DNA from: Deltaproteobacteria bacterium
Lineage (GTDB): Bacteria; Desulfobacterota; GWC2-55-46
DNA: 64,000 bases
Direction of reading: 5' to 3'
Assembly (NCBI GenBank): GCA_016177845.1
Contig: JACOUO010000011.1
Coordinates: forward strand, 50,161 to 114,160
Under the pieces are notes generated by a model, which saw nothing but the letters and a program-made list of their open reading frames with translations, was not told the DNA's origin and searched no databases. Each line of letters begins with the position of its first letter. The first letter of the stretch is position 1. A program made the translations under genes and the position numbers. This document shows, piece after piece, positions 1 to 64,000 of this stretch.

Positions 1-459
1 GCATTCCTTAAGGCCCCGGTCATCGGCGACCTTATAAGAAAGACTGCTGTAGCGAGGTTTACAAGGACCCTCGGCACAATGCTTTCAAGCGGCGTGCCTA
101 TCCTTGAGGGCCTTGAGATAGTCTCCAAGACCTCAGGCAATGTCATAATAGAAGAGGCGATACTGAAGGCCCGCACAAGCCTGAGCCAGGGTAAAACCCT
201 TGCGGAGCCTCTCATGGAAACAAAAGTATTTCCGGGCATGGTCACGCAGATGATAGCCGTTGGAGAGACAACAGGCGCCCTTGACGCAATGCTTACAAAG
301 ATAGCTGATTTTTATGAAGATGAAGTCGATGTGGCTGTTGACGGACTTACTTCGCTTATTGAGCCGATGCTTATGGCATTTCTCGGCATCGTTGTCGGCG
401 GACTGGTCATAGCTCTCTATCTTCCGATATTCCAGATTGCGGGGGCAGCCGCGGGCTAA
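1..459 (+). CDS. pilC: Type IV pilus assembly platform protein PilC (T2SS F family), 5' end outside window
   Basis: Frame is open from base 1 (AFLKAPVIGDLIRK..RFTRTLGTML); contains MIAVGETTGALDAML and LIEP..LYLPIF; followed by pilS-pilR. Confidence 0.93.
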   Translation, partial: AFLKAPVIGDLIRKTAVARFTRTLGTMLSSGVPILEGLEIVSKTSGNVIIEEAILKARTSLSQGKTLAEPLMETKVFPGMVTQMIAVGETTGALDAMLTKIADFYEDEVDVAVDGLTSLIEPMLMAFLGIVVGGLVIALYLPIFQIAGAAAG

Positions 460-465
460 TCAAAA

Positions 466-2124
466 ATGATACAGGCATCTCCCCCAAACCCGCTTAAAGC
501 CAAGCTTCTGGCCATGATGATACTGAGGGTGGTGCTCGCGCTTGCCTTCCTCGGCCTTACCACCTGGTTCCAGATAAAGGGATATTCTTTTGCCAAGCTC
601 AACTTTTATCCCCTTTACGGAATAGTAATCACCGTCGGGCTCCTGACTATAATCTATGCGCTTGTCCTGCACAGGATAGCTAATCTTCGTCTTTTTACCT
701 ACGCGCAGGTAATGATGGATATCGCCCTTGTTACGGTGATAGTCTACATTACCGGCGGGACTGAAAGTTATCTTCAGACCCTCTATCCGCTTGCGGTTAT
801 AGGCAGTTCCATACTTCTCAGTAAAAGGGGCGGCTTTATAGCGGCCTCTGTCTCAAGCATAGCCTACGGCGTGCTTATTGACATGGATTTTTACGGCATG
901 CTGCCGGAGAAGTACAAGGTCTTTGACTCCCCCATCATTCCTGCATGGGAAGATGTGTTTACGACAGTATCCACCAATATCCTCGCCTTTTTTACCGTAG
1001 CGTACCTTACCGGTCATCTCGCCGAGAGGACTGCAAGGGTAGAGAAAGAGCTTGAGGAAAAAGAGGTGGATTATGAAAAACTTGAGGTGCTCAACAGGCA
1101 TATCGTTGAGAACATCACAAGCGGAATAATGACCCTTGACGAGAAGTTGAGGATAACTTCTTTTAACCGCGAGGCTGAGGCCGTAACAGGGTATACGCTC
1201 AAGGATGTCTATTACAGGGATGTCAATGACATCTTCCCTGAGATGATGAGCAACGGGCATGATACCGGAGGCGTAAGGTTAGAGAAGAAGTTCAAGAAAA
1301 AGAGCGGTGACGAGATATGCCTCGGATTTACCGTGTCGCAGGGCCAGGGCGGGGATGCGGACTCAATAATTATTTTTCAGGATTTGACGCAGCTTAAGGC
1401 AATGGAAGAGCAGCTTAGAAGGGACGAGAAGCTAAAGGCCCTTGGCGAGCTTTCAGTTGGCATAGCGCACGAGATAAGAAACCCGCTTGCCTCCATCAGC
1501 GGTTCAATTCAGGTATTAAAGGGTGAGCTTGACCTTTCAGGAGATAATGAACACTTGATGGAGATAGTGCTCAGGGAGACTGAGAGGCTAAACGCCCTCA
1601 TTACGGATTATCTCCTTTTTGCCAGGCCTGCGCAGGAGAAAAGGGAGCGGATAGACTTAAGCGGGCTTATCAATGAGACCGTAAAGATATTCATGAACTG
1701 CAAGGAAGCGGACTCCATTAATATTAATAACCAGATTGAGGACGGGATTTACATAGAGGGGGATTCGCGCCAGCTTGGGCAGGTCTTCTGGAATCTGTTT
1801 ATCAATGCTGCCCATGCCATGCCCGATGGAGGGAGCTTGACTATCACCTCAAGGTTTGATTTTATAACCGAGAGGGGCTCAGGCAGACCCAGCTCTTTTA
1901 TCGATATAAAGATATCTGACTCCGGGCAGGGAATAACCTCAGAGAACCTTAACAGGATATTTGACCCGTTCTTTTCAACAAAGGACCAGGGAACAGGGCT
2001 TGGACTTGCGATAGTGCACAGGATAGTGACAAGCCACGGCGGCTCAATAGGGGTAAAGAGCAGGTTTGGAAAAGGGACTACTTTCAGAATAAGGCTTCCG
2101 CTTGAGGCGGCTGGCTTAAATTAG
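466..2124 (+). CDS. pilS: Membrane PAS sensor histidine kinase PilS
   Basis: N-terminal TM helices, PAS region, H-box AHEIRNPL, N/G1/F/G2 boxes (DSGQGI, FDPFFSTK, GTGLGL); synteny with pilC and pilR. Confidence 0.88.
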   Translation: MIQASPPNPLKAKLLAMMILRVVLALAFLGLTTWFQIKGYSFAKLNFYPLYGIVITVGLLTIIYALVLHRIANLRLFTYAQVMMDIALVTVIVYITGGTESYLQTLYPLAVIGSSILLSKRGGFIAASVSSIAYGVLIDMDFYGMLPEKYKVFDSPIIPAWEDVFTTVSTNILAFFTVAYLTGHLAERTARVEKELEEKEVDYEKLEVLNRHIVENITSGIMTLDEKLRITSFNREAEAVTGYTLKDVYYRDVNDIFPEMMSNGHDTGGVRLEKKFKKKSGDEICLGFTVSQGQGGDADSIIIFQDLTQLKAMEEQLRRDEKLKALGELSVGIAHEIRNPLASISGSIQVLKGELDLSGDNEHLMEIVLRETERLNALITDYLLFARPAQEKRERIDLSGLINETVKIFMNCKEADSININNQIEDGIYIEGDSRQLGQVFWNLFINAAHAMPDGGSLTITSRFDFITERGSGRPSSFIDIKISDSGQGITSENLNRIFDPFFSTKDQGTGLGLAIVHRIVTSHGGSIGVKSRFGKGTTFRIRLPLEAAGLN

Positions 2125-2132
2125 AGAATTCA

Positions 2133-3530
2133 ATGGCTAAGAACAAAATCTTAATAGTAGATGATGAAAGGGACATGAGGGACTTCCTGGCTATAATGCT
2201 CAGGAAGGAAGGCTATGAAGTCGAGACCCTGCCCTCAGCCAAATTGGCCCTTGATTACTGCAGGGAAAACCATATCGACCTTGTCATCTCGGATGTCAGG
2301 ATGCCCATAATGGGCGGGGTGGATTTCCTTAAGGCCGTAAAGGAGCTTGATAAGGATATCATTGTAATAATGATAACTGCTTATGCCTCTGTAGAGACAG
2401 CCATCGAGGCAATGAAGTCAGGCGCGTATGATTATTTTACCAAGCCTTTTAACATTGACGAAGTAAAGCTCAATATCAAAAAGGCGCTTAAGGCAAAAAG
2501 CCTTGAGAAAGAGAACGAGATACTCAGGAAAGACCTCAAGACAAAATTCGGGTTCAGCAATCTTATCGGCGCAAGCCAGAAGATGAAGGATGTCTACAGC
2601 CTCATAATGAGTGTTGCAGGCACAAAGACCAACATCTTCATAACCGGCGAAAGCGGCACAGGCAAGGAGCTGGTAGCAAGGGCGATACACTACGAGAGCG
2701 ACAGAAAAGATAAGCCCTTTATAGCTGTCAATTGCGGGGCGATACCGGATAATCTTATGGAGAGCGAGCTCTTCGGACATCAGAAAGGCGCGTTTACAGG
2801 AGCTGTATCGAATAAGGAAGGCCTTGCCGAACAGGCTGACGGGGGCACTCTGTTCCTGGATGAGCTTACTGAACTTCCTCTGCATCTTCAGGTAAAGCTT
2901 CTGAGGTTCATACAGGAGAGGAACTTCAGAAGGGTAGGCGGCACAGTCGATACAACGGTAGATGTACGGCTTATAGCTGCTTCCAACAGGGACCTTGAAG
3001 CAGAGGTAAAGGCTGGCAGGTTCAGGGAAGACCTTTTCTACAGGCTCAATGTCATAAGGATAAGCCTACCTCCTTTGAGGGAGCGCAGGGAAGACATAGC
3101 GATGCTTGCCAGGCACTTCATGGAAAAGTTCAGTGCGGAACTTGGCAAAGATGTAAGGAAAATATCAGAGACAGCAATGGGCCTGATAGTGAACCACGAG
3201 TTCTCGGGAAATGTCAGGGAGCTTGAAAATGTGATTGAGAGGGCGGTAACGCTTGAGCCGTCAGATACCATTACGCCTGAGAGCCTGCCTGATTATATCA
3301 GGGACAGGACGATGGCAACGGCATCGGTCAATGACGGCGAGACAGAGGCGCTAAAAGTGCCTGAGAGCGGAATGGACCTTGAAAAGACTGTTGAGGAATT
3401 TGAAAAGGCGATAATCATGGACGCCTTGAAAAAAACAAGAGGAGTAAAGAAAAGGGCTGCGGAGCTCCTTGGGCTTTCATTCAGGTCCATGAGATACAAA
3501 CTAAGCAAATATGACATCCCGGAAGACTGA
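2133..3530 (+). CDS. pilR: Sigma54-dependent response regulator PilR
   Basis: Receiver domain, GESGTGKE, ESELFGH, GAFTGA, C-terminal HTH with SFRSMRY; directly after pilS. Confidence 0.9.
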   Translation: MAKNKILIVDDERDMRDFLAIMLRKEGYEVETLPSAKLALDYCRENHIDLVISDVRMPIMGGVDFLKAVKELDKDIIVIMITAYASVETAIEAMKSGAYDYFTKPFNIDEVKLNIKKALKAKSLEKENEILRKDLKTKFGFSNLIGASQKMKDVYSLIMSVAGTKTNIFITGESGTGKELVARAIHYESDRKDKPFIAVNCGAIPDNLMESELFGHQKGAFTGAVSNKEGLAEQADGGTLFLDELTELPLHLQVKLLRFIQERNFRRVGGTVDTTVDVRLIAASNRDLEAEVKAGRFREDLFYRLNVIRISLPPLRERREDIAMLARHFMEKFSAELGKDVRKISETAMGLIVNHEFSGNVRELENVIERAVTLEPSDTITPESLPDYIRDRTMATASVNDGETEALKVPESGMDLEKTVEEFEKAIIMDALKKTRGVKKRAAELLGLSFRSMRYKLSKYDIPED

Positions 3531-5793
3531 ACAGTCCGTTAAAATAATATCTGCTGTATTACTCTTTGGGCTTGGGATATTCCTCCTCCTTTCAGCTTAT
3601 CAGAAACAGCAATGGGATTCTGACATATTCTGGGCGCTGAAAAGCGGTGAGTGGATATTCTCAAACCTTAAAGTCCCTGCCACAGACCCGTTCTCCTATA
3701 CATTCGGGGGAAAACCATGGGTTGATTTTACATGGGGTTTTCAGGTACTGGTCTATTCGTTCTTCAACTATCTCGGAGGCTGGAACGGCCTGTTCATATT
3801 TCAGGTAATACTGACCTCTCTGACCTTTCTTTTCATCTATCTCAACCTTAGGCTTTTGACCTCGAACAGGACTTGGCTCAATATTACCTTCCTGTTTCTT
3901 GTTTATGTCTGCGCACATTCAAGGCTTTTTATAAGGCCGCACCTCTTTGAATATTTCTTTGTTTCGCTCTATCTGCTCCTGCTGACTCTGTATGAGAAAA
4001 AAGGGAGTTCATTGTATTTATATTTGATGCTGCCTTTGCAGGTCTTATGGGTGAACATCCACTCAAGCGCAATACTCGGCATTTTTATAGCAGGCTCTTA
4101 TGCGGCGGGCAAGATAATCGATGAGCTTCGCAGCGACGGCTTTAAGATAAAGGGCTCATCAAGCATAAATGCCCTTATATTTATGCCTGCCCTTCTTCCG
4201 ATTGTATCTCTGATAAACCCATACGGGCTTAAGCTCGTTGTATTTCCTTTTATCCATCACGGCATTGATAATGCCGACGCGATAAAGCATATAGGGGAGT
4301 GGCTAAAGCCTAATCTCAAAGAGCTTTTCTTTTTCTTTTACCCTTTCCCGCTTGATCATTTCGCTTTCGTTCTGCTGTTTACGGCTGTTGTAATCTCCTT
4401 AGCCCTGAATTTCAGGAAATTAAAGGCAAGATACATTTTCCTGCTTGCGGCGGCCCTTTACATGGCTACCTCGCACACAAGATGGATTGCGTTATTTGCG
4501 TTTTTTGCCGCCCCGATAGCGGCAGCCAACATCTGCTCTTATCTGGAGAGTAAGGTTTGCAGTGAAAAATTCTTAAGCCGCTCAGCCCTTGCTCTTTCCG
4601 TTTTCATGGCTATTGTCATGGGGATAGTATTTTCAACAGGGCATCTCAGGGATAATTTCGGCATTGGCAAAAGGGAAGGGGTATTCCCCGAGGGAACTGT
4701 AGCCTTCATGAAAAAGGAAGGCATAAAGGGCAATATCTATAATGAGTATATATTTGGCGGCTATCTTATCCACGAATACCCTGAAGTGAAGGTGTTTATA
4801 GACGGAAGGACGCCTACGGTCTATTCCCCGTATTTCTTCTGGATGACGAGGCTTGCCGAGGACCCTGCTCATTGGAAGAAGATGGTAAAAGAATACGATA
4901 TAAAGATGGCGCTTATAAAAATCGACAGCAAATTTTGCGGTCAGCTCAGGAGCAGCAGGGAGTGGGCCCCGGTGAGCTTTGACGATGTGTCCATACTGTT
5001 TCTTAAAAATGCAGATGAATATAAGGATGTGATATCAAGGTGGGGCATGACCGAGCTTAACCCGTGCTCAGAAGGAGCGAGGTATAAGCTCCCGAATGAT
5101 CCTGTAGCCCTTGACACGATAAAAGGCGAGCTTGAGAGGGTAATCTCTTATAATGAGGGTTTTGCAAGGCCTCACAGGCTTCTTGGGCTCCTTTACACAG
5201 AACTCGGCGGAGAGAGCCTCGGTAAAGCCGTATCTGAATTCGAGAAGGCTCTTGCGATAGTTCAAAACCCGTTTATTTACTATGATTATGCTGTCGCGCT
5301 TGGGAAGATGACGCGACATAACGATGCCATAGCCGCATTTAAAAAGGCAATAGACGGAGATGAGGAGTTTAAGGACGCCTATCTTGGCCTCGGAGTTGCC
5401 TACCATGACCTGAAAGAAAATAAGGAAGCTGTAAAAGCGCTCTCAAAATACATTACCCTTGCTGATGACACCAGCGACCCTATTGCTTATAAGATACTCG
5501 GGTTATCTTATTTCGAACTTGGGGAATTTGAACCGGCTGCTATTTACCTGAAAAGGGCGGCTTTTGCCATCAATGACCCTAAGGAGCTTGGCAATATAAA
5601 TTACTATTTGGGCAATGCCTTATTCGAAGCCGGTGAGGATGAAGAAGGGCTTAAATATTACTCAAGGGCTATTGCCATAAACCCCGAATACAAAGATGTC
5701 CTGCAGAACCTCTCAGATAATCTCAGAAGATCAGGCAAAAGCGGCAGAGCGGATAAGATATCTTCCATAGTTTCTTCTGAAAAGGCCGAATAA
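3511..5793 (+). CDS. Polytopic membrane protein with C-terminal TPRs; putative GT-C-fold glycosyltransferase
   Basis: Acidic motif in first external loop (WDSDIFW..DPFSYT..PW), about 11-13 hydrophobic segments, soluble NEYIFGGYL..FIDGR domain, TPR-like repeats. Confidence 0.6.
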   Translation: MTSRKTEQSVKIISAVLLFGLGIFLLLSAYQKQQWDSDIFWALKSGEWIFSNLKVPATDPFSYTFGGKPWVDFTWGFQVLVYSFFNYLGGWNGLFIFQVILTSLTFLFIYLNLRLLTSNRTWLNITFLFLVYVCAHSRLFIRPHLFEYFFVSLYLLLLTLYEKKGSSLYLYLMLPLQVLWVNIHSSAILGIFIAGSYAAGKIIDELRSDGFKIKGSSSINALIFMPALLPIVSLINPYGLKLVVFPFIHHGIDNADAIKHIGEWLKPNLKELFFFFYPFPLDHFAFVLLFTAVVISLALNFRKLKARYIFLLAAALYMATSHTRWIALFAFFAAPIAAANICSYLESKVCSEKFLSRSALALSVFMAIVMGIVFSTGHLRDNFGIGKREGVFPEGTVAFMKKEGIKGNIYNEYIFGGYLIHEYPEVKVFIDGRTPTVYSPYFFWMTRLAEDPAHWKKMVKEYDIKMALIKIDSKFCGQLRSSREWAPVSFDDVSILFLKNADEYKDVISRWGMTELNPCSEGARYKLPNDPVALDTIKGELERVISYNEGFARPHRLLGLLYTELGGESLGKAVSEFEKALAIVQNPFIYYDYAVALGKMTRHNDAIAAFKKAIDGDEEFKDAYLGLGVAYHDLKENKEAVKALSKYITLADDTSDPIAYKILGLSYFELGEFEPAAIYLKRAAFAINDPKELGNINYYLGNALFEAGEDEEGLKYYSRAIAINPEYKDVLQNLSDNLRRSGKSGRADKISSIVSSEKAE

Positions 5794-5837
5794 AGCCTGT
5801 TCTTTCCATGAAAAAAATTCAAGGCGTCAGCGAAAAT

Positions 5838-5878
5838 TGACATAAAATGTCAGAATAGTGACAAAAAATGTCACTATT
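5838..5878. promoter_or_regulatory. Putative PilR enhancer: two TGACA-N5-TGTCA palindromes 21 bp apart
   Basis: TGACA-TAAAA-TGTCA (5838-5852) and AATAGTGACA-AAAAA-TGTCACTATT (5854-5878), about 90-130 bp upstream of the predicted sigma54 start. Confidence 0.65.
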
Positions 5879-5938
5879 AAAGTTTTTCAAAAGTACACAG
5901 GAAATCGTAAGTAGTTGTTTTGTAATAATTTCATGTTT

Positions 5939-5954
5939 TGGCATGGGCATTGCA
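5939..5954 (+). promoter_or_regulatory. Sigma54 (-24/-12) promoter of pilA
   Basis: TGGCATGGGCATTGCA, exact GG-N10-GC spacing; upstream of pilA and near pilR. Confidence 0.85.
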
Positions 5955-6044
5955 CATTAGTATATGCAAAACGATTTAAGTTTTTCGGTGCAAGTCCGAA
6001 GATTTAAATAAGTTCAAAATCAAAATGCCGGAAGGAGGAAAGAA

Positions 6045-6446
6045 ATGTTTCTACAGAGAATGCTGAAAAGGATTAAAAGAGAAGAAGGTTTTACACTGGT
6101 CGAGTTGCTGATAGTCGTTGCTATCATCGCAATACTCGCGGCAATCGCAATCCCGCAGTTCACAAAATACAGGCTGAGGGGCTACAAGACAGAGCTTGAC
6201 TCTGACGCAAAGAATGCGTACACAGCTGCTCAGGCTTATCTTACAGATAACCCGGCACAGACTGTTGACAGCATCGACAAGCTCAAAGCAGGCGGATACC
6301 AGAAGTCTACAAATGTGGCCTTTACAAACGGCTCAATGACACTTTCAGCCGGCAATATAGAGCTGGATACAACAGCCGGTGGCCTTACAGACAACAACTC
6401 AGTTGTATTCTTCAACGGCAGGATCGTTTTCGCGAACACACCCTGA
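6045..6446 (+). CDS. pilA: Type IVa major pilin
   Basis: Prepilin cleavage site EEG|FTLVE with E5, hydrophobic helix to P22, RBS AAGGAGG, own promoter and terminator. Confidence 0.93.
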   Translation: MFLQRMLKRIKREEGFTLVELLIVVAIIAILAAIAIPQFTKYRLRGYKTELDSDAKNAYTAAQAYLTDNPAQTVDSIDKLKAGGYQKSTNVAFTNGSMTLSAGNIELDTTAGGLTDNNSVVFFNGRIVFANTP

Positions 6447-6470
6447 TCCTGGCTTATAACAGCATGAATG

Positions 6471-6503
6471 AAAAGGAGGGGTTCTTACCCCTCCTTTTTT
6501 TTT
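6471..6503 (+). terminator. Rho-independent terminator after pilA
   Basis: AAAAGGAGGGGT-TCTT-ACCCCTCCTTTT followed by a T run. Confidence 0.85.
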
Positions 6504-6538
6504 ACTTTTTTGCATTTCTGTATTAATATGAAAATCTA

Positions 6539-8248
6539 ATGAAGAAAAGCCTCATCAATCTTTCATACCTGCTTTTAATCCCGCTTGGGCTTATTATCTA
6601 TGCAAAGGTATTAAACGGGCCTTTTGTCTTTGACGACCATGCCTATATTGCCCTCAATCCCTGGGTAAAGTCATTAAGCAATTTCATCGATGTAAAAGGT
6701 ATGCGGTATGCAGGGGATTTAAGTTTTGCGCTTACCTACAAATTTTGGGCGCTCGACCCTTTCGGCTATCACCTCATAAATGTATTAATCCACATTGTTA
6801 ATTCCATAATTGTATTTTTCCTGTGCGGGCTTATATTGAAAACTCCGCTTTTAAAGGCGAAGTTATCAGATGAGCGCAAGGTCCTCTGGTTTTCCTTCTG
6901 TGTCTCTTTGATTTTTCTCTGCCATCCCATACAGACTCAGGCAGTAGCCTACATAAGCCAGAGATATACCTCGTTGGCGACTCTTTTCTATTTGGCGTCC
7001 TGTTCTTCATACCTGAAGGCACGGCTTTTGAGGTCTGAGGACAAGAGGCATCTTCATTGGTATGTTACCGCTTTTATCTCCGCTATATTTGCAATGAAGA
7101 CAAAGGAGATAAGTTTCACCCTGCCTTTTGTGGTCATGATTCTGGAGTTCAGCCTTTTTTCCTCTGATATCAGCTTTGGAAAACGGATTAAGTTTCTCGC
7201 GCCTATTCTGCTTACGGCAATTATCATCCCCTTGAGTCTTATATTGCCTGATGTGGGCATAACAGAGGGCGGCAACAGGGCTGAAGAGCTTTTCAGGCTT
7301 CGTAAGTTAAATGAGGCCGCTTCGATTTCACGCTATCAATATCTTCTCACTGAAACGACTGTCATAATTACTTATCTTCGTCTCATGTTCCTGCCTGTGG
7401 GCCAGCATTTCAATTACTATTACCCTCTCGCAGAGTCGATATTTGAACCTGTAGTTTTACTATCATTCATCGTCCTGTCTCTTTTTTTTATCTCGGGCAT
7501 CTATCTGCTCTTTCGTTCTGAAAAAGGCTGGGGCAGGATTGCGGGCCTCGGCATGGTGTGGTTTTTCATAACCCTTTCAGTAGAATCTTCCGTAATCCCT
7601 ATAAGGGATGTGATAAATGAGCACAGGATGTATCTGCCTGCTTTCGGCCTCATTATCGCTTTCTTCTCAGGGGTATTTTACCTGTTGGAATCCGCAATAA
7701 AACGGGGGAGCAGATTGGATGCTGAAAAGGCAGTTGCGATCATGCTTATCATTATTGCGGTGCCTCTTTCATCAGCCTCGTACATGAGGAATACTGTTTG
7801 GGGCAATAAGTTCCTTTTATACGCCGATGAGGTTAAAAAAAATCCCTTATCGGTCAGCCCTCATATGAACATCGGCATAATTTATTATGAGCGCGGGCAA
7901 TATAACGAAGCCATCGGCCACTTCAAAGAGGCTGAGAGGATAAACCCTGCTTCTGTCTATGTGCACAGGACGCTTGGGAAATTTTATTTTCATATCGGCG
8001 ATATGGATAAGGCTATGGAAGAATACAGAAAGATAATCACTCTGGATCCTGACAGGGAGGAATATATCGAAGCGCGGTACAACCTTGGCGTGCTTTACAT
8101 GAAAAAAGGATTTTTTAATATGGCCGAGGAAGAATTCAGAAAGGTGCTTGAAAAAAATAATAATGACAAGCACGCAATAAAAGCGCTGGAGATGATATCA
8201 AAACAAAAAGCCAACAAAGCGCCATTCGCTGTCAAAGAGAGCAAATGA
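6539..8248 (+). CDS. TMTC-like (protein O-mannosyltransferase-related) GT-C membrane protein with TPRs
   Basis: FVFDD..I..NP, GYHLINVLIH, HPIQTQAVAYISQR, KTKE, EHRMYLP, RN.VW motifs, then TPRs, as in the TMTC family. Confidence 0.75.
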   Translation: MKKSLINLSYLLLIPLGLIIYAKVLNGPFVFDDHAYIALNPWVKSLSNFIDVKGMRYAGDLSFALTYKFWALDPFGYHLINVLIHIVNSIIVFFLCGLILKTPLLKAKLSDERKVLWFSFCVSLIFLCHPIQTQAVAYISQRYTSLATLFYLASCSSYLKARLLRSEDKRHLHWYVTAFISAIFAMKTKEISFTLPFVVMILEFSLFSSDISFGKRIKFLAPILLTAIIIPLSLILPDVGITEGGNRAEELFRLRKLNEAASISRYQYLLTETTVIITYLRLMFLPVGQHFNYYYPLAESIFEPVVLLSFIVLSLFFISGIYLLFRSEKGWGRIAGLGMVWFFITLSVESSVIPIRDVINEHRMYLPAFGLIIAFFSGVFYLLESAIKRGSRLDAEKAVAIMLIIIAVPLSSASYMRNTVWGNKFLLYADEVKKNPLSVSPHMNIGIIYYERGQYNEAIGHFKEAERINPASVYVHRTLGKFYFHIGDMDKAMEEYRKIITLDPDREEYIEARYNLGVLYMKKGFFNMAEEEFRKVLEKNNNDKHAIKALEMISKQKANKAPFAVKESK

Positions 8249-9918
8249 AAGGCTCTATGAACAGGAACCTTAATATAATTTGGATACTTGTCGTAGCCTT
8301 TACCGCTATCCTCGGGCTTGAGCTGATTGACAACAGGGTCTCAAGCATCAGGGGAGGGGACGCGATAAATTATATCCTTCTGGCGAAATCCATTGCTACG
8401 GGGCATGGCTTCGCTGATATCAATATACCGGGTTTTCCTCCTCACACCCAGTACCCTCCGATACTGCCGCTCATCCTAAGCCCTGTCTATTATCTGTACG
8501 GGTTTAATTTTGTTCTGATGAGGCTTGTAGTCGTGCTTTTCGCGATAGGCTCTGTCTGTCTGGTCAAACGCATATTCGAAAAGGAGTCTGACAAAGGCAT
8601 CGGGATTTTTCTTTCGCTGATAACAGGGACGAACTTCTACTTCCTGTTCTTCGCCAAGGAACTGATGACCGAAATCCCTTACATGTTCCTTTCGCTGCTC
8701 GCTATCTTCTGTCTTGACAGGTATTCATCGGAAAAAGCAGGCGGCAGATATCTGGTATTCGGCAGCATACTCCTGTCAATCGCTTACCTTACAAGGATGA
8801 TAGGCATTACGCTTTACGCGGCTGCGGCAATTTACATTATAATAGATACATTCAGAACAAGAGGAGACGGAAATAAGAAAAAGGGACTTTTCTTTTTATT
8901 GGCCGTTGGCGGTCTGCCGTTCCTGATATGGATGATAAGGGGAAGCTTATATTCCCATGATGTCTCTACTTATGAATCCATCTTCATGCAGGCTGATTAT
9001 TACGCGAATGATAGCGGTTCAGCCGGGCTTGGCTCACTCTTTGGCAGGGCATATGAGAATATCGGATACTACATCGATACTCTACCAAAGGGACTCATCA
9101 GCTTTATAGATATAAAACATTATCTCAATGCGCTCCCTCTTAAGATATTCTATCTGCTTGTTCTGTTCATTATGCTCTTAGGTTTCGCTATCGAGCTTTA
9201 CAGGAAAAGAGGGATAAAGGATTTCTATATCCTATTTTATTTCATACTGCTTGCCGTATGGCCTGTGTACGGCTCAGGCGACGCAAGGAGGTATATCGTT
9301 CCAATACTTCCTTTCCTGTATTTTTATTTTTTCAGAGGGTTTTGTGCGTTAGGAAGTCTAAAAAATGTCTTCAGAGAAAGCAGCAGGCTCACTCTTAACA
9401 AAGCAGCGGTTTTTCCTGTCATTTTATTCTTATCTTTCAATATTGCCGAAATATACAGGATGGTCTATCCGCCCGATGCCTTAAAAAGGATAAACTCAGC
9501 AGTAAAATATCTCGCAATATATTCAGGAGAGAGGGTTGATAACATTGAGCTTGATACTGTCTCTGAACATTTCAAAATGAATTCACCATGCTACAGTAAA
9601 TACCTTGAGACAGCTTTTGGGGCTAAATCCATCTTAGGCGCTCAGGATGTTGTCATGACAAGAAAGCCTGAGGTGGTCTACCTTATTACAGGCGGGTATT
9701 CCGTTAGATTTCCATATACGAAAGATGACGGCAGGATGAAGGAGTTTATCAAGGGCAGGGATGTTGACTTCGTGCTTGTTGACCAATGCTATCCTGAGGC
9801 GACCGCTTATCTGGTCCCTTTTATCTCATCAAATCCGGGTATGTTCGACACTGTCTTTGATGATGCAAAAGGGACCGTTCTTTTAAAGGTGAAAAAAGCT
9901 TCGGTTAAGCCGGAGTAA
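8245..9918 (+). CDS. PMT/ArnT-like (GT39/GT83-related) membrane glycosyltransferase
   Basis: GGDAINY..LAKSI..G.GF..YPP motif after the first TM, LMTEIPY, TRMIG, RRY..P; multiple TMs; ATGA overlap with the previous gene. Confidence 0.65.
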   Translation: MKGSMNRNLNIIWILVVAFTAILGLELIDNRVSSIRGGDAINYILLAKSIATGHGFADINIPGFPPHTQYPPILPLILSPVYYLYGFNFVLMRLVVVLFAIGSVCLVKRIFEKESDKGIGIFLSLITGTNFYFLFFAKELMTEIPYMFLSLLAIFCLDRYSSEKAGGRYLVFGSILLSIAYLTRMIGITLYAAAAIYIIIDTFRTRGDGNKKKGLFFLLAVGGLPFLIWMIRGSLYSHDVSTYESIFMQADYYANDSGSAGLGSLFGRAYENIGYYIDTLPKGLISFIDIKHYLNALPLKIFYLLVLFIMLLGFAIELYRKRGIKDFYILFYFILLAVWPVYGSGDARRYIVPILPFLYFYFFRGFCALGSLKNVFRESSRLTLNKAAVFPVILFLSFNIAEIYRMVYPPDALKRINSAVKYLAIYSGERVDNIELDTVSEHFKMNSPCYSKYLETAFGAKSILGAQDVVMTRKPEVVYLITGGYSVRFPYTKDDGRMKEFIKGRDVDFVLVDQCYPEATAYLVPFISSNPGMFDTVFDDAKGTVLLKVKKASVKPE

Positions 9919-10774
9919 CTTCTTTTATATCCACCGAAGTATGCCCGTACTGCTGGAAGCGGTTTGTCTTTACCTTTACATCGCATGGGTTGCAGTGGCC
10001 GAATACTTCGCAGACCCTGTAGATATCCTCAAGTTCAAAATTCGGGTCGATAAGATTGCCTACAGGCGTCCTGCCTTCGTATAGGTCGCTGTGGCATCTG
10101 TAAATGCTGCCGTCACTGCCTGCGATAAGCTCGGTGGTTTTGCAAAGCACTTTTTTCTCGAACTTCCTGTCGCATGAGCCTTCGTATTTGAAAGTGCCGT
10201 AAAGTTTGCCATCGTATTCACCGAGGAATTCCTTGAACCTGAAATCAATCCCGCGGCCCTGGCAGTATTCCTGCGCCTTGCGGATGACATCTTCCTGAGA
10301 CGGGTGGAGCACTCCCCAAATACCTATGCTGAAGCCGGCGTCCTGCATCCTTAAGACCTTCTCGACCAAAGGCAGCAGTTCCATCTGTTCAGGATGGTAG
10401 CTGACCCTGATGGAAGCGTAAGGGGCATTTCTTTTTATCCTGTTCGGGTCGACCTTGGCTATGAACTCGTTTATGTCGAACTGAAGGTTCGTCAGTATGT
10501 CTATATTAAGCTCAGGCTTAATGTTATTTAGGATATATATGAAGTCCTTATGCAGGCTCGGCTCGCCGCCCTGAAGCGTTATGGGAAGGTCGTATCTCGA
10601 TTTTATCCTGTTGATGCCTTGCACCCATTCTTCGCCTGAAAGCCGTTTATTCACAAACCCGTCTTTGCCGAAGTGGTTGATGCAGTAGCTGCACTTCAGG
10701 TTGCAGGCAAGCGTGAGGAATGTAGCGATGTAGTTATAATGTTCGGGAATTATAATGGGTTTAAGCTCTTTCAT
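9905..10774 (-). CDS. Radical SAM protein with C-terminal Cys-rich (SPASM/twitch-like) region
   Basis: CNLKCSYC, GGEP, and C-terminal CKTT..YRCH..CEVFGHCNPCD. Confidence 0.85.
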   Translation of the reverse strand: MKELKPIIIPEHYNYIATFLTLACNLKCSYCINHFGKDGFVNKRLSGEEWVQGINRIKSRYDLPITLQGGEPSLHKDFIYILNNIKPELNIDILTNLQFDINEFIAKVDPNRIKRNAPYASIRVSYHPEQMELLPLVEKVLRMQDAGFSIGIWGVLHPSQEDVIRKAQEYCQGRGIDFRFKEFLGEYDGKLYGTFKYEGSCDRKFEKKVLCKTTELIAGSDGSIYRCHSDLYEGRTPVGNLIDPNFELEDIYRVCEVFGHCNPCDVKVKTNRFQQYGHTSVDIKEVTPA

Positions 10775-10775
10775 C

Positions 10776-11708
10776 TTATTTCTCCGAAATCAGTTTTTCG
10801 ATATTTTCAAGGACCGTTGCAGGCTCTATCTCATAAAGGCATGTCCTGTCCTTAATGCAGACCGTGTTCATGCAGGGCAGGCAGTCGAATTCCTTTTCAG
10901 GCAGAAGCTTAACGCCGTGCTTTACATATACTTCGTTGGCAAGGGTGGGGCCGAAGATGGCGACTATCTTTTTATCAAGGGCGTGTGCGATATGGAGACC
11001 AAGGCTGTCATTTGTGACAATAAGCCTGCAGGAGTTTATCCATTCAATATATTCCTCAATGGATTTCAGGCCCTGCTGCCATGAGATGGTATATTTATCA
11101 CCGATCAGTTTTTCAAGCTCTTTCCAGTATTCAAGCGGCCATGCCTTTATAGGCCATTTGTCGCCGACATTGAAGTTGAAACCGATGTCGTACACTTCCT
11201 CTGAGGTCGGTTTATAACCGATTGTGGGTATCTCACCCTGCCATTGGCTTCCGACCATCTCAAAGAGAAAATCTTCCCAGTACTTTTTATTTGAGAGCTT
11301 ATCTTTCTGGTTGTTGCAAAGCTCAAGAACGGTCTGTGTGCCGTCATATGCGTTTGCCGTGCCTGTCTCAGGGTCGAACCTGAACCCGAAGCGCCTCCAG
11401 GCGGTAAGCGAGTCTGAGAACGCGCAAATGCCCGCCACCTTCTCAAGGTTGACGATGGTATCGAACCTCTCTGCCTTAAGCTGCAATACTGTGGTAAGGT
11501 CGTACGGCATTATCCTGTGGATGTAAGGGTTGCCTTTAAGAAGAGCTATTGCCTTTTCATCTACGAGCCATGTTACATGGGCGTCTTTAAACAGGTGAAG
11601 GAGAACAGTGCTTCTTAATACATCGCCAAGGCTTGTCTTTCTGCTTATCTCGCCAACAAGGGTTTCTGAATAGCCAAGTTTTATAATAAGTATTTTTTCT
11701 TTCTGCAT
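10776..11708 (-). CDS. Glycosyltransferase family 9 (heptosyltransferase-like)
   Basis: KILIIKL..SLGDVL, VTWLV, KAWP, NDSLGLHIA.AL..IFGPT, C-terminal CLPC..C..C. Confidence 0.82.
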   Translation of the reverse strand: MQKEKILIIKLGYSETLVGEISRKTSLGDVLRSTVLLHLFKDAHVTWLVDEKAIALLKGNPYIHRIMPYDLTTVLQLKAERFDTIVNLEKVAGICAFSDSLTAWRRFGFRFDPETGTANAYDGTQTVLELCNNQKDKLSNKKYWEDFLFEMVGSQWQGEIPTIGYKPTSEEVYDIGFNFNVGDKWPIKAWPLEYWKELEKLIGDKYTISWQQGLKSIEEYIEWINSCRLIVTNDSLGLHIAHALDKKIVAIFGPTLANEVYVKHGVKLLPEKEFDCLPCMNTVCIKDRTCLYEIEPATVLENIEKLISEK

Positions 11709-12196
11709 CAGCTTTCCCTCACAATCCGAACTGCTTCATTATATATTTCAACAGGGCGGTAGCCCATGTTCTCAAGGCGGCGCTTTCTTAGAAAATACTC
11801 GGTAAACGAATAAGCCCTTACGAAGAAAATGCCTTTCATCTGTAGAAATACCATGTCAAGGGCCACATGGAATATCAGCCCGAGGCAAAGCGCGGTAAGT
11901 AAAGACGACCCTATAGCGTATGAAAAGATGTAAAGAGGCACTATAAATTCTATCGTGTGGAATATCTCGATATTTAAAAACTCCGGTGAATACCATACGC
12001 GCTCAAGCGCCTTATGGTACGCGAACATGCCTTTGATACTCAGGTCGGTAAAGCCGTTATGGTAAATGTAGTCAAGGTAATGGTCGATATCAATGGCAAA
12101 TGAGGCGCCCCAGAAGAACAGGCTCTCAACACCCATTATAGGGTACATGGCTATTGATGCCGCAGTGCCTAATATAAGGTGGTCTTTGGGCGTCAT
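11708..12196 (-). CDS. Small membrane protein, putative metal-dependent hydrolase (YdjM-like)
   Basis: Start reassigned to MTPKDH, 2 nt after the upstream stop; H..IDIDH..FHTIE..FH..LD pattern with TM segments. Confidence 0.55.
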   Translation of the reverse strand: MTPKDHLILGTAASIAMYPIMGVESLFFWGASFAIDIDHYLDYIYHNGFTDLSIKGMFAYHKALERVWYSPEFLNIEIFHTIEFIVPLYIFSYAIGSSLLTALCLGLIFHVALDMVFLQMKGIFFVRAYSFTEYFLRKRRLENMGYRPVEIYNEAVRIVRES

Positions 12197-12198
12197 TT

Positions 12199-13683
12199 TC
12201 AGATCTTTCTTACCTGAGAAGTGTTCATGACCTCTTCCGAATGCTTGAAATGTTCCAGTACAAAGCTTTCGTAGATGCCCCTTATCGTATTTACAACAGA
12301 GAACTTCATGGGGTATATCCGCGTCTTTACAAGATAAGCCTTTGTAAAATAATACATCATAAAATATGTTCTGGTAAAAGGCAGTTTTATAAGCCTGTTT
12401 ACTACTAAATTCCTGAGCGAAGGCTTCCAAAGGCATAGGGTCGAGAGCAATGACAGATTCCTCTGCAGGAGCTTTTCCTTATCACTGAAGCATTTAAGGG
12501 GCGAGGTCGATTGATAGCTCATGTGGAGGCTGTCGTAATTCCCGTTGAAGTCCCCCCTCTTTATGGCGTACTTCGCAAGCTCGGTCTCAGGGTAGGGGAA
12601 GAAGATAGGAAATTCCCCGAATGTCACCTTGCACCTCAGGTTGGTATCAAGCGATTCAATATCCTCTTGTATCGAAGTGCCCGGAATCGCGAAGATGGTA
12701 TTTGAGAATGTGGGTATATTGTGCTTGCTGCAAAGGTCAAACGCCTCAACCATCACTTCTTTGCTCATGTTGCGCTTAAGTATTTCGTTCCTTACCTTGT
12801 CATTGCCGCTCTCAATGGACATGCTCAGAGAGGCAAGCCCGGCCTTCTTAAGCTTAAGCAGTATCGGCTCAGTAAGTAAATTGGCCCGCATCAGGCAGTG
12901 AAACGGCACTCCTATCTCTTTGGGATATCTTACCGAGAACTCCTCGAGCCACTCGTCATCCTTCATAACGAATATATCGTCATAGAATTTTATAAATTGA
13001 GTCTCCCAGTTCTTTTTAAGGTGTTTAAGTTCAGCTATGACCCTGTCAACGCTCATCCTTGAGACAAGAGAGCCTTTGCCCTTATATAACAAATTGTATT
13101 TGTGATTAAAACAGTAAGTGCATTTGTAAGGGCAGCCCCTGCCGACCATGAAGCTCCTCATGGGGAAACGGCCAAGGCGCGTGGTTGAATAGAAGAGTTC
13201 CCTGTCAAGAAAGGGAAGGTCGTCAAGCTCCCTTCTCCTCTGGCGGATAACCGGCGGTTTGCTTTTATCGAAATTGTTTTTTGTGATTATGTTAGGGATA
13301 TTGTCGAACGGAAGCTTTTTATCAAAGGCGTCAAGGAGCTCAGGCCAGGCGTCATCACCTTCACCGACGCAGAGAGCGTCAAAAGAATGCTTTTCAATTA
13401 TCTCAGGAAAAAATGTCGCGTGCGGCCCGCCTATGACGGACAATACATTGCTGTTGATTGATTTTATGAGATCGTTAGCCGCGAGATAGTATTTATGTTC
13501 GCCTGTCTTTGCGCTGTAAGCTACGATATCGGGCTTGAATTCCTTTACCCTGCCTTCAAGGTTGCCGTCTGCAAGTACGGCGATGCCTGTAGAGTGTCCT
13601 TTTTCTTTGGCAAGGGCGGACAGGAGCATAATCCCCATCGGGTCGATATATTCGATATCTTTGATTACAAACAGAATCTTCAA
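12199..13683 (-). CDS. Cobalamin-binding radical SAM protein (class B methyltransferase-like)
   Basis: N-terminal B12-binding domain (PMGIM.LSA, GGPHAT, GEGD), GRGCPYKCTYC, FYDDIF, SIESG. Confidence 0.88.
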   Translation of the reverse strand: MKILFVIKDIEYIDPMGIMLLSALAKEKGHSTGIAVLADGNLEGRVKEFKPDIVAYSAKTGEHKYYLAANDLIKSINSNVLSVIGGPHATFFPEIIEKHSFDALCVGEGDDAWPELLDAFDKKLPFDNIPNIITKNNFDKSKPPVIRQRRRELDDLPFLDRELFYSTTRLGRFPMRSFMVGRGCPYKCTYCFNHKYNLLYKGKGSLVSRMSVDRVIAELKHLKKNWETQFIKFYDDIFVMKDDEWLEEFSVRYPKEIGVPFHCLMRANLLTEPILLKLKKAGLASLSMSIESGNDKVRNEILKRNMSKEVMVEAFDLCSKHNIPTFSNTIFAIPGTSIQEDIESLDTNLRCKVTFGEFPIFFPYPETELAKYAIKRGDFNGNYDSLHMSYQSTSPLKCFSDKEKLLQRNLSLLSTLCLWKPSLRNLVVNRLIKLPFTRTYFMMYYFTKAYLVKTRIYPMKFSVVNTIRGIYESFVLEHFKHSEEVMNTSQVRKI

Positions 13684-14439
13684 CTAAGCACCTTCAATAA
13701 TCCGTCTTGCGGGGGAGTTGTACTTTGCCCTCTCCTTTATGCGAACCTCCCAGAATAGCGTTCCTATTGCTTTGAATACGCTCACAATGTTTTTCAGAGC
13801 GAAAGCCTTTGTCTTTCCCGTCTCCCTCGGCTTTATATCTATGCCGACTTCTATGTAGCTCGCCCCTGAGCGTATCAGCCGTACAAGTATCGCCGCCATG
13901 TAGGCAAAGCCCCATGTTTTAAGAGGGACTTTTTTAAGGAGCTTGCTTTTGATGACGCATGTTCCGTTGTAATAGATGAGATTCAGCCCGAAAAGCGTAT
14001 TCATGCCTACTACGAAGAGTTTCGAGATGAGTCTTCGTGAAAGCGCCCTTACATGGGTATTGGCTGTGTAAGGTATTATCACATCTGCTTTACCGACACG
14101 GCTGAAGGCCTTTTTGATGGCCTCGGGAGGTATCTCATTATCACCGGGCACCATTATTATGTAATCCTTCTTTGCGAGCCTCACGCCCTCTGTATAGTTG
14201 TACCCGAACCCCATGTTTTTGGGGTTGTGTATCACTCTGATGTTTTTTTCTTTCTTCTTTATCTCTTCGGCGATTTTGCCGGTATTGTCAGTGCTGAAGT
14301 CATTGAATATAAGTATTTCGTAATCGCTGAACCTTGAAGATGAGAGGGCCTCTTCAATGGATTCGATAGTGCCTTTGAGGTTGCCCTCTTCGTTAAGGCA
14401 CGGGACTATTATTGAGATGCTTGGGTTAGTTTTTGCCAT
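13684..14439 (-). CDS. Glycosyltransferase family 2 (polyprenol-phosphate glycosyltransferase / DPM-synthase-like)
   Basis: IIVPCLNEE, NDFSTDNT, HNPKNMGFG, VPGDNE; start reassigned to MAKTNP, adjacent to the E1-beta stop. Confidence 0.82.
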   Translation of the reverse strand: MAKTNPSISIIVPCLNEEGNLKGTIESIEEALSSSRFSDYEILIFNDFSTDNTGKIAEEIKKKEKNIRVIHNPKNMGFGYNYTEGVRLAKKDYIIMVPGDNEIPPEAIKKAFSRVGKADVIIPYTANTHVRALSRRLISKLFVVGMNTLFGLNLIYYNGTCVIKSKLLKKVPLKTWGFAYMAAILVRLIRSGASYIEVGIDIKPRETGKTKAFALKNIVSVFKAIGTLFWEVRIKERAKYNSPARRIIEGA

Positions 14440-14440
14440 A

Positions 14441-15481
14441 TTATTTCTGAATGGTTTTTTTAACGGCTGATATAATATGGTCAACGCCTGGGTAGTATGC
14501 TTTTTCAAGCGCCGGGCTTGCCGGGGTAGGGGTCTCCGGCAGGTTTACCCTTACTACTGGGGCCTTCAAAATGCCGCAGGACTCTTCCATTATTCTGGCT
14601 ACTATCTCAGCTCCTACAGAGCATTCTTTCCAGCCGGTGTCAGCTATAACGAGCCTGCCTGTCTTTTTGACGGATTCTATTATCAAGCCCATATCAAGGG
14701 GCTTTACAGTCCTCGGGTCGATTACTTCTGTCTCAATCCCTTCTTTAGACAATGCCTCTGCGGCCCGCATTGCCTCATACGCCATGTACGAGATGCCGAC
14801 CACTGTGGCGTCTTTGCCCTCTCTTCTTACAATTCCTTTGCCGATGGGTACGGTGTAGTCATCTTCAGGCACATGGCCCATGTGGTCATAAAGCCAGCGG
14901 TGCTCTATGATGATAACCGGGTTGCCGTCATAGACGGCAGCCCTAAGAAGCCCCTTGGCGTCATAGGGTGTGGCGGGCATCAATACCCTAAGCCCCGGAA
15001 TGTTTGTGAAGAGAGATGGAAGGCTTTGTGAATGTTGTGCGGCAGAGCCCCAGCCTCGTCCGATTATCGCCCTTACTACAAGCGGGACGCTCAGCTTTCC
15101 GCCGAACATATAATGCCATTTTGCGGCATGGTTTATAATCTGGTCGAGAGTAAGTGGAAGAAAGTCCACTCTCATGTGCACGAGAATGGGCCTCATGCCG
15201 GAGATTGCGGCGCCTATGGCAATGCCTGTGATGCCGTTCTCCGCAAGGGGAGAGTCCATTACCCGGTCCTTGCCGAATTTCAGATGAAGATTTTTTGTGG
15301 TGCCGAATACGCCCCCGGCATCGTCCACGCCCTCGCCGATGACAAAGACGGATTTGTCCTGTTCAAGCATGCGGGAGGTTGCCTCAAGTATCGCTTCCTT
15401 GTAGGTGATGCCCCGGAGCGTGCTTCCTGCGGCAGCCTTCTCAAATTCTTCCTTATTGCTGTAAATCTTTGTCCACGGCAT
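14441..15481 (-). CDS. TPP-dependent 2-oxoacid/acetoin dehydrogenase E1 beta-like subunit
   Basis: GEGVDD.GGVFG, DSPLAE, AAQHSQ, TPYDAKGLL, IDPRT.KPLD. Confidence 0.9.
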   Translation of the reverse strand: MPWTKIYSNKEEFEKAAAGSTLRGITYKEAILEATSRMLEQDKSVFVIGEGVDDAGGVFGTTKNLHLKFGKDRVMDSPLAENGITGIAIGAAISGMRPILVHMRVDFLPLTLDQIINHAAKWHYMFGGKLSVPLVVRAIIGRGWGSAAQHSQSLPSLFTNIPGLRVLMPATPYDAKGLLRAAVYDGNPVIIIEHRWLYDHMGHVPEDDYTVPIGKGIVRREGKDATVVGISYMAYEAMRAAEALSKEGIETEVIDPRTVKPLDMGLIIESVKKTGRLVIADTGWKECSVGAEIVARIMEESCGILKAPVVRVNLPETPTPASPALEKAYYPGVDHIISAVKKTIQK

Positions 15482-15486
15482 CTTTT

Positions 15487-16497
15487 TTAGTCTCTTGTCC
15501 CGAAATAAACATCTTTATGCAGCTCTGAAGCTTCAGGGTAGGGGCTTTCCTTGGCGAACCTTACCGCTTCATCAAGCTCTTCCCTGATCCCGGCTGAGAT
15601 GCTCTCAATTTCATTTTCAGTAATTATCTGCCTTGAAACTATGAATTCCCTGAATATGGAGACAGGGCATTTTTCTTTCCAGTAAAGAAGCTCTTCTTTT
15701 GGCCTGCAGCCTTTTTCAAAATCCTCTTCAGGCCCGACATGGCCCTTCCATCTGTATGTTTTTGCCTCTATCAGGCTTGGGCCTGCGCCCCTCCGTGCCC
15801 TTGAAATGGCCTCCTGCGCGGCTTTGTAAACCGAAAGGACATCATTGCCGTCTACGCAAGTGCCATGAGAGTCGAACGGGGCAGCGGTGCTTGATATTTT
15901 ACAGCTTGCCTGCCTTGCTGATTGGTGGGAATTCGTTGCGTAGAAGTTGTTTTCGCAAACGAAGACTACGGGCAGTTTTTTCAAAGCGGCAAAATTGAAC
16001 GATTCGTAGAAAACGCCTTCCTCTGAAGCTCCGTCGCCGAAGAATATCACCGTAACCCGTTCCTCGCCTTTCATTACAGAGGCGAGCGAAGCGCCGACTC
16101 CCATAGGTATGCCGCCGCCGACAATTGCGGATGTGCCGAGTATTCCGTTCTCAATGTCCAAAATATGCATTGAGCCGCCCTTGCCCTTGCTGCACCCGGT
16201 TATCTTGCCGTAGAATTCCGCCATAAGCGGCTTCATGGCAGTGCCTTTGGCAAGCGTGTGGCCGTGCCCCCTGTGGTTTGAGAATACATAATCTTCTTTC
16301 CTCAGGTTAAGGCAAACCCCGGCTGCAATGGCCTCCTGCCCGATGCAGAGGTGGACAGGGCATTTCATCTCCTGCTCAGGGTAGAGCTCAATGATCTTAT
16401 CCTCGAACATGCGGATCCTGAGCATTGAGGCGAAGAGGTCAATGAGAAGCGTTTTTGTAAGGGTGCTGAGCCCGTATTTTAAAAGGTCTTCTTTCAT
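15487..16497 (-). CDS. TPP-dependent dehydrogenase E1 alpha-like subunit
   Basis: HLCIGQEA, HRGHGH, GKGGSMH, TPP motif GDGA..ENN, YRWKGH. Confidence 0.9.
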   Translation of the reverse strand: MKEDLLKYGLSTLTKTLLIDLFASMLRIRMFEDKIIELYPEQEMKCPVHLCIGQEAIAAGVCLNLRKEDYVFSNHRGHGHTLAKGTAMKPLMAEFYGKITGCSKGKGGSMHILDIENGILGTSAIVGGGIPMGVGASLASVMKGEERVTVIFFGDGASEEGVFYESFNFAALKKLPVVFVCENNFYATNSHQSARQASCKISSTAAPFDSHGTCVDGNDVLSVYKAAQEAISRARRGAGPSLIEAKTYRWKGHVGPEEDFEKGCRPKEELLYWKEKCPVSIFREFIVSRQIITENEIESISAGIREELDEAVRFAKESPYPEASELHKDVYFGTRD

Positions 16498-16498
16498 C

Positions 16499-17563
16499 TT
16501 AGATAAAATTCACATGGAGAGAAGGGTGCTTAAGCTCCCAAAGATATCTGTTTATCTCATCCATCCTGCAGTTTACCCTGCATTCGGTGGTATCAAGGCC
16601 TTTGGCAACAAACTCCATGACCTTTTTCCTTTTCTCTCCGTTCCAGATTTCCTCAAAAGTATTTTCGTTGATATTGCCGAAAAGGAACCTTTCGTCGCCA
16701 AGATAGGCGCTGCAGCCCCAAACGCCACCGCCTGAGTCGATATAAGACCAGAAGGGCAGGGCAAGGCACTTTTCATAGCTTCTTTTTTCCTGAAGCTTTT
16801 TCATGGCGTTTTTCCTGAAGATAACTTTAAAGTCCTTGTCTGATATCTTCTGAAGCTGGTCGCTTAGGTGCATGTACTGGTTATAATCGAAGTCCTTATA
16901 CTGGGTCGTAAGGCTCTTTAAGTGCTGTGAATAGGATTTTATGACAAGATAATCCGCACCTGCTTCTTTGGCCTTTTGCGCCAGAAGCACGGCCTCAGAG
17001 GTGTTCTCGGGCAGCAGTATCATCTGCATGCCTATGGTTGAGGAAAGGTTTGCCTGTTTTCTGAATTTAACAGCAGTGCGGATATTGTCGAGTACCTTGT
17101 CAAAATCAGCCTCGGATGTTCTGTGTATTTTGGCATAGGTCTCTTTGGTGCCCGCGTTAAAGCTTATTTTTATCCATGTGATGGAGGCAAGGCAGGATTC
17201 GATGAGCTTTTCCGTGAACAGTACACCGTTGGAGGTGATTGCCACATCGATGCCGGATTTTTTGGTATGGTTTATTATCTCGCCTGAGTGCTTGTGGAGA
17301 AAGGGCTCGCCTTCTCCTGCGTACATGATGCTCTTTATCCCAAGCCTGCCAAGCTCTGAGAGCCTTTCCTTGAGCATTACGGGGTCAAGCTGTCTGGGCT
17401 GGTACTCCATGTAGTCAAGCGCGCAATAGGTACACCTGTGATTGCATGCCCCTATGGGGGAGACTTCCATGTATACCGGGTAAATGTTATCCCCCTCCAG
17501 CCATTTGTTTACACGGGGAACATGGTACATCAGCTTATGGCTGTCAATCCTGAATTCGTCCAT
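16499..17563 (-). CDS. Radical SAM protein with SPASM/twitch-like domain
   Basis: CNHRCTYC, GEGEP, and C-terminal CLALPF..WGC..FGNI..CRVNC. Confidence 0.87.
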   Translation of the reverse strand: MDEFRIDSHKLMYHVPRVNKWLEGDNIYPVYMEVSPIGACNHRCTYCALDYMEYQPRQLDPVMLKERLSELGRLGIKSIMYAGEGEPFLHKHSGEIINHTKKSGIDVAITSNGVLFTEKLIESCLASITWIKISFNAGTKETYAKIHRTSEADFDKVLDNIRTAVKFRKQANLSSTIGMQMILLPENTSEAVLLAQKAKEAGADYLVIKSYSQHLKSLTTQYKDFDYNQYMHLSDQLQKISDKDFKVIFRKNAMKKLQEKRSYEKCLALPFWSYIDSGGGVWGCSAYLGDERFLFGNINENTFEEIWNGEKRKKVMEFVAKGLDTTECRVNCRMDEINRYLWELKHPSLHVNFI

Positions 17564-17703
17564 TTTGAGGGTTCAAAAACCTCCGGCAACTTTTATATAC
17601 AAGATAACATATGTACCCTGCCGAAACAAAGTTAAATTTAGTATTTCAAGCTGTTTTCATAAAATTGTTTTTTTAATTATCGGATAGTTAATAATAATTT
17701 ATC

Positions 17704-17733
17704 TTGACATTCTACAAGCTGTAGAATTATAGT
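17704..17733 (+). promoter_or_regulatory. Sigma70-type promoter with a palindromic operator filling the spacer, upstream of copA
   Basis: TTGACA-18 nt-TATAGT; ATTCTACA-AGC-TGTAGAAT (17709-17727) is a perfect inverted repeat. Confidence 0.6.
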
Positions 17734-17903
17734 TATGGAAAGGGAGTTTTTTATCGGATTAAAAAATTTGCGCAGTCCCTCATCCGACTGTAAAAGCCTG
17801 TTGGGAATATGAGTAAGACAGATTACTCAGGCTATCTGATATAATAAAATTGGCGGTAGTGCTGATTTATTGTGAGTAAGTTTTAGCGGAGGATTTTAAA
17901 AAT

Positions 17904-20738
17904 ATGGCGATAGACCCTGTCTGCGGGATGAATATAGAACCTGAAAAGGCAAAAGGCAAAAGCGGGTACAATGGGGAGACAATATACTTCTGCTCCCTTA
18001 ATTGTAAAAAGGTATTTGACGCAAATCCGCAGGCCTTTATGCAGGCCTCATCCCAAAATATTGCAAAAGATGAAGAGACAGGCATAGACCCAGTCTGCGG
18101 CATGACCGTAAAGAGGTCAAAGGCAGCGGGTATTTCTGAATATAAAGGTAAAACATACCTTTTTTGCAACCTGAATTGCAAAAAGAAGTTTGACGCAGAC
18201 CCTGAATCTTTTTTATCCCCGAAAATTGAGGATTCCCATACCCGTGTGCATGAAGGTCCTCCCATAGAGGATAAGGACCTTAAGACCGTAAGCCTGCCCA
18301 TAACAGGCATGAGCTGCGCCTCGTGCGCCGCCAAGATCAAGAAGGGCCTTACCGGCCTTAGCGGCATAAAAAGCGCAAGCGTAAATTTTGCTGCTGAAAA
18401 GGTCATCATATCCTATGACCCCCGTGAGGTGCATCTTACGGATTTTATCAAGACTATAAAGGAGCTTGGCTACGGGGCAGGGGTAGAAACGGTAGTATTG
18501 CCAGTGCAGGGCATGAGCTGCGCCTCGTGCGTAGATAAGATACAGAAGGTACTGAACCGTATGGACGGGGTTGTAAGCGCTTCAGTAAATCTTGCGACTG
18601 AAAAGGCAAATATCAACTACCTTCCTTCAATTGTTGATATCGATGATTTTATTAAGGCCATAAACGGGGCAGGGTATAAGGCCCTGAGGCCTGAGAAGGC
18701 TGAAGACCTTCTTGAGCGGGATACGAGGATAAAGCAGGAGGAGTTCAGAAAGCTTCGTTCCAGGTTCCTTTTCGCGGCTGTCATTGCAGCCTTTGTCATG
18801 CTGGGCGCGCTCAGGGATTTGTTTGCCTGGGTTCCTTCCATACTTGCGAATAACTTTACTCTTCTTATTCTGGCTACTCCTGTTCAGTTCTGGAGCGGAT
18901 GGCAGTTCTACAGAGGGGCAATAGGCTCTGCCAGGCACCGCACCACGGACATGAATACATTGATAGCTGTGGGCACTTCTGCGGCATATCTTTACAGTAC
19001 GGCAGTTACATTCTTCCCTGCATTTTTTGCGGAGAGAGGGTTCCATACAGGGGTTTACTTTGATACATCTACCGCTATCATTGCGCTGATACTCCTTGGA
19101 AGGCTGCTTGAATCAAGGGCAAAAGGCCGCACAGGCGAGGCAATAAAAAAGCTTATAGGCATGCAGGCAAAGACCGCGCGCGTGGTAAGGGGCGGCACTG
19201 AATCTGACATACCCATAAATGAGGTTATATCTGGAGATATTATCATTGTGCGTCCCGGTGAGAAGATACCGGTTGACGGCAAGATAACAGAGGGTTTTTC
19301 TTCAATCGATGAATCCATGATAAGCGGCGAGAGCCTGCCCGTTGAAAAGAAAGAAGGGGATGAGGTAATCGGGGCTACCATCAACAAGACAGGTTCATTC
19401 AAATACAAGGCAACAAGGGTAGGCAAAGACTCCACATTAAGCCAGATAATAAAGATGGTCGAAGAGGCGCAGGGCAGCAAGCCTCCCATAGCAAGGCTTG
19501 TCGATGTGATAGCAAGCTACTTTGTGCCTGTTGTTATCGTCCTTGCTATTATCACCTTTATAATCTGGTATATTTTCGGCCCTGAGCCTGCTTTCACTTA
19601 CGGGCTTTTGAACTTCATAGCCGTACTTATTATTGCTTGCCCGTGTGCTATGGGGCTTGCCACACCCACCTCTATAATGGTCGGCACAGGCAAAGGCGCT
19701 GAGAACGGCATACTCATAAGGGGAGGCGAATCCCTTGAGACAGCGCATAAGCTAAATGCAATCGTACTTGATAAGACAGGCACTCTCACAAAAGGCCTGC
19801 CGTCATTGACTGACATAATCGCAATAAATAAAGGTTTGGCAAGGCAGGGGCTTGGCAATGAGGATACGCTTCTGTTCTATGCGGCCTCCGCCGAGAAGGG
19901 CTCTGAACACCCTGTAGGAGAGGCTATCACGGGCAGGGCCGCTGCCAAGGGGATTGAGCTTGTAAGCCCTAAATCTTTTGAGGCTGTTGCGGGGCATGGT
20001 ATTTCAGCTAAGATAGAAGGCGCACATGTGCTGCTTGGAAATATCAAATTCATGCGGGACAGGGGGATTACGCTAAATGGGGCTGAAAAAGAGGCTGAAC
20101 GGCTTGCCGATCAGGGTAAGACCTCGATATATCTTGCCGTTGATAATAAACTTGCGGCTATTATAGCTGTTGCCGATACCTTAAAGGAGTATTCGAAAGA
20201 GGCGATTGCCGAATTTAAGAAGATGGGGCTTGAGGTAGCAATTATCACAGGCGATAATAAAAGGACGGCTAAGGCAATCGCCTCTGAGCTTGGAGTTAAC
20301 AGGGTGATGGCCGAGGTGCTTCCTGAAGACAAGGCAAAAGAGGTCAAAAAGCTTCAGGATGAGGGTAAGGTGGTAGCAATGGTGGGGGACGGCATAAATG
20401 ACGCTCCGGCCCTTGCGCAGGCTGATGTGGGGATAGCCATTGGAACAGGGACTGATGTCGCGATGGAAGCCTCTGACATTACGCTAATTGGCGGCGACTT
20501 GAGGTCGATTGTAACGGCAATCAAGCTCAGCCGTGCTACCATCAGGAACATAAAGCAGAACCTTTTCTGGGCTTTCATATATAATATACTTCTGATACCT
20601 GTTGCTGCGGGGCTTCTGTACCCGTTCTTCGGAATTCTTTTAGACCCCATGCTTGCTGCAGCGGCAATGGGCCTTTCTTCCGTAAGCGTAGTAAGTAATG
20701 CCTTGAGGCTAAAAAGATTTAAAGCGGCTCACGCATAA
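17904..20738 (+). CDS. copA: Cu(I)-translocating P1B-type ATPase with 2 YHS and 2 HMA N-terminal domains
   Basis: DPVCGM..FC..C twice, GMSCASC twice, [22 protein letters not shown] and M..SS motifs. Confidence 0.95.
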
Positions 20739-20769
20739 ATAACTTTTTATCGTCTATCAATGGTGGCAA

Positions 20770-21570
20770 ATGGGAAGGCTTAAAAATCAGATATTGGCAA
20801 AGGTGCTTACCAGATTTCCGAAACTGCTCGATAAGATCATTGAGAAGACAGAGAGCATCACTGTTGAAGGCATACCGTGGACGCCTTTGAAAAAGCCTAT
20901 AAAGGACTGTAAAATTGCGCTCGTTACAACGGCAGGGGTGCATCTAAAGGCTCAAGAGCCTTTTGATATGCTCGATAAGGACGGAGACCCGACATACAGG
21001 GAGCTTCCTTCATCTGCGCCAAGAGAGCAATATACGATCACACACGATTATTACGACCACACGGATGCTGATAAGGATTTGAATATCGTGTTTCCCCTTG
21101 ACCGCATCAGGGAACTTAAGCTGGAAGGCAAAATTGGGGAGCTTGCCGAAGTCAATTTCGGCTTTATGGGGCATATCGACGCGCACCATATTGAAACGCT
21201 TGTAAAGAAAACCGCAGTTGAAGTTGCGGATAAGCTCAAAAGACAGAATGTGGATGTGGTTCTCTTGACACCCGGGTGAGGACTCTGCAATCGGTCCGTG
21301 GGACTGATACAGAGGGAGATTGAAAGGCATGGGATCTCTACCATAGGGGTTTCGATAGTAAGGAAATTCACTGAGGAGGTAAAACCTCCGAGGTCTGTTT
21401 TTGTGAAATGGCCTTTGGGTCATCCTCTTGGTGAACCGTTTAAGGTTGACCAGCAGAAGAAGGTAATTGAAAGCGCATTCAAAGCGCTTCAGAAGATAGA
21501 TACTCCGGGGACAATAATAGATCTGCCGTTCAGGTGGAAGAGGTACGAGGACTTGGAGAAAGAGATTTGA
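20770..21570 (+). CDS. Selenoprotein B family (PrdB/GrdB-like), 266 aa, Sec encoded by UGA at 21277-21279
   Basis: ORFs 20770-21279 and 21298-21570 are in frame; readthrough gives LLTPG-U-GLCNRSVGLIQREIE (UxxC); N-part has ALVTTAGVH, GDPTYR, YDHTDADKD.N.VFPLDR. Confidence 0.85.
21285..21312 (+). promoter_or_regulatory. Bacterial SECIS-like stem-loop
   Basis: ATCGGTCC-GTG-GGACTGAT stem (21290-21308, one G-U), extended by CTG/CAG; G-first apical loop 18 nt after the UGA. Confidence 0.7.
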
Positions 21571-21583
21571 TTGTGAGTGAACC

Positions 21584-22218
21584 GGATTCCCGATAGAGAC
21601 ATTCGGGAATGACGGCTTGGGAAGGTCGTCATTGCGAGGGCGGTAAGCCCGAAGCAATCTTAGCTTTAGAGTAAGATAAAAACAGATTGCTTCGCTTCGC
21701 TCGCAATGACTGTTTTTGTTTTATTTTGTTTTGCCTTAAAATACACCAAGGGGCATTCCGTAGAGGCAGCCAAAATCTTTAATACTGGATTCCCGATAGA
21801 GACATTCGGGAATGACGGATTAGGAAGGTCGTCATTGCGAGGGCGTTAAGCCTGAAGCAATCTTAGCTTTAGGTTGGAGATAAAAACAGATTGCTTCGCT
21901 TCGCTCGCAATGACTGTTTTTGTTTTATTTTGTTTTGCCTTTAAATACACCAAGGGGCATTCCGTAGAGGCAGCCAAAATCTTTAATACTGGATTCCCGA
22001 TAAAGACACTCGGGAATGACGGCTTGGGAAGGTCGTCATTGCGAGGGCGTTAAGCCCGAAGCAATCTTAGCTTTAAGTTGGAGATAAAAACAGATTGCTT
22101 CGCTCCGCTCGCAATGACGGTTTTTGTTTTATTTTGTTTCCTTTAAATACACCAAGGGGCATTTCGTAGAGGCAGCCAAAATCTTTAATACAGATTGCTT
22201 CGCTTCGCTCGCAATGAC
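21584..22218. repeat. Tandem array of three ~203-bp units of CGTC-type palindromic (REP/RPE-like) elements plus a terminal half element
   Basis: Units start at 21584, 21787 and 21991; each has ATTCCCG-N11-CGGGAAT and GTCATTGCGAG..GAAGCAATCT-spacer-AGATTGCTTC..CTCGCAATGAC. Confidence 0.92.
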
Positions 22219-22220
22219 AA

Positions 22221-23645
22221 TTAAGGTTTTTTACGCTCTATCAGCGAAGGCTCCGTGACAGACCTGATGTCCATCAGCCTTTCCCATTCATCATTTGTCA
22301 AAATCCTTTTTTCAAGCACAACCTCTTTTACAGTTTTGCCGGTCTCGGTTGCTTCTTTGGCGACCTGTGCCGCCTTCTCGTAACCGATATACCTGTTAAG
22401 GATTGTGGCAACTCCTATTGACCCTTCAAAAAAATATTTGCACCTGTCCTTGTCAGCCTTTATGTCTGAAACGCATTTCTCGGTAAATACTCTTACGCCC
22501 GAAGTCAGTATCTCGATTGACTGAAGCAGGTTGTAATTTATCACAGGCATCATCACATTAAGCTCAAACTGGCCTGCCTGAGCTGCCATCGTAATCGTCA
22601 GGTCATTGCCGATTACCTGAAATGATACCATGTCAAGGAGCTCCGCCATCACCGGGTTTACTTTTCCAGGCATTATGGAAGAACCCGGCTGAACAGGAGG
22701 TAGCTTTATCTCTGTAATACCTGTCCTTGGCCCTGAGCTTAAGAGCCTTAGGTCATTTGCAATGCGTATAAGCTCAATAGCCGTATTTTTAAGCTCTGAT
22801 GAGAATGAGGCAAAATCAGCCATGCTGTTAATCGCCTCAAAATAATCCGGCGCGCTTTTTAAGCCCTTTATGCCTGTTGTTTTGGATAATGCCTTTAACG
22901 CTGTTACCCTGTACCTTGGGTGAGTATTGATGCCGGTGCCTGCGGCAGTTGCCCCAAGCCCGATTCTTTTCAACCGTTCCCTTGCTGATGAAAGCATCTC
23001 AACTGCGCTTGAGACAGATGAGGCATAAGAACCGAACTCCTGCCCAAGTCTTACAGGCACCGCGTCCTGCAGATGGGTGCGGCCTGATTTTATGACCCTG
23101 TCGAATTCTTTTGATTTTTTTCTGAGCGCGGACTCAAGGGTTTTTAATGTCCTGATAAATTCTTCTGAGGATATGATTGCCGCTATTCTCAGGGCAGTCG
23201 GCATGGTGTCGTTTGTGGATTGGCTTGCATTTGCATGGTCATTGGGGTGGATTATTCTGTAGTCGCCTTTTTTGCCGCCTAAATGTTCTATTGCCCGATT
23301 TGCGATTACCTCATTGGCGTTCATGTTATGGGAAGTGCCTGCGCCTGCCTGATACACATCCACTATGAACTGATCGTGCAGCTTGCCCTGTATTATCTCA
23401 TCTGCTGCATTGATTATGGCTTGACCTCTTTTGCGGTCAATAAGCCCAAGCTCCATATTCGCAATGCAGCATGCCTTCTTGACCATTGCCGTTGAGATGA
23501 TAAAGACCCTCTTGGCAGTGATGCCGCTTATGGGAAAATTCTCCTTTGCCCTAAGCGTCTGGATGCCGTAATAGGCGTCCTTTGGGACAGGTCTTTCCCC
23601 CAGTGAATCCTTCTCAAGCCTAAAGTTTTTATTCTTCTGCGGCAT
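22221..23645 (-). CDS. aspA: Aspartate ammonia-lyase (fumarase/aspartase family)
   Basis: GSSIMPGKVNP signature, SQSTND, GRTHLQDA; class II fumarase not fully excluded. Confidence 0.8.
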   Translation of the reverse strand: MPQKNKNFRLEKDSLGERPVPKDAYYGIQTLRAKENFPISGITAKRVFIISTAMVKKACCIANMELGLIDRKRGQAIINAADEIIQGKLHDQFIVDVYQAGAGTSHNMNANEVIANRAIEHLGGKKGDYRIIHPNDHANASQSTNDTMPTALRIAAIISSEEFIRTLKTLESALRKKSKEFDRVIKSGRTHLQDAVPVRLGQEFGSYASSVSSAVEMLSSARERLKRIGLGATAAGTGINTHPRYRVTALKALSKTTGIKGLKSAPDYFEAINSMADFASFSSELKNTAIELIRIANDLRLLSSGPRTGITEIKLPPVQPGSSIMPGKVNPVMAELLDMVSFQVIGNDLTITMAAQAGQFELNVMMPVINYNLLQSIEILTSGVRVFTEKCVSDIKADKDRCKYFFEGSIGVATILNRYIGYEKAAQVAKEATETGKTVKEVVLEKRILTNDEWERLMDIRSVTEPSLIERKKP

Positions 23646-23674
23646 TGATAGATCCCTTTGGATATTTTTTTATT

Positions 23675-24280
23675 TTAGTTCCTGATTATCTTTTTGTCAG
23701 GGCCGAGGGGAAGGCTTACATCGATGTGGCCCGCTATGGTCTTTTGTTTTTTCCCCGCTACAAGTATCTGCACTTCTTTTACTTCGGGGAAATTGAGAAT
23801 GACCGTATCGACTATTGAATAAACGGTCTGTATCTCCCAGGAAGAGCCTCCGGGATGGTTTGAAACAAGTTCAGGGCTAAAGTTTACTGTTGCGATATCG
23901 CCTTTTACTTCAATACCTACGAGCTTTGTCCCGTCAGGAAGGGGATTGGCGAGATCTTTATTATCAGGCCCTTTTATCAGTTCGGAGATGGATTCCTTTA
24001 TCTCTGCTTCAAGTGAGCCTTTTTTAATCATATGGCTCTCGGCCTTGAGGTTTGTCCCTTCCTCGTCAGTGAAGTAGATATTCACTTCTTTTGCTGTCCT
24101 GTCGGTAATGGACTTAGGCAGTTTATCCCCGAAGAGCGAAAGGAGCACGATACCGATAATGACGGTAGCTGCAGCTACGAGCAATACGGTAATTATACCG
24201 CCTTTTTTACCAGATTTTTTCTTTGGCATCTTTGGGCTTGACTGTTTTTGAGGTTTGGGTGAGTTTTTTTTCTTTGCCAT
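23675..24280 (-). CDS. Membrane-anchored GerMN domain protein
   Basis: Basic N-terminus, single TM, IYF..L..E, LIKGP, VNFS..GGS..E..VYSIV.T, GHID; start reassigned to MAKKK. Confidence 0.75.
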   Translation of the reverse strand: MAKKKNSPKPQKQSSPKMPKKKSGKKGGIITVLLVAAATVIIGIVLLSLFGDKLPKSITDRTAKEVNIYFTDEEGTNLKAESHMIKKGSLEAEIKESISELIKGPDNKDLANPLPDGTKLVGIEVKGDIATVNFSPELVSNHPGGSSWEIQTVYSIVDTVILNFPEVKEVQILVAGKKQKTIAGHIDVSLPLGPDKKIIRN

Positions 24281-24281
24281 C

Positions 24282-25091
24282 TCAGTTTTCGGTAAGCTGG
24301 GCAAGCTCGGCTTCACTTAGATTATCGCCAAAGAACCGCCTGCCGACCGTAAGGAACCTTTCCGGTGAGTCTGTAACAAAAAACCTGTGTTTTGCCTGCC
24401 CTGTTTTGGCGTTGAACATATTGCTTTCAGAGAGTATCCGCTTTACCTCAGCGGCGGTTGAAGCGGCTGAATCTATAAGCGTAACTGCACTGCCCATAAC
24501 TGACGCTATTGTTTCTTTTAAAAGAGGGTAGTGTGTGCAACCGAGCACAAGAGTATCTATGCCTGAGTCTTTAAGGTCGCATAAGTAACGCTCTGCCACA
24601 AGGGCTGTTACCTCATCGTTTGCCCAGCCTTCTTCAACAAGGGGCACGAAAAGCGGGCACGCCTTTGTGAAAGTGGAAACCTCCGGGTTAACGGATTTTA
24701 TCGCAGTGCAATAGGCGCTGCTCCTGATTGTTCCTTCAGTGCCTATCACGCCGATTTTATTATGGCTGGTGACGCTTACAGCGGCCTTTGCGCCCGGCTC
24801 TATAACGCCCAGTACCGGTATCTTAAGCTCTCTTTTAAGCTTTGGCACTGCATATGCTGAGGCCGTGTTGCAGGCAGCCACTAAAAGCTTTATATCATGC
24901 TTGATAAGAAAGTTCGCTACTTCAAAAGAGTATCTTTCAACGGTTTCCTTTGATTTGCTGCCGTATGGGACCCTTGCGGTGTCTCCAAGATATATCGTAT
25001 TCTCATTGGGCAGGAGCCTTGTTATCTCACGAAGGACCGTAAGGCCACCTATACCTGAATCAAAGACCCCGATGGGGCTGTTCCTATCCAT
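24282..25091 (-). CDS. murI: Glutamate racemase
   Basis: FDSGIGG, ACNTAS, LGCTHYP. Confidence 0.96.
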   Translation of the reverse strand: MDRNSPIGVFDSGIGGLTVLREITRLLPNENTIYLGDTARVPYGSKSKETVERYSFEVANFLIKHDIKLLVAACNTASAYAVPKLKRELKIPVLGVIEPGAKAAVSVTSHNKIGVIGTEGTIRSSAYCTAIKSVNPEVSTFTKACPLFVPLVEEGWANDEVTALVAERYLCDLKDSGIDTLVLGCTHYPLLKETIASVMGSAVTLIDSAASTAAEVKRILSESNMFNAKTGQAKHRFFVTDSPERFLTVGRRFFGDNLSEAELAQLTEN

Positions 25092-25260
25092 CCTCAGCTA
25101 TAAACCTTTTATCTTATTTGCCTGAATTACATAGACTTTTTAAGTGTAGGTAATACAGGTTTTGTTGTCAATAACTATTTTGACTTAGCCTAATCTGTGA
25201 GCACCTAAAATATTATATAATATAAGTAGCGAATTTTAAACCCGCTTGAAAGAGGGCCAA

Positions 25261-27003
25261 ATGGAAAACGCGGATATAGCCAAAATATTCTATGATATTG
25301 CGGACCTCCTTGAGATAAAAGGCGAGGATAAATTCAGGATTCGTTCATACAGGAACGCGGGCCTTGTTATAGAAGGCCTTTCCGAGAGCCTTAAAAAACT
25401 CTATGAAAAAGGAGAGGAGCACCTTGAGGGGATACCCGGCATAGGGGTAAGCACGAGGGCAAAGATAATAGAGATTTTGACTACAGGCAAGTGCAAGTAC
25501 CATGATGAGCTTTTGAAAGGAATTCCCATTGGCATGCTTGAGATAGTAAAGATATCAGGAGTAGGGCCAAAAAAAGCGGCCCTTCTCTATAAAGAGCTTG
25601 GGGTCTCAACAATAGAGGCCCTTGAGAAGGCGGCCTCTGAGCAGAAGATAAGGAACTTGCCGGGTATGGGCGAGGTAACAGAGCAGAAAATACTCAAATC
25701 CATCTCTGACATGAAGGCGATGGAGAGGAAGTTCAAGATTGCCGTGGCGCTCAATTACGCGAATTCATTTGTCGAATACATAAAGAAAATCCCCGGCACT
25801 GTAGATGTAGTGCCGTCAGGAAGCCTCAGGAGATGGAAAGAGACCGTGGGAGATATCGATATACTCACAACATGTACTGACCCGCAGGCAGTGATGGATA
25901 AGTTTGTGGCGCACCCTGATGTAGTAGAGGTGCTCTCAAAAGGCGAGACGAAATCTACCGTAGTAGTTAAGGCAGGCGTTCAGATCGATATAAGGGTGCT
26001 TGAGAAAAAATCATTCGGCGCGGCCCTGCAGTACTTCACAGGCTCAAAGACACATAACATAGCCCTGAGGGACAGGGCAAAGAGGATGGGGCTTAAGATA
26101 AGCGAGTACGGCGTATTTAAGGAGGAGGGGAAAAAGTGGGTGGCAGGCACTAAAGAAGAAGATGTCTATAAAATAGTGGGGTTGCCGTGGATTCCGCCGG
26201 AGCTCAGGGAGAACAGGGGAGAGATAGAAGCCGCTGAGAAAGGCACTCTGCCCAAGCTTATCGAACTTGATGATATCAGGGGAGACCTCCATGTGCACAC
26301 AAAAGAAAGCGACGGCACCTATACGCTTGAGGATATGACAGAGGCGGCAATGCAGCGGGGCTATGAGTACATGGCGGTTACAGACCATTCAAAGGCAATA
26401 GGCATAGCAAGGGGGCTCGATGAGCAAAGGATAATGGCGCAAATGGGCGCAATCGATGAGTTCAACGCAAAGCTTAAAAAGAGGGGAAAGAAGTTCAGGG
26501 TATTAAAAGCCTCTGAGGTGGATATAAGGGCGGACGGCTCTCTTGACCATCCTGACAGGGTACTTGATAAGCTTGATTGCGTTGTAGCGTCAATCCATTC
26601 AGGATTTAAAATGGGAATGGAGGAGATGACGGCAAGGATAATCAAGGCAATTCAGAGCAGGAAAATAAATATACTCGCCCACCCCACAGGCAGGCTCATC
26701 AATGAAAGGGCCCCTTATCCTGTAGATATGGACAGGGTGATGGATGAGGCAAAGAAATACAATATCGCTTTGGAGCTTAACTCATACCCTGACAGGCTTG
26801 ACTTAAATGATGTGCATTGCAGGCTGGCAAAGGAAAAAGGCGTTAAGCTTGCGATATCCACTGACTCGCATTCCATTTACCATCTGGAGCATATTTTATA
26901 CGGAATACATACAGCGAGAAGGGGATGGATAGAAGCGGCTGATGTGATAAATACAAGGCCCCTTAAAGAGGTTTTAAAGTTCCTTAAAGGGCCTAAGAGC
27001 TGA
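25261..27003 (+). CDS. polX: DNA polymerase X / PHP 3'-5' exonuclease
   Basis: HhH motifs, GSLRR..VGDIDIL, YFTGSK.HN, PHP motifs DLHVHT, TDHS, AHPTGR, TDSH. Confidence 0.93.
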   Translation: MENADIAKIFYDIADLLEIKGEDKFRIRSYRNAGLVIEGLSESLKKLYEKGEEHLEGIPGIGVSTRAKIIEILTTGKCKYHDELLKGIPIGMLEIVKISGVGPKKAALLYKELGVSTIEALEKAASEQKIRNLPGMGEVTEQKILKSISDMKAMERKFKIAVALNYANSFVEYIKKIPGTVDVVPSGSLRRWKETVGDIDILTTCTDPQAVMDKFVAHPDVVEVLSKGETKSTVVVKAGVQIDIRVLEKKSFGAALQYFTGSKTHNIALRDRAKRMGLKISEYGVFKEEGKKWVAGTKEEDVYKIVGLPWIPPELRENRGEIEAAEKGTLPKLIELDDIRGDLHVHTKESDGTYTLEDMTEAAMQRGYEYMAVTDHSKAIGIARGLDEQRIMAQMGAIDEFNAKLKKRGKKFRVLKASEVDIRADGSLDHPDRVLDKLDCVVASIHSGFKMGMEEMTARIIKAIQSRKINILAHPTGRLINERAPYPVDMDRVMDEAKKYNIALELNSYPDRLDLNDVHCRLAKEKGVKLAISTDSHSIYHLEHILYGIHTARRGWIEAADVINTRPLKEVLKFLKGPKS

Positions 27004-27004
27004 C

Positions 27005-28333
27005 TTAAGCGGTTGAAGCTTTTTTCGGGGTCTCAAGGGGCTCTACTTTGACTTTTATTATCCTGTTCCGTTCGACATCCACGACGGTAAATCTCTGGTC
27101 GTTGTAGATGACAAACTCTCCGCCCCTCGGAATCCTTTGAAGCTTTGCCAGCATGAAACCCGCGAGGGTATGGTACTCTTCGGATTCTTCATCTATTACG
27201 ATACCGAGGTCCTCAAGGTCCCTTAAGGATGCGGACGCGTCAATTACCATTGTGCCGTCCCTGAGTTTTTCTACCAGACCGCCTGCGCCTGTATCGTACT
27301 CGTCCTCGATCTCGCCTACAAGCTCTTCGATTATATCTTCTATCGTTATAAGGCCGTCCACATCGCCGTGCTCGTCAACAACGATGGCCATGTGTACTTT
27401 TCGCCTTTGAAGCTCTCTTAAGAGCCTGCTTATCATTACAGAGTTAGGGACAAAGTAAGGCGAGCGGATAAGCTCCCTTATCTCAGGTTTTTTGCCCTGT
27501 TCAAGCGCCATGAAAACATCTTTATTAAAGAGTATGCCGACGACCCTCTCCATGTTCTCCTTGTAAACAGGATACCTTGAAAAGCCTGTCTCGGACATGA
27601 ACTTCAAAACTTCGTCAAAAGGCGTGTCTATCTCAACGGCGCTGAATTTATGCTTCGGCACCATTACTTCCCTTACTGTAGTGTCCGCGAATTCAAAGAC
27701 ACCGTGAAGAAGCGCGGCCTCTGTCTCTTCGAATACGCCGGTCTCACGGCCTTCTTTAATGAAGTACTTTATCTCTTCTTCTGAGACAAAGACCTTCTTT
27801 TCGGAGTCCTTTACCCCAAGGAGCTTAAGCACTGAAGTAGTGGACTTTGTGAGCAGAAGCACGAAGGCGGAAGTCATCCGTGATAAGAAGTTCAGCGGCC
27901 TTGCGGAGAGGCACGCTATCCTTTCAGCGTATCTCAGGGCAAGGGATTTGGGCACAAGCTCGCCAACTACAAGCGAGGCGTATGAGATTATGATGACGAT
28001 TATGCCTACGGATATAAGCTCAGCAGCCTGTTCGGACATATACGGAATGGCCAGCAAGAGAGGCTTGAAATGTTCAGCCGCGATTATACCGCCAAGTACC
28101 GAGGCGAGGGTGCTGACGAATGTGACCCCGACCTGGACCGTAGCGAGGAACCTGTCCGGGTCCTCTTTCATCTTTTGCACGACAACGGCTGACAGATTGC
28201 CGTCTTTCGCAAGCTTGTCTATGATGCTTCTCTTGGCGGAGATTATCGCTATCTCGGCGCTTGAAAAGAAACCGTTAAGAAAAATCAGTATTAAAATGAT
28301 AATAGCCTCAAAAATAAGGCTTTCTAAAGACAC
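27005..28333 (-). CDS. Hemolysin-family CNNM/CBS/CorC membrane protein
   Basis: NGFFS.AEIA, GELVPKS, FSRYPV, VDEHG..EDIIEELVGEIEDE, TLAGF. Confidence 0.9.
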   Translation of the reverse strand: MSLESLIFEAIIILILIFLNGFFSSAEIAIISAKRSIIDKLAKDGNLSAVVVQKMKEDPDRFLATVQVGVTFVSTLASVLGGIIAAEHFKPLLLAIPYMSEQAAELISVGIIVIIISYASLVVGELVPKSLALRYAERIACLSARPLNFLSRMTSAFVLLLTKSTTSVLKLLGVKDSEKKVFVSEEEIKYFIKEGRETGVFEETEAALLHGVFEFADTTVREVMVPKHKFSAVEIDTPFDEVLKFMSETGFSRYPVYKENMERVVGILFNKDVFMALEQGKKPEIRELIRSPYFVPNSVMISRLLRELQRRKVHMAIVVDEHGDVDGLITIEDIIEELVGEIEDEYDTGAGGLVEKLRDGTMVIDASASLRDLEDLGIVIDEESEEYHTLAGFMLAKLQRIPRGGEFVIYNDQRFTVVDVERNRIIKVKVEPLETPKKASTA

Positions 28334-28504
28334 TTATCCTCCTCTTATGATGTGTACGCTAATGGGCGACACAGTGCAGCTAATTCTGCATATGTAAATG
28401 GATTTTCTATAAAGATATGGTTTTTGGATTGTATTTTTGTCAGTCAGGTGTATTTCATATTATATAATTATATCATATTGAAACATCGTAAAGCAAATCG
28501 TCCT

Positions 28505-28543
28505 GCTCAAAAATCATGTGCGGGAGGCTTAAAGCCCCCCGCA
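28505..28543 (-). terminator. Probable terminator after eno
   Basis: Minus strand TGCGGGGGGC-TTTAA-GCCTCCCGCA followed shortly by TTTTT. Confidence 0.55.
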
Positions 28544-28556
28544 AAATCGTTTAAAT

Positions 28557-29879
<1,323 letters not shown>

Positions 29880-29970
29880 TCAGGAATTGTGTCTAATTAT
29901 ACTTTCCGCAGGAAAAAAAGCAAGGCTTGTTTGAAAAAGGGAGGCTTTTAAAGAACAAAGAAAAAAGATT

Positions 29971-30098
29971 GCAGGGAGGGCTGTATCCGCCAAATCATCG
30001 TGCCAATTTACTTTTGCGAACAGTGGAGCCCTTCGCGGCATTGGCCCCGTTCACTGTCGAGTCCGTTCGCTAATAGATAAGGGATGCCCGCTCTCTCC
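29971..30098. ncRNA. Candidate structured non-coding RNA of unassigned family
   Basis: GC-rich island in AT-rich intergenic DNA with nested pairings GGGAGGGC/GCTCTCTC, GTATCC/GGATGC, GCGAAC/GTTCGC, AGTGGA/TTCACT and an asymmetric central bubble. Confidence 0.45.
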
Positions 30099-30102
30099 TA
30101 AT

Positions 30103-30302
30103 CAAGCCGTCATTCCCGAATGTCTCTATCGGGAATCCAGTATTAAAGATTTTGGCTGCTCCTTCGTTGGGAAAATACGAAAGGTCGTCATTGTGAGTAA
30201 CCAATCTACAGGCAATCTTCTTTGTCTTTTACAAAACCCCAAGGGCGTTAAAGTTAAAACAGAACCGGGCTATTTTAAATTTAAAAATTACAGATTGCTT
30301 CA
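30103..30302 (-). repeat. Dispersed inverted copy of the 21.6-kb repeat element plus degenerate remnants
   Basis: 30103-30159 is the reverse complement of GCAGCCAAAATCTTTAATACTGGATTCCCGATAGAGACATTCGGGAATGACGGCTTG; degenerate AAGGTCGTCATTGTGAG and ACAGATTGCTTC follow in the forward orientation. Confidence 0.85.
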
Positions 30303-30432
30303 TGGCTAGAGCCCCTTTACACTAACCGCTTTATCCCACTTGCGCAAAATCCTTTTAAAAGATAATATGAATAAAGGCGTAAGTAGTCTAAAACAGTTAA
30401 AATTTCCGGCTCTTTCAGCCGATAGATAAATA

Positions 30433-32052
30433 ATGAATACGACAATCGCTATCTTTAACATATTCGGCGGCATCATGCTCCTCCTCTACGGGATGAGACT
30501 TGCCGGAGAAGGCCTTCAGAGGGCTGCCGGGGCTAAGCTCAGGGGGCTTCTTATCAAGGCAACCGATAACCGCTTCAAGGCTGTCGGGGCAGGTGCGGCA
30601 ATAACAGTCCTTCTTCAGAGCTCAAGCGCAACTACAGTCATGCTTGTCGGCTTTGTCGGATCAGGTCTGATGGGGCTTACCCAGACAATGGGGGTTATCC
30701 TCGGCGCGGATATTGGAACAACACTTACCGTACAGATTATAGCTTTCAAGATTTATAACTATGCGCTTGGGCTTGTGGGCATAGGCATCCTTTCAATGTA
30801 TTCAGGAGGCAAGGGCGGAGGAAAGGATATCGGCCAGGCCCTTGTGGGTTTTGGGTTTGTTTTCTTCGCTTTAAAAATCCTCATTGAGACCTTTGAGCCT
30901 GCCGCCCAAACACCTGCTTTACGGGAGTTCCTCTTAAACATAAGCAAGGACCCCTTTGCAGGCATCATTGTCTCAGCTCTTCTTACCGCGCTATTTCACA
31001 GCAGCGCGGCTACCCTTGGCCTGGCGATAACAGCCGCCCATTCCGGCCTTCTTACGCTGGACGCTGCCATGCCCATAGTGCTTGGCGCAAATATCGGCAC
31101 ATCGTTCACAGCCATTATCTCCAGCATAGGCGCGTCAGTTGACTCAAAAAGAGTTGCGCTTGCCCATGTGCTCTTCAAGGTCTTCGGGGTCTTGATAGTC
31201 ATACCATTTCTTGGTGTTTTCACTCATCTTGTCGGGTTTTCAACGGATGACCTGCCAAGGCAGGTCGCCAATGCACATACATTTTTCAATATTGCCATAA
31301 CTGTCCTTTTCCTGCCGTTCACTGTGCCGTTTACGAACCTTGTCAAATTCCTCATGCCTGAAAGAGAGGGCGCGGTAAGGTTCGGCCCCAAGTACCTTGA
31401 CCCCATAGTCCTGTCCTCACCGACGCTTGCGCTTGTGCAGGCAACGCGGGAGTCTTTAAGGAGCGCGGATATCGTGCAGGAGATGCTTGAAAAATCCATT
31501 GATGTGTATGAGAGGAACGATCTTGAACTCCTTGAAAAGTTAGAGGAAAGGGATGACGATGTCGACCTTCTGGATAGGGAGGTAAAGCTCTATCTTACCA
31601 AGCTTTCAAGGGAAGGGCTTTCAGAGGATCAGGCAAAAAGAGAGCTTGAGATAATGCTCTTTTCAGACAACATGGAAAACATCGGAGATGTGATAGATAA
31701 GAACCTCATGGACATAGCCCGTAAAAAAATAAAGGGAGGGCTGTCCTTCTCCAGGGAAGGGATGCAGGAGATAAGGCTCGTGCACCAGAAGGTCCTGGAG
31801 AACTTCCAGATGGGGGTGGCGGCATTTACAGGGAATGACCCCGAGCTGGCAAGGAGGCTTATCAACCACAAGGTGAAACTTGCCGAGATGGAAAAGGAGT
31901 TCCGCCAGGCGCACATAAACCGCTTGAGGATGGGATACAAGGAATCAATAGACACCAGCGCCATACATCTGGATGTGCTTACGAACCTCAAGAGGATAAA
32001 TTCATATATCACCAATATTGCCTACCCGATACTCGAAAAAGAGAAGGGCTAA
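30433..32052 (+). CDS. Na/Pi cotransporter family protein with PhoU domains
   Basis: LQSSSAT..GADIGTT and HSSAA..GANIGT repeats; C-terminal helical PhoU-like region. Confidence 0.92.
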   Translation: MNTTIAIFNIFGGIMLLLYGMRLAGEGLQRAAGAKLRGLLIKATDNRFKAVGAGAAITVLLQSSSATTVMLVGFVGSGLMGLTQTMGVILGADIGTTLTVQIIAFKIYNYALGLVGIGILSMYSGGKGGGKDIGQALVGFGFVFFALKILIETFEPAAQTPALREFLLNISKDPFAGIIVSALLTALFHSSAATLGLAITAAHSGLLTLDAAMPIVLGANIGTSFTAIISSIGASVDSKRVALAHVLFKVFGVLIVIPFLGVFTHLVGFSTDDLPRQVANAHTFFNIAITVLFLPFTVPFTNLVKFLMPEREGAVRFGPKYLDPIVLSSPTLALVQATRESLRSADIVQEMLEKSIDVYERNDLELLEKLEERDDDVDLLDREVKLYLTKLSREGLSEDQAKRELEIMLFSDNMENIGDVIDKNLMDIARKKIKGGLSFSREGMQEIRLVHQKVLENFQMGVAAFTGNDPELARRLINHKVKLAEMEKEFRQAHINRLRMGYKESIDTSAIHLDVLTNLKRINSYITNIAYPILEKEKG

Positions 32053-32066
32053 AAGAGCCCTTCTCT
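32040..32066. terminator. Hairpin overlapping the stop of the Na/Pi cotransporter gene
   Basis: AGAGAAGGGCT-AAAAG-AGCCCTTCTCT; no clear U tract. Confidence 0.45.
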
Positions 32067-32216
32067 GACATTCCCCTATTAAAAACTCCTGAAATTTGCA
32101 AAATGCCAAGTTGGGGCTATAATCAAAAAGGCCCTAAATCAAAGCCAGCGTTATTTTGCATAATGCCTTGCAAAGCGCAAGCCGATGATATTTCGATATT
32201 ATTTGTAGGCGCTCCA

Positions 32217-32840
32217 ATGTTTTTTAATCTACTGTTAACGGCAATAATGGTAGTTGCTGCAAGCCATATCGACAGCGCAAAGGAGAGCTTTGATAAGCTT
32301 ACTTCCTATACGGTCACGCTCAATTCAAAAAGCTCTGATTCTTCAGAGGAGATAAAATACTATTTTAAAAAGCCGGGCCTTGTCAGGATGGAGTTTATCG
32401 AGCCCCATAAAGGCGCTGTGCTTGTATATAACCCACATACAAAAAGGGTAAAGTTAAGGCCTTTTGGGTTTTTCAAGCCCTTTGTAATGGATTTAAGCCC
32501 TGAGGACAGGCTTGTAAAAAGCTCCAAAGGACATACGGTAGATGAATCTGATCTTGGCGCTCTCCTGAAAGCGGCTGATGAGCTTGCCAAAAACGGCAAG
32601 ACAGAGGAGAAAGGCGAAGAGGCCATAGGGCAGAGGCATGCGGCGCTTGTCCGCATAGAAGGCGGGCCGGGCAAGGCTGTAGGAGGAGTGCACGCCTATA
32701 ACATCTGGTTTGATAAGAAAACCGGTCTTCCGATAAAAGCGGAATCATTCGATAGCAACGGGAAATTGATAGAAAAAGTAGTGATGGACGACCTTGAGGT
32801 GAATCCAACATTGCCGGATGAGCTTTTTGATATAGGCTGA
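32217..32840 (+). CDS. Exported LolA-like / outer-membrane lipoprotein-sorting fold protein
   Basis: Short hydrophobic N-terminus; YFKKPG.VRME..P, IWFD..TGLP.K.E, NP.LPD.LF pattern. Confidence 0.6.
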   Translation: MFFNLLLTAIMVVAASHIDSAKESFDKLTSYTVTLNSKSSDSSEEIKYYFKKPGLVRMEFIEPHKGAVLVYNPHTKRVKLRPFGFFKPFVMDLSPEDRLVKSSKGHTVDESDLGALLKAADELAKNGKTEEKGEEAIGQRHAALVRIEGGPGKAVGGVHAYNIWFDKKTGLPIKAESFDSNGKLIEKVVMDDLEVNPTLPDELFDIG

Positions 32841-32864
32841 CTTGGCTTGATTAGGAGGTTTTTC

Positions 32865-33257
32865 ATGAGCAGATACGGTTTATCAAGAAAACTCACCATG
32901 GCTTATGACGAGGCTGTTGAAAAGGCCCGTATCGCGCTTGCGAATGAAGGTTTCGGAATTCTCTCGGAGATAAATGTGACCGAGACCATCAGGCAGAAGC
33001 TTGAAAAGGATTTTAGAAAGTATTTGATAATCGGCACCTGTAATCCTCAGATAGCTTACAAGGCCTTTACGGTAGAGACTGAAATTGGCCTTTTAATGCC
33101 CTGTAACCTCATCGTATATGAGAACGATGAAGGCGGTTGCACAGTATCCGCAGTTGACCCGGTTATCGCAATGTCGATGATAGAGAACCCCGCGCTTGCC
33201 CTTATCGCCAAGGAAGTCCGGGAGAGGATGGAAAAAATCATAACCAGCCTTAATTGA
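32865..33257 (+). CDS. DUF302 domain protein
   Basis: L..EGFGIL..I, Y.IIG.CNP..A, IGLLMPCN..VYE, VSAVDP; AGGAGG before MSRYG. Confidence 0.85.
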   Translation: MSRYGLSRKLTMAYDEAVEKARIALANEGFGILSEINVTETIRQKLEKDFRKYLIIGTCNPQIAYKAFTVETEIGLLMPCNLIVYENDEGGCTVSAVDPVIAMSMIENPALALIAKEVRERMEKIITSLN

Positions 33258-33417
33258 TACCGGACCTTTTTTCAGGTTATCTGGTATAATTTCACCATGT
33301 TGACCTCAGACCTCAAAAATCCCCAAATAAAGTTCGCTCCTGCTGAATTATTTCACCTAAGCCCTGAATTTCAATTAAATCTGCTGATAAGAGATCATCT
33401 TTTCTACCCGAGGGTTT

Positions 33418-34803
33418 ATGCGAAGATATGATGTACTTGTAATAGGCTCAGGCCCTGGCGGGCAAAAGGCCGCTATTCAGGCCTCAAAGCTCGGTAAAAG
33501 CGTTGCGATAATCGAACGCCAGCCCTACATCGGAGGCGCGGGGCTTAATACAGGCACGCTGCCGTCAAAGACTCTCAGGGAGACTGCGCTTTTCTTCTCC
33601 GGCTTCAAGCAGAGGGCGATATTCGGGCAGTTTACGCTTGGCAGGGATATAAAGCTCAGCGAACTCATGCACAGGAAGTCTGAAGTCATAAGAAATCAGA
33701 TGGAAGTCATTATCGACCAGTTCAACAGGAACAATGTTGAGATAATCTATGGTGAGGCTTCGTTCCTCGACAAGAACAGGCTGCTTGTGAGAGGTGCAGC
33801 AGGCGCGAGTGAAGAACTCTACGGTGAAGTCATACTTATAGCGACAGGCACACGACCGGCGCGTCCTGCTGATGTGCCGTTTGACAGCGAGCATATCCAT
33901 GACAGCGATTCGATACTGACCCTTGATAAAATCCCTGCGAATCTTACAATAGTTGGCGGAGGGGTAATCGGGTGCGAGTATGCCTGCATCTTTGCCGCCT
34001 TGGGGGTGAAGATAAACCTTGTGGAGAAAAAGGCGAGACTACTTTCATTTGCTGATGAGGAGATTGTCACAAGCCTTATGTACTGGATGAGGCACTCGGG
34101 AATCACCTTGCGGCTTAATGAGGAAGTTGTCGATATCAAGATAGAAAGCAAGGGGAGGGTTGTAACCCAGCTTAAAAGCGGCAAGACGATAGTATCTGAA
34201 AAGCTCCTCTATACCATGGGCAGGGTGGGTAATACTGACAGGCTCAACCTTGACGCCATCGGACTTAAGGCTGATGACAGAGGGCTTCTTAAGGTAAATG
34301 AGAGCTTTCAGACCCCTGTTCCGAATATCTACGCCATAGGAGATGTGATAGGTTTTCCCTCACTTGCTTCAACATCAATGGAGCAGGGCAGAAGGGCGGC
34401 TTGCCACGCGTTCCAGAAGGAAAGTCTCACCTGCGAGGTAATGGAATTCATTCCGCTCGGGATTTATACCATCCCTGAGATATCGATGGTGGGGGCGACA
34501 GAGGACGACCTGACGGCAAAAGGAGTGCCTTACGAAGTGGGGGTTGCTTATTTTCAGGAGGTTGCCAGAGGACAGATAATAGGCGATGTCCACGGCATGG
34601 TAAAGCTTATATTCAACAGGCAGACAAGACAGCTCCTCGGCACGCACATAATCGGGGAGAAGGCTTCAGAGCTTATACATATAGGCCAGGCTGTGATGAA
34701 CTACGGAGGGCCGGTCGATTATTTCAAGGATGTTGTATTTAACTATCCTACCTTGTCAGACGCTTATAAAGAGGCTGCGCTAAATGGTTTGAATAAACTG
34801 TAA
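33418..34803 (+). CDS. sthA: Soluble pyridine nucleotide transhydrogenase
   Basis: GSGPGG, GGAGLNTGTLPSK lacking the redox CxxxxC, GDVIGFPSLAS, FNYPTL. Confidence 0.88.
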   Translation: MRRYDVLVIGSGPGGQKAAIQASKLGKSVAIIERQPYIGGAGLNTGTLPSKTLRETALFFSGFKQRAIFGQFTLGRDIKLSELMHRKSEVIRNQMEVIIDQFNRNNVEIIYGEASFLDKNRLLVRGAAGASEELYGEVILIATGTRPARPADVPFDSEHIHDSDSILTLDKIPANLTIVGGGVIGCEYACIFAALGVKINLVEKKARLLSFADEEIVTSLMYWMRHSGITLRLNEEVVDIKIESKGRVVTQLKSGKTIVSEKLLYTMGRVGNTDRLNLDAIGLKADDRGLLKVNESFQTPVPNIYAIGDVIGFPSLASTSMEQGRRAACHAFQKESLTCEVMEFIPLGIYTIPEISMVGATEDDLTAKGVPYEVGVAYFQEVARGQIIGDVHGMVKLIFNRQTRQLLGTHIIGEKASELIHIGQAVMNYGGPVDYFKDVVFNYPTLSDAYKEAALNGLNKL

Positions 34804-34833
34804 AGGACTGAATGTCTAAGGAGGCAGAAGGTT

Positions 34834-35262
34834 ATGGAACCGCGCATCTCGTTGATAACTTTAGGTGTCGAGGACCTGGAGAGGTCATATAGATTCTATA
34901 AAGACGGCCTTGGGCTTCCCACAACATGGAGCCCTGAGAAAGGCGTTATCTTCTTCAAGACCCGCGGGACCTGCCTTGCCTTATATCCCTTTGACAAATT
35001 AGCCGAAGATGTAAATCCGGCCCTTAAAGTGGAAAAACCAAAGTTTTCAGGTATTGCGCTTGCTTACAACACGAGGACAAAAGGCGAGGTCGAGGAGGTT
35101 TTGGAAAAGGCAAAAAGAGCGGGCGGTAAAATTGAAAAGCCTGCGCAGAATGCCTTTTGGGGAGGATACAGCGGTTACTTCTCAGACCCAGACGGATATC
35201 TATGGGAAGTGGCCTACGGAGCTTTCGAATTCAATGAGGATGGGAGCCTGGCGATTACTTAA
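34834..35262 (+). CDS. VOC/glyoxalase family protein
   Basis: ISLITLGV.DL..S..FY, FWGGYSGYF.DPDG.LWEVA. Confidence 0.88.
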   Translation: MEPRISLITLGVEDLERSYRFYKDGLGLPTTWSPEKGVIFFKTRGTCLALYPFDKLAEDVNPALKVEKPKFSGIALAYNTRTKGEVEEVLEKAKRAGGKIEKPAQNAFWGGYSGYFSDPDGYLWEVAYGAFEFNEDGSLAIT

Positions 35263-35340
35263 GGGGGAACCTCCTGTTGACAGAATTTTTTATCATAGCC
35301 ATAATTAGATATAGTGAAAAAAATACAAAGGTTTAAGGAA

Positions 35341-36003
35341 ATGAACACATCCGAGAAGATTGTTAATATACATGTCGGAGAGGTAACGCTTGAAGGCGCG
35401 CTTTCCCTTGTCAAAGGCTCAAAGGGAATCGTTTTATTTGCCCACGGGAGCGGCAGCAGCCGCCACAGCCCAAGGAATAATTATGTGGCCGAGGTATTGA
35501 GAAAAGCCGGTTTAAGCACGCTTCTTATGGATTTGCTCACTCGCGAAGAGGATTTTGACTACAGGACACGGTTTGACATAGACCTTCTTGCCGGAAGGCT
35601 CGAAGGGGCGACTATCTGGCTCACTGCTCAGGAAAAGACGAGGGATTTAAAGATAGGCTACTTTGGCGCAAGCACAGGGGCTGCGGCAGCGATAAAAGCC
35701 GCAGTAAGCATGCCTGAGAGAATAGGCGCAGTCGTCTCAAGGGGAGGAAGGCCTGACATGGCTGAAGCTGAGCTTCCTGAAATCAAAGCCCCGACCCTTT
35801 TCATAGTTGGCGGAAGGGATGATGTGGTAATCGAACTTAACAGGATGGCTTTTAAACAGCTTAGAGTGCCGGTAAAAGAGATGGTAATCGTGCCGGGCGC
35901 AACTCATCTTTTTGAAGAGCCAGGAACGCTTGAAGAAGTAGCAAACCTTGCAGCCCACTGGTTCAAGAGATATCTGGACATGGAAAGCAGAAAGGTTGCC
36001 TGA
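35341..36003 (+). CDS. Alpha/beta hydrolase (dienelactone hydrolase-like)
   Basis: FAHGSGSSRHSPRN, GYFGASTG, SRGGRPD, GATHLFEE. Confidence 0.85.
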   Translation: MNTSEKIVNIHVGEVTLEGALSLVKGSKGIVLFAHGSGSSRHSPRNNYVAEVLRKAGLSTLLMDLLTREEDFDYRTRFDIDLLAGRLEGATIWLTAQEKTRDLKIGYFGASTGAAAAIKAAVSMPERIGAVVSRGGRPDMAEAELPEIKAPTLFIVGGRDDVVIELNRMAFKQLRVPVKEMVIVPGATHLFEEPGTLEEVANLAAHWFKRYLDMESRKVA

Positions 36004-36006
36004 ATG

Positions 36007-36030
36007 ATTCCCCTCTCCCACAGAGGGGAT
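36007..36030. terminator. Hairpin between convergent genes
   Basis: TCCCCTCT-CCCAC-AGAGGGGA. Confidence 0.5.
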
Positions 36031-36071
36031 TAAATACTGATTGCTTCAGTTTGTTAGCAAATGATTTTTTC

Positions 36072-37055
36072 TCACGCCTTTTCATATATCCCTGCCACAT
36101 ATTTTCCGTACCCGTTATATTTTATCGTCGGCACCCGTTCATCCGTATCTATAATCCTTTCCGTAGCCTGTGACCATCTCGGGTGGGGGACATCGGGGTT
36201 TACATTCGCAAGAAAGTCATATTCATTCGGCACTACCGTATTCCAGAATGTGGCAGGTTGTTTATCCGTGAATTCGATTTTGACGATTGATTTGATGCTC
36301 TTGAAGCCGTACTTCCAGGGGACTACAAGGCGGATAGGCGCGCCGTGCTGTTTCGGAAGCTCATGTCCGTAAATGCCTGTGGCAAGGAACGCCAGTTCAT
36401 TTGTTGCCTCTGCCATTGAGAGGCCTTCGTTATAAGGCCACGGATGCCAGAACTTATACTTCTGCTGAGGCGCCCAGTCCTTATTCAGGAATGTCTGGAA
36501 CCTGATATATTTCGCTGAAGAAAGCGGCTTTACCTTTTTGATGAACTCAGCCATTGAAAACCCTGTCCACGGCACTGCCATTGCCCACGCCTCTACGCAG
36601 CGGAGCCTGTAGAGCCTTTCCTCAAGCGGCATTTCTTTTACAAGCCTGTCAATGTCATAGACCTGCGGTTTTTCAACAAGGCCTGTTACCTCGACAGTCC
36701 AGGGCCTGACCTCCATCTTATCGACATTCCTCCATACGCTTTTGCCTGATGAGAATTCGTAGAAGTTGTTGTATTTGCCTGCCACCTTCTCATCGGTCAA
36801 TGGCCTGTTCAGGGTATATTTTTCATTTTTTTTCGCTGGATAAAGGTTTGAGGTCGGCGTTTCAGGTACTTTTATCATCTCTTCTTTTCTCTTCCCGAAT
36901 ATATCGATGAGGCTTCCCGTTCCTGTAAAGAGCACACCGGCGCTTAGCGTGTAAAGCCCTGCCTTTTTTACGAACTGCCGCCTGTTGAGGTACATATCCT
37001 CAGGGGTGGCTTGGCTTTCGGGAATGTGCCATGGTTTTTTCTTTTTGATGAACAT
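36072..37055 (-). CDS. msrP: Periplasmic methionine sulfoxide reductase catalytic subunit (Mo-pterin)
   Basis: TPE..YLNRRQF Tat motif, YNNFYEF, RCVEAW, GAPIRLVVPWKYGFKSIK, HPRWSQA. Confidence 0.93.
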   Translation of the reverse strand: MFIKKKKPWHIPESQATPEDMYLNRRQFVKKAGLYTLSAGVLFTGTGSLIDIFGKRKEEMIKVPETPTSNLYPAKKNEKYTLNRPLTDEKVAGKYNNFYEFSSGKSVWRNVDKMEVRPWTVEVTGLVEKPQVYDIDRLVKEMPLEERLYRLRCVEAWAMAVPWTGFSMAEFIKKVKPLSSAKYIRFQTFLNKDWAPQQKYKFWHPWPYNEGLSMAEATNELAFLATGIYGHELPKQHGAPIRLVVPWKYGFKSIKSIVKIEFTDKQPATFWNTVVPNEYDFLANVNPDVPHPRWSQATERIIDTDERVPTIKYNGYGKYVAGIYEKA

Positions 37056-37212
37056 ATCAAACCTCCCGGCTCGAAAGTTTCGAATCTGCGTAATACATAA
37101 TAAAAGTATAACGGACTTATCCTTTTTTACAAACGCGTCTGCCTGCGGTCAATATTTATGCTGTTATAATTATATGGTTACCAGTTCTGTCCAACCTTAA
37201 TCAAGGGGTCAT

Positions 37213-38397
37213 ATGAGAATAATTTCATACAGGCTCGCATTTTTCTTTTTATTCCTATTGTTTTCCATCTCATCACCTGCTTTTTCAGAAGAACTCCGGA
37301 TTGAAACAAAAACAGTTAAATTAATAGTCCCGCAGAAATTTAACAAGAAGCCTTTCAATACGGAAAGGACGCTTACGGCACCAAAGGGTTTCAGGATCTC
37401 CGTATTCGCTGCAGGCCTTGGCAATGTTAGATTCATGGCGGTAGATTCTGAGGGTTTTATTTACGCAAGCGTGCCTGATGAAGGAAAGGTGCTGGTTCTG
37501 CCTGATAAGGACAAGGACGGGGTGGCTGACAGCGTAATCATTTTTGCAAAAGGGCTAAGCAGGCCTCACGGGCTTGCGTTCAGAGGCAGGGACTTGATAG
37601 TGGCTGAGACAAATAAGCTTACGCTCCTTCGGGATGATAACGGAGATTTGAAGGCTGAAGTGAAAAAAGTGATTACGGAAGAGATCCCCGGAGGTGGCGG
37701 TCACTGGACGCGCACAGTCGTAATCGGCCCTGATAAGAAATTATATGTGTCTGCCGGTTCAAGCTGTAACGCATGCATCGAGAGCGACCAAAGAAGGGCG
37801 GCGATTTTAAGATTCCCTGAAGGCGATATCTTTGCGAAAGGGCTTCGCAACAGCGTCGGTATTGCCTTTCACCCTGATTCCGGTGAACTATGGACAGTTG
37901 ATAATGGCAGGGATATGCTCGGAGATGAGATACCTCCTGAGGAGTTGAATAAAGTCCTTGAAGGAGGGGATTACGGCTGGCCTTATTGCTACGGCGACAG
38001 GGTGCCTGACCCAGAGTTCGGCTCACCTGAAAGGTGCAAGGAGACGCTTGCCCCTGTAATAAAGATGCAGGCGCACTCCGCACCGCTTGGGATGGCGTTC
38101 GGCTACGGGCTCGATTTTCCGCAGGAGTATAAAAAGATGCTCTATGTAGCCTTTCACGGCTCTTGGAACAGGACAATACCTACCGGGTATAAGCTCGTGG
38201 GCATACCTTTCAAGAACGGCAAGCCCTCAGGAGAGGTGGTGGATATAATAACAGGGTGGATGAAAGACGGGGATGTATGGGGCAGGCCTGTAGCGCCCCT
38301 TGTAGGCAAAGACGGCGCGCTTTACCTTTCAGACGATTCTGCGGGAGCCATATATAAAATCAGCAGGAACGAACAAAACTCGAAAAAGAACAGATAG
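37213..38397 (+). CDS. Secreted glucose/sorbosone dehydrogenase-like beta-propeller
   Basis: Signal peptide, GHWTR, GSSCNAC, GLRN, YGWPYC, HSAPLG, HGSWNR, GRP. Confidence 0.85.
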   Translation: MRIISYRLAFFFLFLLFSISSPAFSEELRIETKTVKLIVPQKFNKKPFNTERTLTAPKGFRISVFAAGLGNVRFMAVDSEGFIYASVPDEGKVLVLPDKDKDGVADSVIIFAKGLSRPHGLAFRGRDLIVAETNKLTLLRDDNGDLKAEVKKVITEEIPGGGGHWTRTVVIGPDKKLYVSAGSSCNACIESDQRRAAILRFPEGDIFAKGLRNSVGIAFHPDSGELWTVDNGRDMLGDEIPPEELNKVLEGGDYGWPYCYGDRVPDPEFGSPERCKETLAPVIKMQAHSAPLGMAFGYGLDFPQEYKKMLYVAFHGSWNRTIPTGYKLVGIPFKNGKPSGEVVDIITGWMKDGDVWGRPVAPLVGKDGALYLSDDSAGAIYKISRNEQNSKKNR

Positions 38398-38402
38398 GTG
38401 AA

Positions 38403-38431
38403 AGCGGGCTTTTCTTTTTGAAAAGCCCGCT
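38403..38431. terminator. Probable bidirectional terminator hairpin
   Basis: AGCGGGCTTTTC-loop-GAAAAGCCCGCT between convergent genes. Confidence 0.7.
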
Positions 38432-38439
38432 CAACAGTT

Positions 38440-40374
38440 TTATAAGGAGATTGTCTTTTTAAATATTGATACGGAAAGGGGAGGAAGCGTCATATTGAGC
38501 GAGAACGGCCTTTTATGGTCGGGTATGTTCTCGGCTGTGAGGCCGCCTTTATTGCCTTTGCCGCTTCCGCCGTACTCAAGGGCGTCGCTGTTCAAGAGCT
38601 CATGCCACCAGCCGTCAACAGGCACACCTATCCTGTAGTTTTCCCTGTACATAGGGGTGAGATTGCAGACCACAAGGATTATGTCCTTTGTGTTCCTGCC
38701 CTTTCTGATAAAGCTGATTACGCTGTCCTCCCAGTCATGGAAGTCTATCCATTCAAATCCTTCGTTCTCAAAATCAAGCTCATAGAGGGCAGGTTCAGCC
38801 CTGTAGAGGTGGTTTAAGTCCTTTACCCACTTCTGCAGCCCGCTGTGATAGCCGAATTGGATGACATGCCATTCCAGGCTTTCATCGTGCGACCATTCCT
38901 TTACCTGTCCGAACTCGCCGCCCATGAAAAGGAGCTTTTTGCCGGGGTGCCCGTACATGTAGCCGAAAAGGAGCCTTAAGTTTGCGAACCTCTGCCATTC
39001 ATCGCCGGGCATCTTTCCTATGAGCGAGCCTTTGCCGTGGACTACCTCATCATGCGAAAGCGGAAGTATGAAGTTCTCAAAAAAAGCATACCAGATGCTG
39101 AATGTAAGCTGGTTATGGTAGAATTTCCTGAATATAGGGTCCTTTGTGAAGTATTTTAAAGTATCGTGCATCCATCCCATGTTCCACTTCATGCCAAAGC
39201 CAAGGCCGCCTAAATAAGTCGGCTTTGATACCATCGGCCATGCGGTGGATTCCTCAGCGAAGGTCTGCACATCGGGGTGCTCCTGATATATTGCTTCGTT
39301 AAGCTGCTTGATGAAGCTTATCGCTTCGATATTTTCCCTTCCGCCGTACTCATTGGGTATCCATTCGCCTTCTTTCCTTGAGTAGTCAAGGTAGAGCATT
39401 GAGGCGACCGCATCTACCCTGATGCCGTCCACATGGAACTTGTCCAGCCAGAAAAGCGCGCTGCTGATGAGGAACGACCTCACTTCATTCCTGCCGTAGT
39501 TGAAAATATAGCTGCCCCAGTCAGGATGATAGCCCTTGCGCGAGTCCGAATGCTCAAAGAGGTGGGTGCCGTCAAAGTAGCTGAGCCCGTACTCATCTGT
39601 GGGGAAGTGCGAGGGCACCCAGTCGAGTATTACGCCAATACCATTTTGATGAAGATGGTCAACCATGTACATGAAGTCCTGGGGAGTTCCGAACCTGCTT
39701 GTAGGGGCAAAGTAGCCTACGGTCTGGTAGCCCCATGAGCCAAAAAACGGGTGTTCCATTACAGGCAGGAACTCGACATGGGTAAAGCCCATCTCCTTTG
39801 CGTATTGCGCCAGATAATGCCCCATCTCCCTGTAGTTAAGGAACCTGTTGCCTTCCTCAGGCACGCGCCTCCAGGAGCCGAGGTGTACCTCATATATCGA
39901 CATGGGGGCGTGCAGCGAGTTATTATTGTGCCTGTGCTGCATCCATTCCCAGTCATTCCATTCATAGCTTAAGTCCCATACTACAGAGGCTGTCTTGGGC
40001 GGATGCTCCCAGAAAAAGGCGAATGGGTCGCCTTTCTGTACCATGTAGCCGTGGTACCTTGAAGTTATATGGTATTTGTAAAGCGTGCCGTTGCCAAGGC
40101 CGGGCATAAACCCTTCCCATATGCCTGACCAGTCGTCACGCACTCTGAGTTGATGACTGTCCTTGTTCCAGCCGTTGAAGTCGCCTATGACAGAGACTCG
40201 CTCGGCATTAGGGGCCCAAACAGCGAAGTGCGTTCCCGTAACGCCGTTTACGGTGGTAAGGTGGGCGCCAAGCTTGTTGTAGAGCTTGAAGTGATTGCCC
40301 TCTTTGAAGAAGTAGATGTCGTGGTCTGAGATATGCGTCAGGTCTTCATGGACTATGGAATTCATCGTAGGCAT
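38440..40374 (-). CDS. glgB: 1,4-alpha-glucan branching enzyme
   Basis: [50 protein letters not shown]; start tentatively at MPTMN. Confidence 0.96.
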
Positions 40375-40661
40375 TAGAACTCCCTTCATAAATGTATGCT
40401 TTTTCAAACGCGGTATCTGGCTTTATTGCGTCCCGCGCTTATTCCTTTCCTATTTATTTTAACGGTGGCGGAGTAATCCCGCCCTTTAAGGGGGGAATGA
40501 ATTATTAAATATACCACAAAAAGTAAAATTTGTAGGGCATTAAGGCCCATATGGGCAATAATAAGTTTCCGCCTTTTTTAAAACATGTGAAATATATTGA
40601 ATTCTTAAGCGTATTTTATTATATTGTCCCAATCGTCCTTACATTGAAAAATCAAACAAAA

Positions 40662-41423
40662 ATGGTCAAAAAAGCCGAAAAAAAGGTCATCCTTGTCTCT
40701 AATGACGATGGTATTCGCTCAGAGGGGATACTAAAGCTCGCCTCAGCCCTGAAAAGGCTCGGGACAGTCTATATTGTTGCGCCTGACAGGGAAAGGAGCG
40801 CGGCAAGCCATTCCCTTACCCTGCACCGCCCTTTAAGGGTGGAGTCTGTAGGCACAAGGATGTACGCTGTTGACGGCACTCCCACAGACTGCGTTACTCT
40901 GGCCGTAAACGGCGGAATTCTGCCGGTAAGGCCTGATATAGTCGTCTCCGGCATAAACAGGGGCGGCAATCTTGGGGAGGATGTCACATATTCCGGTACT
41001 GTATCCGCTGCAATGGAAGGCACTCTTCTCGGTATTCCGTCCATTGCCTTCTCCCTGGCCGCAAGGGAGAACTTTAACTTTACCCCGGCAGCAGCATTTG
41101 CCGCGCGGCTTGTAAGGTTCATCTTCAGGAAGGGGATGCCCAAAGATACCCTCTTGAATGTAAATGTGCCTAATAAGAAGAATATAAAAGGCTATAAGAT
41201 AACAAGGCAGGGCAAACGCTTTTTCAGCGATGCCATAGTAGAGAAGGTAGACCCAAGGGGAAAGAAGTACTACTGGATAGGCGGAGACATGCAGAGGTGG
41301 GAAGGCGGGGAGGATACAGACTTCCATGCCGTAAATAAGGGATATATCTCGATAACCCCCGTGCACCTTGACCTTACCAATTACAGTTCGCTAAGCGAAC
41401 TGCGCCAGTGGAGCATAAAATAA
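40662..41423 (+). CDS. surE: 5'/3'-nucleotidase SurE
   Basis: SNDDG, GTPTDCV, SGIN.G.N, YSGTV. Confidence 0.96.
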
Positions 41424-41445
41424 TCGTTTTTTTAGTAAGGACAAG

Positions 41446-42135
41446 ATGAAGCCTGCAACATTGAGAGTAAAGAGGGATATTTACGAACGCACAAGGCAGA
41501 AGATGCTCGATGACCAGCTCATTGCCAGGGGCATTACGCAAAATGAGGTGCTTCATGCCATGCTGACCGTGCCAAGGCATCTGTTCGTTGCCGAGGCGCT
41601 CCATTCACAGGCTTATACGGACTACCCGTTGCCCATAGGCGAGAAGCAGACTATATCACAGCCTTACATGGTAGCCCTTATGACCGAGTCCCTTGGGCTT
41701 ACAGGCGCTGAAAGGGTGCTTGAGATTGGCACAGGGTCCGGCTATCAGACCGCAATACTTTCCATGCTTGTGGAAAAGGTATATACGATAGAGAGGATAT
41801 CCGTTCTTGCGGCAAAGGCAAGGCGGCTCTTTGATGACCTGCATTGCTCCAATGTGATAGTAAGGGTTGCCGACGGCACGACAGGCTGGCCTGATGAAGC
41901 TCCGTTTGACGCGATAATAACCACCGCTGGCTCTCCGCAGGTGCCTTCAGCTTATATAGAGCAGCTTAAGACAGGGGGCCGCCTTATCATCCCGGTAGGC
42001 GATGAGGAATCACAGAAACTTCTTAAGATAACAAAGAGGGCTGATGGCGTCACAACCGAAGTCCTTGGCGGGTGCAAGTTCGTAAAGCTCATCGGAAAGC
42101 ACGGATGGCAGGCAGAAAAAAGAGAGTCCTGTTAA
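41446..42135 (+). CDS. pcm: Protein-L-isoaspartate O-methyltransferase
   Basis: [30 protein letters not shown]. Confidence 0.96.
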
Positions 42136-42202
42136 AACCGTTCTCTTATAAATAGTTTTTCAACTACGCAATCTAACGAAAATCTTAAATTCCCTCAGAC
42201 TT

Positions 42203-42661
42203 ATGAGCAGAACACTTATAGGCATTATCGGATTGGGGCTTGAGGATGAGGCGCTTAATAAAATTGCCGGGGAAGTCGGAGCCCTCATAGGCTCAGCCGG
42301 TCTTGGGCTTGTAAACGGCGGGCTTTTCGGCGTGATGCAGGCATCTGCCCGGGGCTGCAGGCAGGCCGGCGGGCTTACTATAGGCCTTCTTCCGGGAATC
42401 GACCCGAAGGATGCCAACCCCTATATAGATATCCCAATTCCTACAGGCATGGGAGAGATGAGAAATCTCCTTATAGTAAGGGCTGCCTCAGCCCTTATAG
42501 CCATTGGAGGCGGCTACGGTACTCTTTCCGAGATAGCCCTTGGCCTTAAGTCATCAAAACCTGTCATCGGCATCAATACCTGGGACATATCACCGAATAT
42601 AATCAAAGCGGCAACACCTTCTGAAGCAGTAGAGCTGGCCTTGAAATCCATAAAGGTCTGA
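42203..42661 (+). CDS. TIGR00725/LOG-like Rossmann-fold protein
   Basis: GGLFGVM.A..RG, TIGLLPG, TGMGE.RN, GGGYGTLSEI. Confidence 0.85.
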   Translation: MSRTLIGIIGLGLEDEALNKIAGEVGALIGSAGLGLVNGGLFGVMQASARGCRQAGGLTIGLLPGIDPKDANPYIDIPIPTGMGEMRNLLIVRAASALIAIGGGYGTLSEIALGLKSSKPVIGINTWDISPNIIKAATPSEAVELALKSIKV

Positions 42662-42687
42662 ACGCGAACCTTATTAAAATTGTGAAG

Positions 42688-43344
42688 ATGCTTATCCGTT
42701 TTTTTGCAGTTATTATGTTCATTTTTTTGACCGGCTGTATGGCAGGCAGGGGAGTGGTGCACACTGTGGGCAAAGGGGAGACCCTTTGGAGGATATGCCA
42801 TACCTACGGAGTGGATATGCAGGAAGTGGCGGAGATCAACAATATCAAAAGGCCATCTGATATCGAAGCAGGAAAAAGGCTTTTTATACCCGGGGTATCT
42901 GACCTTAAAAAGATAGTGCCTTTCTCCAACGCTTCCATTGAAAGGGATAAGGAAGGCAGGATAGTAATAGAGAAGGATAGATTTTTGTGGCCCATAAAGG
43001 GTGAAGTCATCTCAGCCTACGGCATAAGAGGCAGCGGCAGGCACGACGGCATAGACATAAAGGCAGAGCAGGGCACGCCCATAAAAGCGGCTGACGCGGG
43101 CGAGGTCGTTTATGTGAACTCAAGCCTCAGGGGATACGGCAATATCATCATACTTAAACATAAAGATGACTTCTATACTGTTTATGCTCACAATGATGAG
43201 AACCTTGTAAAATCAGGTGAAACGATAAGCAAAGGAGAAATAATAGGCAAGGTTGGCAGCAGCGGCAATGCCACAGGGCCGCATCTGCACTTTGAGGTAA
43301 GGCACGGCAAGGTAGTGCGCAACCCTCTTTTTTTCTTGCCATAA
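42688..43344 (+). CDS. nlpD: LysM/M23 peptidase lipoprotein (NlpD-like)
   Basis: Lipobox LTGC, LysM (HTVGKGETLW), HDGID, YAH, HLHFE; position before rpoS. Confidence 0.8.
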   Translation: MLIRFFAVIMFIFLTGCMAGRGVVHTVGKGETLWRICHTYGVDMQEVAEINNIKRPSDIEAGKRLFIPGVSDLKKIVPFSNASIERDKEGRIVIEKDRFLWPIKGEVISAYGIRGSGRHDGIDIKAEQGTPIKAADAGEVVYVNSSLRGYGNIIILKHKDDFYTVYAHNDENLVKSGETISKGEIIGKVGSSGNATGPHLHFEVRHGKVVRNPLFFLP

Positions 43345-43423
43345 ACTTTTTTTTATAGTAAAAACAATAAAATCCAAAGACGCACCCCGGTTTTCTGTCC
43401 TCTAACGATAAAGTAGAGGCGAT

Positions 43424-44341
43424 ATGGAAAAAATAAATGAAGCGCTCACGAACGGAGCGTTCATCGGGAGATTCAATCGCGGCGAAGAAAAAGAAGGGCG
43501 TGAAAGCCTTTCAACCGATTCTTTAAAGTTCTATTTCAACTGCATCAAAAGATATCCGCTGCTCACATCCAAAGAAGAAAAACAGCTCGCAAGAAAAATA
43601 GCAAAAGGCGACCATGAAGCGCGAAAGCGCATGATCGAGGCAAACCTGCGCCTTGTGGTCAATATAGCGAAAAGATACATGAACAGGGGCTTTCCCCTTC
43701 AGGACCTTATCGAAGAAGGCAACATAGGGCTGATAAAGTCTGTTGAGCGCTTCAAGGCGACCAAGGGCTGCAAGTTCTCTACATACGCTACCTACTGGAT
43801 AAAGCAGTCCATTGAACGCGCCATTGCAAATCAGGCTAATGTAGTAAGGCTTCCTATACATATCACTTCCGATATTTCGAAAGTGGCGAGGGCGTCAAGG
43901 GAGTTGCTTATGATACTGAACAGGGAGCCGTCCGTGCGGGAATTGGCGGAGAGGACAGGCCTTTCGGGAAGGTATGTGAAAAAGCTTGATATTATCGGGA
44001 AAAAAAGTTATTCCCTTGAAGCATTCCTGCCTGACGGCAGCGACCAGTCGCTCCTTGATAAGCTGGAGGATACTTCATACCCGACCCCGCTGGAGCTTAT
44101 AGACAGGTTCAGGAAAGCTACCAAGGTGAATAACTGGCTCTGCATGCTTGATGAGAATGAGAGCAGGATAATAAAGCTCAGGTTCGGTATTGAGACTGAA
44201 GGGCCAAAGACCCTTGAGGAGATAGGAAAGGCATTCGGGGTGACAAGGGAGAGGGTGCGCCAGATAGAGGCGAGGGCGCTGGATAAGCTTAAAAAGATAA
44301 TAATCGAGAGAGATAATATAGAATCCCTCGATGCCGTATGA
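43424..44341 (+). CDS. rpoS: RNA polymerase sigma factor, RpoS-like
   Basis: [34 protein letters not shown]; surE-pcm-nlpD synteny; no region 1.1. Confidence 0.82.
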
Positions 44342-44385
44342 TAATATAATATTTGAAATCTTTAAAAACATATAAGGAGAAGAGC

Positions 44386-44904
44386 ATGGTAGAGCAACTG
44401 AAAAAGTCCGTTAGAGATGTTCCCGATTTTCCTAAGAAAGGCATTCTTTTTAAAGATATCACTACATTATGCAAAGAACCTTCGATGTTCGTCCGTATGG
44501 TCGATATGATGGCGCACCGCCATATCGGCAAAAAGATAGACCTTGTAGTGGGCATTGAGGCGCGCGGGTTTGTTGTAGGCTCAGCCCTTGCTTATAAACT
44601 CGGCGCAGGAATAGTCCTTGTAAGAAAGCCTGGGAAGCTTCCTCATAAGACGCATCAGGCAAGCTACACCCTTGAGTACGGAAAAGATACACTTGAGATA
44701 CATCAGGATGCCATACAGCCGGGGCAGAATGTGATAATCGCGGATGACCTTCTTGCCACAGGCGGCACAGCAGGGGCTGTTGCAAAGCTTGTAGAGCAAA
44801 TGGGCGGCAATATCATTGAATGTTCATTCATCATAGAGCTTGATGAGCTTAAGGGAAGGGAAAAGCTAAGCCCCCACCCTGTATTCTCACTTATGAGCTT
44901 CTAA
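44386..44904 (+). CDS. apt: Adenine phosphoribosyltransferase
   Basis: [36 protein letters not shown]. Confidence 0.96.
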
Positions 44905-44915
44905 ATCAATAATCC

Positions 44916-44950
44916 AAGGCGGGATTTTTTTTATTTTACCCCGCCTTTTT
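44916..44950 (+). terminator. Possible terminator after apt
   Basis: AAGGCGGG..CCCGCCTT followed by Ts; long loop. Confidence 0.45.
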
Positions 44951-44975
44951 CTATTCTTCAGGAATTTTCAGGCCC

Positions 44976-46229
44976 ATGTCCTCTTCCTCTTTCGCCCCAA
45001 TTATAATCCTATCCATTGTCTTTATCCTGATAGCTGTCAGGCAGGTCGGCAGTTTCAGGCTTCAGATTTGGCAGATAATGCTCTTTGGGGCAGCAGGCGT
45101 CCTTATTACGGGAAGCATTGCTCCGGTATCAGCGCTTAAGGCCATTAACTGGGATGTGATGCTTTTCCTCTTCGGGATGTTTGTGGTTGGCGAGGCAATG
45201 GTTGAGAGCGGGTATCTTTACCACATCTCGTATGACCTCTTTAAGGGCGCACGGAATACAGATCAGCTTGTGCTGCTGATATTATTTGTGATGGGTTTTT
45301 TCTCTGCGTTCCTTATGAACGACACCGTAGCGATAATAGGCACACCGCTGGTGTTGTTCTTTGCGGAAAAGCATAACATTTCACATAAACTTTTGCTTCT
45401 ATCACTTTGTTTTGCCGCTACTTTAGGGAGCGTCATGAGCCCCATCGGCAACCCGCAGAACCTGCTCATCGCCTTAAACGGCGGCGTTGCAAACCCCTTT
45501 ATTACATTCCTCAAATACCTTGCCATCCCTACGATAATCAATCTGCTTATTGCCTACGCGGTTCTCAAGTATTTTTACGGAGATCATTTTCACGGCAAGT
45601 CCATAGACAGTGAAAGGGAGAGGCTTAAAGATGTAAAATTGGCAATGCTTTCAAAGATTTCCCTTATTTTGATAATGCTTCTTGTGAGCTTTAAGATAAT
45701 AGCGGTCTTTTTTGGCTTTGATTTCAGGCTTACATACATAGCCCTTGCTGCCGCGTTCCCCATTCTTGCATTCAGTCCAAAAAGGGTAAAGATACTTAAA
45801 AATATCGACTGGCACACGCTTGTATTCTTTATGGCGCTTTTTGTGCTTATGGGCAGCGTTTGGGCCTCAGGCATACTGCAAGGTATGATTCATTCGCTCG
45901 ATATGGATTTGAGGTCTGTTGACCTGATACTTGGGGTGAGTGTCGTGGTAAGCCAGCTTCTTTCCAATGTGCCGTTCGTGGCTTTATATCTGCCGCTTCT
46001 CAATCACCTCGGCCCTACGACCGAGGGGATGATGGCCCTTGCATCAGGCAGTACCATTGCGGGTAATCTCCTGATACTTGGTGCGGCAAGCAACATCATA
46101 ATCATTCAGAACGCTGAAAAAAGGGGAGAGACCCTTTCATTCGCGGAGTTCGCCATTGTCGGAGTACCGCTTACAATCCTGAATATGGCAGTTTACTGGG
46201 TATTCTTTAGATTGATAAGCCTCTTTTAG
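44976..46229 (+). CDS. ArsB/NhaD/SLC13-type anion transporter
   Basis: SAFLMNDT, GS..SPIGNPQN, SNVP, STIAGNL..GAASN. Confidence 0.85.
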   Translation: MSSSSFAPIIILSIVFILIAVRQVGSFRLQIWQIMLFGAAGVLITGSIAPVSALKAINWDVMLFLFGMFVVGEAMVESGYLYHISYDLFKGARNTDQLVLLILFVMGFFSAFLMNDTVAIIGTPLVLFFAEKHNISHKLLLLSLCFAATLGSVMSPIGNPQNLLIALNGGVANPFITFLKYLAIPTIINLLIAYAVLKYFYGDHFHGKSIDSERERLKDVKLAMLSKISLILIMLLVSFKIIAVFFGFDFRLTYIALAAAFPILAFSPKRVKILKNIDWHTLVFFMALFVLMGSVWASGILQGMIHSLDMDLRSVDLILGVSVVVSQLLSNVPFVALYLPLLNHLGPTTEGMMALASGSTIAGNLLILGAASNIIIIQNAEKRGETLSFAEFAIVGVPLTILNMAVYWVFFRLISLF

Positions 46230-47389
46230 ATGACTTCCAGTATGACGCATTTGAGATATTCAGTCTCAGGTACGGTAAGGGAGACCGGGTGGTCCTTTGC
46301 CTGCGCTCGCACTTCAATGATACGCGCCAGTCTGCCCGCATCCCTTGCGGCAGTCCTGAGCATCTCAAGGAAGGTAAGCCTGTCTACATGATATGAGCAT
46401 GATGAAGTGGCAAGAAGCCCATTTGGCTTCAGGAGCTTCATGCAGGCGGTATTAAGCTCTTTATAAGCCCTGAGCGCCTCACTAATTTTTTGTTTGCTTT
46501 TGACGAATGCGGGAGGGTCAAGGACAATACAGTCGTAAACGCTTTTTGCGGCTATCTCTTCTTTCACGAAGTCAAAGACATCCGCTTTTATGAACTCGCA
46601 CCTGTCAGTGAGGTTGTTAAGCTCGGCGTTTCTTTGGGCGCGCTTTATCGCAGGCTCGGATGAATCAATGCCCTTTACACTTACTCCGGATTCTGCCATC
46701 TTTAAGCTCCAGCCGCCGCCGTAGCAGAAGAGGTCAAGCCCAATGCCTTCTGAGCAGAGCGAACCGAACTGCGCCCTGTTCTCTGCCTGATCAAGGAAAA
46801 AGCCTGTTTTCTGCCCAGTAAACGGGTCTATCTCAAAGATGGTTGAGCCTTCTTTTATCTGCGGGAGCGTATCAAGGCTTCCCTTAACTATCCTCTTCTC
46901 CTGCGGGAGGCCTTCCAGTGTGCGGGAGTTGCTGTCATTCCTGACTACGATGGTAGAGGGGCTAAATACCTCATCAAGGACTTTAAGGATTACATCAGTC
47001 CATTTTTCAATCCCGAGGGTCAGGAACTGAACTGAGAGGCAGTCATTGTATTTATCGACAATGAGGCCGGGCAAAAGATCGCTTTCACTGTAAACCGCCC
47101 TGAAGGCGTTTGTATTTTTTATGAATCTTTTCCTGTACTCAAGGGCGTTTAATATCCTTTTCCTGAAGAACGCCTCGTTTATCTCTTCGTGTTCCCTCGT
47201 AAGTATGCGTATCGCTATCAATGAGTGCGGGTTTACGTAACCTATCCCCATAAATGTATTTTTTTTATCCCTCAGCTCCACAATGGAGCCGGGCTCGAAT
47301 ATCTTCGGGCTCTGGCTGAGTTCGTTGGAAAATACCCAGAGGTGTCCGGCAAGTATCCTTGAAGTCCTGTTAAGTACCGCAGTAAGCAT
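46226..47389 (-). CDS. rlmI: RlmI-family SAM-dependent rRNA methyltransferase
   Basis: GHLWVF (PUA), SESD.LPGL.VD, GQKTGFFLDQ, LDPPAF, TSSCS, ET.YLK. Confidence 0.85.
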   Translation of the reverse strand: MLTAVLNRTSRILAGHLWVFSNELSQSPKIFEPGSIVELRDKKNTFMGIGYVNPHSLIAIRILTREHEEINEAFFRKRILNALEYRKRFIKNTNAFRAVYSESDLLPGLIVDKYNDCLSVQFLTLGIEKWTDVILKVLDEVFSPSTIVVRNDSNSRTLEGLPQEKRIVKGSLDTLPQIKEGSTIFEIDPFTGQKTGFFLDQAENRAQFGSLCSEGIGLDLFCYGGGWSLKMAESGVSVKGIDSSEPAIKRAQRNAELNNLTDRCEFIKADVFDFVKEEIAAKSVYDCIVLDPPAFVKSKQKISEALRAYKELNTACMKLLKPNGLLATSSCSYHVDRLTFLEMLRTAARDAGRLARIIEVRAQAKDHPVSLTVPETEYLKCVILEVI

Positions 47390-47559
47390 TATTGTTCCCC
47401 CTTTTTTGAAGCAGATATTATATTAGAGTGCAGGGAACACTGAAAGGTATTTTTTTGATATAATCAATATAATTAGAGTTTTTAATGGGAATGCTTGCAT
47501 TTCCACTGAAAAAAGGCAAAATCCATATAGAAGCATAACCTGAACAAAGAGGTTTTTTT

Positions 47560-50280
47560 ATGGCAGTAGAGAGAAAACCGGCGCCTGAGCCTGAGAGCAA
47601 GGAGGTAATACTCCGCAATGGCCAGAGCCTTCGCGTAAGGCCGATAAGACCTGATGATAAAAAAAGGCTTGAGGAGCTTTTTTACCGTTTAAGCCCCCGC
47701 ACAAGATACCTCAGGTTCCAGTACGCTAAAGACCATATTACCGAACAGGAGCTTAAGTACTTTACCGAGGTCTCGCCTCCGAAGAGGTTCGCGTATGTGG
47801 CAACTATCGGCGAGGCTGAGAACGAAAGGATAATAGCAGTCGGAAGATGGGACATGCTGCCTGACGGAAAAAGGGCGGAGATAGCCTTTACGGTTGAAGA
47901 TAATATACAGTTAAGAGGACTTGGAACAATTCTTCTTGAAGAGCTTTCAAAGGCCGCAGGCATGTATAACATAACAGGCTTTGAAGCGCAGGTGCTCGAG
48001 GAAAATGCCCGCATGCTTGAGGTGTTTGACGAGAGCGGGTTCAAACTTAAAAAGCATTTTGCGGAAGGCCTTTATTCCATATCAATCGACCTGAAAGACC
48101 AGGAAGAATACGCAAAGAGGCAGGAGTACCGTGAGCATGTGGCAAGGAGCGAAGGCGTAAGAAGGCTTCTTTATCCCAAGAGGGTGGCAGTAGTCGGCGC
48201 GTCCAAAGACCCGAACAGCGTCGGCGGCGCGCTCTTCAGGAATATGCTCAAGGACGGTTTTAAAGGTGTCGTCTTTCCGATAAACCCGTCTGCGGAGTCA
48301 ATTGCGGGCGTTCTTGCCTATCCCAGCGTGCTTGAGGTGCCCGGAGAGATAGATGTCGCTGTTATCGTGGTGCCTGCGGAGAGGGTGCTTGATGTCGTTG
48401 ACCAGTGCGGGCAGAAGGGCGTAAGAGGGCTTGTCATAATATCAGCAGGCTTTGGAGAATCAGGCCCTGAAGGGGTCGAAAGGGAAAAAAGGCTTTTGGA
48501 GAAGGTCGTCTCTTATGGGATGAGGGTAATCGGGCCGAATTGTCTTGGTATACTTAACAATACGGTTGATGTAAGGCTCAATGCGACATTCTCTCCTATT
48601 GCTCCGCCATCCGGCAATCTGAGTATCGGCTCACAGAGCGGAGCCCTTGGGCTTGCCCTTCTTGACCATGCAAACAGCATCAATCTCGGCATTGCTGACT
48701 TTGTCTCCATAGGCAACCGTATAGATATTTCAACAAATGACCTGCTTGAGTTCTGGGAAGATGACAAGAACTCCGATGTTATAGTCCTCTACATGGAGTC
48801 CTTCGGCAACCCAAGAAAGTTCGGGCGAATTGCCAGAAGGGTCTCTCATAAAAAACCTATTATCGCCGTCAAGGCGGGCCGCTCGGTTGTCGGCGCAAAA
48901 GCAGCGACTTCTCATACAGGCGCGCTTGCGGCATCTGATGTTGCCGCTGACGCGCTCTTCAGGCAAGCAGGCGTAATAAGGGTAATAACCATTGAAGAGA
49001 TGTTCAATGCCGCTGAGGTGCTTACCCACCAGCCCCTTCCCAAAGGGGGCAGGGTAGGTATACTTACAAATGCGGGAGGCCCCGGTGTGCTTGCGGCTGA
49101 CGCATGCGAAGGTTTCGGGCTTAAAGTCCCTCCGCTTACGGAAGACACGCAGAATAAACTTAAAGCTTTTCTGCCAAAGGCAGCGGCAGTTACAAACCCC
49201 GTTGACATGATCGCAACAGCCCCTCCCGAATCTTTCAAAAAGGCGCTTACCATTATGCTCGATGACCCGGGCATTGATTCTGTCATTTTAATATATATAC
49301 CTCCGCTTGTTACAAAGCCTGAGGACATCGCGCATTCCATAAATGAGGCGCTCCTTGAATACAAGGGCGAAAAGCCTGTAGTGCCTTGCTTCATGATGTC
49401 GCAGGCGACAATGGAAGGCATAAGGAGGGATACTAACTTAAGGCCGTTCGTATTCCCTGAAGATGCTGTGCAGGCGCTTTCATTTGCCTATAACTATTCC
49501 AATTACAAGACTATGGAAGAGGGTAGGATATTGAAATTCCCTGATATCGATACCGATGTTGTCAGGACGGCAATATTCCCGCAGCCGGCGCAGGTTAAGA
49601 GGGGATGGATGATGCCGGAGGCCGCGTTGAAGCTTCTTCAGGACTACGGCATAAATACGGTTGATACAAAGGTTGCGTACTCAGAGGATGAAGCCGCGGA
49701 GGCCGCGCGCAGGCTCGGTTTCCCGGTTGCCATGAAGGTCCGCTCAGCGAAGATAGTCCATAAGACGGATGTCGGAGGCATAGCCATAGGTCTTAGGGAT
49801 GCTGAAGAGGTCAGGAAGGCATTTACTGAAATGAAGCTCAGGCTTGAGTCCCTTGGCAGAGGGCCTGAGATGGAAGGCGTCATACTCCAGCCCATGGTAA
49901 AGGGCGGGCAGGAGATGATAGTCGGAATGTCCATTGACCCGCTCTTTGGCCCGCTTGTCATGATAGGGCTTGGCGGCACGCAGGTCGAGCTAATCAAAGA
50001 TGTTGCTTTCTCAATCCATCCTTTAAGAGATGTTGATCCTGAAAGGATGCTTAAGCAGCTTAAGAGCCTGCCTCTTTTGCAGGGCTGGAGAGGAAGGCCA
50101 AAGGGGGATATCGAGTCGCTTAAGGATGTGCTTTTGAGGTTCTCAGCCATTATCGAGGACTTCCCTGAGATTGACCAGATGGAGATAAACCCTCTTATAG
50201 TCCTGAGCGAAGGGCAGGGGTGCGCTGCTGTTGACGCAAGGGTATATGTAAAGTCGGCCCCAACCGAGCTTACTATTTGA
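47560..50280 (+). CDS. GNAT / NDP-forming acyl-CoA synthetase-like fusion (Pat-type protein lysine acetyltransferase)
   Basis: N-terminal GNAT (RYLRF, EIAF.V.D..Q.RGLG), CoA-binding domain, GPNCLG, SQSG, SHTG, ATP-grasp (HKTD.GG, EINP). Confidence 0.88.
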   Translation: MAVERKPAPEPESKEVILRNGQSLRVRPIRPDDKKRLEELFYRLSPRTRYLRFQYAKDHITEQELKYFTEVSPPKRFAYVATIGEAENERIIAVGRWDMLPDGKRAEIAFTVEDNIQLRGLGTILLEELSKAAGMYNITGFEAQVLEENARMLEVFDESGFKLKKHFAEGLYSISIDLKDQEEYAKRQEYREHVARSEGVRRLLYPKRVAVVGASKDPNSVGGALFRNMLKDGFKGVVFPINPSAESIAGVLAYPSVLEVPGEIDVAVIVVPAERVLDVVDQCGQKGVRGLVIISAGFGESGPEGVEREKRLLEKVVSYGMRVIGPNCLGILNNTVDVRLNATFSPIAPPSGNLSIGSQSGALGLALLDHANSINLGIADFVSIGNRIDISTNDLLEFWEDDKNSDVIVLYMESFGNPRKFGRIARRVSHKKPIIAVKAGRSVVGAKAATSHTGALAASDVAADALFRQAGVIRVITIEEMFNAAEVLTHQPLPKGGRVGILTNAGGPGVLAADACEGFGLKVPPLTEDTQNKLKAFLPKAAAVTNPVDMIATAPPESFKKALTIMLDDPGIDSVILIYIPPLVTKPEDIAHSINEALLEYKGEKPVVPCFMMSQATMEGIRRDTNLRPFVFPEDAVQALSFAYNYSNYKTMEEGRILKFPDIDTDVVRTAIFPQPAQVKRGWMMPEAALKLLQDYGINTVDTKVAYSEDEAAEAARRLGFPVAMKVRSAKIVHKTDVGGIAIGLRDAEEVRKAFTEMKLRLESLGRGPEMEGVILQPMVKGGQEMIVGMSIDPLFGPLVMIGLGGTQVELIKDVAFSIHPLRDVDPERMLKQLKSLPLLQGWRGRPKGDIESLKDVLLRFSAIIEDFPEIDQMEINPLIVLSEGQGCAAVDARVYVKSAPTELTI

Positions 50281-50393
50281 TTCTACAAAGGATTTGACTA
50301 AGTTCCTGAACTGAAGTAAAATTACAAACGCCTTGAATGTACGGTTTAGAGTTTTGGTCTTTTGCTCTTCCCTCCAGAAAAAGGAAATTGTAA

Positions 50394-51284
50394 TTGAGCA
50401 GTTCTCCAAAAACCCCTGTCATCCGCAAGAATCCCCTATATAAAAAAGCAGCTCTTATCTTTGGCATACTTGCCGCAGGCTTTGCCATGTTCTCGATAAC
50501 CGCGTTTTATGCCATACCCGCGCATTTTATCGAGGGCTGGATAAAAGAAAAGCTCAAGGAACGGTTCGGCATAACGGTTGCCGATGAAAAATTCGAAAGG
50601 GTTTTTCCCTTCGGGCTCTCTGTCTCAAAGGTCGAGTTTTTTAACGGCAGCGGCAAACCTTTCCTCTACCTCGATGAACTCAATGTGAAGTTCAAACCCT
50701 TAAGCATCTTTACCGGAAATTTGAAGGTTGGGATCAGTGCCGTTGCGGGCGGGGGTGAGCTTAACGGCGATTTTTCCATCAGGCCGGGCGGTGTTGCGCT
50801 TAATCTCAAGGGCAGGCAAATCGGTTTTAATAATTTCCCTATTCTTGAATATTCAGGCATAAAAATAGACGGTGCTTTTAATAACGATCTTTCAATTGAG
50901 GCAAAGAACGGCGGGTGTCCGACAGGTTATCTTGATGTGAAGGCTGAAGTCCTCAGGGGCGGGGAAATTCGGTTTATGGGATATCCTCTGCCGGTCGGCG
51001 ACCTGCAAAAAGCAGGCGCCGCCGTGGAGTTAGGCAACTGCGAGGCAAAGGTGGAAGGCGTATGGCTTGAAGGCAGCGACCTTTCAGCAAGGCTTCAGGG
51101 CGAAGTCACTTTGACCGCGCCCTTTTCCGCAAGCCCCATTGACTTAAGCCTTGAGCTCATACCCAAGGAAAATCTGATAGGAAAGGAATTCATACTGTCA
51201 TTCATAAACGCGTACAAAAGGTCTGCAAATTTTTACTCTGTCCCCGTAAAGGGCACTATCGGAAACCCTGCAATGGTAAAATGA
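50394..51284 (+). CDS. Bitopic beta-rich protein resembling type II secretion protein GspN
   Basis: Single N-terminal TM followed by P, beta-rich periplasmic region, C-terminal GTIGNP. Confidence 0.55.
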   Translation: MSSSPKTPVIRKNPLYKKAALIFGILAAGFAMFSITAFYAIPAHFIEGWIKEKLKERFGITVADEKFERVFPFGLSVSKVEFFNGSGKPFLYLDELNVKFKPLSIFTGNLKVGISAVAGGGELNGDFSIRPGGVALNLKGRQIGFNNFPILEYSGIKIDGAFNNDLSIEAKNGGCPTGYLDVKAEVLRGGEIRFMGYPLPVGDLQKAGAAVELGNCEAKVEGVWLEGSDLSARLQGEVTLTAPFSASPIDLSLELIPKENLIGKEFILSFINAYKRSANFYSVPVKGTIGNPAMVK

Positions 51285-51287
51285 TAG

Positions 51288-53600
51288 TTACTGTTCTTTT
51301 TTCCCTGATATTTCCTTAAGAGCCTTCCTTGCTTCATCAGAGCCCTTGAACCTGTCGCTCAGTTTAAGCGCTGAGCTGAGTTCTTCCTTCGCCAGTTTCA
51401 AATCCCCTTTTTTATAATAAGCCATCCCAAGGTGATAACGGATTGTGGGGTTGTCAGGCGCTTTTTCAACGCTTTCCTTAAGAAGAGAGACGGCTTTCAG
51501 ATATGTCTCTCTTTGGAAATATATCCAGCCGAGAGTATCTGATATCTGCGGGTCATCAGGCAACTCCTCTTTTGCCGCTTGAGCAAGGGGCAGGGCATCA
51601 TCGATCTTGTTCTGCTGCACATATATCCATGCGAGATTATTTGCCGCAGGCGCGTACTTCGGATTGATGTTAAGGGCTTTTTTATAGTTCTCTGCGGCTG
51701 CGTCAAGCTTTCCGATAGTTTCGAATGTAAGGCCAAGGTGCATATACGGAGGGATGCTTCCGGGGTCTGACTTTATCGCGCTCTTGTATTGGTCAATTGA
51801 CTTGCTGACCTCTCCATTTTCAGCGTATATCTTGCCAAGCTCTATATATGCTGCCGTCATGCCAGGTTGAAGGGTGATACATTTTTTATAGGACTGTTCT
51901 GCGTTTGCCGTGTCATTCATCGAGCCGTAAATGCGGCCTTGCAGATAATACGCGAAAGGGTTCTGTTGTTTTGAAATATAGGCGTTGACCTTCTGGAGCG
52001 CTTTGCGGGGCTCGTTCCTTTCAATATGCAGCGAAGCAATTTCCCCGAGCGCGTCTATAAAGTCTGGGTTTTTGGAAAGAGCAATCTCATATTGTTCGAA
52101 GGCAGCTTTGAAGTTTCCCAGTTGCTTGTACGCGGCTGCCAAATTCGTGTAACCTGCTGCATCTTCAGGGGCAAGCTGCACGCAGGACCTGAAATGGTTC
52201 AGCGCCTCGTTGAACTGGCCTCTTTGAAACCTGATGGTGCCCGCGATAAGGTGGGCAGAATGGCTGTTCGGGTTTCTTTTTAGGATAAGCTCTACTTCAT
52301 CGAGAGCGAAACCTGAATCGCCTGAATCAAGGTAAATGGTTGCAAGGGCTATCCTGGCAGGCTCAAAATCAGGGGCGGCATTGAGCGCCTCGTTGAATTC
52401 TGTTTTTGACTGCTCGACATTTTTCTGAAGTGAGTACAGGTGCCCGAGGTAATAATGGCTGAGATGGAATTTCGGCCCTGTGGTTATCGAGCCCTTAAAA
52501 TCTGCCTCGGCCTCTTTTATCCTGTTCTCGGCTAAATGGAGCCTGCCTCTTAAATAAAGCGCAAAGAAATCGCGCGGGTCTTCTTTTATTGCCTCTTCTA
52601 CGAAAGGCGTTGCGCCTTTGAAGTCGTTTTTGTCCAGCAATATCTCCGCAATCCGTTTCTTAAGCACCATTGATTTCGGGTTTTTCTCTATTCCTCTTTT
52701 AAGCACCTCGATGGACCTGTTAGTGTTGCGCTCTCCGACATAAAATTCAGAAAGCATGAAATATCCTTCAGCTCTCTTCGGTTCGGCGCTGATTATCTGA
52801 TTATAAGTCTTCTCTGCTTCAGCCGGCCTGTTGGACGCAACATAGAAGTCAGCAAGGGCTGAGAGCACCTTGATATCATTGCGGTTGTTTTCAAGCGCCT
52901 TTTTTATCTCAGCTTCGGCTTCATGGTTTTTTGAGAGGCTGAAGTATAATGTAGATAGTGCAAGCCTTGGCGCGAAGTCGTCCTTTTTTACATCTATTGC
53001 TTTTTTGAGAAGTTCTTCGGCTTGAATAAAATTGTTTTCAGCCAGATGGATATTGGCGGCTATCATATAGGGTTTTACTGAATCGGGGTTCCCTTTCAGC
53101 ACTTGTTCAATTGTCTCCATAGCTTTTCTGAATCTCTTCTGTCCTGCCAGAGCCGCGGCCTTAAGCATTATTGCTTCAGCATTGGCAGGGTCTTTTTTGA
53201 GTATATGGTCTGCTTTTTCCTCGGCATTCTCATATTTTTTGAATGTAATGAAAAGCTCCCCGAGTTTGAGGTTAGCGTCCGTATGGTTTGGGTCAAGCTG
53301 GACAGTTTTGGAAAGCTCCTGGAATGCAGACATTATGTTAGGCACGCCTTCCAGTTTTAAATAAACCAGAGCGAGATTGTAATGCCCTTCAGCTTCATTT
53401 GTTTTGGCTTGTATCGCGTTTCTGAATTCTATTTCGGCCTCTTTGTATTTTTCAGATTCAAAATATTGTTTTCCGGTCTTCAGGTGCTCCTGAAATTTCT
53501 GCTGAGGCGTCTTTCCGCAGGCCGAGAGGTTAATAAAAAGGAGCCCAGCCAATAATATTTTCGCAAACCCTTTAAAAGAATTAGTTACGCGCTTCTCCAT
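51288..53600 (-). CDS. prsT: PEP-CTERM system TPR lipoprotein PrsT-like
   Basis: Lipobox LSAC, many TPRs, C-terminal NNLAW..DTLGW..YHLG; linked to prsK/prsR. Confidence 0.75.
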   Translation of the reverse strand: MEKRVTNSFKGFAKILLAGLLFINLSACGKTPQQKFQEHLKTGKQYFESEKYKEAEIEFRNAIQAKTNEAEGHYNLALVYLKLEGVPNIMSAFQELSKTVQLDPNHTDANLKLGELFITFKKYENAEEKADHILKKDPANAEAIMLKAAALAGQKRFRKAMETIEQVLKGNPDSVKPYMIAANIHLAENNFIQAEELLKKAIDVKKDDFAPRLALSTLYFSLSKNHEAEAEIKKALENNRNDIKVLSALADFYVASNRPAEAEKTYNQIISAEPKRAEGYFMLSEFYVGERNTNRSIEVLKRGIEKNPKSMVLKKRIAEILLDKNDFKGATPFVEEAIKEDPRDFFALYLRGRLHLAENRIKEAEADFKGSITTGPKFHLSHYYLGHLYSLQKNVEQSKTEFNEALNAAPDFEPARIALATIYLDSGDSGFALDEVELILKRNPNSHSAHLIAGTIRFQRGQFNEALNHFRSCVQLAPEDAAGYTNLAAAYKQLGNFKAAFEQYEIALSKNPDFIDALGEIASLHIERNEPRKALQKVNAYISKQQNPFAYYLQGRIYGSMNDTANAEQSYKKCITLQPGMTAAYIELGKIYAENGEVSKSIDQYKSAIKSDPGSIPPYMHLGLTFETIGKLDAAAENYKKALNINPKYAPAANNLAWIYVQQNKIDDALPLAQAAKEELPDDPQISDTLGWIYFQRETYLKAVSLLKESVEKAPDNPTIRYHLGMAYYKKGDLKLAKEELSSALKLSDRFKGSDEARKALKEISGKKEQ

Positions 53601-53685
53601 TAAGTCCTCCCGTGCGGGTGATTTTATATAAAAAAGCGCAAATCCAATTCTGGATTTGCGCTCAGAAAATAACCTGTTGTTGCGG

Positions 53686-55506
53686 CTACCCGATGCCTGT
53701 TAATTTTTTAAGGAACCATTTTGTCTCGCTTGCGTGCGGAAATTCCTCGTTGATGTTCAGTGCCTTTTCAAAGGCCTCTATCGCATTCTCATTGTGCTTC
53801 AATTTCTGGAAGAGAAGCCCCATATGGTAGTATATGACTGGATTGGCAGTGCCGTTCTTAAGTATGCCTGAATATGCTTCAAGGGCTTCATCATACCTGC
53901 CAAGCTTGAAATAAATCCATCCGAGTGCGTCTTTCATCTCTTCGTCTTCAGGGTTTATTGCCGCCCCTTTCATAGCGTATTCAAGAGCGTCCTTATTTGC
54001 CCCGGCTTCCGTAAGAGAGTGAGTGATTTTGAGATAAACATTTATTGACTGAGGTGAAGCTGCAACCGCTTTTTTATATTCCTCTAGCGCAAGGTCTTTT
54101 TTTCCGGATTTTTGATATATCTCGGCAAGCCTTGTGTTTATTTTTATTAGCCCGACGGCCTTTTTTCCTGCTTCGTTGTAATGTTCTATGGCCTGCCTGT
54201 AATCGTTTTTAATATCGTAAAGGTCTGCCAGTTCAATATGAGGTGCGATCATTCCAGGATGTTTTGCCAGAATTGCGGTGTACAGTTCCTGTGCCTTTTT
54301 ATGGTTGCCGAGCTTTGCTTCGGCCCGTGCCTTTGTTATCGTAAATAACGGGTTTGAGCTCTTGTCATTTTCAGCGGCCTTTACTGCCTGCATGTATAGG
54401 CCTGCCCTGTTATAGAGAGTTGCAAGTGTAAGTTGAGCAGTTGATGCAGTCTCGTCACTGAAGAGCGCAGAGGCCTTGAACCCTGCAATGTTGAAGTCGG
54501 CAAAAAAGTCCCCGGCTTTTGAAAATTCGCTATTAGCCTTCTCATAATCCTTTTCTGATATATGGATATTTGCCATTGCGAGATGTCCGGCATAGTCAAA
54601 CGGGTCTATCTCGATGGCCTTTGCTGCCGCCTCTTTTGCCTTTTCAAGATTGCCTTTAAGATGCCAAATTGCAGCGGTATTGAGGAAAGGCTCTTTTAAC
54701 TTCGGCGAGGCTGCGCTGAGCTTGCCGAATTCCAGCAATGCTTCATCATATTCCCCTTCAATAGTATTTATAAGCCCGAGGAAATATTCAGTAAGAAAAA
54801 AATCCGGATTCAGTTCCTTAAGTATTTTAAAATTCACCTTTGCCTGTTCCATGTCGCCTGTGAGGATATATCCGGTACCGAGGACAAGATATCCTCCCGA
54901 TGCCCTGACATCCTCCTTGACAGCTTTATCCGCGTAATCTATCGCGCTTTTAAAATTTTCTTCCGCAAGGTATATTCTGCTTAAATTTACATAGTCCGGC
55001 CGTATCGTAAGGAGTTTTTCGTAATATGTTTTTGCGTTCTTTAGAAGGCCCTGGCTTAAGTAAATTGAGCCGATATTTTTGATTACTTCCGGGTCATCTT
55101 TGATCTTCAATGATTCAAGGAGGTAATGGAGCGCCTTGTGGTAGCGCCTCTTGGTTATGTAGAACCTTCCCATGCCTCCATAAATATCCGAGGCAAAGTC
55201 CACATCAATTTTCATCACTGCTTCTGCCTGTTCGATAGCTTTCTTTTCGTTATTATTCCCGAGGTAGGCTATTGTAAGCAGGAAATACGCGGTAAGGTCC
55301 TTGGGGTCTTCTTTTATAACCTGAGACTCCATTGTAATGACTTTTTCGTATTCGCTTTTTTTAAGGAGGTCTATCGCGCTCTGATGTTTTGATTCAGGCA
55401 ATTTAGGCTGCTGTGTCAGCGGTATCGCGCCTGAAGCCGATGGAGCGAGAAGCGCGCAGCAGACAAGCATCAAAAAAAACATTTTAATTTTGTTTGTGAA
55501 GTGCAT
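53686..55506 (-). CDS. Secreted TPR protein
   Basis: Signal peptide, TPR repeats, DALGW..YHMG C-terminus similar to PrsT. Confidence 0.8.
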   Translation of the reverse strand: MHFTNKIKMFFLMLVCCALLAPSASGAIPLTQQPKLPESKHQSAIDLLKKSEYEKVITMESQVIKEDPKDLTAYFLLTIAYLGNNNEKKAIEQAEAVMKIDVDFASDIYGGMGRFYITKRRYHKALHYLLESLKIKDDPEVIKNIGSIYLSQGLLKNAKTYYEKLLTIRPDYVNLSRIYLAEENFKSAIDYADKAVKEDVRASGGYLVLGTGYILTGDMEQAKVNFKILKELNPDFFLTEYFLGLINTIEGEYDEALLEFGKLSAASPKLKEPFLNTAAIWHLKGNLEKAKEAAAKAIEIDPFDYAGHLAMANIHISEKDYEKANSEFSKAGDFFADFNIAGFKASALFSDETASTAQLTLATLYNRAGLYMQAVKAAENDKSSNPLFTITKARAEAKLGNHKKAQELYTAILAKHPGMIAPHIELADLYDIKNDYRQAIEHYNEAGKKAVGLIKINTRLAEIYQKSGKKDLALEEYKKAVAASPQSINVYLKITHSLTEAGANKDALEYAMKGAAINPEDEEMKDALGWIYFKLGRYDEALEAYSGILKNGTANPVIYYHMGLLFQKLKHNENAIEAFEKALNINEEFPHASETKWFLKKLTGIG

Positions 55507-55683
55507 TATCCTGATGACCTCCTTCAGTTACGGCTGAGTATACACCTGAAATTGCCGGTTCGCTTGCCGCTACAGCCTCATTTTTCTTTTATTTATTTAT
55601 TTTATGGCAGGAATACCCGCGTTGGTTTAATAGCGTACGGAAGGTTTTAAAACTAATGGGATAGCGGTAAATTGAAACTAAAC

Positions 55684-55713
55684 CTTGGTGCCCGGGTTGT
55701 CCCTGGCACCAAG
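55684..55713. terminator. Hairpin downstream of the PEP-CTERM gene
   Basis: CTTGGTGCC..GGCACCAAG; GTTT follows on the minus strand. Confidence 0.55.
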
Positions 55714-55735
55714 ATAGAGTTGCATAGAGAAAGGA

Positions 55736-55966
55736 TTAATTCTCTTTCTTCATTCTCTTAGCAATGCCGAGTGCTGAAAGGCCTGCTCCGACAAGAAGTA
55801 TTGTTGCAGGTTCAGGCGCGCGGTGAGTCGGAGGAGGGCAGGGCTGGTGCGAGTTCACGCTCTGGACAACAACGGGCTTGCTGTTTACCCCTGCCTCTGC
55901 GAGAGAATTGAAAGAAAGTAATGCTGAAAGTGCGATTGCTGCGCAAGCTGTGTAGATGATTTTCAT
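55736..55966 (-). CDS. Very small PEP-CTERM protein (76 aa)
   Basis: AAGGAGG RBS, signal peptide ending AEA, then APEP-ATILLVGAGLSALGIA-KRMKK sorting signal. Confidence 0.85.
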   Translation of the reverse strand: MKIIYTACAAIALSALLSFNSLAEAGVNSKPVVVQSVNSHQPCPPPTHRAPEPATILLVGAGLSALGIAKRMKKEN

Positions 55967-56303
55967 AGACACCCTCCTTAGATAGTGTGTTTAGAACAGC
56001 TGTCCTCGGGCCAGAAGCCCAGTTGAGCAGACAGAAAACCAGTAACATGGCGTAAACTCACCAAAGAACCTTTTATCTCTTTTTAAAGCGCTTAGTTGCC
56101 AAGAGTAAAAGGTCTCTGCCGTGTTATCAAAATTTTCTGAAAGCATTTTTTCAGGCTGCCGGCCCAGCGCTAATCAGATATCGGTACAAAAATTTTTATC
56201 AGAGAGTTTCGAGCCTTGGCGCCAAGGCTATTTCTCCGGTCCGACCAATACTGAATAGCCAAACTTTGCGGCAAACACTAAAGACCGGTCAATTACTTAT
56301 AAT

Positions 56304-56319
56304 AGCAAATAGCATGCCA
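56304..56319 (-). promoter_or_regulatory. Sigma54 promoter upstream of the PEP-CTERM gene
   Basis: Minus strand TGGCATGCTATTTGCT, exact GG-N10-GC spacing. Confidence 0.82.
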
Positions 56320-56479
56320 CGGTTTTTATTCTTAAAATTTGTCGGAATTACAGGGTTTTTTGATTATTTTTTTAACCTGTCACAGAGCACCTTGCAAAAC
56401 CGTCAACTAAAGGCGACGCGGAAAATTTATGTGCTCTGGATTTAGTATTGATTTTCAATATGTTAAAGCTCTCTTTGAC

Positions 56480-56496
56480 TGTAAAGGAGATTTACT
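56480..56496. promoter_or_regulatory. Candidate PrsR enhancer site
   Basis: TGTAAA-GGAGA-TTTACT near-palindrome about 165 bp upstream of the sigma54 box. Confidence 0.4.
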
Positions 56497-56515
56497 CCTG
56501 AGTCAGTATGTTTAC

Positions 56516-57862
56516 TTATTTTGGCTTGAGATTGTACTTTGAGATCAGCTTTGACAGGTATTGCCTGCTGATTCCAAGCTCTTTGGCGGATTTGCTTATA
56601 ACGCCTTTATTCCTGAAGAGCGCTTCGTGAATAAGCTTCTTTCTGAATTCTTCTTTTGCTTCAGCCATACTCCCTGAAGGCGCGGCCCTTGTGCTTTCAG
56701 GCGAGGGGAGATCAAGGTCTTCCGGCGAGATTTCCTTCATTCGGCACAGCGCCACTGCCCTTTTTATCTTATTTTCAAGCTCTCTGATATTGCCGGGCCA
56801 TGCGTATTGCTTAAGAGCTGTTACGGCATTGACAGAAAAGCCCTTTATTGTCCTGTTGTACTCCTTGGAAAATTTATTAAGAAAGGCAAGCGAGAGTGTG
56901 AAGATGTCCGCGCCCCTTTCCCTCAGAGGAGGCATCTTAAGCACTATCACGCCGAGCCTGAAATAAAGGTCTTCCCTGAATTCACCTGTTCTCGCCATAG
57001 CCTCAAGGTCTTTGTTTGTGGCTGAGATTATGCGCGTGTCTACAATTATCGGCTCGCGTCCGCCGACTCGCTCAATTGTCTGCTCCTGTAGAAACCTTAA
57101 TAGCTTTACCTGAAGCGTTTGGCTCAGCTCTCCTATCTCATCGAGAAAAAGAGTGCCGCCTTCAGCGTATTCTATTTTGCCTTTTTTCTGTGACTCAGCT
57201 CCTGTAAAAGACCCTTTCTCGTAGCCGAATAATTCCGTCTCAAGCAGGTTTTCGGGGATGGCCCCGCAGTTTATCACTATGAAAGGTTTGTCTCTCCTGT
57301 CGCTTGTTGAATGGATTTCTTTTGCGGCCAGCTCTTTTCCGGTCCCTGACTCACCGAGTATCAGGACAGGCACATTGACCGGAGCTACTTTTTGTATAAG
57401 GCCCAAAACTTCCTTCATCGGCTCGCTTGAGCCGAGCATACCCCTGTCCTGCTCACGCTTCTTATTATTTTCTTTCTGGAGGGAATAAAGACGGGAGGCC
57501 CTTTTTACAGTGATCTTGAGTTCATCAAGGTCAAGAGGCTTTGTAAAAAGGTCGAAAACCCCTAAGTCGATTGCCTTAAGGGCTGTCTCCTTTTCATGTA
57601 TGCCTGTAGATATAAGGATCTTGGATAGAGGGTCTGACTGGAGTATATCCTGTACTGTTTTAAAGCCTTCTGAAGCGTCATCAAGGCTTGGAGGAAGCCG
57701 CAGGTCAAGTATGACAACCCCCGGACGCGCTGAATGGGCGAGCGCAAGAGCCTCATCCCTGTTGGCTGCTTCAAATATCTCGTACTCCTCGCTGAAACTC
57801 CACCGAAGCTGATTGCGCGCTTCAGCTTCATCATCTACTATGAGCAGCCCTTGTTTGCTCAT
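56516..57862 (-). CDS. Second PrsR-like sigma54-dependent response regulator
   Basis: Receiver with LDLRLPP, GESGTGKE, GSFTGA, HTH; start reassigned to MSKQG. Confidence 0.85.
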   Translation of the reverse strand: MSKQGLLIVDDEAEARNQLRWSFSEEYEIFEAANRDEALALAHSARPGVVILDLRLPPSLDDASEGFKTVQDILQSDPLSKILISTGIHEKETALKAIDLGVFDLFTKPLDLDELKITVKRASRLYSLQKENNKKREQDRGMLGSSEPMKEVLGLIQKVAPVNVPVLILGESGTGKELAAKEIHSTSDRRDKPFIVINCGAIPENLLETELFGYEKGSFTGAESQKKGKIEYAEGGTLFLDEIGELSQTLQVKLLRFLQEQTIERVGGREPIIVDTRIISATNKDLEAMARTGEFREDLYFRLGVIVLKMPPLRERGADIFTLSLAFLNKFSKEYNRTIKGFSVNAVTALKQYAWPGNIRELENKIKRAVALCRMKEISPEDLDLPSPESTRAAPSGSMAEAKEEFRKKLIHEALFRNKGVISKSAKELGISRQYLSKLISKYNLKPK

Positions 57863-57885
57863 AAGGTTTTTTTTCTTTCTTTTGG

Positions 57886-59208
57886 TTAAGCTTTGACTAC
57901 GTTTGGGGCCTTGAAGGCCGATGTCGCGTTTCTTGTGTCCACCACAAGCTGGCTGTTCTCTACTATCCATTTGTAGTCATAGGCAGTATGGTCGGTTGCT
58001 ATCAGCACGCAATCATATTTCCTGATGCTGTCCTGCGTAATGTTTACGGAACGGAGCCTGAAGTCATTATTGTGGTTGGTAGCCGAAGGGACGAACGGGT
58101 CATTGTACGAGACCTTTGCGCCTTTCTCCCTTAATATCCTTATGAGCTCAAGCGAAGGGGATTCGCGCATGTCATCCACATTTTTCTTGTATGCGATGCC
58201 GAGGAGCAGAATGTTAGAGCCTTTCATGCTCTTGCCCCTCTCATTAAGCGCCTCCATAACCTTATGCACTACATAATAAGGCATGTTTGTGTTTATCTCT
58301 CCGGCAAGTTCTATGAAGCGCGTTGAGAAATCGTATTCGCGCGCCTTCCATGTGAGATAGAAAGGGTCTATGGGTATACAGTGGCCGCCAAGCCCCGGTC
58401 CCGGATAGAATGCCTGAAAGCCGAACGGTTTCGTGTTGGAGGCGTCTATCACTTCCCATATGTCTATTTTCATCCTGTCGCACAGCATCTTCAGCTCATT
58501 TACAAGTGCGATGTTGACGCTCCTGTAGATGTTTTCAAGCAGCTTTGACATCTCGGCTACCTTTGTTGTTGAGACGGGGATTACATTCTCGATTATTTTG
58601 GAGTAGAGCGAGCACCCTATCTTTCCGCAGCTTCTTGTAACGCCTCCCACTATTTTAGGCGTATTTTTTGTGGTGAAGTCAATCCTGCCCGGGTCTTCTC
58701 TTTCAGGAGAAAAGACCAGGAAAAAATCCCTGCCGGCCTTAAGTCCGTTCTTATGGAAAAGCGGAAGCAATATCTCTTCAGTGGTCCCGGGGTATGTTGT
58801 TGATTCAAGCGCTATCAACTGACCCTGCCTCAGGTACCTTGAGACATCTTTGGCCGAGCTTTCGACAAAGCTCAGGTCCGGTTCTCTTTTGTCTGAAAGC
58901 GGGGTCGGCACGCAGATGATTACCGCGTCCGCTTCGCTTAAAAGGGACATATCCATTGTCGCAACGAAGGACGGAGACTCGCCTTTCACAAGATTTGAAA
59001 TCTTCTCCGAAGGAATATGCTTGATGTAGGAAACGCCTGAATTGAGACTCTTTACCTTTTCAGGGTCCTTGTCAAAACCTATTACATTAAAACCCTCCTC
59101 GCAGAACCTGATTACAATTGGAAGCCCAACATAACCCAGCCCTATTACGCCTATCTTAGCCTCTTTGTTTTCAATGAGATTCAAAAGACTTCTGTAAACC
59201 TGAGACAT
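57886..59208 (-). CDS. UDP-N-acetylhexosamine/UDP-glucose 6-dehydrogenase family protein
   Basis: GLGYVG, CVPTP, ESTTYPG, SPER.DPG, GGHCIPIDP, D.RESP. Confidence 0.92.
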   Translation of the reverse strand: MSQVYRSLLNLIENKEAKIGVIGLGYVGLPIVIRFCEEGFNVIGFDKDPEKVKSLNSGVSYIKHIPSEKISNLVKGESPSFVATMDMSLLSEADAVIICVPTPLSDKREPDLSFVESSAKDVSRYLRQGQLIALESTTYPGTTEEILLPLFHKNGLKAGRDFFLVFSPEREDPGRIDFTTKNTPKIVGGVTRSCGKIGCSLYSKIIENVIPVSTTKVAEMSKLLENIYRSVNIALVNELKMLCDRMKIDIWEVIDASNTKPFGFQAFYPGPGLGGHCIPIDPFYLTWKAREYDFSTRFIELAGEINTNMPYYVVHKVMEALNERGKSMKGSNILLLGIAYKKNVDDMRESPSLELIRILREKGAKVSYNDPFVPSATNHNNDFRLRSVNITQDSIRKYDCVLIATDHTAYDYKWIVENSQLVVDTRNATSAFKAPNVVKA

Positions 59209-59221
59209 ATCCTGTACCCCC

Positions 59222-60568
59222 TCAATGCGTTATATTGTGCTTTTTGATAATGTGGTGCACAGTCGGCCTGCTGAGCCCGAGCTCTTCGGCAGCTTTACTG
59301 ATATTGCCGTTATGTTTGATGATGGCCATGCTGACGAACTTGTACTCAAGGTCCTCTTTCGCCTTTTTCAGATCAAGCTGTGAAGTCTCTTCAAAGGTCC
59401 CGAACCCAAGGTCCGCCGGTTTTATCAGCGGCCCTTCAGAGAATGTGATAGCCCGCCTGACCCTGTTCTCAAGCTCTCTGACATTGCCGGGCCATTCATA
59501 TGTATTTATCGATTCAATAGCCTCTATGCTCAATGCCTTTGGCAAGGTTTTATCGGTAGAGAACTTCTGAAGGAAGTTCCTTGCCAGAAGTATCAGGTCA
59601 TCGCCCCTCTCACGCAGGGGAGGCAGTTCCATAGTCACAACCGCGAGCCTGTAGTAAAGGTCCTCCCTGAATTTTTCTTCTTTGATTAATTTTTTGATAT
59701 TCCTGTTCGTTGCGGCAATTATCCTTACATCCATGTCAAGGGTCTCTCGTCCGCCGACCCTTTCAACCTTATGGTCCTGCAGGAACCTAAGGAGCTTTAC
59801 CTGAAGCGCAAGCGGAAGCTCCCCTATTTCATCAAGGAAGAGTGTACCGGTCTGCGCAAGTTCGATTTTGCCGCTCCTTTGCATGTGTGCGCCTGTAAAC
59901 GCTCCCTTCTCATGTCCGAACAGTTCACTCTCAAGCAGATTGTCAGGAATGGCGCCGCAGTTTATGGGTATAAATGGCTTGCCCCGCCTGATGCTGTTGG
60001 AATGTATGGCGCGCGCTATAAGCTCTTTGCCTGTACCGCTCTCACCGGTTATAAGTACAGGGACATCTGTAGTTGCAACTCTCCTTACTGTTGAGAAAAT
60101 ATCCTGCATATTAGCGCTTGTGCCTATAATCTCCTCAAAGGGCTGGGTGTCTTTCTGACGCTGAAGCCTGCGGTACTCTTCTTCCAGCGTGTAGACATAA
60201 TATGCGCGCTTGAGTATTGTCTTCAGCTCATCGATATTGATGGGCTTGGTGAAAAAGTCATGAGCTCCCTGCGAGATAGCCTTTAGTGCTGATGGCTTAT
60301 CCGAATTGCCAGTCACGATTATGACTTTCACTATAGGGTCGTGCTGGAGTATCCTGCCCAAAACCCTCAACCCTTCAGTTATGTCATGTGGGTGAGGCGG
60401 CAGTCCCAGGTCCAGCGTTATCAGGGGAGGGCGTTCCGTCCTGAGTATCTGGATTGCTTTTTCTGCCTCAAGAGCGAAGAAAAGGTCATAGTCGCCTGAC
60501 AGCGCCCATTTCATTTGCGCCCTTACGGACTCATCATCTTCGATAATCAATAATTTTTGTTTCTCCAT
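59222..60568 (-). CDS. prsR: PEP-CTERM-box response regulator PrsR
   Basis: TLDLGLPP receiver motif, GAFTGA, HTH; directly after prsK. Confidence 0.85.
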   Translation of the reverse strand: MEKQKLLIIEDDESVRAQMKWALSGDYDLFFALEAEKAIQILRTERPPLITLDLGLPPHPHDITEGLRVLGRILQHDPIVKVIIVTGNSDKPSALKAISQGAHDFFTKPINIDELKTILKRAYYVYTLEEEYRRLQRQKDTQPFEEIIGTSANMQDIFSTVRRVATTDVPVLITGESGTGKELIARAIHSNSIRRGKPFIPINCGAIPDNLLESELFGHEKGAFTGAHMQRSGKIELAQTGTLFLDEIGELPLALQVKLLRFLQDHKVERVGGRETLDMDVRIIAATNRNIKKLIKEEKFREDLYYRLAVVTMELPPLRERGDDLILLARNFLQKFSTDKTLPKALSIEAIESINTYEWPGNVRELENRVRRAITFSEGPLIKPADLGFGTFEETSQLDLKKAKEDLEYKFVSMAIIKHNGNISKAAEELGLSRPTVHHIIKKHNITH

Positions 60569-60597
60569 GTCCTTTGCCTTTTGATTATCTGTTAGTG

Positions 60598-62730
60598 TCA
60601 ATGTATGAACTCCATTACCTTAGAAAAATTTTTTTTTGCGAGGGGCAGCCTTAGAGTGAATTCCGTTCCTATGCCTTCTTCGCTTTCCACTTCAATTTGG
60701 CCTCCGTGAGCCTCGATTATCGTCTTGCACTGATAAAGCCCGATTCCAAGCCCGTTTTCCTTTGTAGTCCTGAAGGGCCTGAAGAGACCCGAAGCAATAA
60801 AGTCCCTCGCTATCCCCTCTCCGTTGTCTGCAAATTTTATCGAAGCGTACTCACATTCAGAGCCAAGGGTGACCTTTATCTCGCCATGAGCGCTTATAGC
60901 TTCATGAGCGTTCAGCAAAAGGTTCAGGAAGACCATCTCTATTGCTTCAGGGTCGATACTCAGGGGAGGGATGTGCGAGTTGTTCTCAATCGATACATGT
61001 TTAGACCTGTTTGTTCCAAACCTTTTAAGGGCGGAGTGCAGCACATCCTTGATATCGCATTCCTTCTTTTTGAGTTCAATGCCCTTGGGCGCGTCCTTTA
61101 GCTTTTCGATAAGCGATTTCATCTTGGATACCGTGCCGTCGATTGCCTTGATTGCGTCACGCTGGAAATCAGGGTTATTCATATTGAAGCGGGCATTCTG
61201 GCTGACAAGGGAAAGCAGGTTCGTGAAATTCTTAAGGTCATGCAGCACAAAAGATGACATCTTGTTGAACACCTCAGCTTCCTTGCCGGCCATTATGTGG
61301 TTAGTAAGCCCTATGTTTTTAATCTGTACCGCAGCCTGGGCGGACATTGCCCTTAAAAGATCGAAATCATCCTGTCTGTAAGGCTCTCCCGAAATATCTT
61401 CACCCTGAAGTATGAAACCCACCAGTTCCCTGTTTGCCGCAAGAGGGGAACACAGAGTTGTCCCGGTTGCCGAGGCAAGGCCTTCAATTTCGCCCTGTCC
61501 CGGAACAAAAACATCGTCTGCCAGCAGGAACGGCCCGTTGGATGAATTGATCTTCTCTATCAGAGGATGGGACGGGCTGATGCGCCTGTATAATGTTTCA
61601 AGCCTTCCGTGAGTCGCCCTGAAATTTGAAGTGGCAGAGTCATAGAGCCAGACATAGACCACTTTTGCTCCCATCGCCTCAGTGATCATCTCTGTCAGTG
61701 TGGAATGAATTTCTTCAATGCTCATCTTTGAACTTATCCTCTCGATAGTCTCCATCCATCTTTCTTTAAATTCGTACTTGTGCCTGTAGAAGTTCCTGCT
61801 TATGAAAAGCTCGGCTTTTCTCCTCAGGACATCCGAGAAAAGTATTGCTACGAGTGACAGTATGGAGAGGAATATAAAAAGCGTGGTTAGAAAATAACTG
61901 AACGGGATATTAAAATACCTTATTCCCTGTGTGATGATGCCTACGGCTATCAGATAAATTCCTGCCCCGAGTATCGTGAACGAGTTATAGAAAACATGGC
62001 GTGAGATGAATATCTCGCCGTGCAGGAGCTTGTGCCTGAATATGAAAAGAGCCATCATTGAGCTTGAAAAAAATATCACGGTAGAGGCAATGGGAATGGC
62101 TATGGTGCTGATCTCGCGGAACAGCAAGGCCTGGCTGGAGAGGTAGATAAAGAAAGCAAGTATTGAGCCGACCCCGAAGACGATGTATTTAACCTGCCAC
62201 CGTTTCGAGCTTTTAACGAACCTTAAAGTGTTCTCAAGCTGGACGAGGTTCAGCACCAGTGAAAGTATCAGGAAAATATGGAAGTACTTGCCTGTTGAGC
62301 CCAGCTTGAACTCAGGCATCCCCTCCATCGATATGGGTCCCGTTTCATAATCCATATAGATGAAGTCAGGAGAGTTTACGCAGGAGATAAAATAGGCTGA
62401 AAGAATGAATACGGTGGCTATCGCAGGAGACCATTTCAGAAAGATTTCTTTTTTTCTGTCCCTTGAATAAGCAAGAGCGAATATAAGCCAGGCGGCGGGC
62501 ATTATAGCCTGTCCGACTACGCTCAGCTTTATCCCGCCAAGAAGGGCTCTGACGCTTTCAGGCGCGATGAGAAAGACCGTGTCGCCGGCCTGAATTAAAA
62601 CAATAGAGAGCATGCCGAGCGAAAAGCCTACATTCGTCAGATTCCTTAAATTCCTCTTAAGGGCTAATGCCGCAAGCCCCGCGCAAAGGAAGATATTCAG
62701 AAGAGGCAATATGAAAAAATAAGTTTCCAT
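60598..62730 (-). CDS. prsK: PEP-CTERM system histidine kinase PrsK
   Basis: Multi-TM N-terminus, GAF domain, SSFVLHDLKN, NPDFQ.D, FRPFRTTK..GLGIGL. Confidence 0.88.
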   Translation of the reverse strand: METYFFILPLLNIFLCAGLAALALKRNLRNLTNVGFSLGMLSIVLIQAGDTVFLIAPESVRALLGGIKLSVVGQAIMPAAWLIFALAYSRDRKKEIFLKWSPAIATVFILSAYFISCVNSPDFIYMDYETGPISMEGMPEFKLGSTGKYFHIFLILSLVLNLVQLENTLRFVKSSKRWQVKYIVFGVGSILAFFIYLSSQALLFREISTIAIPIASTVIFFSSSMMALFIFRHKLLHGEIFISRHVFYNSFTILGAGIYLIAVGIITQGIRYFNIPFSYFLTTLFIFLSILSLVAILFSDVLRRKAELFISRNFYRHKYEFKERWMETIERISSKMSIEEIHSTLTEMITEAMGAKVVYVWLYDSATSNFRATHGRLETLYRRISPSHPLIEKINSSNGPFLLADDVFVPGQGEIEGLASATGTTLCSPLAANRELVGFILQGEDISGEPYRQDDFDLLRAMSAQAAVQIKNIGLTNHIMAGKEAEVFNKMSSFVLHDLKNFTNLLSLVSQNARFNMNNPDFQRDAIKAIDGTVSKMKSLIEKLKDAPKGIELKKKECDIKDVLHSALKRFGTNRSKHVSIENNSHIPPLSIDPEAIEMVFLNLLLNAHEAISAHGEIKVTLGSECEYASIKFADNGEGIARDFIASGLFRPFRTTKENGLGIGLYQCKTIIEAHGGQIEVESEEGIGTEFTLRLPLAKKNFSKVMEFIH

Positions 62731-62857
62731 TGCTCCGGGATTACCTGTTGTTTAGATTCCGTTGAGTTTTTGAATTTGAGATGAAGTGATTTGAGTCACA
62801 TACCAGGGCAGGCTGATTTATTAAAATGGTGCCTGAAAATTGGTTTTGTATGTTTTA

Positions 62858-62994
62858 TCCTTTGCTCAGAGCAAACCCAGGGAAATCGGGGGGCGCAGAG
62901 CAACGGGACTAAAGAAGTCTGGCTTTACCGTTCTTCCTCTTTGTTTTTTTCCCCTGAAAATTCCAGCTTCCATGTTCGCCGAGCCGCCAAAGGA
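62858..62994 (+). ncRNA. GEMM-I cyclic-dinucleotide riboswitch, A20 (c-AMP-GMP-type) variant
   Basis: AGCAAA-CCCAGG-GAAA-TCGGGG-GGCGCAGAGC-AACGGGACTAAAG..CATGTTCGCCGAGCCGCC; P1 TCCTTTG/CAAAGGA. Confidence 0.8.
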
Positions 62995-63021
62995 AAATCC
63001 CTTTGGCGGCTATTTTTTTTT
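62982..63021 (+). terminator. Riboswitch expression-platform terminator
   Basis: AGCCGCCAAAGG-AAAATC-CCTTTGGCGGCT-A-T9; the left arm overlaps the aptamer 3' strand. Confidence 0.85.
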
Positions 63022-63045
63022 ACTTAGTAATAAGGAGGTTTAACG

Positions 63046-64000
63046 ATGCAAAGATTCAGAACGCGCAGAGGCCTGATAGCGGGCTTCGCAGCTCTGGTTG
63101 TCAGTTTTATGTTTGCCGCTCATGCGTTCGCAGGCGAGGCAACGCTGTCTTGGACAGCGCCCGCCACGAACACGAACGGTTCACAACTGGCAGACCTTAC
63201 GGGCTACAAGGTGTACTACGGAACAGCTTCAGGAAGCTATTCCAACATAATCGATGTTGGTAATGTGACTTCTTACAAGGTAGCCAATCTTTCATCAGGC
63301 ACTACTTACTATTTTGCGGTCACTGCTTATAATTCGGTTGGAACAGAGAGCGCTTACTCAAATGAAGCGACAAAGACGATTCAGGCTGCTGATACCGCCG
63401 GGCCTGTAATATCAGGAGTATACGCAAGCAATATCACACCTGAAACAGCCGGTGTGAACTGGGTTACAGATGAGCCTTCCGATTCGCAGATAGAGTACGG
63501 CACTACGGCATCATACGGCTATAAGTTGCCTCTTAATGACACAATGGTAACGGCCCACAGCGAGACAATCGAAGGTCTCGCGCCTTCTACGCTTTACCAT
63601 TACAAAGTCTTAAGCCGTGACGCCTCAGGCAACATTACCACGTCTGCTGATTATACTTTCACAACTGACGCGGCTTCTGATGTAACCTCTCCGGTCATCT
63701 CTAATGTCGCTGTCTCGGGAATTACCGGAAACTCGGCCACTATCACATGGTCAACAGATGAACCCGCAACCTCTCAGGTAGAGTATGGTTCAGGCAATGC
63801 CTCAGCTCTTGATTCAGAGCTTGTTACCATACACTCTGTGCATCTTACAGGTCTTAACGGCTACACTTCCTATGATTTTGTAGTCAGGTCGGCGGACATC
63901 GCAGGAAACCTTGCAATATCCTCATATGACACCTTTAATACTTCAAATATCCCGCCCGCAATTACAGCTTACTCTGCCAACACGCTTACCGGAAAAGTGC
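63046..64000 (+). CDS. Secreted fibronectin type III multi-domain protein, 3' end outside window (absent from ORF track)
   Basis: AAGGAGG RBS; MQRFRT..AHAFA signal; ATLSWTAP..GYKVYYG..TYYFAVTAYN..ES.YSNE; two W.TDEP..SQ(I/V)EYG repeats; frame open to window end. Confidence 0.88.
   Translation, partial: MQRFRTRRGLIAGFAALVVSFMFAAHAFAGEATLSWTAPATNTNGSQLADLTGYKVYYGTASGSYSNIIDVGNVTSYKVANLSSGTTYYFAVTAYNSVGTESAYSNEATKTIQAADTAGPVISGVYASNITPETAGVNWVTDEPSDSQIEYGTTASYGYKLPLNDTMVTAHSETIEGLAPSTLYHYKVLSRDASGNITTSADYTFTTDAASDVTSPVISNVAVSGITGNSATITWSTDEPATSQVEYGSGNASALDSELVTIHSVHLTGLNGYTSYDFVVRSADIAGNLAISSYDTFNTSNIPPAITAYSANTLTGKV

Follow-up and report, generated by a model that had tools for sequence, protein, structure and literature searches.

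Layout of the pilin locus and the facing operon

In the window (the whole 64,000-nucleotide stretch of DNA that we analyzed), six plus-strand genes lie in the order pilS, pilR, a gene for a 760-aa membrane protein, pilA, and genes for membrane proteins of 569 and 557 aa, followed by a convergent eight-gene operon. pilS (positions 466-2124, plus strand) encodes the sensor kinase of the pilin locus (Pfam 6TM_PilS, HisKA, and HATPase_c), and pilR (2133-3530, plus strand) encodes its sigma-54 activator (Response_reg, Sigma54_activat, and HTH_8). The 760-aa protein (3511-5793, plus strand), whose gene lies upstream of pilA and shares its first 20 nt with pilR, combines a polytopic N terminus with C-terminal tetratricopeptide repeats (TPR). 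The type IV major pilin of 133 aa encoded by pilA (6045-6446, plus strand) was recognized by N_methyl models of Pfam and NCBIfam (E = 9.8e-9); pilA orthologues are present in relatives, and the mature form comprises 118 aa without cysteine. Serine and threonine account for 16% of the residues in mature PilA (20% in its globular part), compared with 11.6% in the long open reading frames of the genome, an enrichment that agrees with the Ser/Thr-rich pilin of the original prediction in direction but is mild. A sigma-54-type -24/-12 element (TGGCAT-N5-TTGCA; 5939-5954, plus strand) precedes the pilA start by 91 nt and deviates from the consensus at one position. Because sigma-54-like sites showed no excess across the window, the case for this element rests on its position.

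Downstream of pilA, a strong terminator-like hairpin (6470-6499, plus strand; 13-bp stem and T tail) separates the pilin gene from the genes that follow. The 569-aa protein (6539-8248, plus strand), again with a polytopic N terminus and C-terminal TPR, begins 92 nt after the pilA stop, an order also found in loci L004, L106, and others. The 557-aa protein (8245-9918, plus strand) has no TPR, and its gene converges on the last gene of the operon with a 14-nt overlap (9905-9918). Since a terminator follows pilA and no sigma-54-like site was found upstream of the operon, there is no sign of shared regulation of the pil genes and the operon.

The operon is read on the minus strand and begins with a 354-aa twitch-like radical SAM/SPASM protein (16499-17563), followed by the alpha and beta subunits of a thiamine diphosphate (ThDP) enzyme of the pyruvate dehydrogenase (PDH) E1 type (15487-16497 and 14441-15481), a family 2 glycosyltransferase (GT2; 13684-14508, with a likely ATG start at 14439), a 494-aa radical SAM protein with a B12-binding domain (12199-13683), a small membrane protein (11708-12196 within an open reading frame extending to 12436), a divergent 310-aa GT9-family protein (10776-11708), and a 289-aa radical SAM protein with the motif CNLKCSYC and a Cys-rich C terminus (rSAM289; 9905-10774; Radical_SAM and Fer4_12). 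Every gene was found where the original prediction had placed it. Its claim of a tightly packed operon, with gaps of no more than 5 nt, is borne out given internal ATG starts for the membrane protein and GT2. With the former taken from an ATG that is conserved in 10 relatives' loci (162 aa), gaps are 1, -1, 2, 0, 5, and 1 nt; the gap between GT2 and E1 beta is 1 nt with the GT2 ATG start (13684-14439, worked out by hand from the translation), compared with a 68-nt overlap with the TTG start.

Membrane glycosyltransferase candidates around pilA

The three membrane proteins around pilA had been described as GT-C-like, and we examined the fold in AlphaFold (AF2) models of both TPR proteins with Foldseek against the PDB. 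The model of the 760-aa protein (pLDDT 87.3) best matched STT3 (8age, E = 8e-8, TMq 0.61), with further matches to DPY19, AglB, PglB, AftA, and ArnT; of its 26 PDB matches at E ≤ 0.001, the top named ones are GT-C enzymes. No Pfam family matched residues 1-540 of this protein, and TPR matches span residues 577-749. Its first extracytoplasmic loop carries a WDSD motif in which D36 and D38 are invariant (n = 36 sequences). For the 569-aa protein (pLDDT 89.3; TPR also detected by Pfam), AglB was the best match (7e9s, E = 2.5e-4), followed by PglB, ArnT, STT3, and Pmt4, with TMq between 0.44 and 0.53. The corresponding loop of this protein carries an FVFDD motif, in which D32 never varies and D33 is kept in at least 90% of sequences (n = 22). 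The 557-aa protein is of the ArnT/PMT-like PMT_2 type (PF13231, 40.4 bits; cut-off, 26.1). From the predicted models for the two TPR proteins and the Pfam match for the PMT_2 protein, we assign all three to GT-C, and the objection that they might lack this fold fails.

Wzy_C gave no match at E up to 0.01 in the three whole membrane proteins, nor at E up to 5 in the N-terminal domains of the 760-aa and 569-aa proteins. The earlier remark that no PglL/TfpO-type enzyme was recognizable is in line with this result, but it overlooked an architecture of the TfpW pilin glycosyltransferase type that is present at the locus.

Orthologues of the PMT_2 protein (E < 1e-100) occur in 15 of 49 genomes that carry the operon and in none of 47 that do not, and where contigs permit, the orthologue adjoins the rSAM289 gene or sits in the pil locus. 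The PMT_2 protein is most probably the best candidate for a user of the operon product.

Predicted chemistry of the operon

The first operon gene product matched Radical_SAM (78.4 bits) and SPASM (37.3 bits), and its best relatives in the PDB were BlsE (E = 1e-6), BtrN (1.7e-5), and DesII (2.2e-5), all of which act on sugars; BtrN oxidizes a sugar hydroxyl. This gene lies beside the E1 pair in 52 of 81 clustered sources (80 loci and the window). The second radical SAM protein, with the motif CPYKCTYC, has a B12-binding domain (PF02310, 48.9 bits; cut-off, 32.1) and a radical SAM core (PF04055, 71.8 bits). Because its closest relative in the PDB is AprD4 (6fd2, E = 1.2e-11), a sugar diol dehydratase, with the methylase TokK next (7e-8), C-methylation is not the sole reading of this enzyme. 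The domain composition behind the proposed class B methylase is present, but the nearest solved relative catalyzes a different reaction; the BtrN-like sugar oxidation proposed for the SPASM protein fits its best solved relatives, but no NCBIfam model passed for it. None of the three radical SAM proteins of the operon scored above the cut-off of an NCBIfam family model. With E values in the modest range of 1e-6 to 1e-11 and not one family model passed, we treat the reaction types of the SPASM and B12-domain proteins as leads.

Alternatively, the three radical SAM proteins and GT2 might tailor a lipid, of the hopanoid (HpnH/I/J) or ladderane type, instead of a free or carrier-linked sugar. The B12-domain protein weakly matches a "lipid biosynthesis B12-binding/radical SAM protein" model (88.5 bits) and HpnJ (67 bits), and GT2 weakly matches HpnB, but these scores fall far under the cut-offs of 360, 577.6, and 379. 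Neither squalene-hopene cyclase nor any other lipid gene was found among the conserved operon neighbors, which speaks against a hopanoid locus, and the neighbors in other phyla are sugar-nucleotide and GT-C genes. We regard lipid tailoring as very improbable and retain a sugar as the predicted substrate.

The E1 pair carries the Pfam domains E1_dh, Transket_pyr, and Transketolase_C. An assignment as the E1 component of a true PDH complex was considered and rejected: the equivalog models failed for both subunits (alpha, 334.4 bits, cut-off 393.85; beta, 337.4 bits, cut-off 454), and there is no adjacent E2. The pair might instead be the usual E1 of a pyruvate or acetoin dehydrogenase, placed in the operon by chance. 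In favor of this are E1 beta, which exceeds the PDH E1-beta subfamily cut-off (337.6 versus 321 bits), the intact ThDP motif (GDG...NN) visible in the sequence, and the presence of one E2 in the genome. However, neither E2 nor E3 was found near the pair, the sole E2 is encoded on contig C5 immediately next to another E1 pair, and the radical SAM and GT2 genes lie 1 to 5 nt away in an order kept across phyla; we find a chance placement extremely improbable. Such E1 pairs lie in sugar clusters, with sugar-nucleotide genes, in other phyla. Together with the absent E2 neighbor, this context supports, by analogy, the predicted role in adding a two-carbon branch to a sugar.

GT2 (PF00535, 96.8 bits) best matched the Pyrococcus DPM synthase in the PDB (5mlz, E = 1.6e-11, residues 28-259), followed by GtrB (5ekp) and ArnC (9hwj); no NCBIfam equivalog passed. 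The description of this protein as DPM-synthase-like holds insofar as its closest relatives are polyprenyl-phosphate sugar synthases, but the canonical DxD motif is absent: PGDNE aligns where fellow cluster members have DADLE or DGDGQ. Of 53 cluster members, 41 share the PGDxE type, and 33 of these are encoded directly after E1 beta.

The GT9 call comes from a PF01075 score above the cut-off (40.3 versus 22 bits) that concerns only about 43 C-terminal residues (216-258), and PDB entries 3tov and 1psw match weakly. The small membrane protein, earlier called membrane hydrolase-like, owes that label to a weak resemblance to YdjM (Pfam E = 0.08; Atlas structure TM 0.57 to YdjM clusters). GT9 and the PMT_2 protein also bear on a different reading of the operon, namely that it modifies the inner core or lipid A of lipopolysaccharide (LPS), or another envelope glycolipid, with no relation to the pilin and with an inherited pilA adjacency. 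On this view, GT9 would act on the core in the manner of a heptosyltransferase, and the PMT_2 protein would modify lipid A as ArnT does. LPS heptosyltransferases make up family GT9, ArnT belongs to PMT_2, and the models of the TPR proteins also match ArnT in structure; yet the GT9 protein of the operon, aligned at its C terminus only, scored far below every heptosyltransferase equivalog cut-off (30 to 47.5 bits against the I/II/III models, with cut-offs of 134 to 185).

Distribution, coupling to the pilin locus, and known counterparts

With GT9 as marker, 49 of the 96 class genomes carry the operon, all eight genes of which are 60 to 84% identical in relatives. Literature searches for this operon found no description. 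We conclude that the operon, conserved and undescribed, is a sugar-tailoring cassette whose product is probably an unusual sugar. The SPASM-E1-GT2 core is also found in other phyla: among 48 loci, each of at least 12 kb, GT-C genes were present at 13 of 24 that contain the core, compared with 1 of 24 that contain the E1 pair alone. The GT-C types at core loci of other phyla are PMT_2, DUF2079, YfhO-like, and TPR-GT-C. These counts support an association of the core with GT-C genes across phyla. In distant phyla, the genes for rSAM289 and GT9 occur together, and where other phyla lack this pair, HldE/GmhA-like genes stand in its place: heptose-type genes occur at 13 of 15 core loci without GT9/rSAM289 and at 0 of 9 with them. 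The host genome's own heptose genes lie away from the operon. The neighbors in other phyla thus point to heptose-type precursors, which the original prediction left out.

We then compared the distribution of the operon with that of the pilin locus. Orthologues of the 760-aa GT-C protein occur in 42 of the 96 class genomes. Orthologue and operon are both present in 31 genomes, and in 16 of these the two lie no more than 8.5 kb apart; 18 operon genomes have no such orthologue. In sister family f3, the order pilS-pilR-GT-C-pilA was found at all 7 fetched loci. Of the 17 genomes of this family, 9 have the 760-aa orthologue at E < 1e-100, and 10 at the search cut-off of 1e-30, but none has the operon. 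The six-gene pil locus of the window recurs in genome G006, where the operon is on another contig and has 10 kb of non-pil flank. Housekeeping neighbors, and neither a pilin nor a GT-C gene, were found at 4 of 18 operon loci (non-redundant, each with 3 kb or more of flank). All loci with a pilin gene beside the operon come from one class, and families f1 to f8 belong to one order. On the other side of the operon, an unrelated Cu-ATPase gene is present at 8 of 14 non-redundant loci with any upstream flank, and at all but one of the 5 with more than 8.7 kb of it, making it about as conserved beside the operon as pilA. At distant loci, pilin-like open reading frames occur within 20 kb in 4 of 60 cases, roughly the chance frequency given 12 to 34 N_methyl hits per 2-Mb genome. 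The neighborhood analysis bears out the link between core and GT-C genes; the link to pilins is weaker. Genomic position is what points to the pilin as acceptor, and it is partly uncoupled from the operon; the adjacency of pilA and operon may be inherited gene order.

The four loci without a pil or GT-C neighbor, the Cu-ATPase gene, the chance frequency of distant pilin genes, and the heptose-nucleotide-type genes at distant loci are all compatible with LPS or glycolipid modification. Against it, the PMT_2 orthologue in G006 stays by pilA although the operon lies elsewhere, and no Kdo, lipid A, or O-antigen genes were seen among the conserved operon neighbors. We judge this reading unlikely, but not negligible. 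In a broader alternative, the TPR proteins and the operon would serve O-glycosylation of periplasmic proteins in general, or an exopolysaccharide system, with PilA as at most one target. Many TPR-GT-C paralogues exist (the host genome has five more of the 569-aa type, and the database at least 2860 relatives), and they accompany the core in phyla without a nearby pilin gene. The 760-aa type, in contrast, is fixed between pilR and pilA in f3 and lies close to the operon in about half of the genomes with both, a locus-specific placement like that described for tfpW. A general system seems to us improbable.

Our preferred explanation, offered tentatively since we rate it somewhat short of even, is that two linked modules lie here: TfpW-like pilin glycosylation, and a lipid-linked sugar-tailoring cassette that may feed it. 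Its parts differ in strength. The operon rather likely supplies a GT-C enzyme with a modified, lipid-linked sugar; the case that the GT-C genes at pilA glycosylate the pilin is evenly balanced; and it is doubtful that the sugar of the operon ends on PilA. From gene content, folds, conservation, and co-location statistics, we infer the following acceptor and chemical steps. The pilin module would be a PilS/PilR, sigma-54-type locus with three GT-C-fold enzymes, two bearing periplasmic TPR domains; the latter two most likely move polyprenyl-phosphate sugars onto PilA or other periplasm-exposed proteins at the outer face of the inner membrane. In the cassette, the twitch/SPASM protein would oxidize a hydroxyl of the sugar to a carbonyl (ketone or aldehyde), to which the E1 pair, working without E2, would add the two-carbon unit left from the decarboxylation of pyruvate, and the B12-domain protein may carry out an AprD4-like deoxygenation or a C-methylation. 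The atypical DPM1-like GT2 would load the sugar onto polyprenyl phosphate. GT9 and rSAM289 would form a feeder module, probably starting from an ADP-heptose-type precursor, and a GT-C enzyme, at this locus most probably the PMT_2 protein, would use the lipid-linked product.

The pilin module has a known counterpart. TfpW of Pseudomonas aeruginosa Pa5196/PA7 is a pilin arabinosyltransferase, a GT-C protein with a DDx motif and a periplasmic TPR domain whose gene directly follows pilA and whose loss abolishes pilin glycosylation (10.1101/2020.04.19.049825). The 569-aa protein shares with TfpW, as described there, the polytopic GT-C domain, an acidic DDx-type motif, C-terminal periplasmic TPR, and a gene following that of the major pilin, and we call it TfpW-like by analogy of architecture and gene position; the name TfpW was absent from the best 120 of its at least 2860 relatives. 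The 760-aa protein has the same GT-C, acidic motif, and C-terminal TPR features, but its gene lies upstream of pilA. Because the TfpW type is present by architecture, the pilin glycosyltransferase locus is of a known kind, and the idea of a system without precedent does not stand for this part. Differences from TfpW include three GT-C genes around pilA instead of one, and a candidate sugar route through radical SAM and ThDP-E1 enzymes that is unlike the D-arabinofuranose route; TfpW uses a polyprenyl-phosphate sugar donor whose biosynthesis genes lie in a separate cluster. The host also differs, being an uncultured member of Thermodesulfobacteriota ("Deltaproteobacteria").

In three-component systems such as GtrA/B/C and ArnC/E-F/T, a GT2 enzyme loads polyprenyl phosphate and a periplasmic GT-C enzyme carries out transfer. 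This locus resembles them in its DPM1-like GT2 and GT-C transferases, with ArnC, GtrB, and ArnT among the matches. It differs in that no flippase was recognized, PGDNE replaces DxD in GT2, and the operon adds four tailoring enzymes and GT9.

For the E1 pair, PDH-like pairs are described as the published route to two-carbon sugar branches (PMC4425429), namely AviB1/AviB2 of the avilamycin and Pau11/Pau12 of the paulomycin pathway (PMC4425429; PMC4753412). As characterized in those texts, these pairs and that of the operon share PDH-like alpha and beta subunits, no E2/E3 partner, and a sugar-type gene context. The published pairs belong to actinomycete antibiotic pathways and act on NDP-sugars or attached hexoses, whereas the operon pair, in an envelope-type cassette from anaerobes, keeps a fixed place between the radical SAM/SPASM gene and GT2. 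Here, radical SAM oxidation, and not a 4,6-dehydratase, would supply the keto group.

The pilin locus and its membrane proteins

The gene map of the original prediction was borne out by ORF listing and family scans. On the plus strand, pilS (466-2124) and pilR (2133-3530) are followed by the gene for a 760-aa protein with a polytopic N terminus and a C-terminal TPR domain (3511-5793), pilA (6045-6446), the gene for a 569-aa protein (6539-8248) with the same architecture, and the gene for a 557-aa PMT_2 protein (8245-9918). A sigma-54-like site lies upstream of pilA and a strong terminator downstream. The eight-gene operon is encoded on the minus strand in the order radical SAM (rSAM)/SPASM, E1 alpha, E1 beta, GT2, B12-domain rSAM, small membrane protein, GT9, and 289-aa rSAM (rSAM289); it converges with the plus-strand pil and GT-C genes, overlapping them by 14 nt. 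Past the operon, the window continues with a Cu-ATPase gene (17904-20738) and housekeeping genes. The predicted tight packing of the operon also held, with intergenic gaps of ≤5 nt, a figure that assumes that the membrane protein starts at an internal ATG (162 aa) common to ten relatives and that GT2 starts at its own ATG (the 1-nt gap before GT2 was calculated by hand). At ≤2 mismatches, no sigma-54 site, sought as a tie to PilR, was detected before the operon. PilA had been described as Ser/Thr rich; by composition, this richness is only moderate. At 51288-55506 (-) and 56516-62730 (-), the window also encodes two large TPR-repeat-only proteins (770 and 606 aa), after which come a pair of PilR-like paralogues (sigma-54 activators) and a 7TM-GAF histidine kinase; for these genes, we saw no link to the pilin or operon findings.

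All three membrane proteins proved to be of the GT-C type, as had been proposed. The 557-aa protein passes the Pfam PMT_2 model. Because neither Pfam nor NCBIfam named a family for the N-terminal domains of the 760-aa and 569-aa proteins, we modeled the structures of both. The model of the 760-aa protein's domain, built with 35 relatives (pLDDT 87.3, pTM 0.88), matched STT3, DPY19, AglB, PglB, AftA, and ArnT (26 structure matches with E ≤ 0.001; best E, 8e-8; TMq up to 0.62), and the leads from Atlas were concordant. That of the 569-aa protein, built with 21 relatives from the loci (pLDDT 89.3, pTM 0.91), matched AglB, PglB, ArnT, STT3, and Pmt4 more weakly (4 matches with E ≤ 0.001; best E, 2.5e-4; TMq 0.44-0.53). 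Acidic first-loop residues are kept in each (D36/D38 and D32/D33, respectively). Family scans of the membrane proteins detected no Wzy_C domain, the hallmark sought for PglL/TfpO, in agreement with the predicted absence of such an enzyme.

Both TPR-bearing proteins belong to large families: among the 8000 candidates scored for each, at least 937 relatives of the 760-aa protein and at least 2860 of the 569-aa protein were found at E < 1e-5, the latter being named only "TPR repeat protein" or "hypothetical" among the matches listed. Two large unnamed GT-C families are thereby defined, one of them fixed between pilR and pilA. Through this pilR-pilA-bound family, pilin glycosylation could be tested in a lineage that has the metal-reducing and syntrophic "Deltaproteobacteria" as relatives, where pilin surface chemistry matters for adhesion and phage defense; one study describes such a defensive role (bioRxiv 10.1101/150227).

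Enzymes of the operon and distribution of its core

The CxxxCxxC motif is visible in all three radical SAM proteins and the GDG...NN ThDP motif in E1 alpha. Among solved structures, the best relatives of the rSAM/SPASM protein are BlsE, BtrN, and DesII. The C-methylase role proposed for the B12-domain rSAM is one of two readings: the methylase TokK is among its solved relatives, and the diol dehydratase AprD4 is the closest of them. GT2 was expected to resemble DPM synthase, and over its whole catalytic domain it is indeed closest to the Pyrococcus DPM synthase, with GtrB and ArnC next. Its subfamily carries PGD(N/G)E at the position of the DxD motif of related GT2s (DADLE or DGDGQ). In a survey of the window's gene (13684-14508, minus strand) and the GT2 genes of loci L001-L070, this motif was present in 41 of 53 GT2 cluster members, in 40 loci from several phyla, and 33 of these directly follow E1 beta. 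The subfamily is a clean target for enzymology. The GT9 family match is partial only, the small membrane protein is weakly YdjM-like, and a search for relatives of the 289-aa rSAM returned none that were informative.

The single E2 gene of the genome adjoins a different E1 pair on another contig (C5), and we therefore dropped the reading of the operon's E1 pair as an ordinary pyruvate dehydrogenase (PDH). Another E1 alpha/beta pair that lacks an E2, with 38-39% identity to that of the operon, adjoins DegT-type aminotransferase, GT2, and epimerase genes on a further contig of this genome (C16:170003-183012). In total, the genome encodes two orphan E1 pairs in sugar clusters and one canonical E1-E2 set (C5). 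PDH-like E1 pairs constitute one of two described routes to two-carbon sugar branches (PMC4425429). A hopanoid- or ladderane-type lipid pathway was judged very unlikely from scores far below cutoffs and from the lack of lipid genes among the conserved neighbors.

We searched for E1 alpha in one genome per species; of the at least 568 relatives, the 80 best were taken as loci. Among the matches listed, all eight operon genes were found at 60-84% identity in uncultured "Deltaproteobacteria"/Thermodesulfobacteriota, and the SPASM-E1 alpha-E1 beta-GT2-SPASM core was found in Omnitrophota, Nitrospirota, Planctomycetota, Geobacteraceae, and others, in distant phyla often with GT9 and the 289-aa rSAM. 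Clustering of all ORFs from 81 sources (the window and these best 80 of at least 568), together with family scans, placed beside the E1 pair a SPASM rSAM in 52, a B12-type rSAM in 46, GT2 in 44, an epimerase/dehydratase in 28, GT9 in 26, a DegT aminotransferase and a divergent HldE-like kinase/adenylyltransferase in 25 each, the 289-aa rSAM in 24, a 569-aa-type GT-C in 16, a GmhA-like isomerase in 14, a GSU2086-family protein in 10, DUF2079 in 6, and PMT_2 and a YfhO-like GT-C in 5 each. In one genome (G078:C105:193-5221), three tandem PMT_2 GT-C paralogues, 35-41% identical to the window's, adjoin the operon. Six Omnitrophota-type loci (L040, L049, L051, L056, L063, and L070) encode, at ∼13.9-15.0 kb in each, two adjacent small membrane proteins of ∼160-180 aa, without a Pfam family; their genes separate the second SPASM gene from that of the 289-aa rSAM. 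These two proteins occupy the place of the window's YdjM-like protein and might be flippase candidates.

For the 48 listed distant loci of ≥12 kb, which are related to varying degrees so that their counts do not represent independent events, a recognized GT-C gene was present in 13 of 24 with the SPASM and GT2 core versus 1 of 24 with the E1 pair only. Of the latter, 19 of 24 carry epimerase, DegT, or nucleotidyltransferase genes, and as a group they resemble ordinary NDP-sugar clusters. Heptose-type genes were present in 13 of 15 core loci without GT9/rSAM289 and in none of the 9 with them (same listed loci); the expectation of heptose genes near GT9 was not borne out in these loci. This mutual exclusion of GT9/rSAM289 and HldE/GmhA/GSU2086-like genes was seen in the distant-phylum loci L021-L063, with one discrepancy at L052, where GT9 and rSAM289 were detected by tblastn and absent from the ORF clustering. 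These gene sets resemble alternative feeder modules that share a heptose theme. The GmhA-like and HldE-like genes of the window's own genome lie on other contigs. A GSU2086-family protein (NCBIfam, 381 bits; L042:7842-8801 and C20:81434-82873 of this genome) is found with GmhA-like genes in distant E1 loci as well as here, and may be an unrecognized heptose-pathway enzyme.

Linkage of the operon to pilA within the class

Across all 96 genomes analyzed for the class, the operon, marked by GT9, was present in 49, and a 760-aa GT-C orthologue (E < 1e-100) in 42. Both were present in 31 genomes, the operon without the orthologue in 18, the orthologue without the operon in 11 (9 of them in family f3), and neither in 36. 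By family, the operon marker was detected in 25 of 36 genomes of the window's own family, f1 (its own genome left out), 14 of 15 in f4, 0 of 17 in f3, and 0 of 10 in f14. In 16 of the 31 genomes with both, the two lie 3.3-8.4 kb apart on one contig; in the others they are on different contigs, with GT9 often near a contig end. Many drafts have contig ends within 1-2 kb of the operon's GT9/rSAM289 end, where pilA would follow (for example, G062:C58:972, G069:C112:861, G074:C162:801, G067:C15:929, and G042:C132:794); the pilin locus may vary among strains and so interrupt assembly at this point.

All seven f3 loci examined (L086-L092) have pilS-pilR-760-pilA and lack the operon. The Cu-ATPase gene of L092 lies 3 kb after pilA, indicating insertion or deletion of the operon between these two genes. 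In one genome (G006), a single contig carries all six genes of the window's pil locus, and the operon is on another with 10 kb of unrelated flank, and another without the operon (G013) has a PMT_2-like gene (32% identity) after pilA.

Linkage of the operon to pilin genes across genomes, part of how the proposed system was to be checked, was seen only in part, and within one class. Eighteen nonredundant operon loci extend ≥3 kb past the last rSAM gene. A pilin gene lies within 7 kb in 12 of them, GT-C genes are present ahead of the sequence end in 2 more, and the other 4 show nothing but housekeeping genes. The pilin-like ORFs detected near 4 of 60 distant loci were dropped as independent support, being about as frequent as chance would give from the 12-34 N_methyl hits per ∼2-Mb genome (five genomes). 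The main rival explanation is that the operon modifies LPS or another envelope glycolipid and sits beside pilA by descent. The housekeeping-only loci are consistent with it, as is a control on the operon's other flank, where the Cu-ATPase gene was kept at a similar rate (8 of the 14 loci that have upstream flank). PMT_2 orthologues (E < 1e-100) were detected in 15 genomes, each of which has the operon, and in 0 of 47 without it; they sit where the operon meets the pil locus or, as in G006, remain with the latter.

Proposed pathway and comparison with known systems

The GT-C genes are part of the pilin locus and are tied to pilA independently of the operon. In Pseudomonas, tfpW lies directly after pilA and is required for pilin glycosylation; its product, 646 aa long, is a GT-C that combines a DDx motif and 11 membrane helices with a TPR domain in the periplasm (bioRxiv 10.1101/2020.04.19.049825). 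Given the tie to pilA and this precedent, pilin glycosylation is our best guess for the function of the pilA-adjacent GT-C genes. The operon looks like a mobile cassette in its own right and occurs in many uncultured anaerobic phyla; its core is tied across phyla to GT-C enzymes and a polyprenyl-phosphate-type GT2, and it most likely makes a modified, lipid-linked sugar. That this sugar reaches PilA is possible but less likely than not; the PMT_2 protein would be the likeliest transferase for it. We consider unlikely, taken as a whole, the full scheme in which radical SAM oxidation and a PDH-E1-type ThDP enzyme would yield a C2-branched or chain-extended, heptose-related polyprenyl-phosphate sugar, which TfpW-like GT-C/TPR and PMT_2 proteins would pass to the type IV pilin.

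If correct, this scheme would represent the first GT-C pilin glycosylation outside Pseudomonas and the first case of a cell-surface glycoconjugate in which E1-type sugar branching is combined with radical SAM chemistry. It would extend thiamine-dependent C2 sugar branching from actinomycete antibiotics to the envelope or pilus glycans of widespread anaerobes, with radical SAM oxidation replacing the usual 4,6-dehydratase. In the main text of openly accessible literature, we found no description of the cassette, nor of GT-C/TPR genes at pilA outside Pseudomonas; related systems described there are TfpW and the AviB/Pau enzymes of antibiotic sugar branching. We class the system as polyprenyl-phosphate/GT-C glycosylation of the TfpW/Arn/Gtr type with undescribed sugar-tailoring chemistry. 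The 569-aa protein shares architecture and gene position with TfpW.
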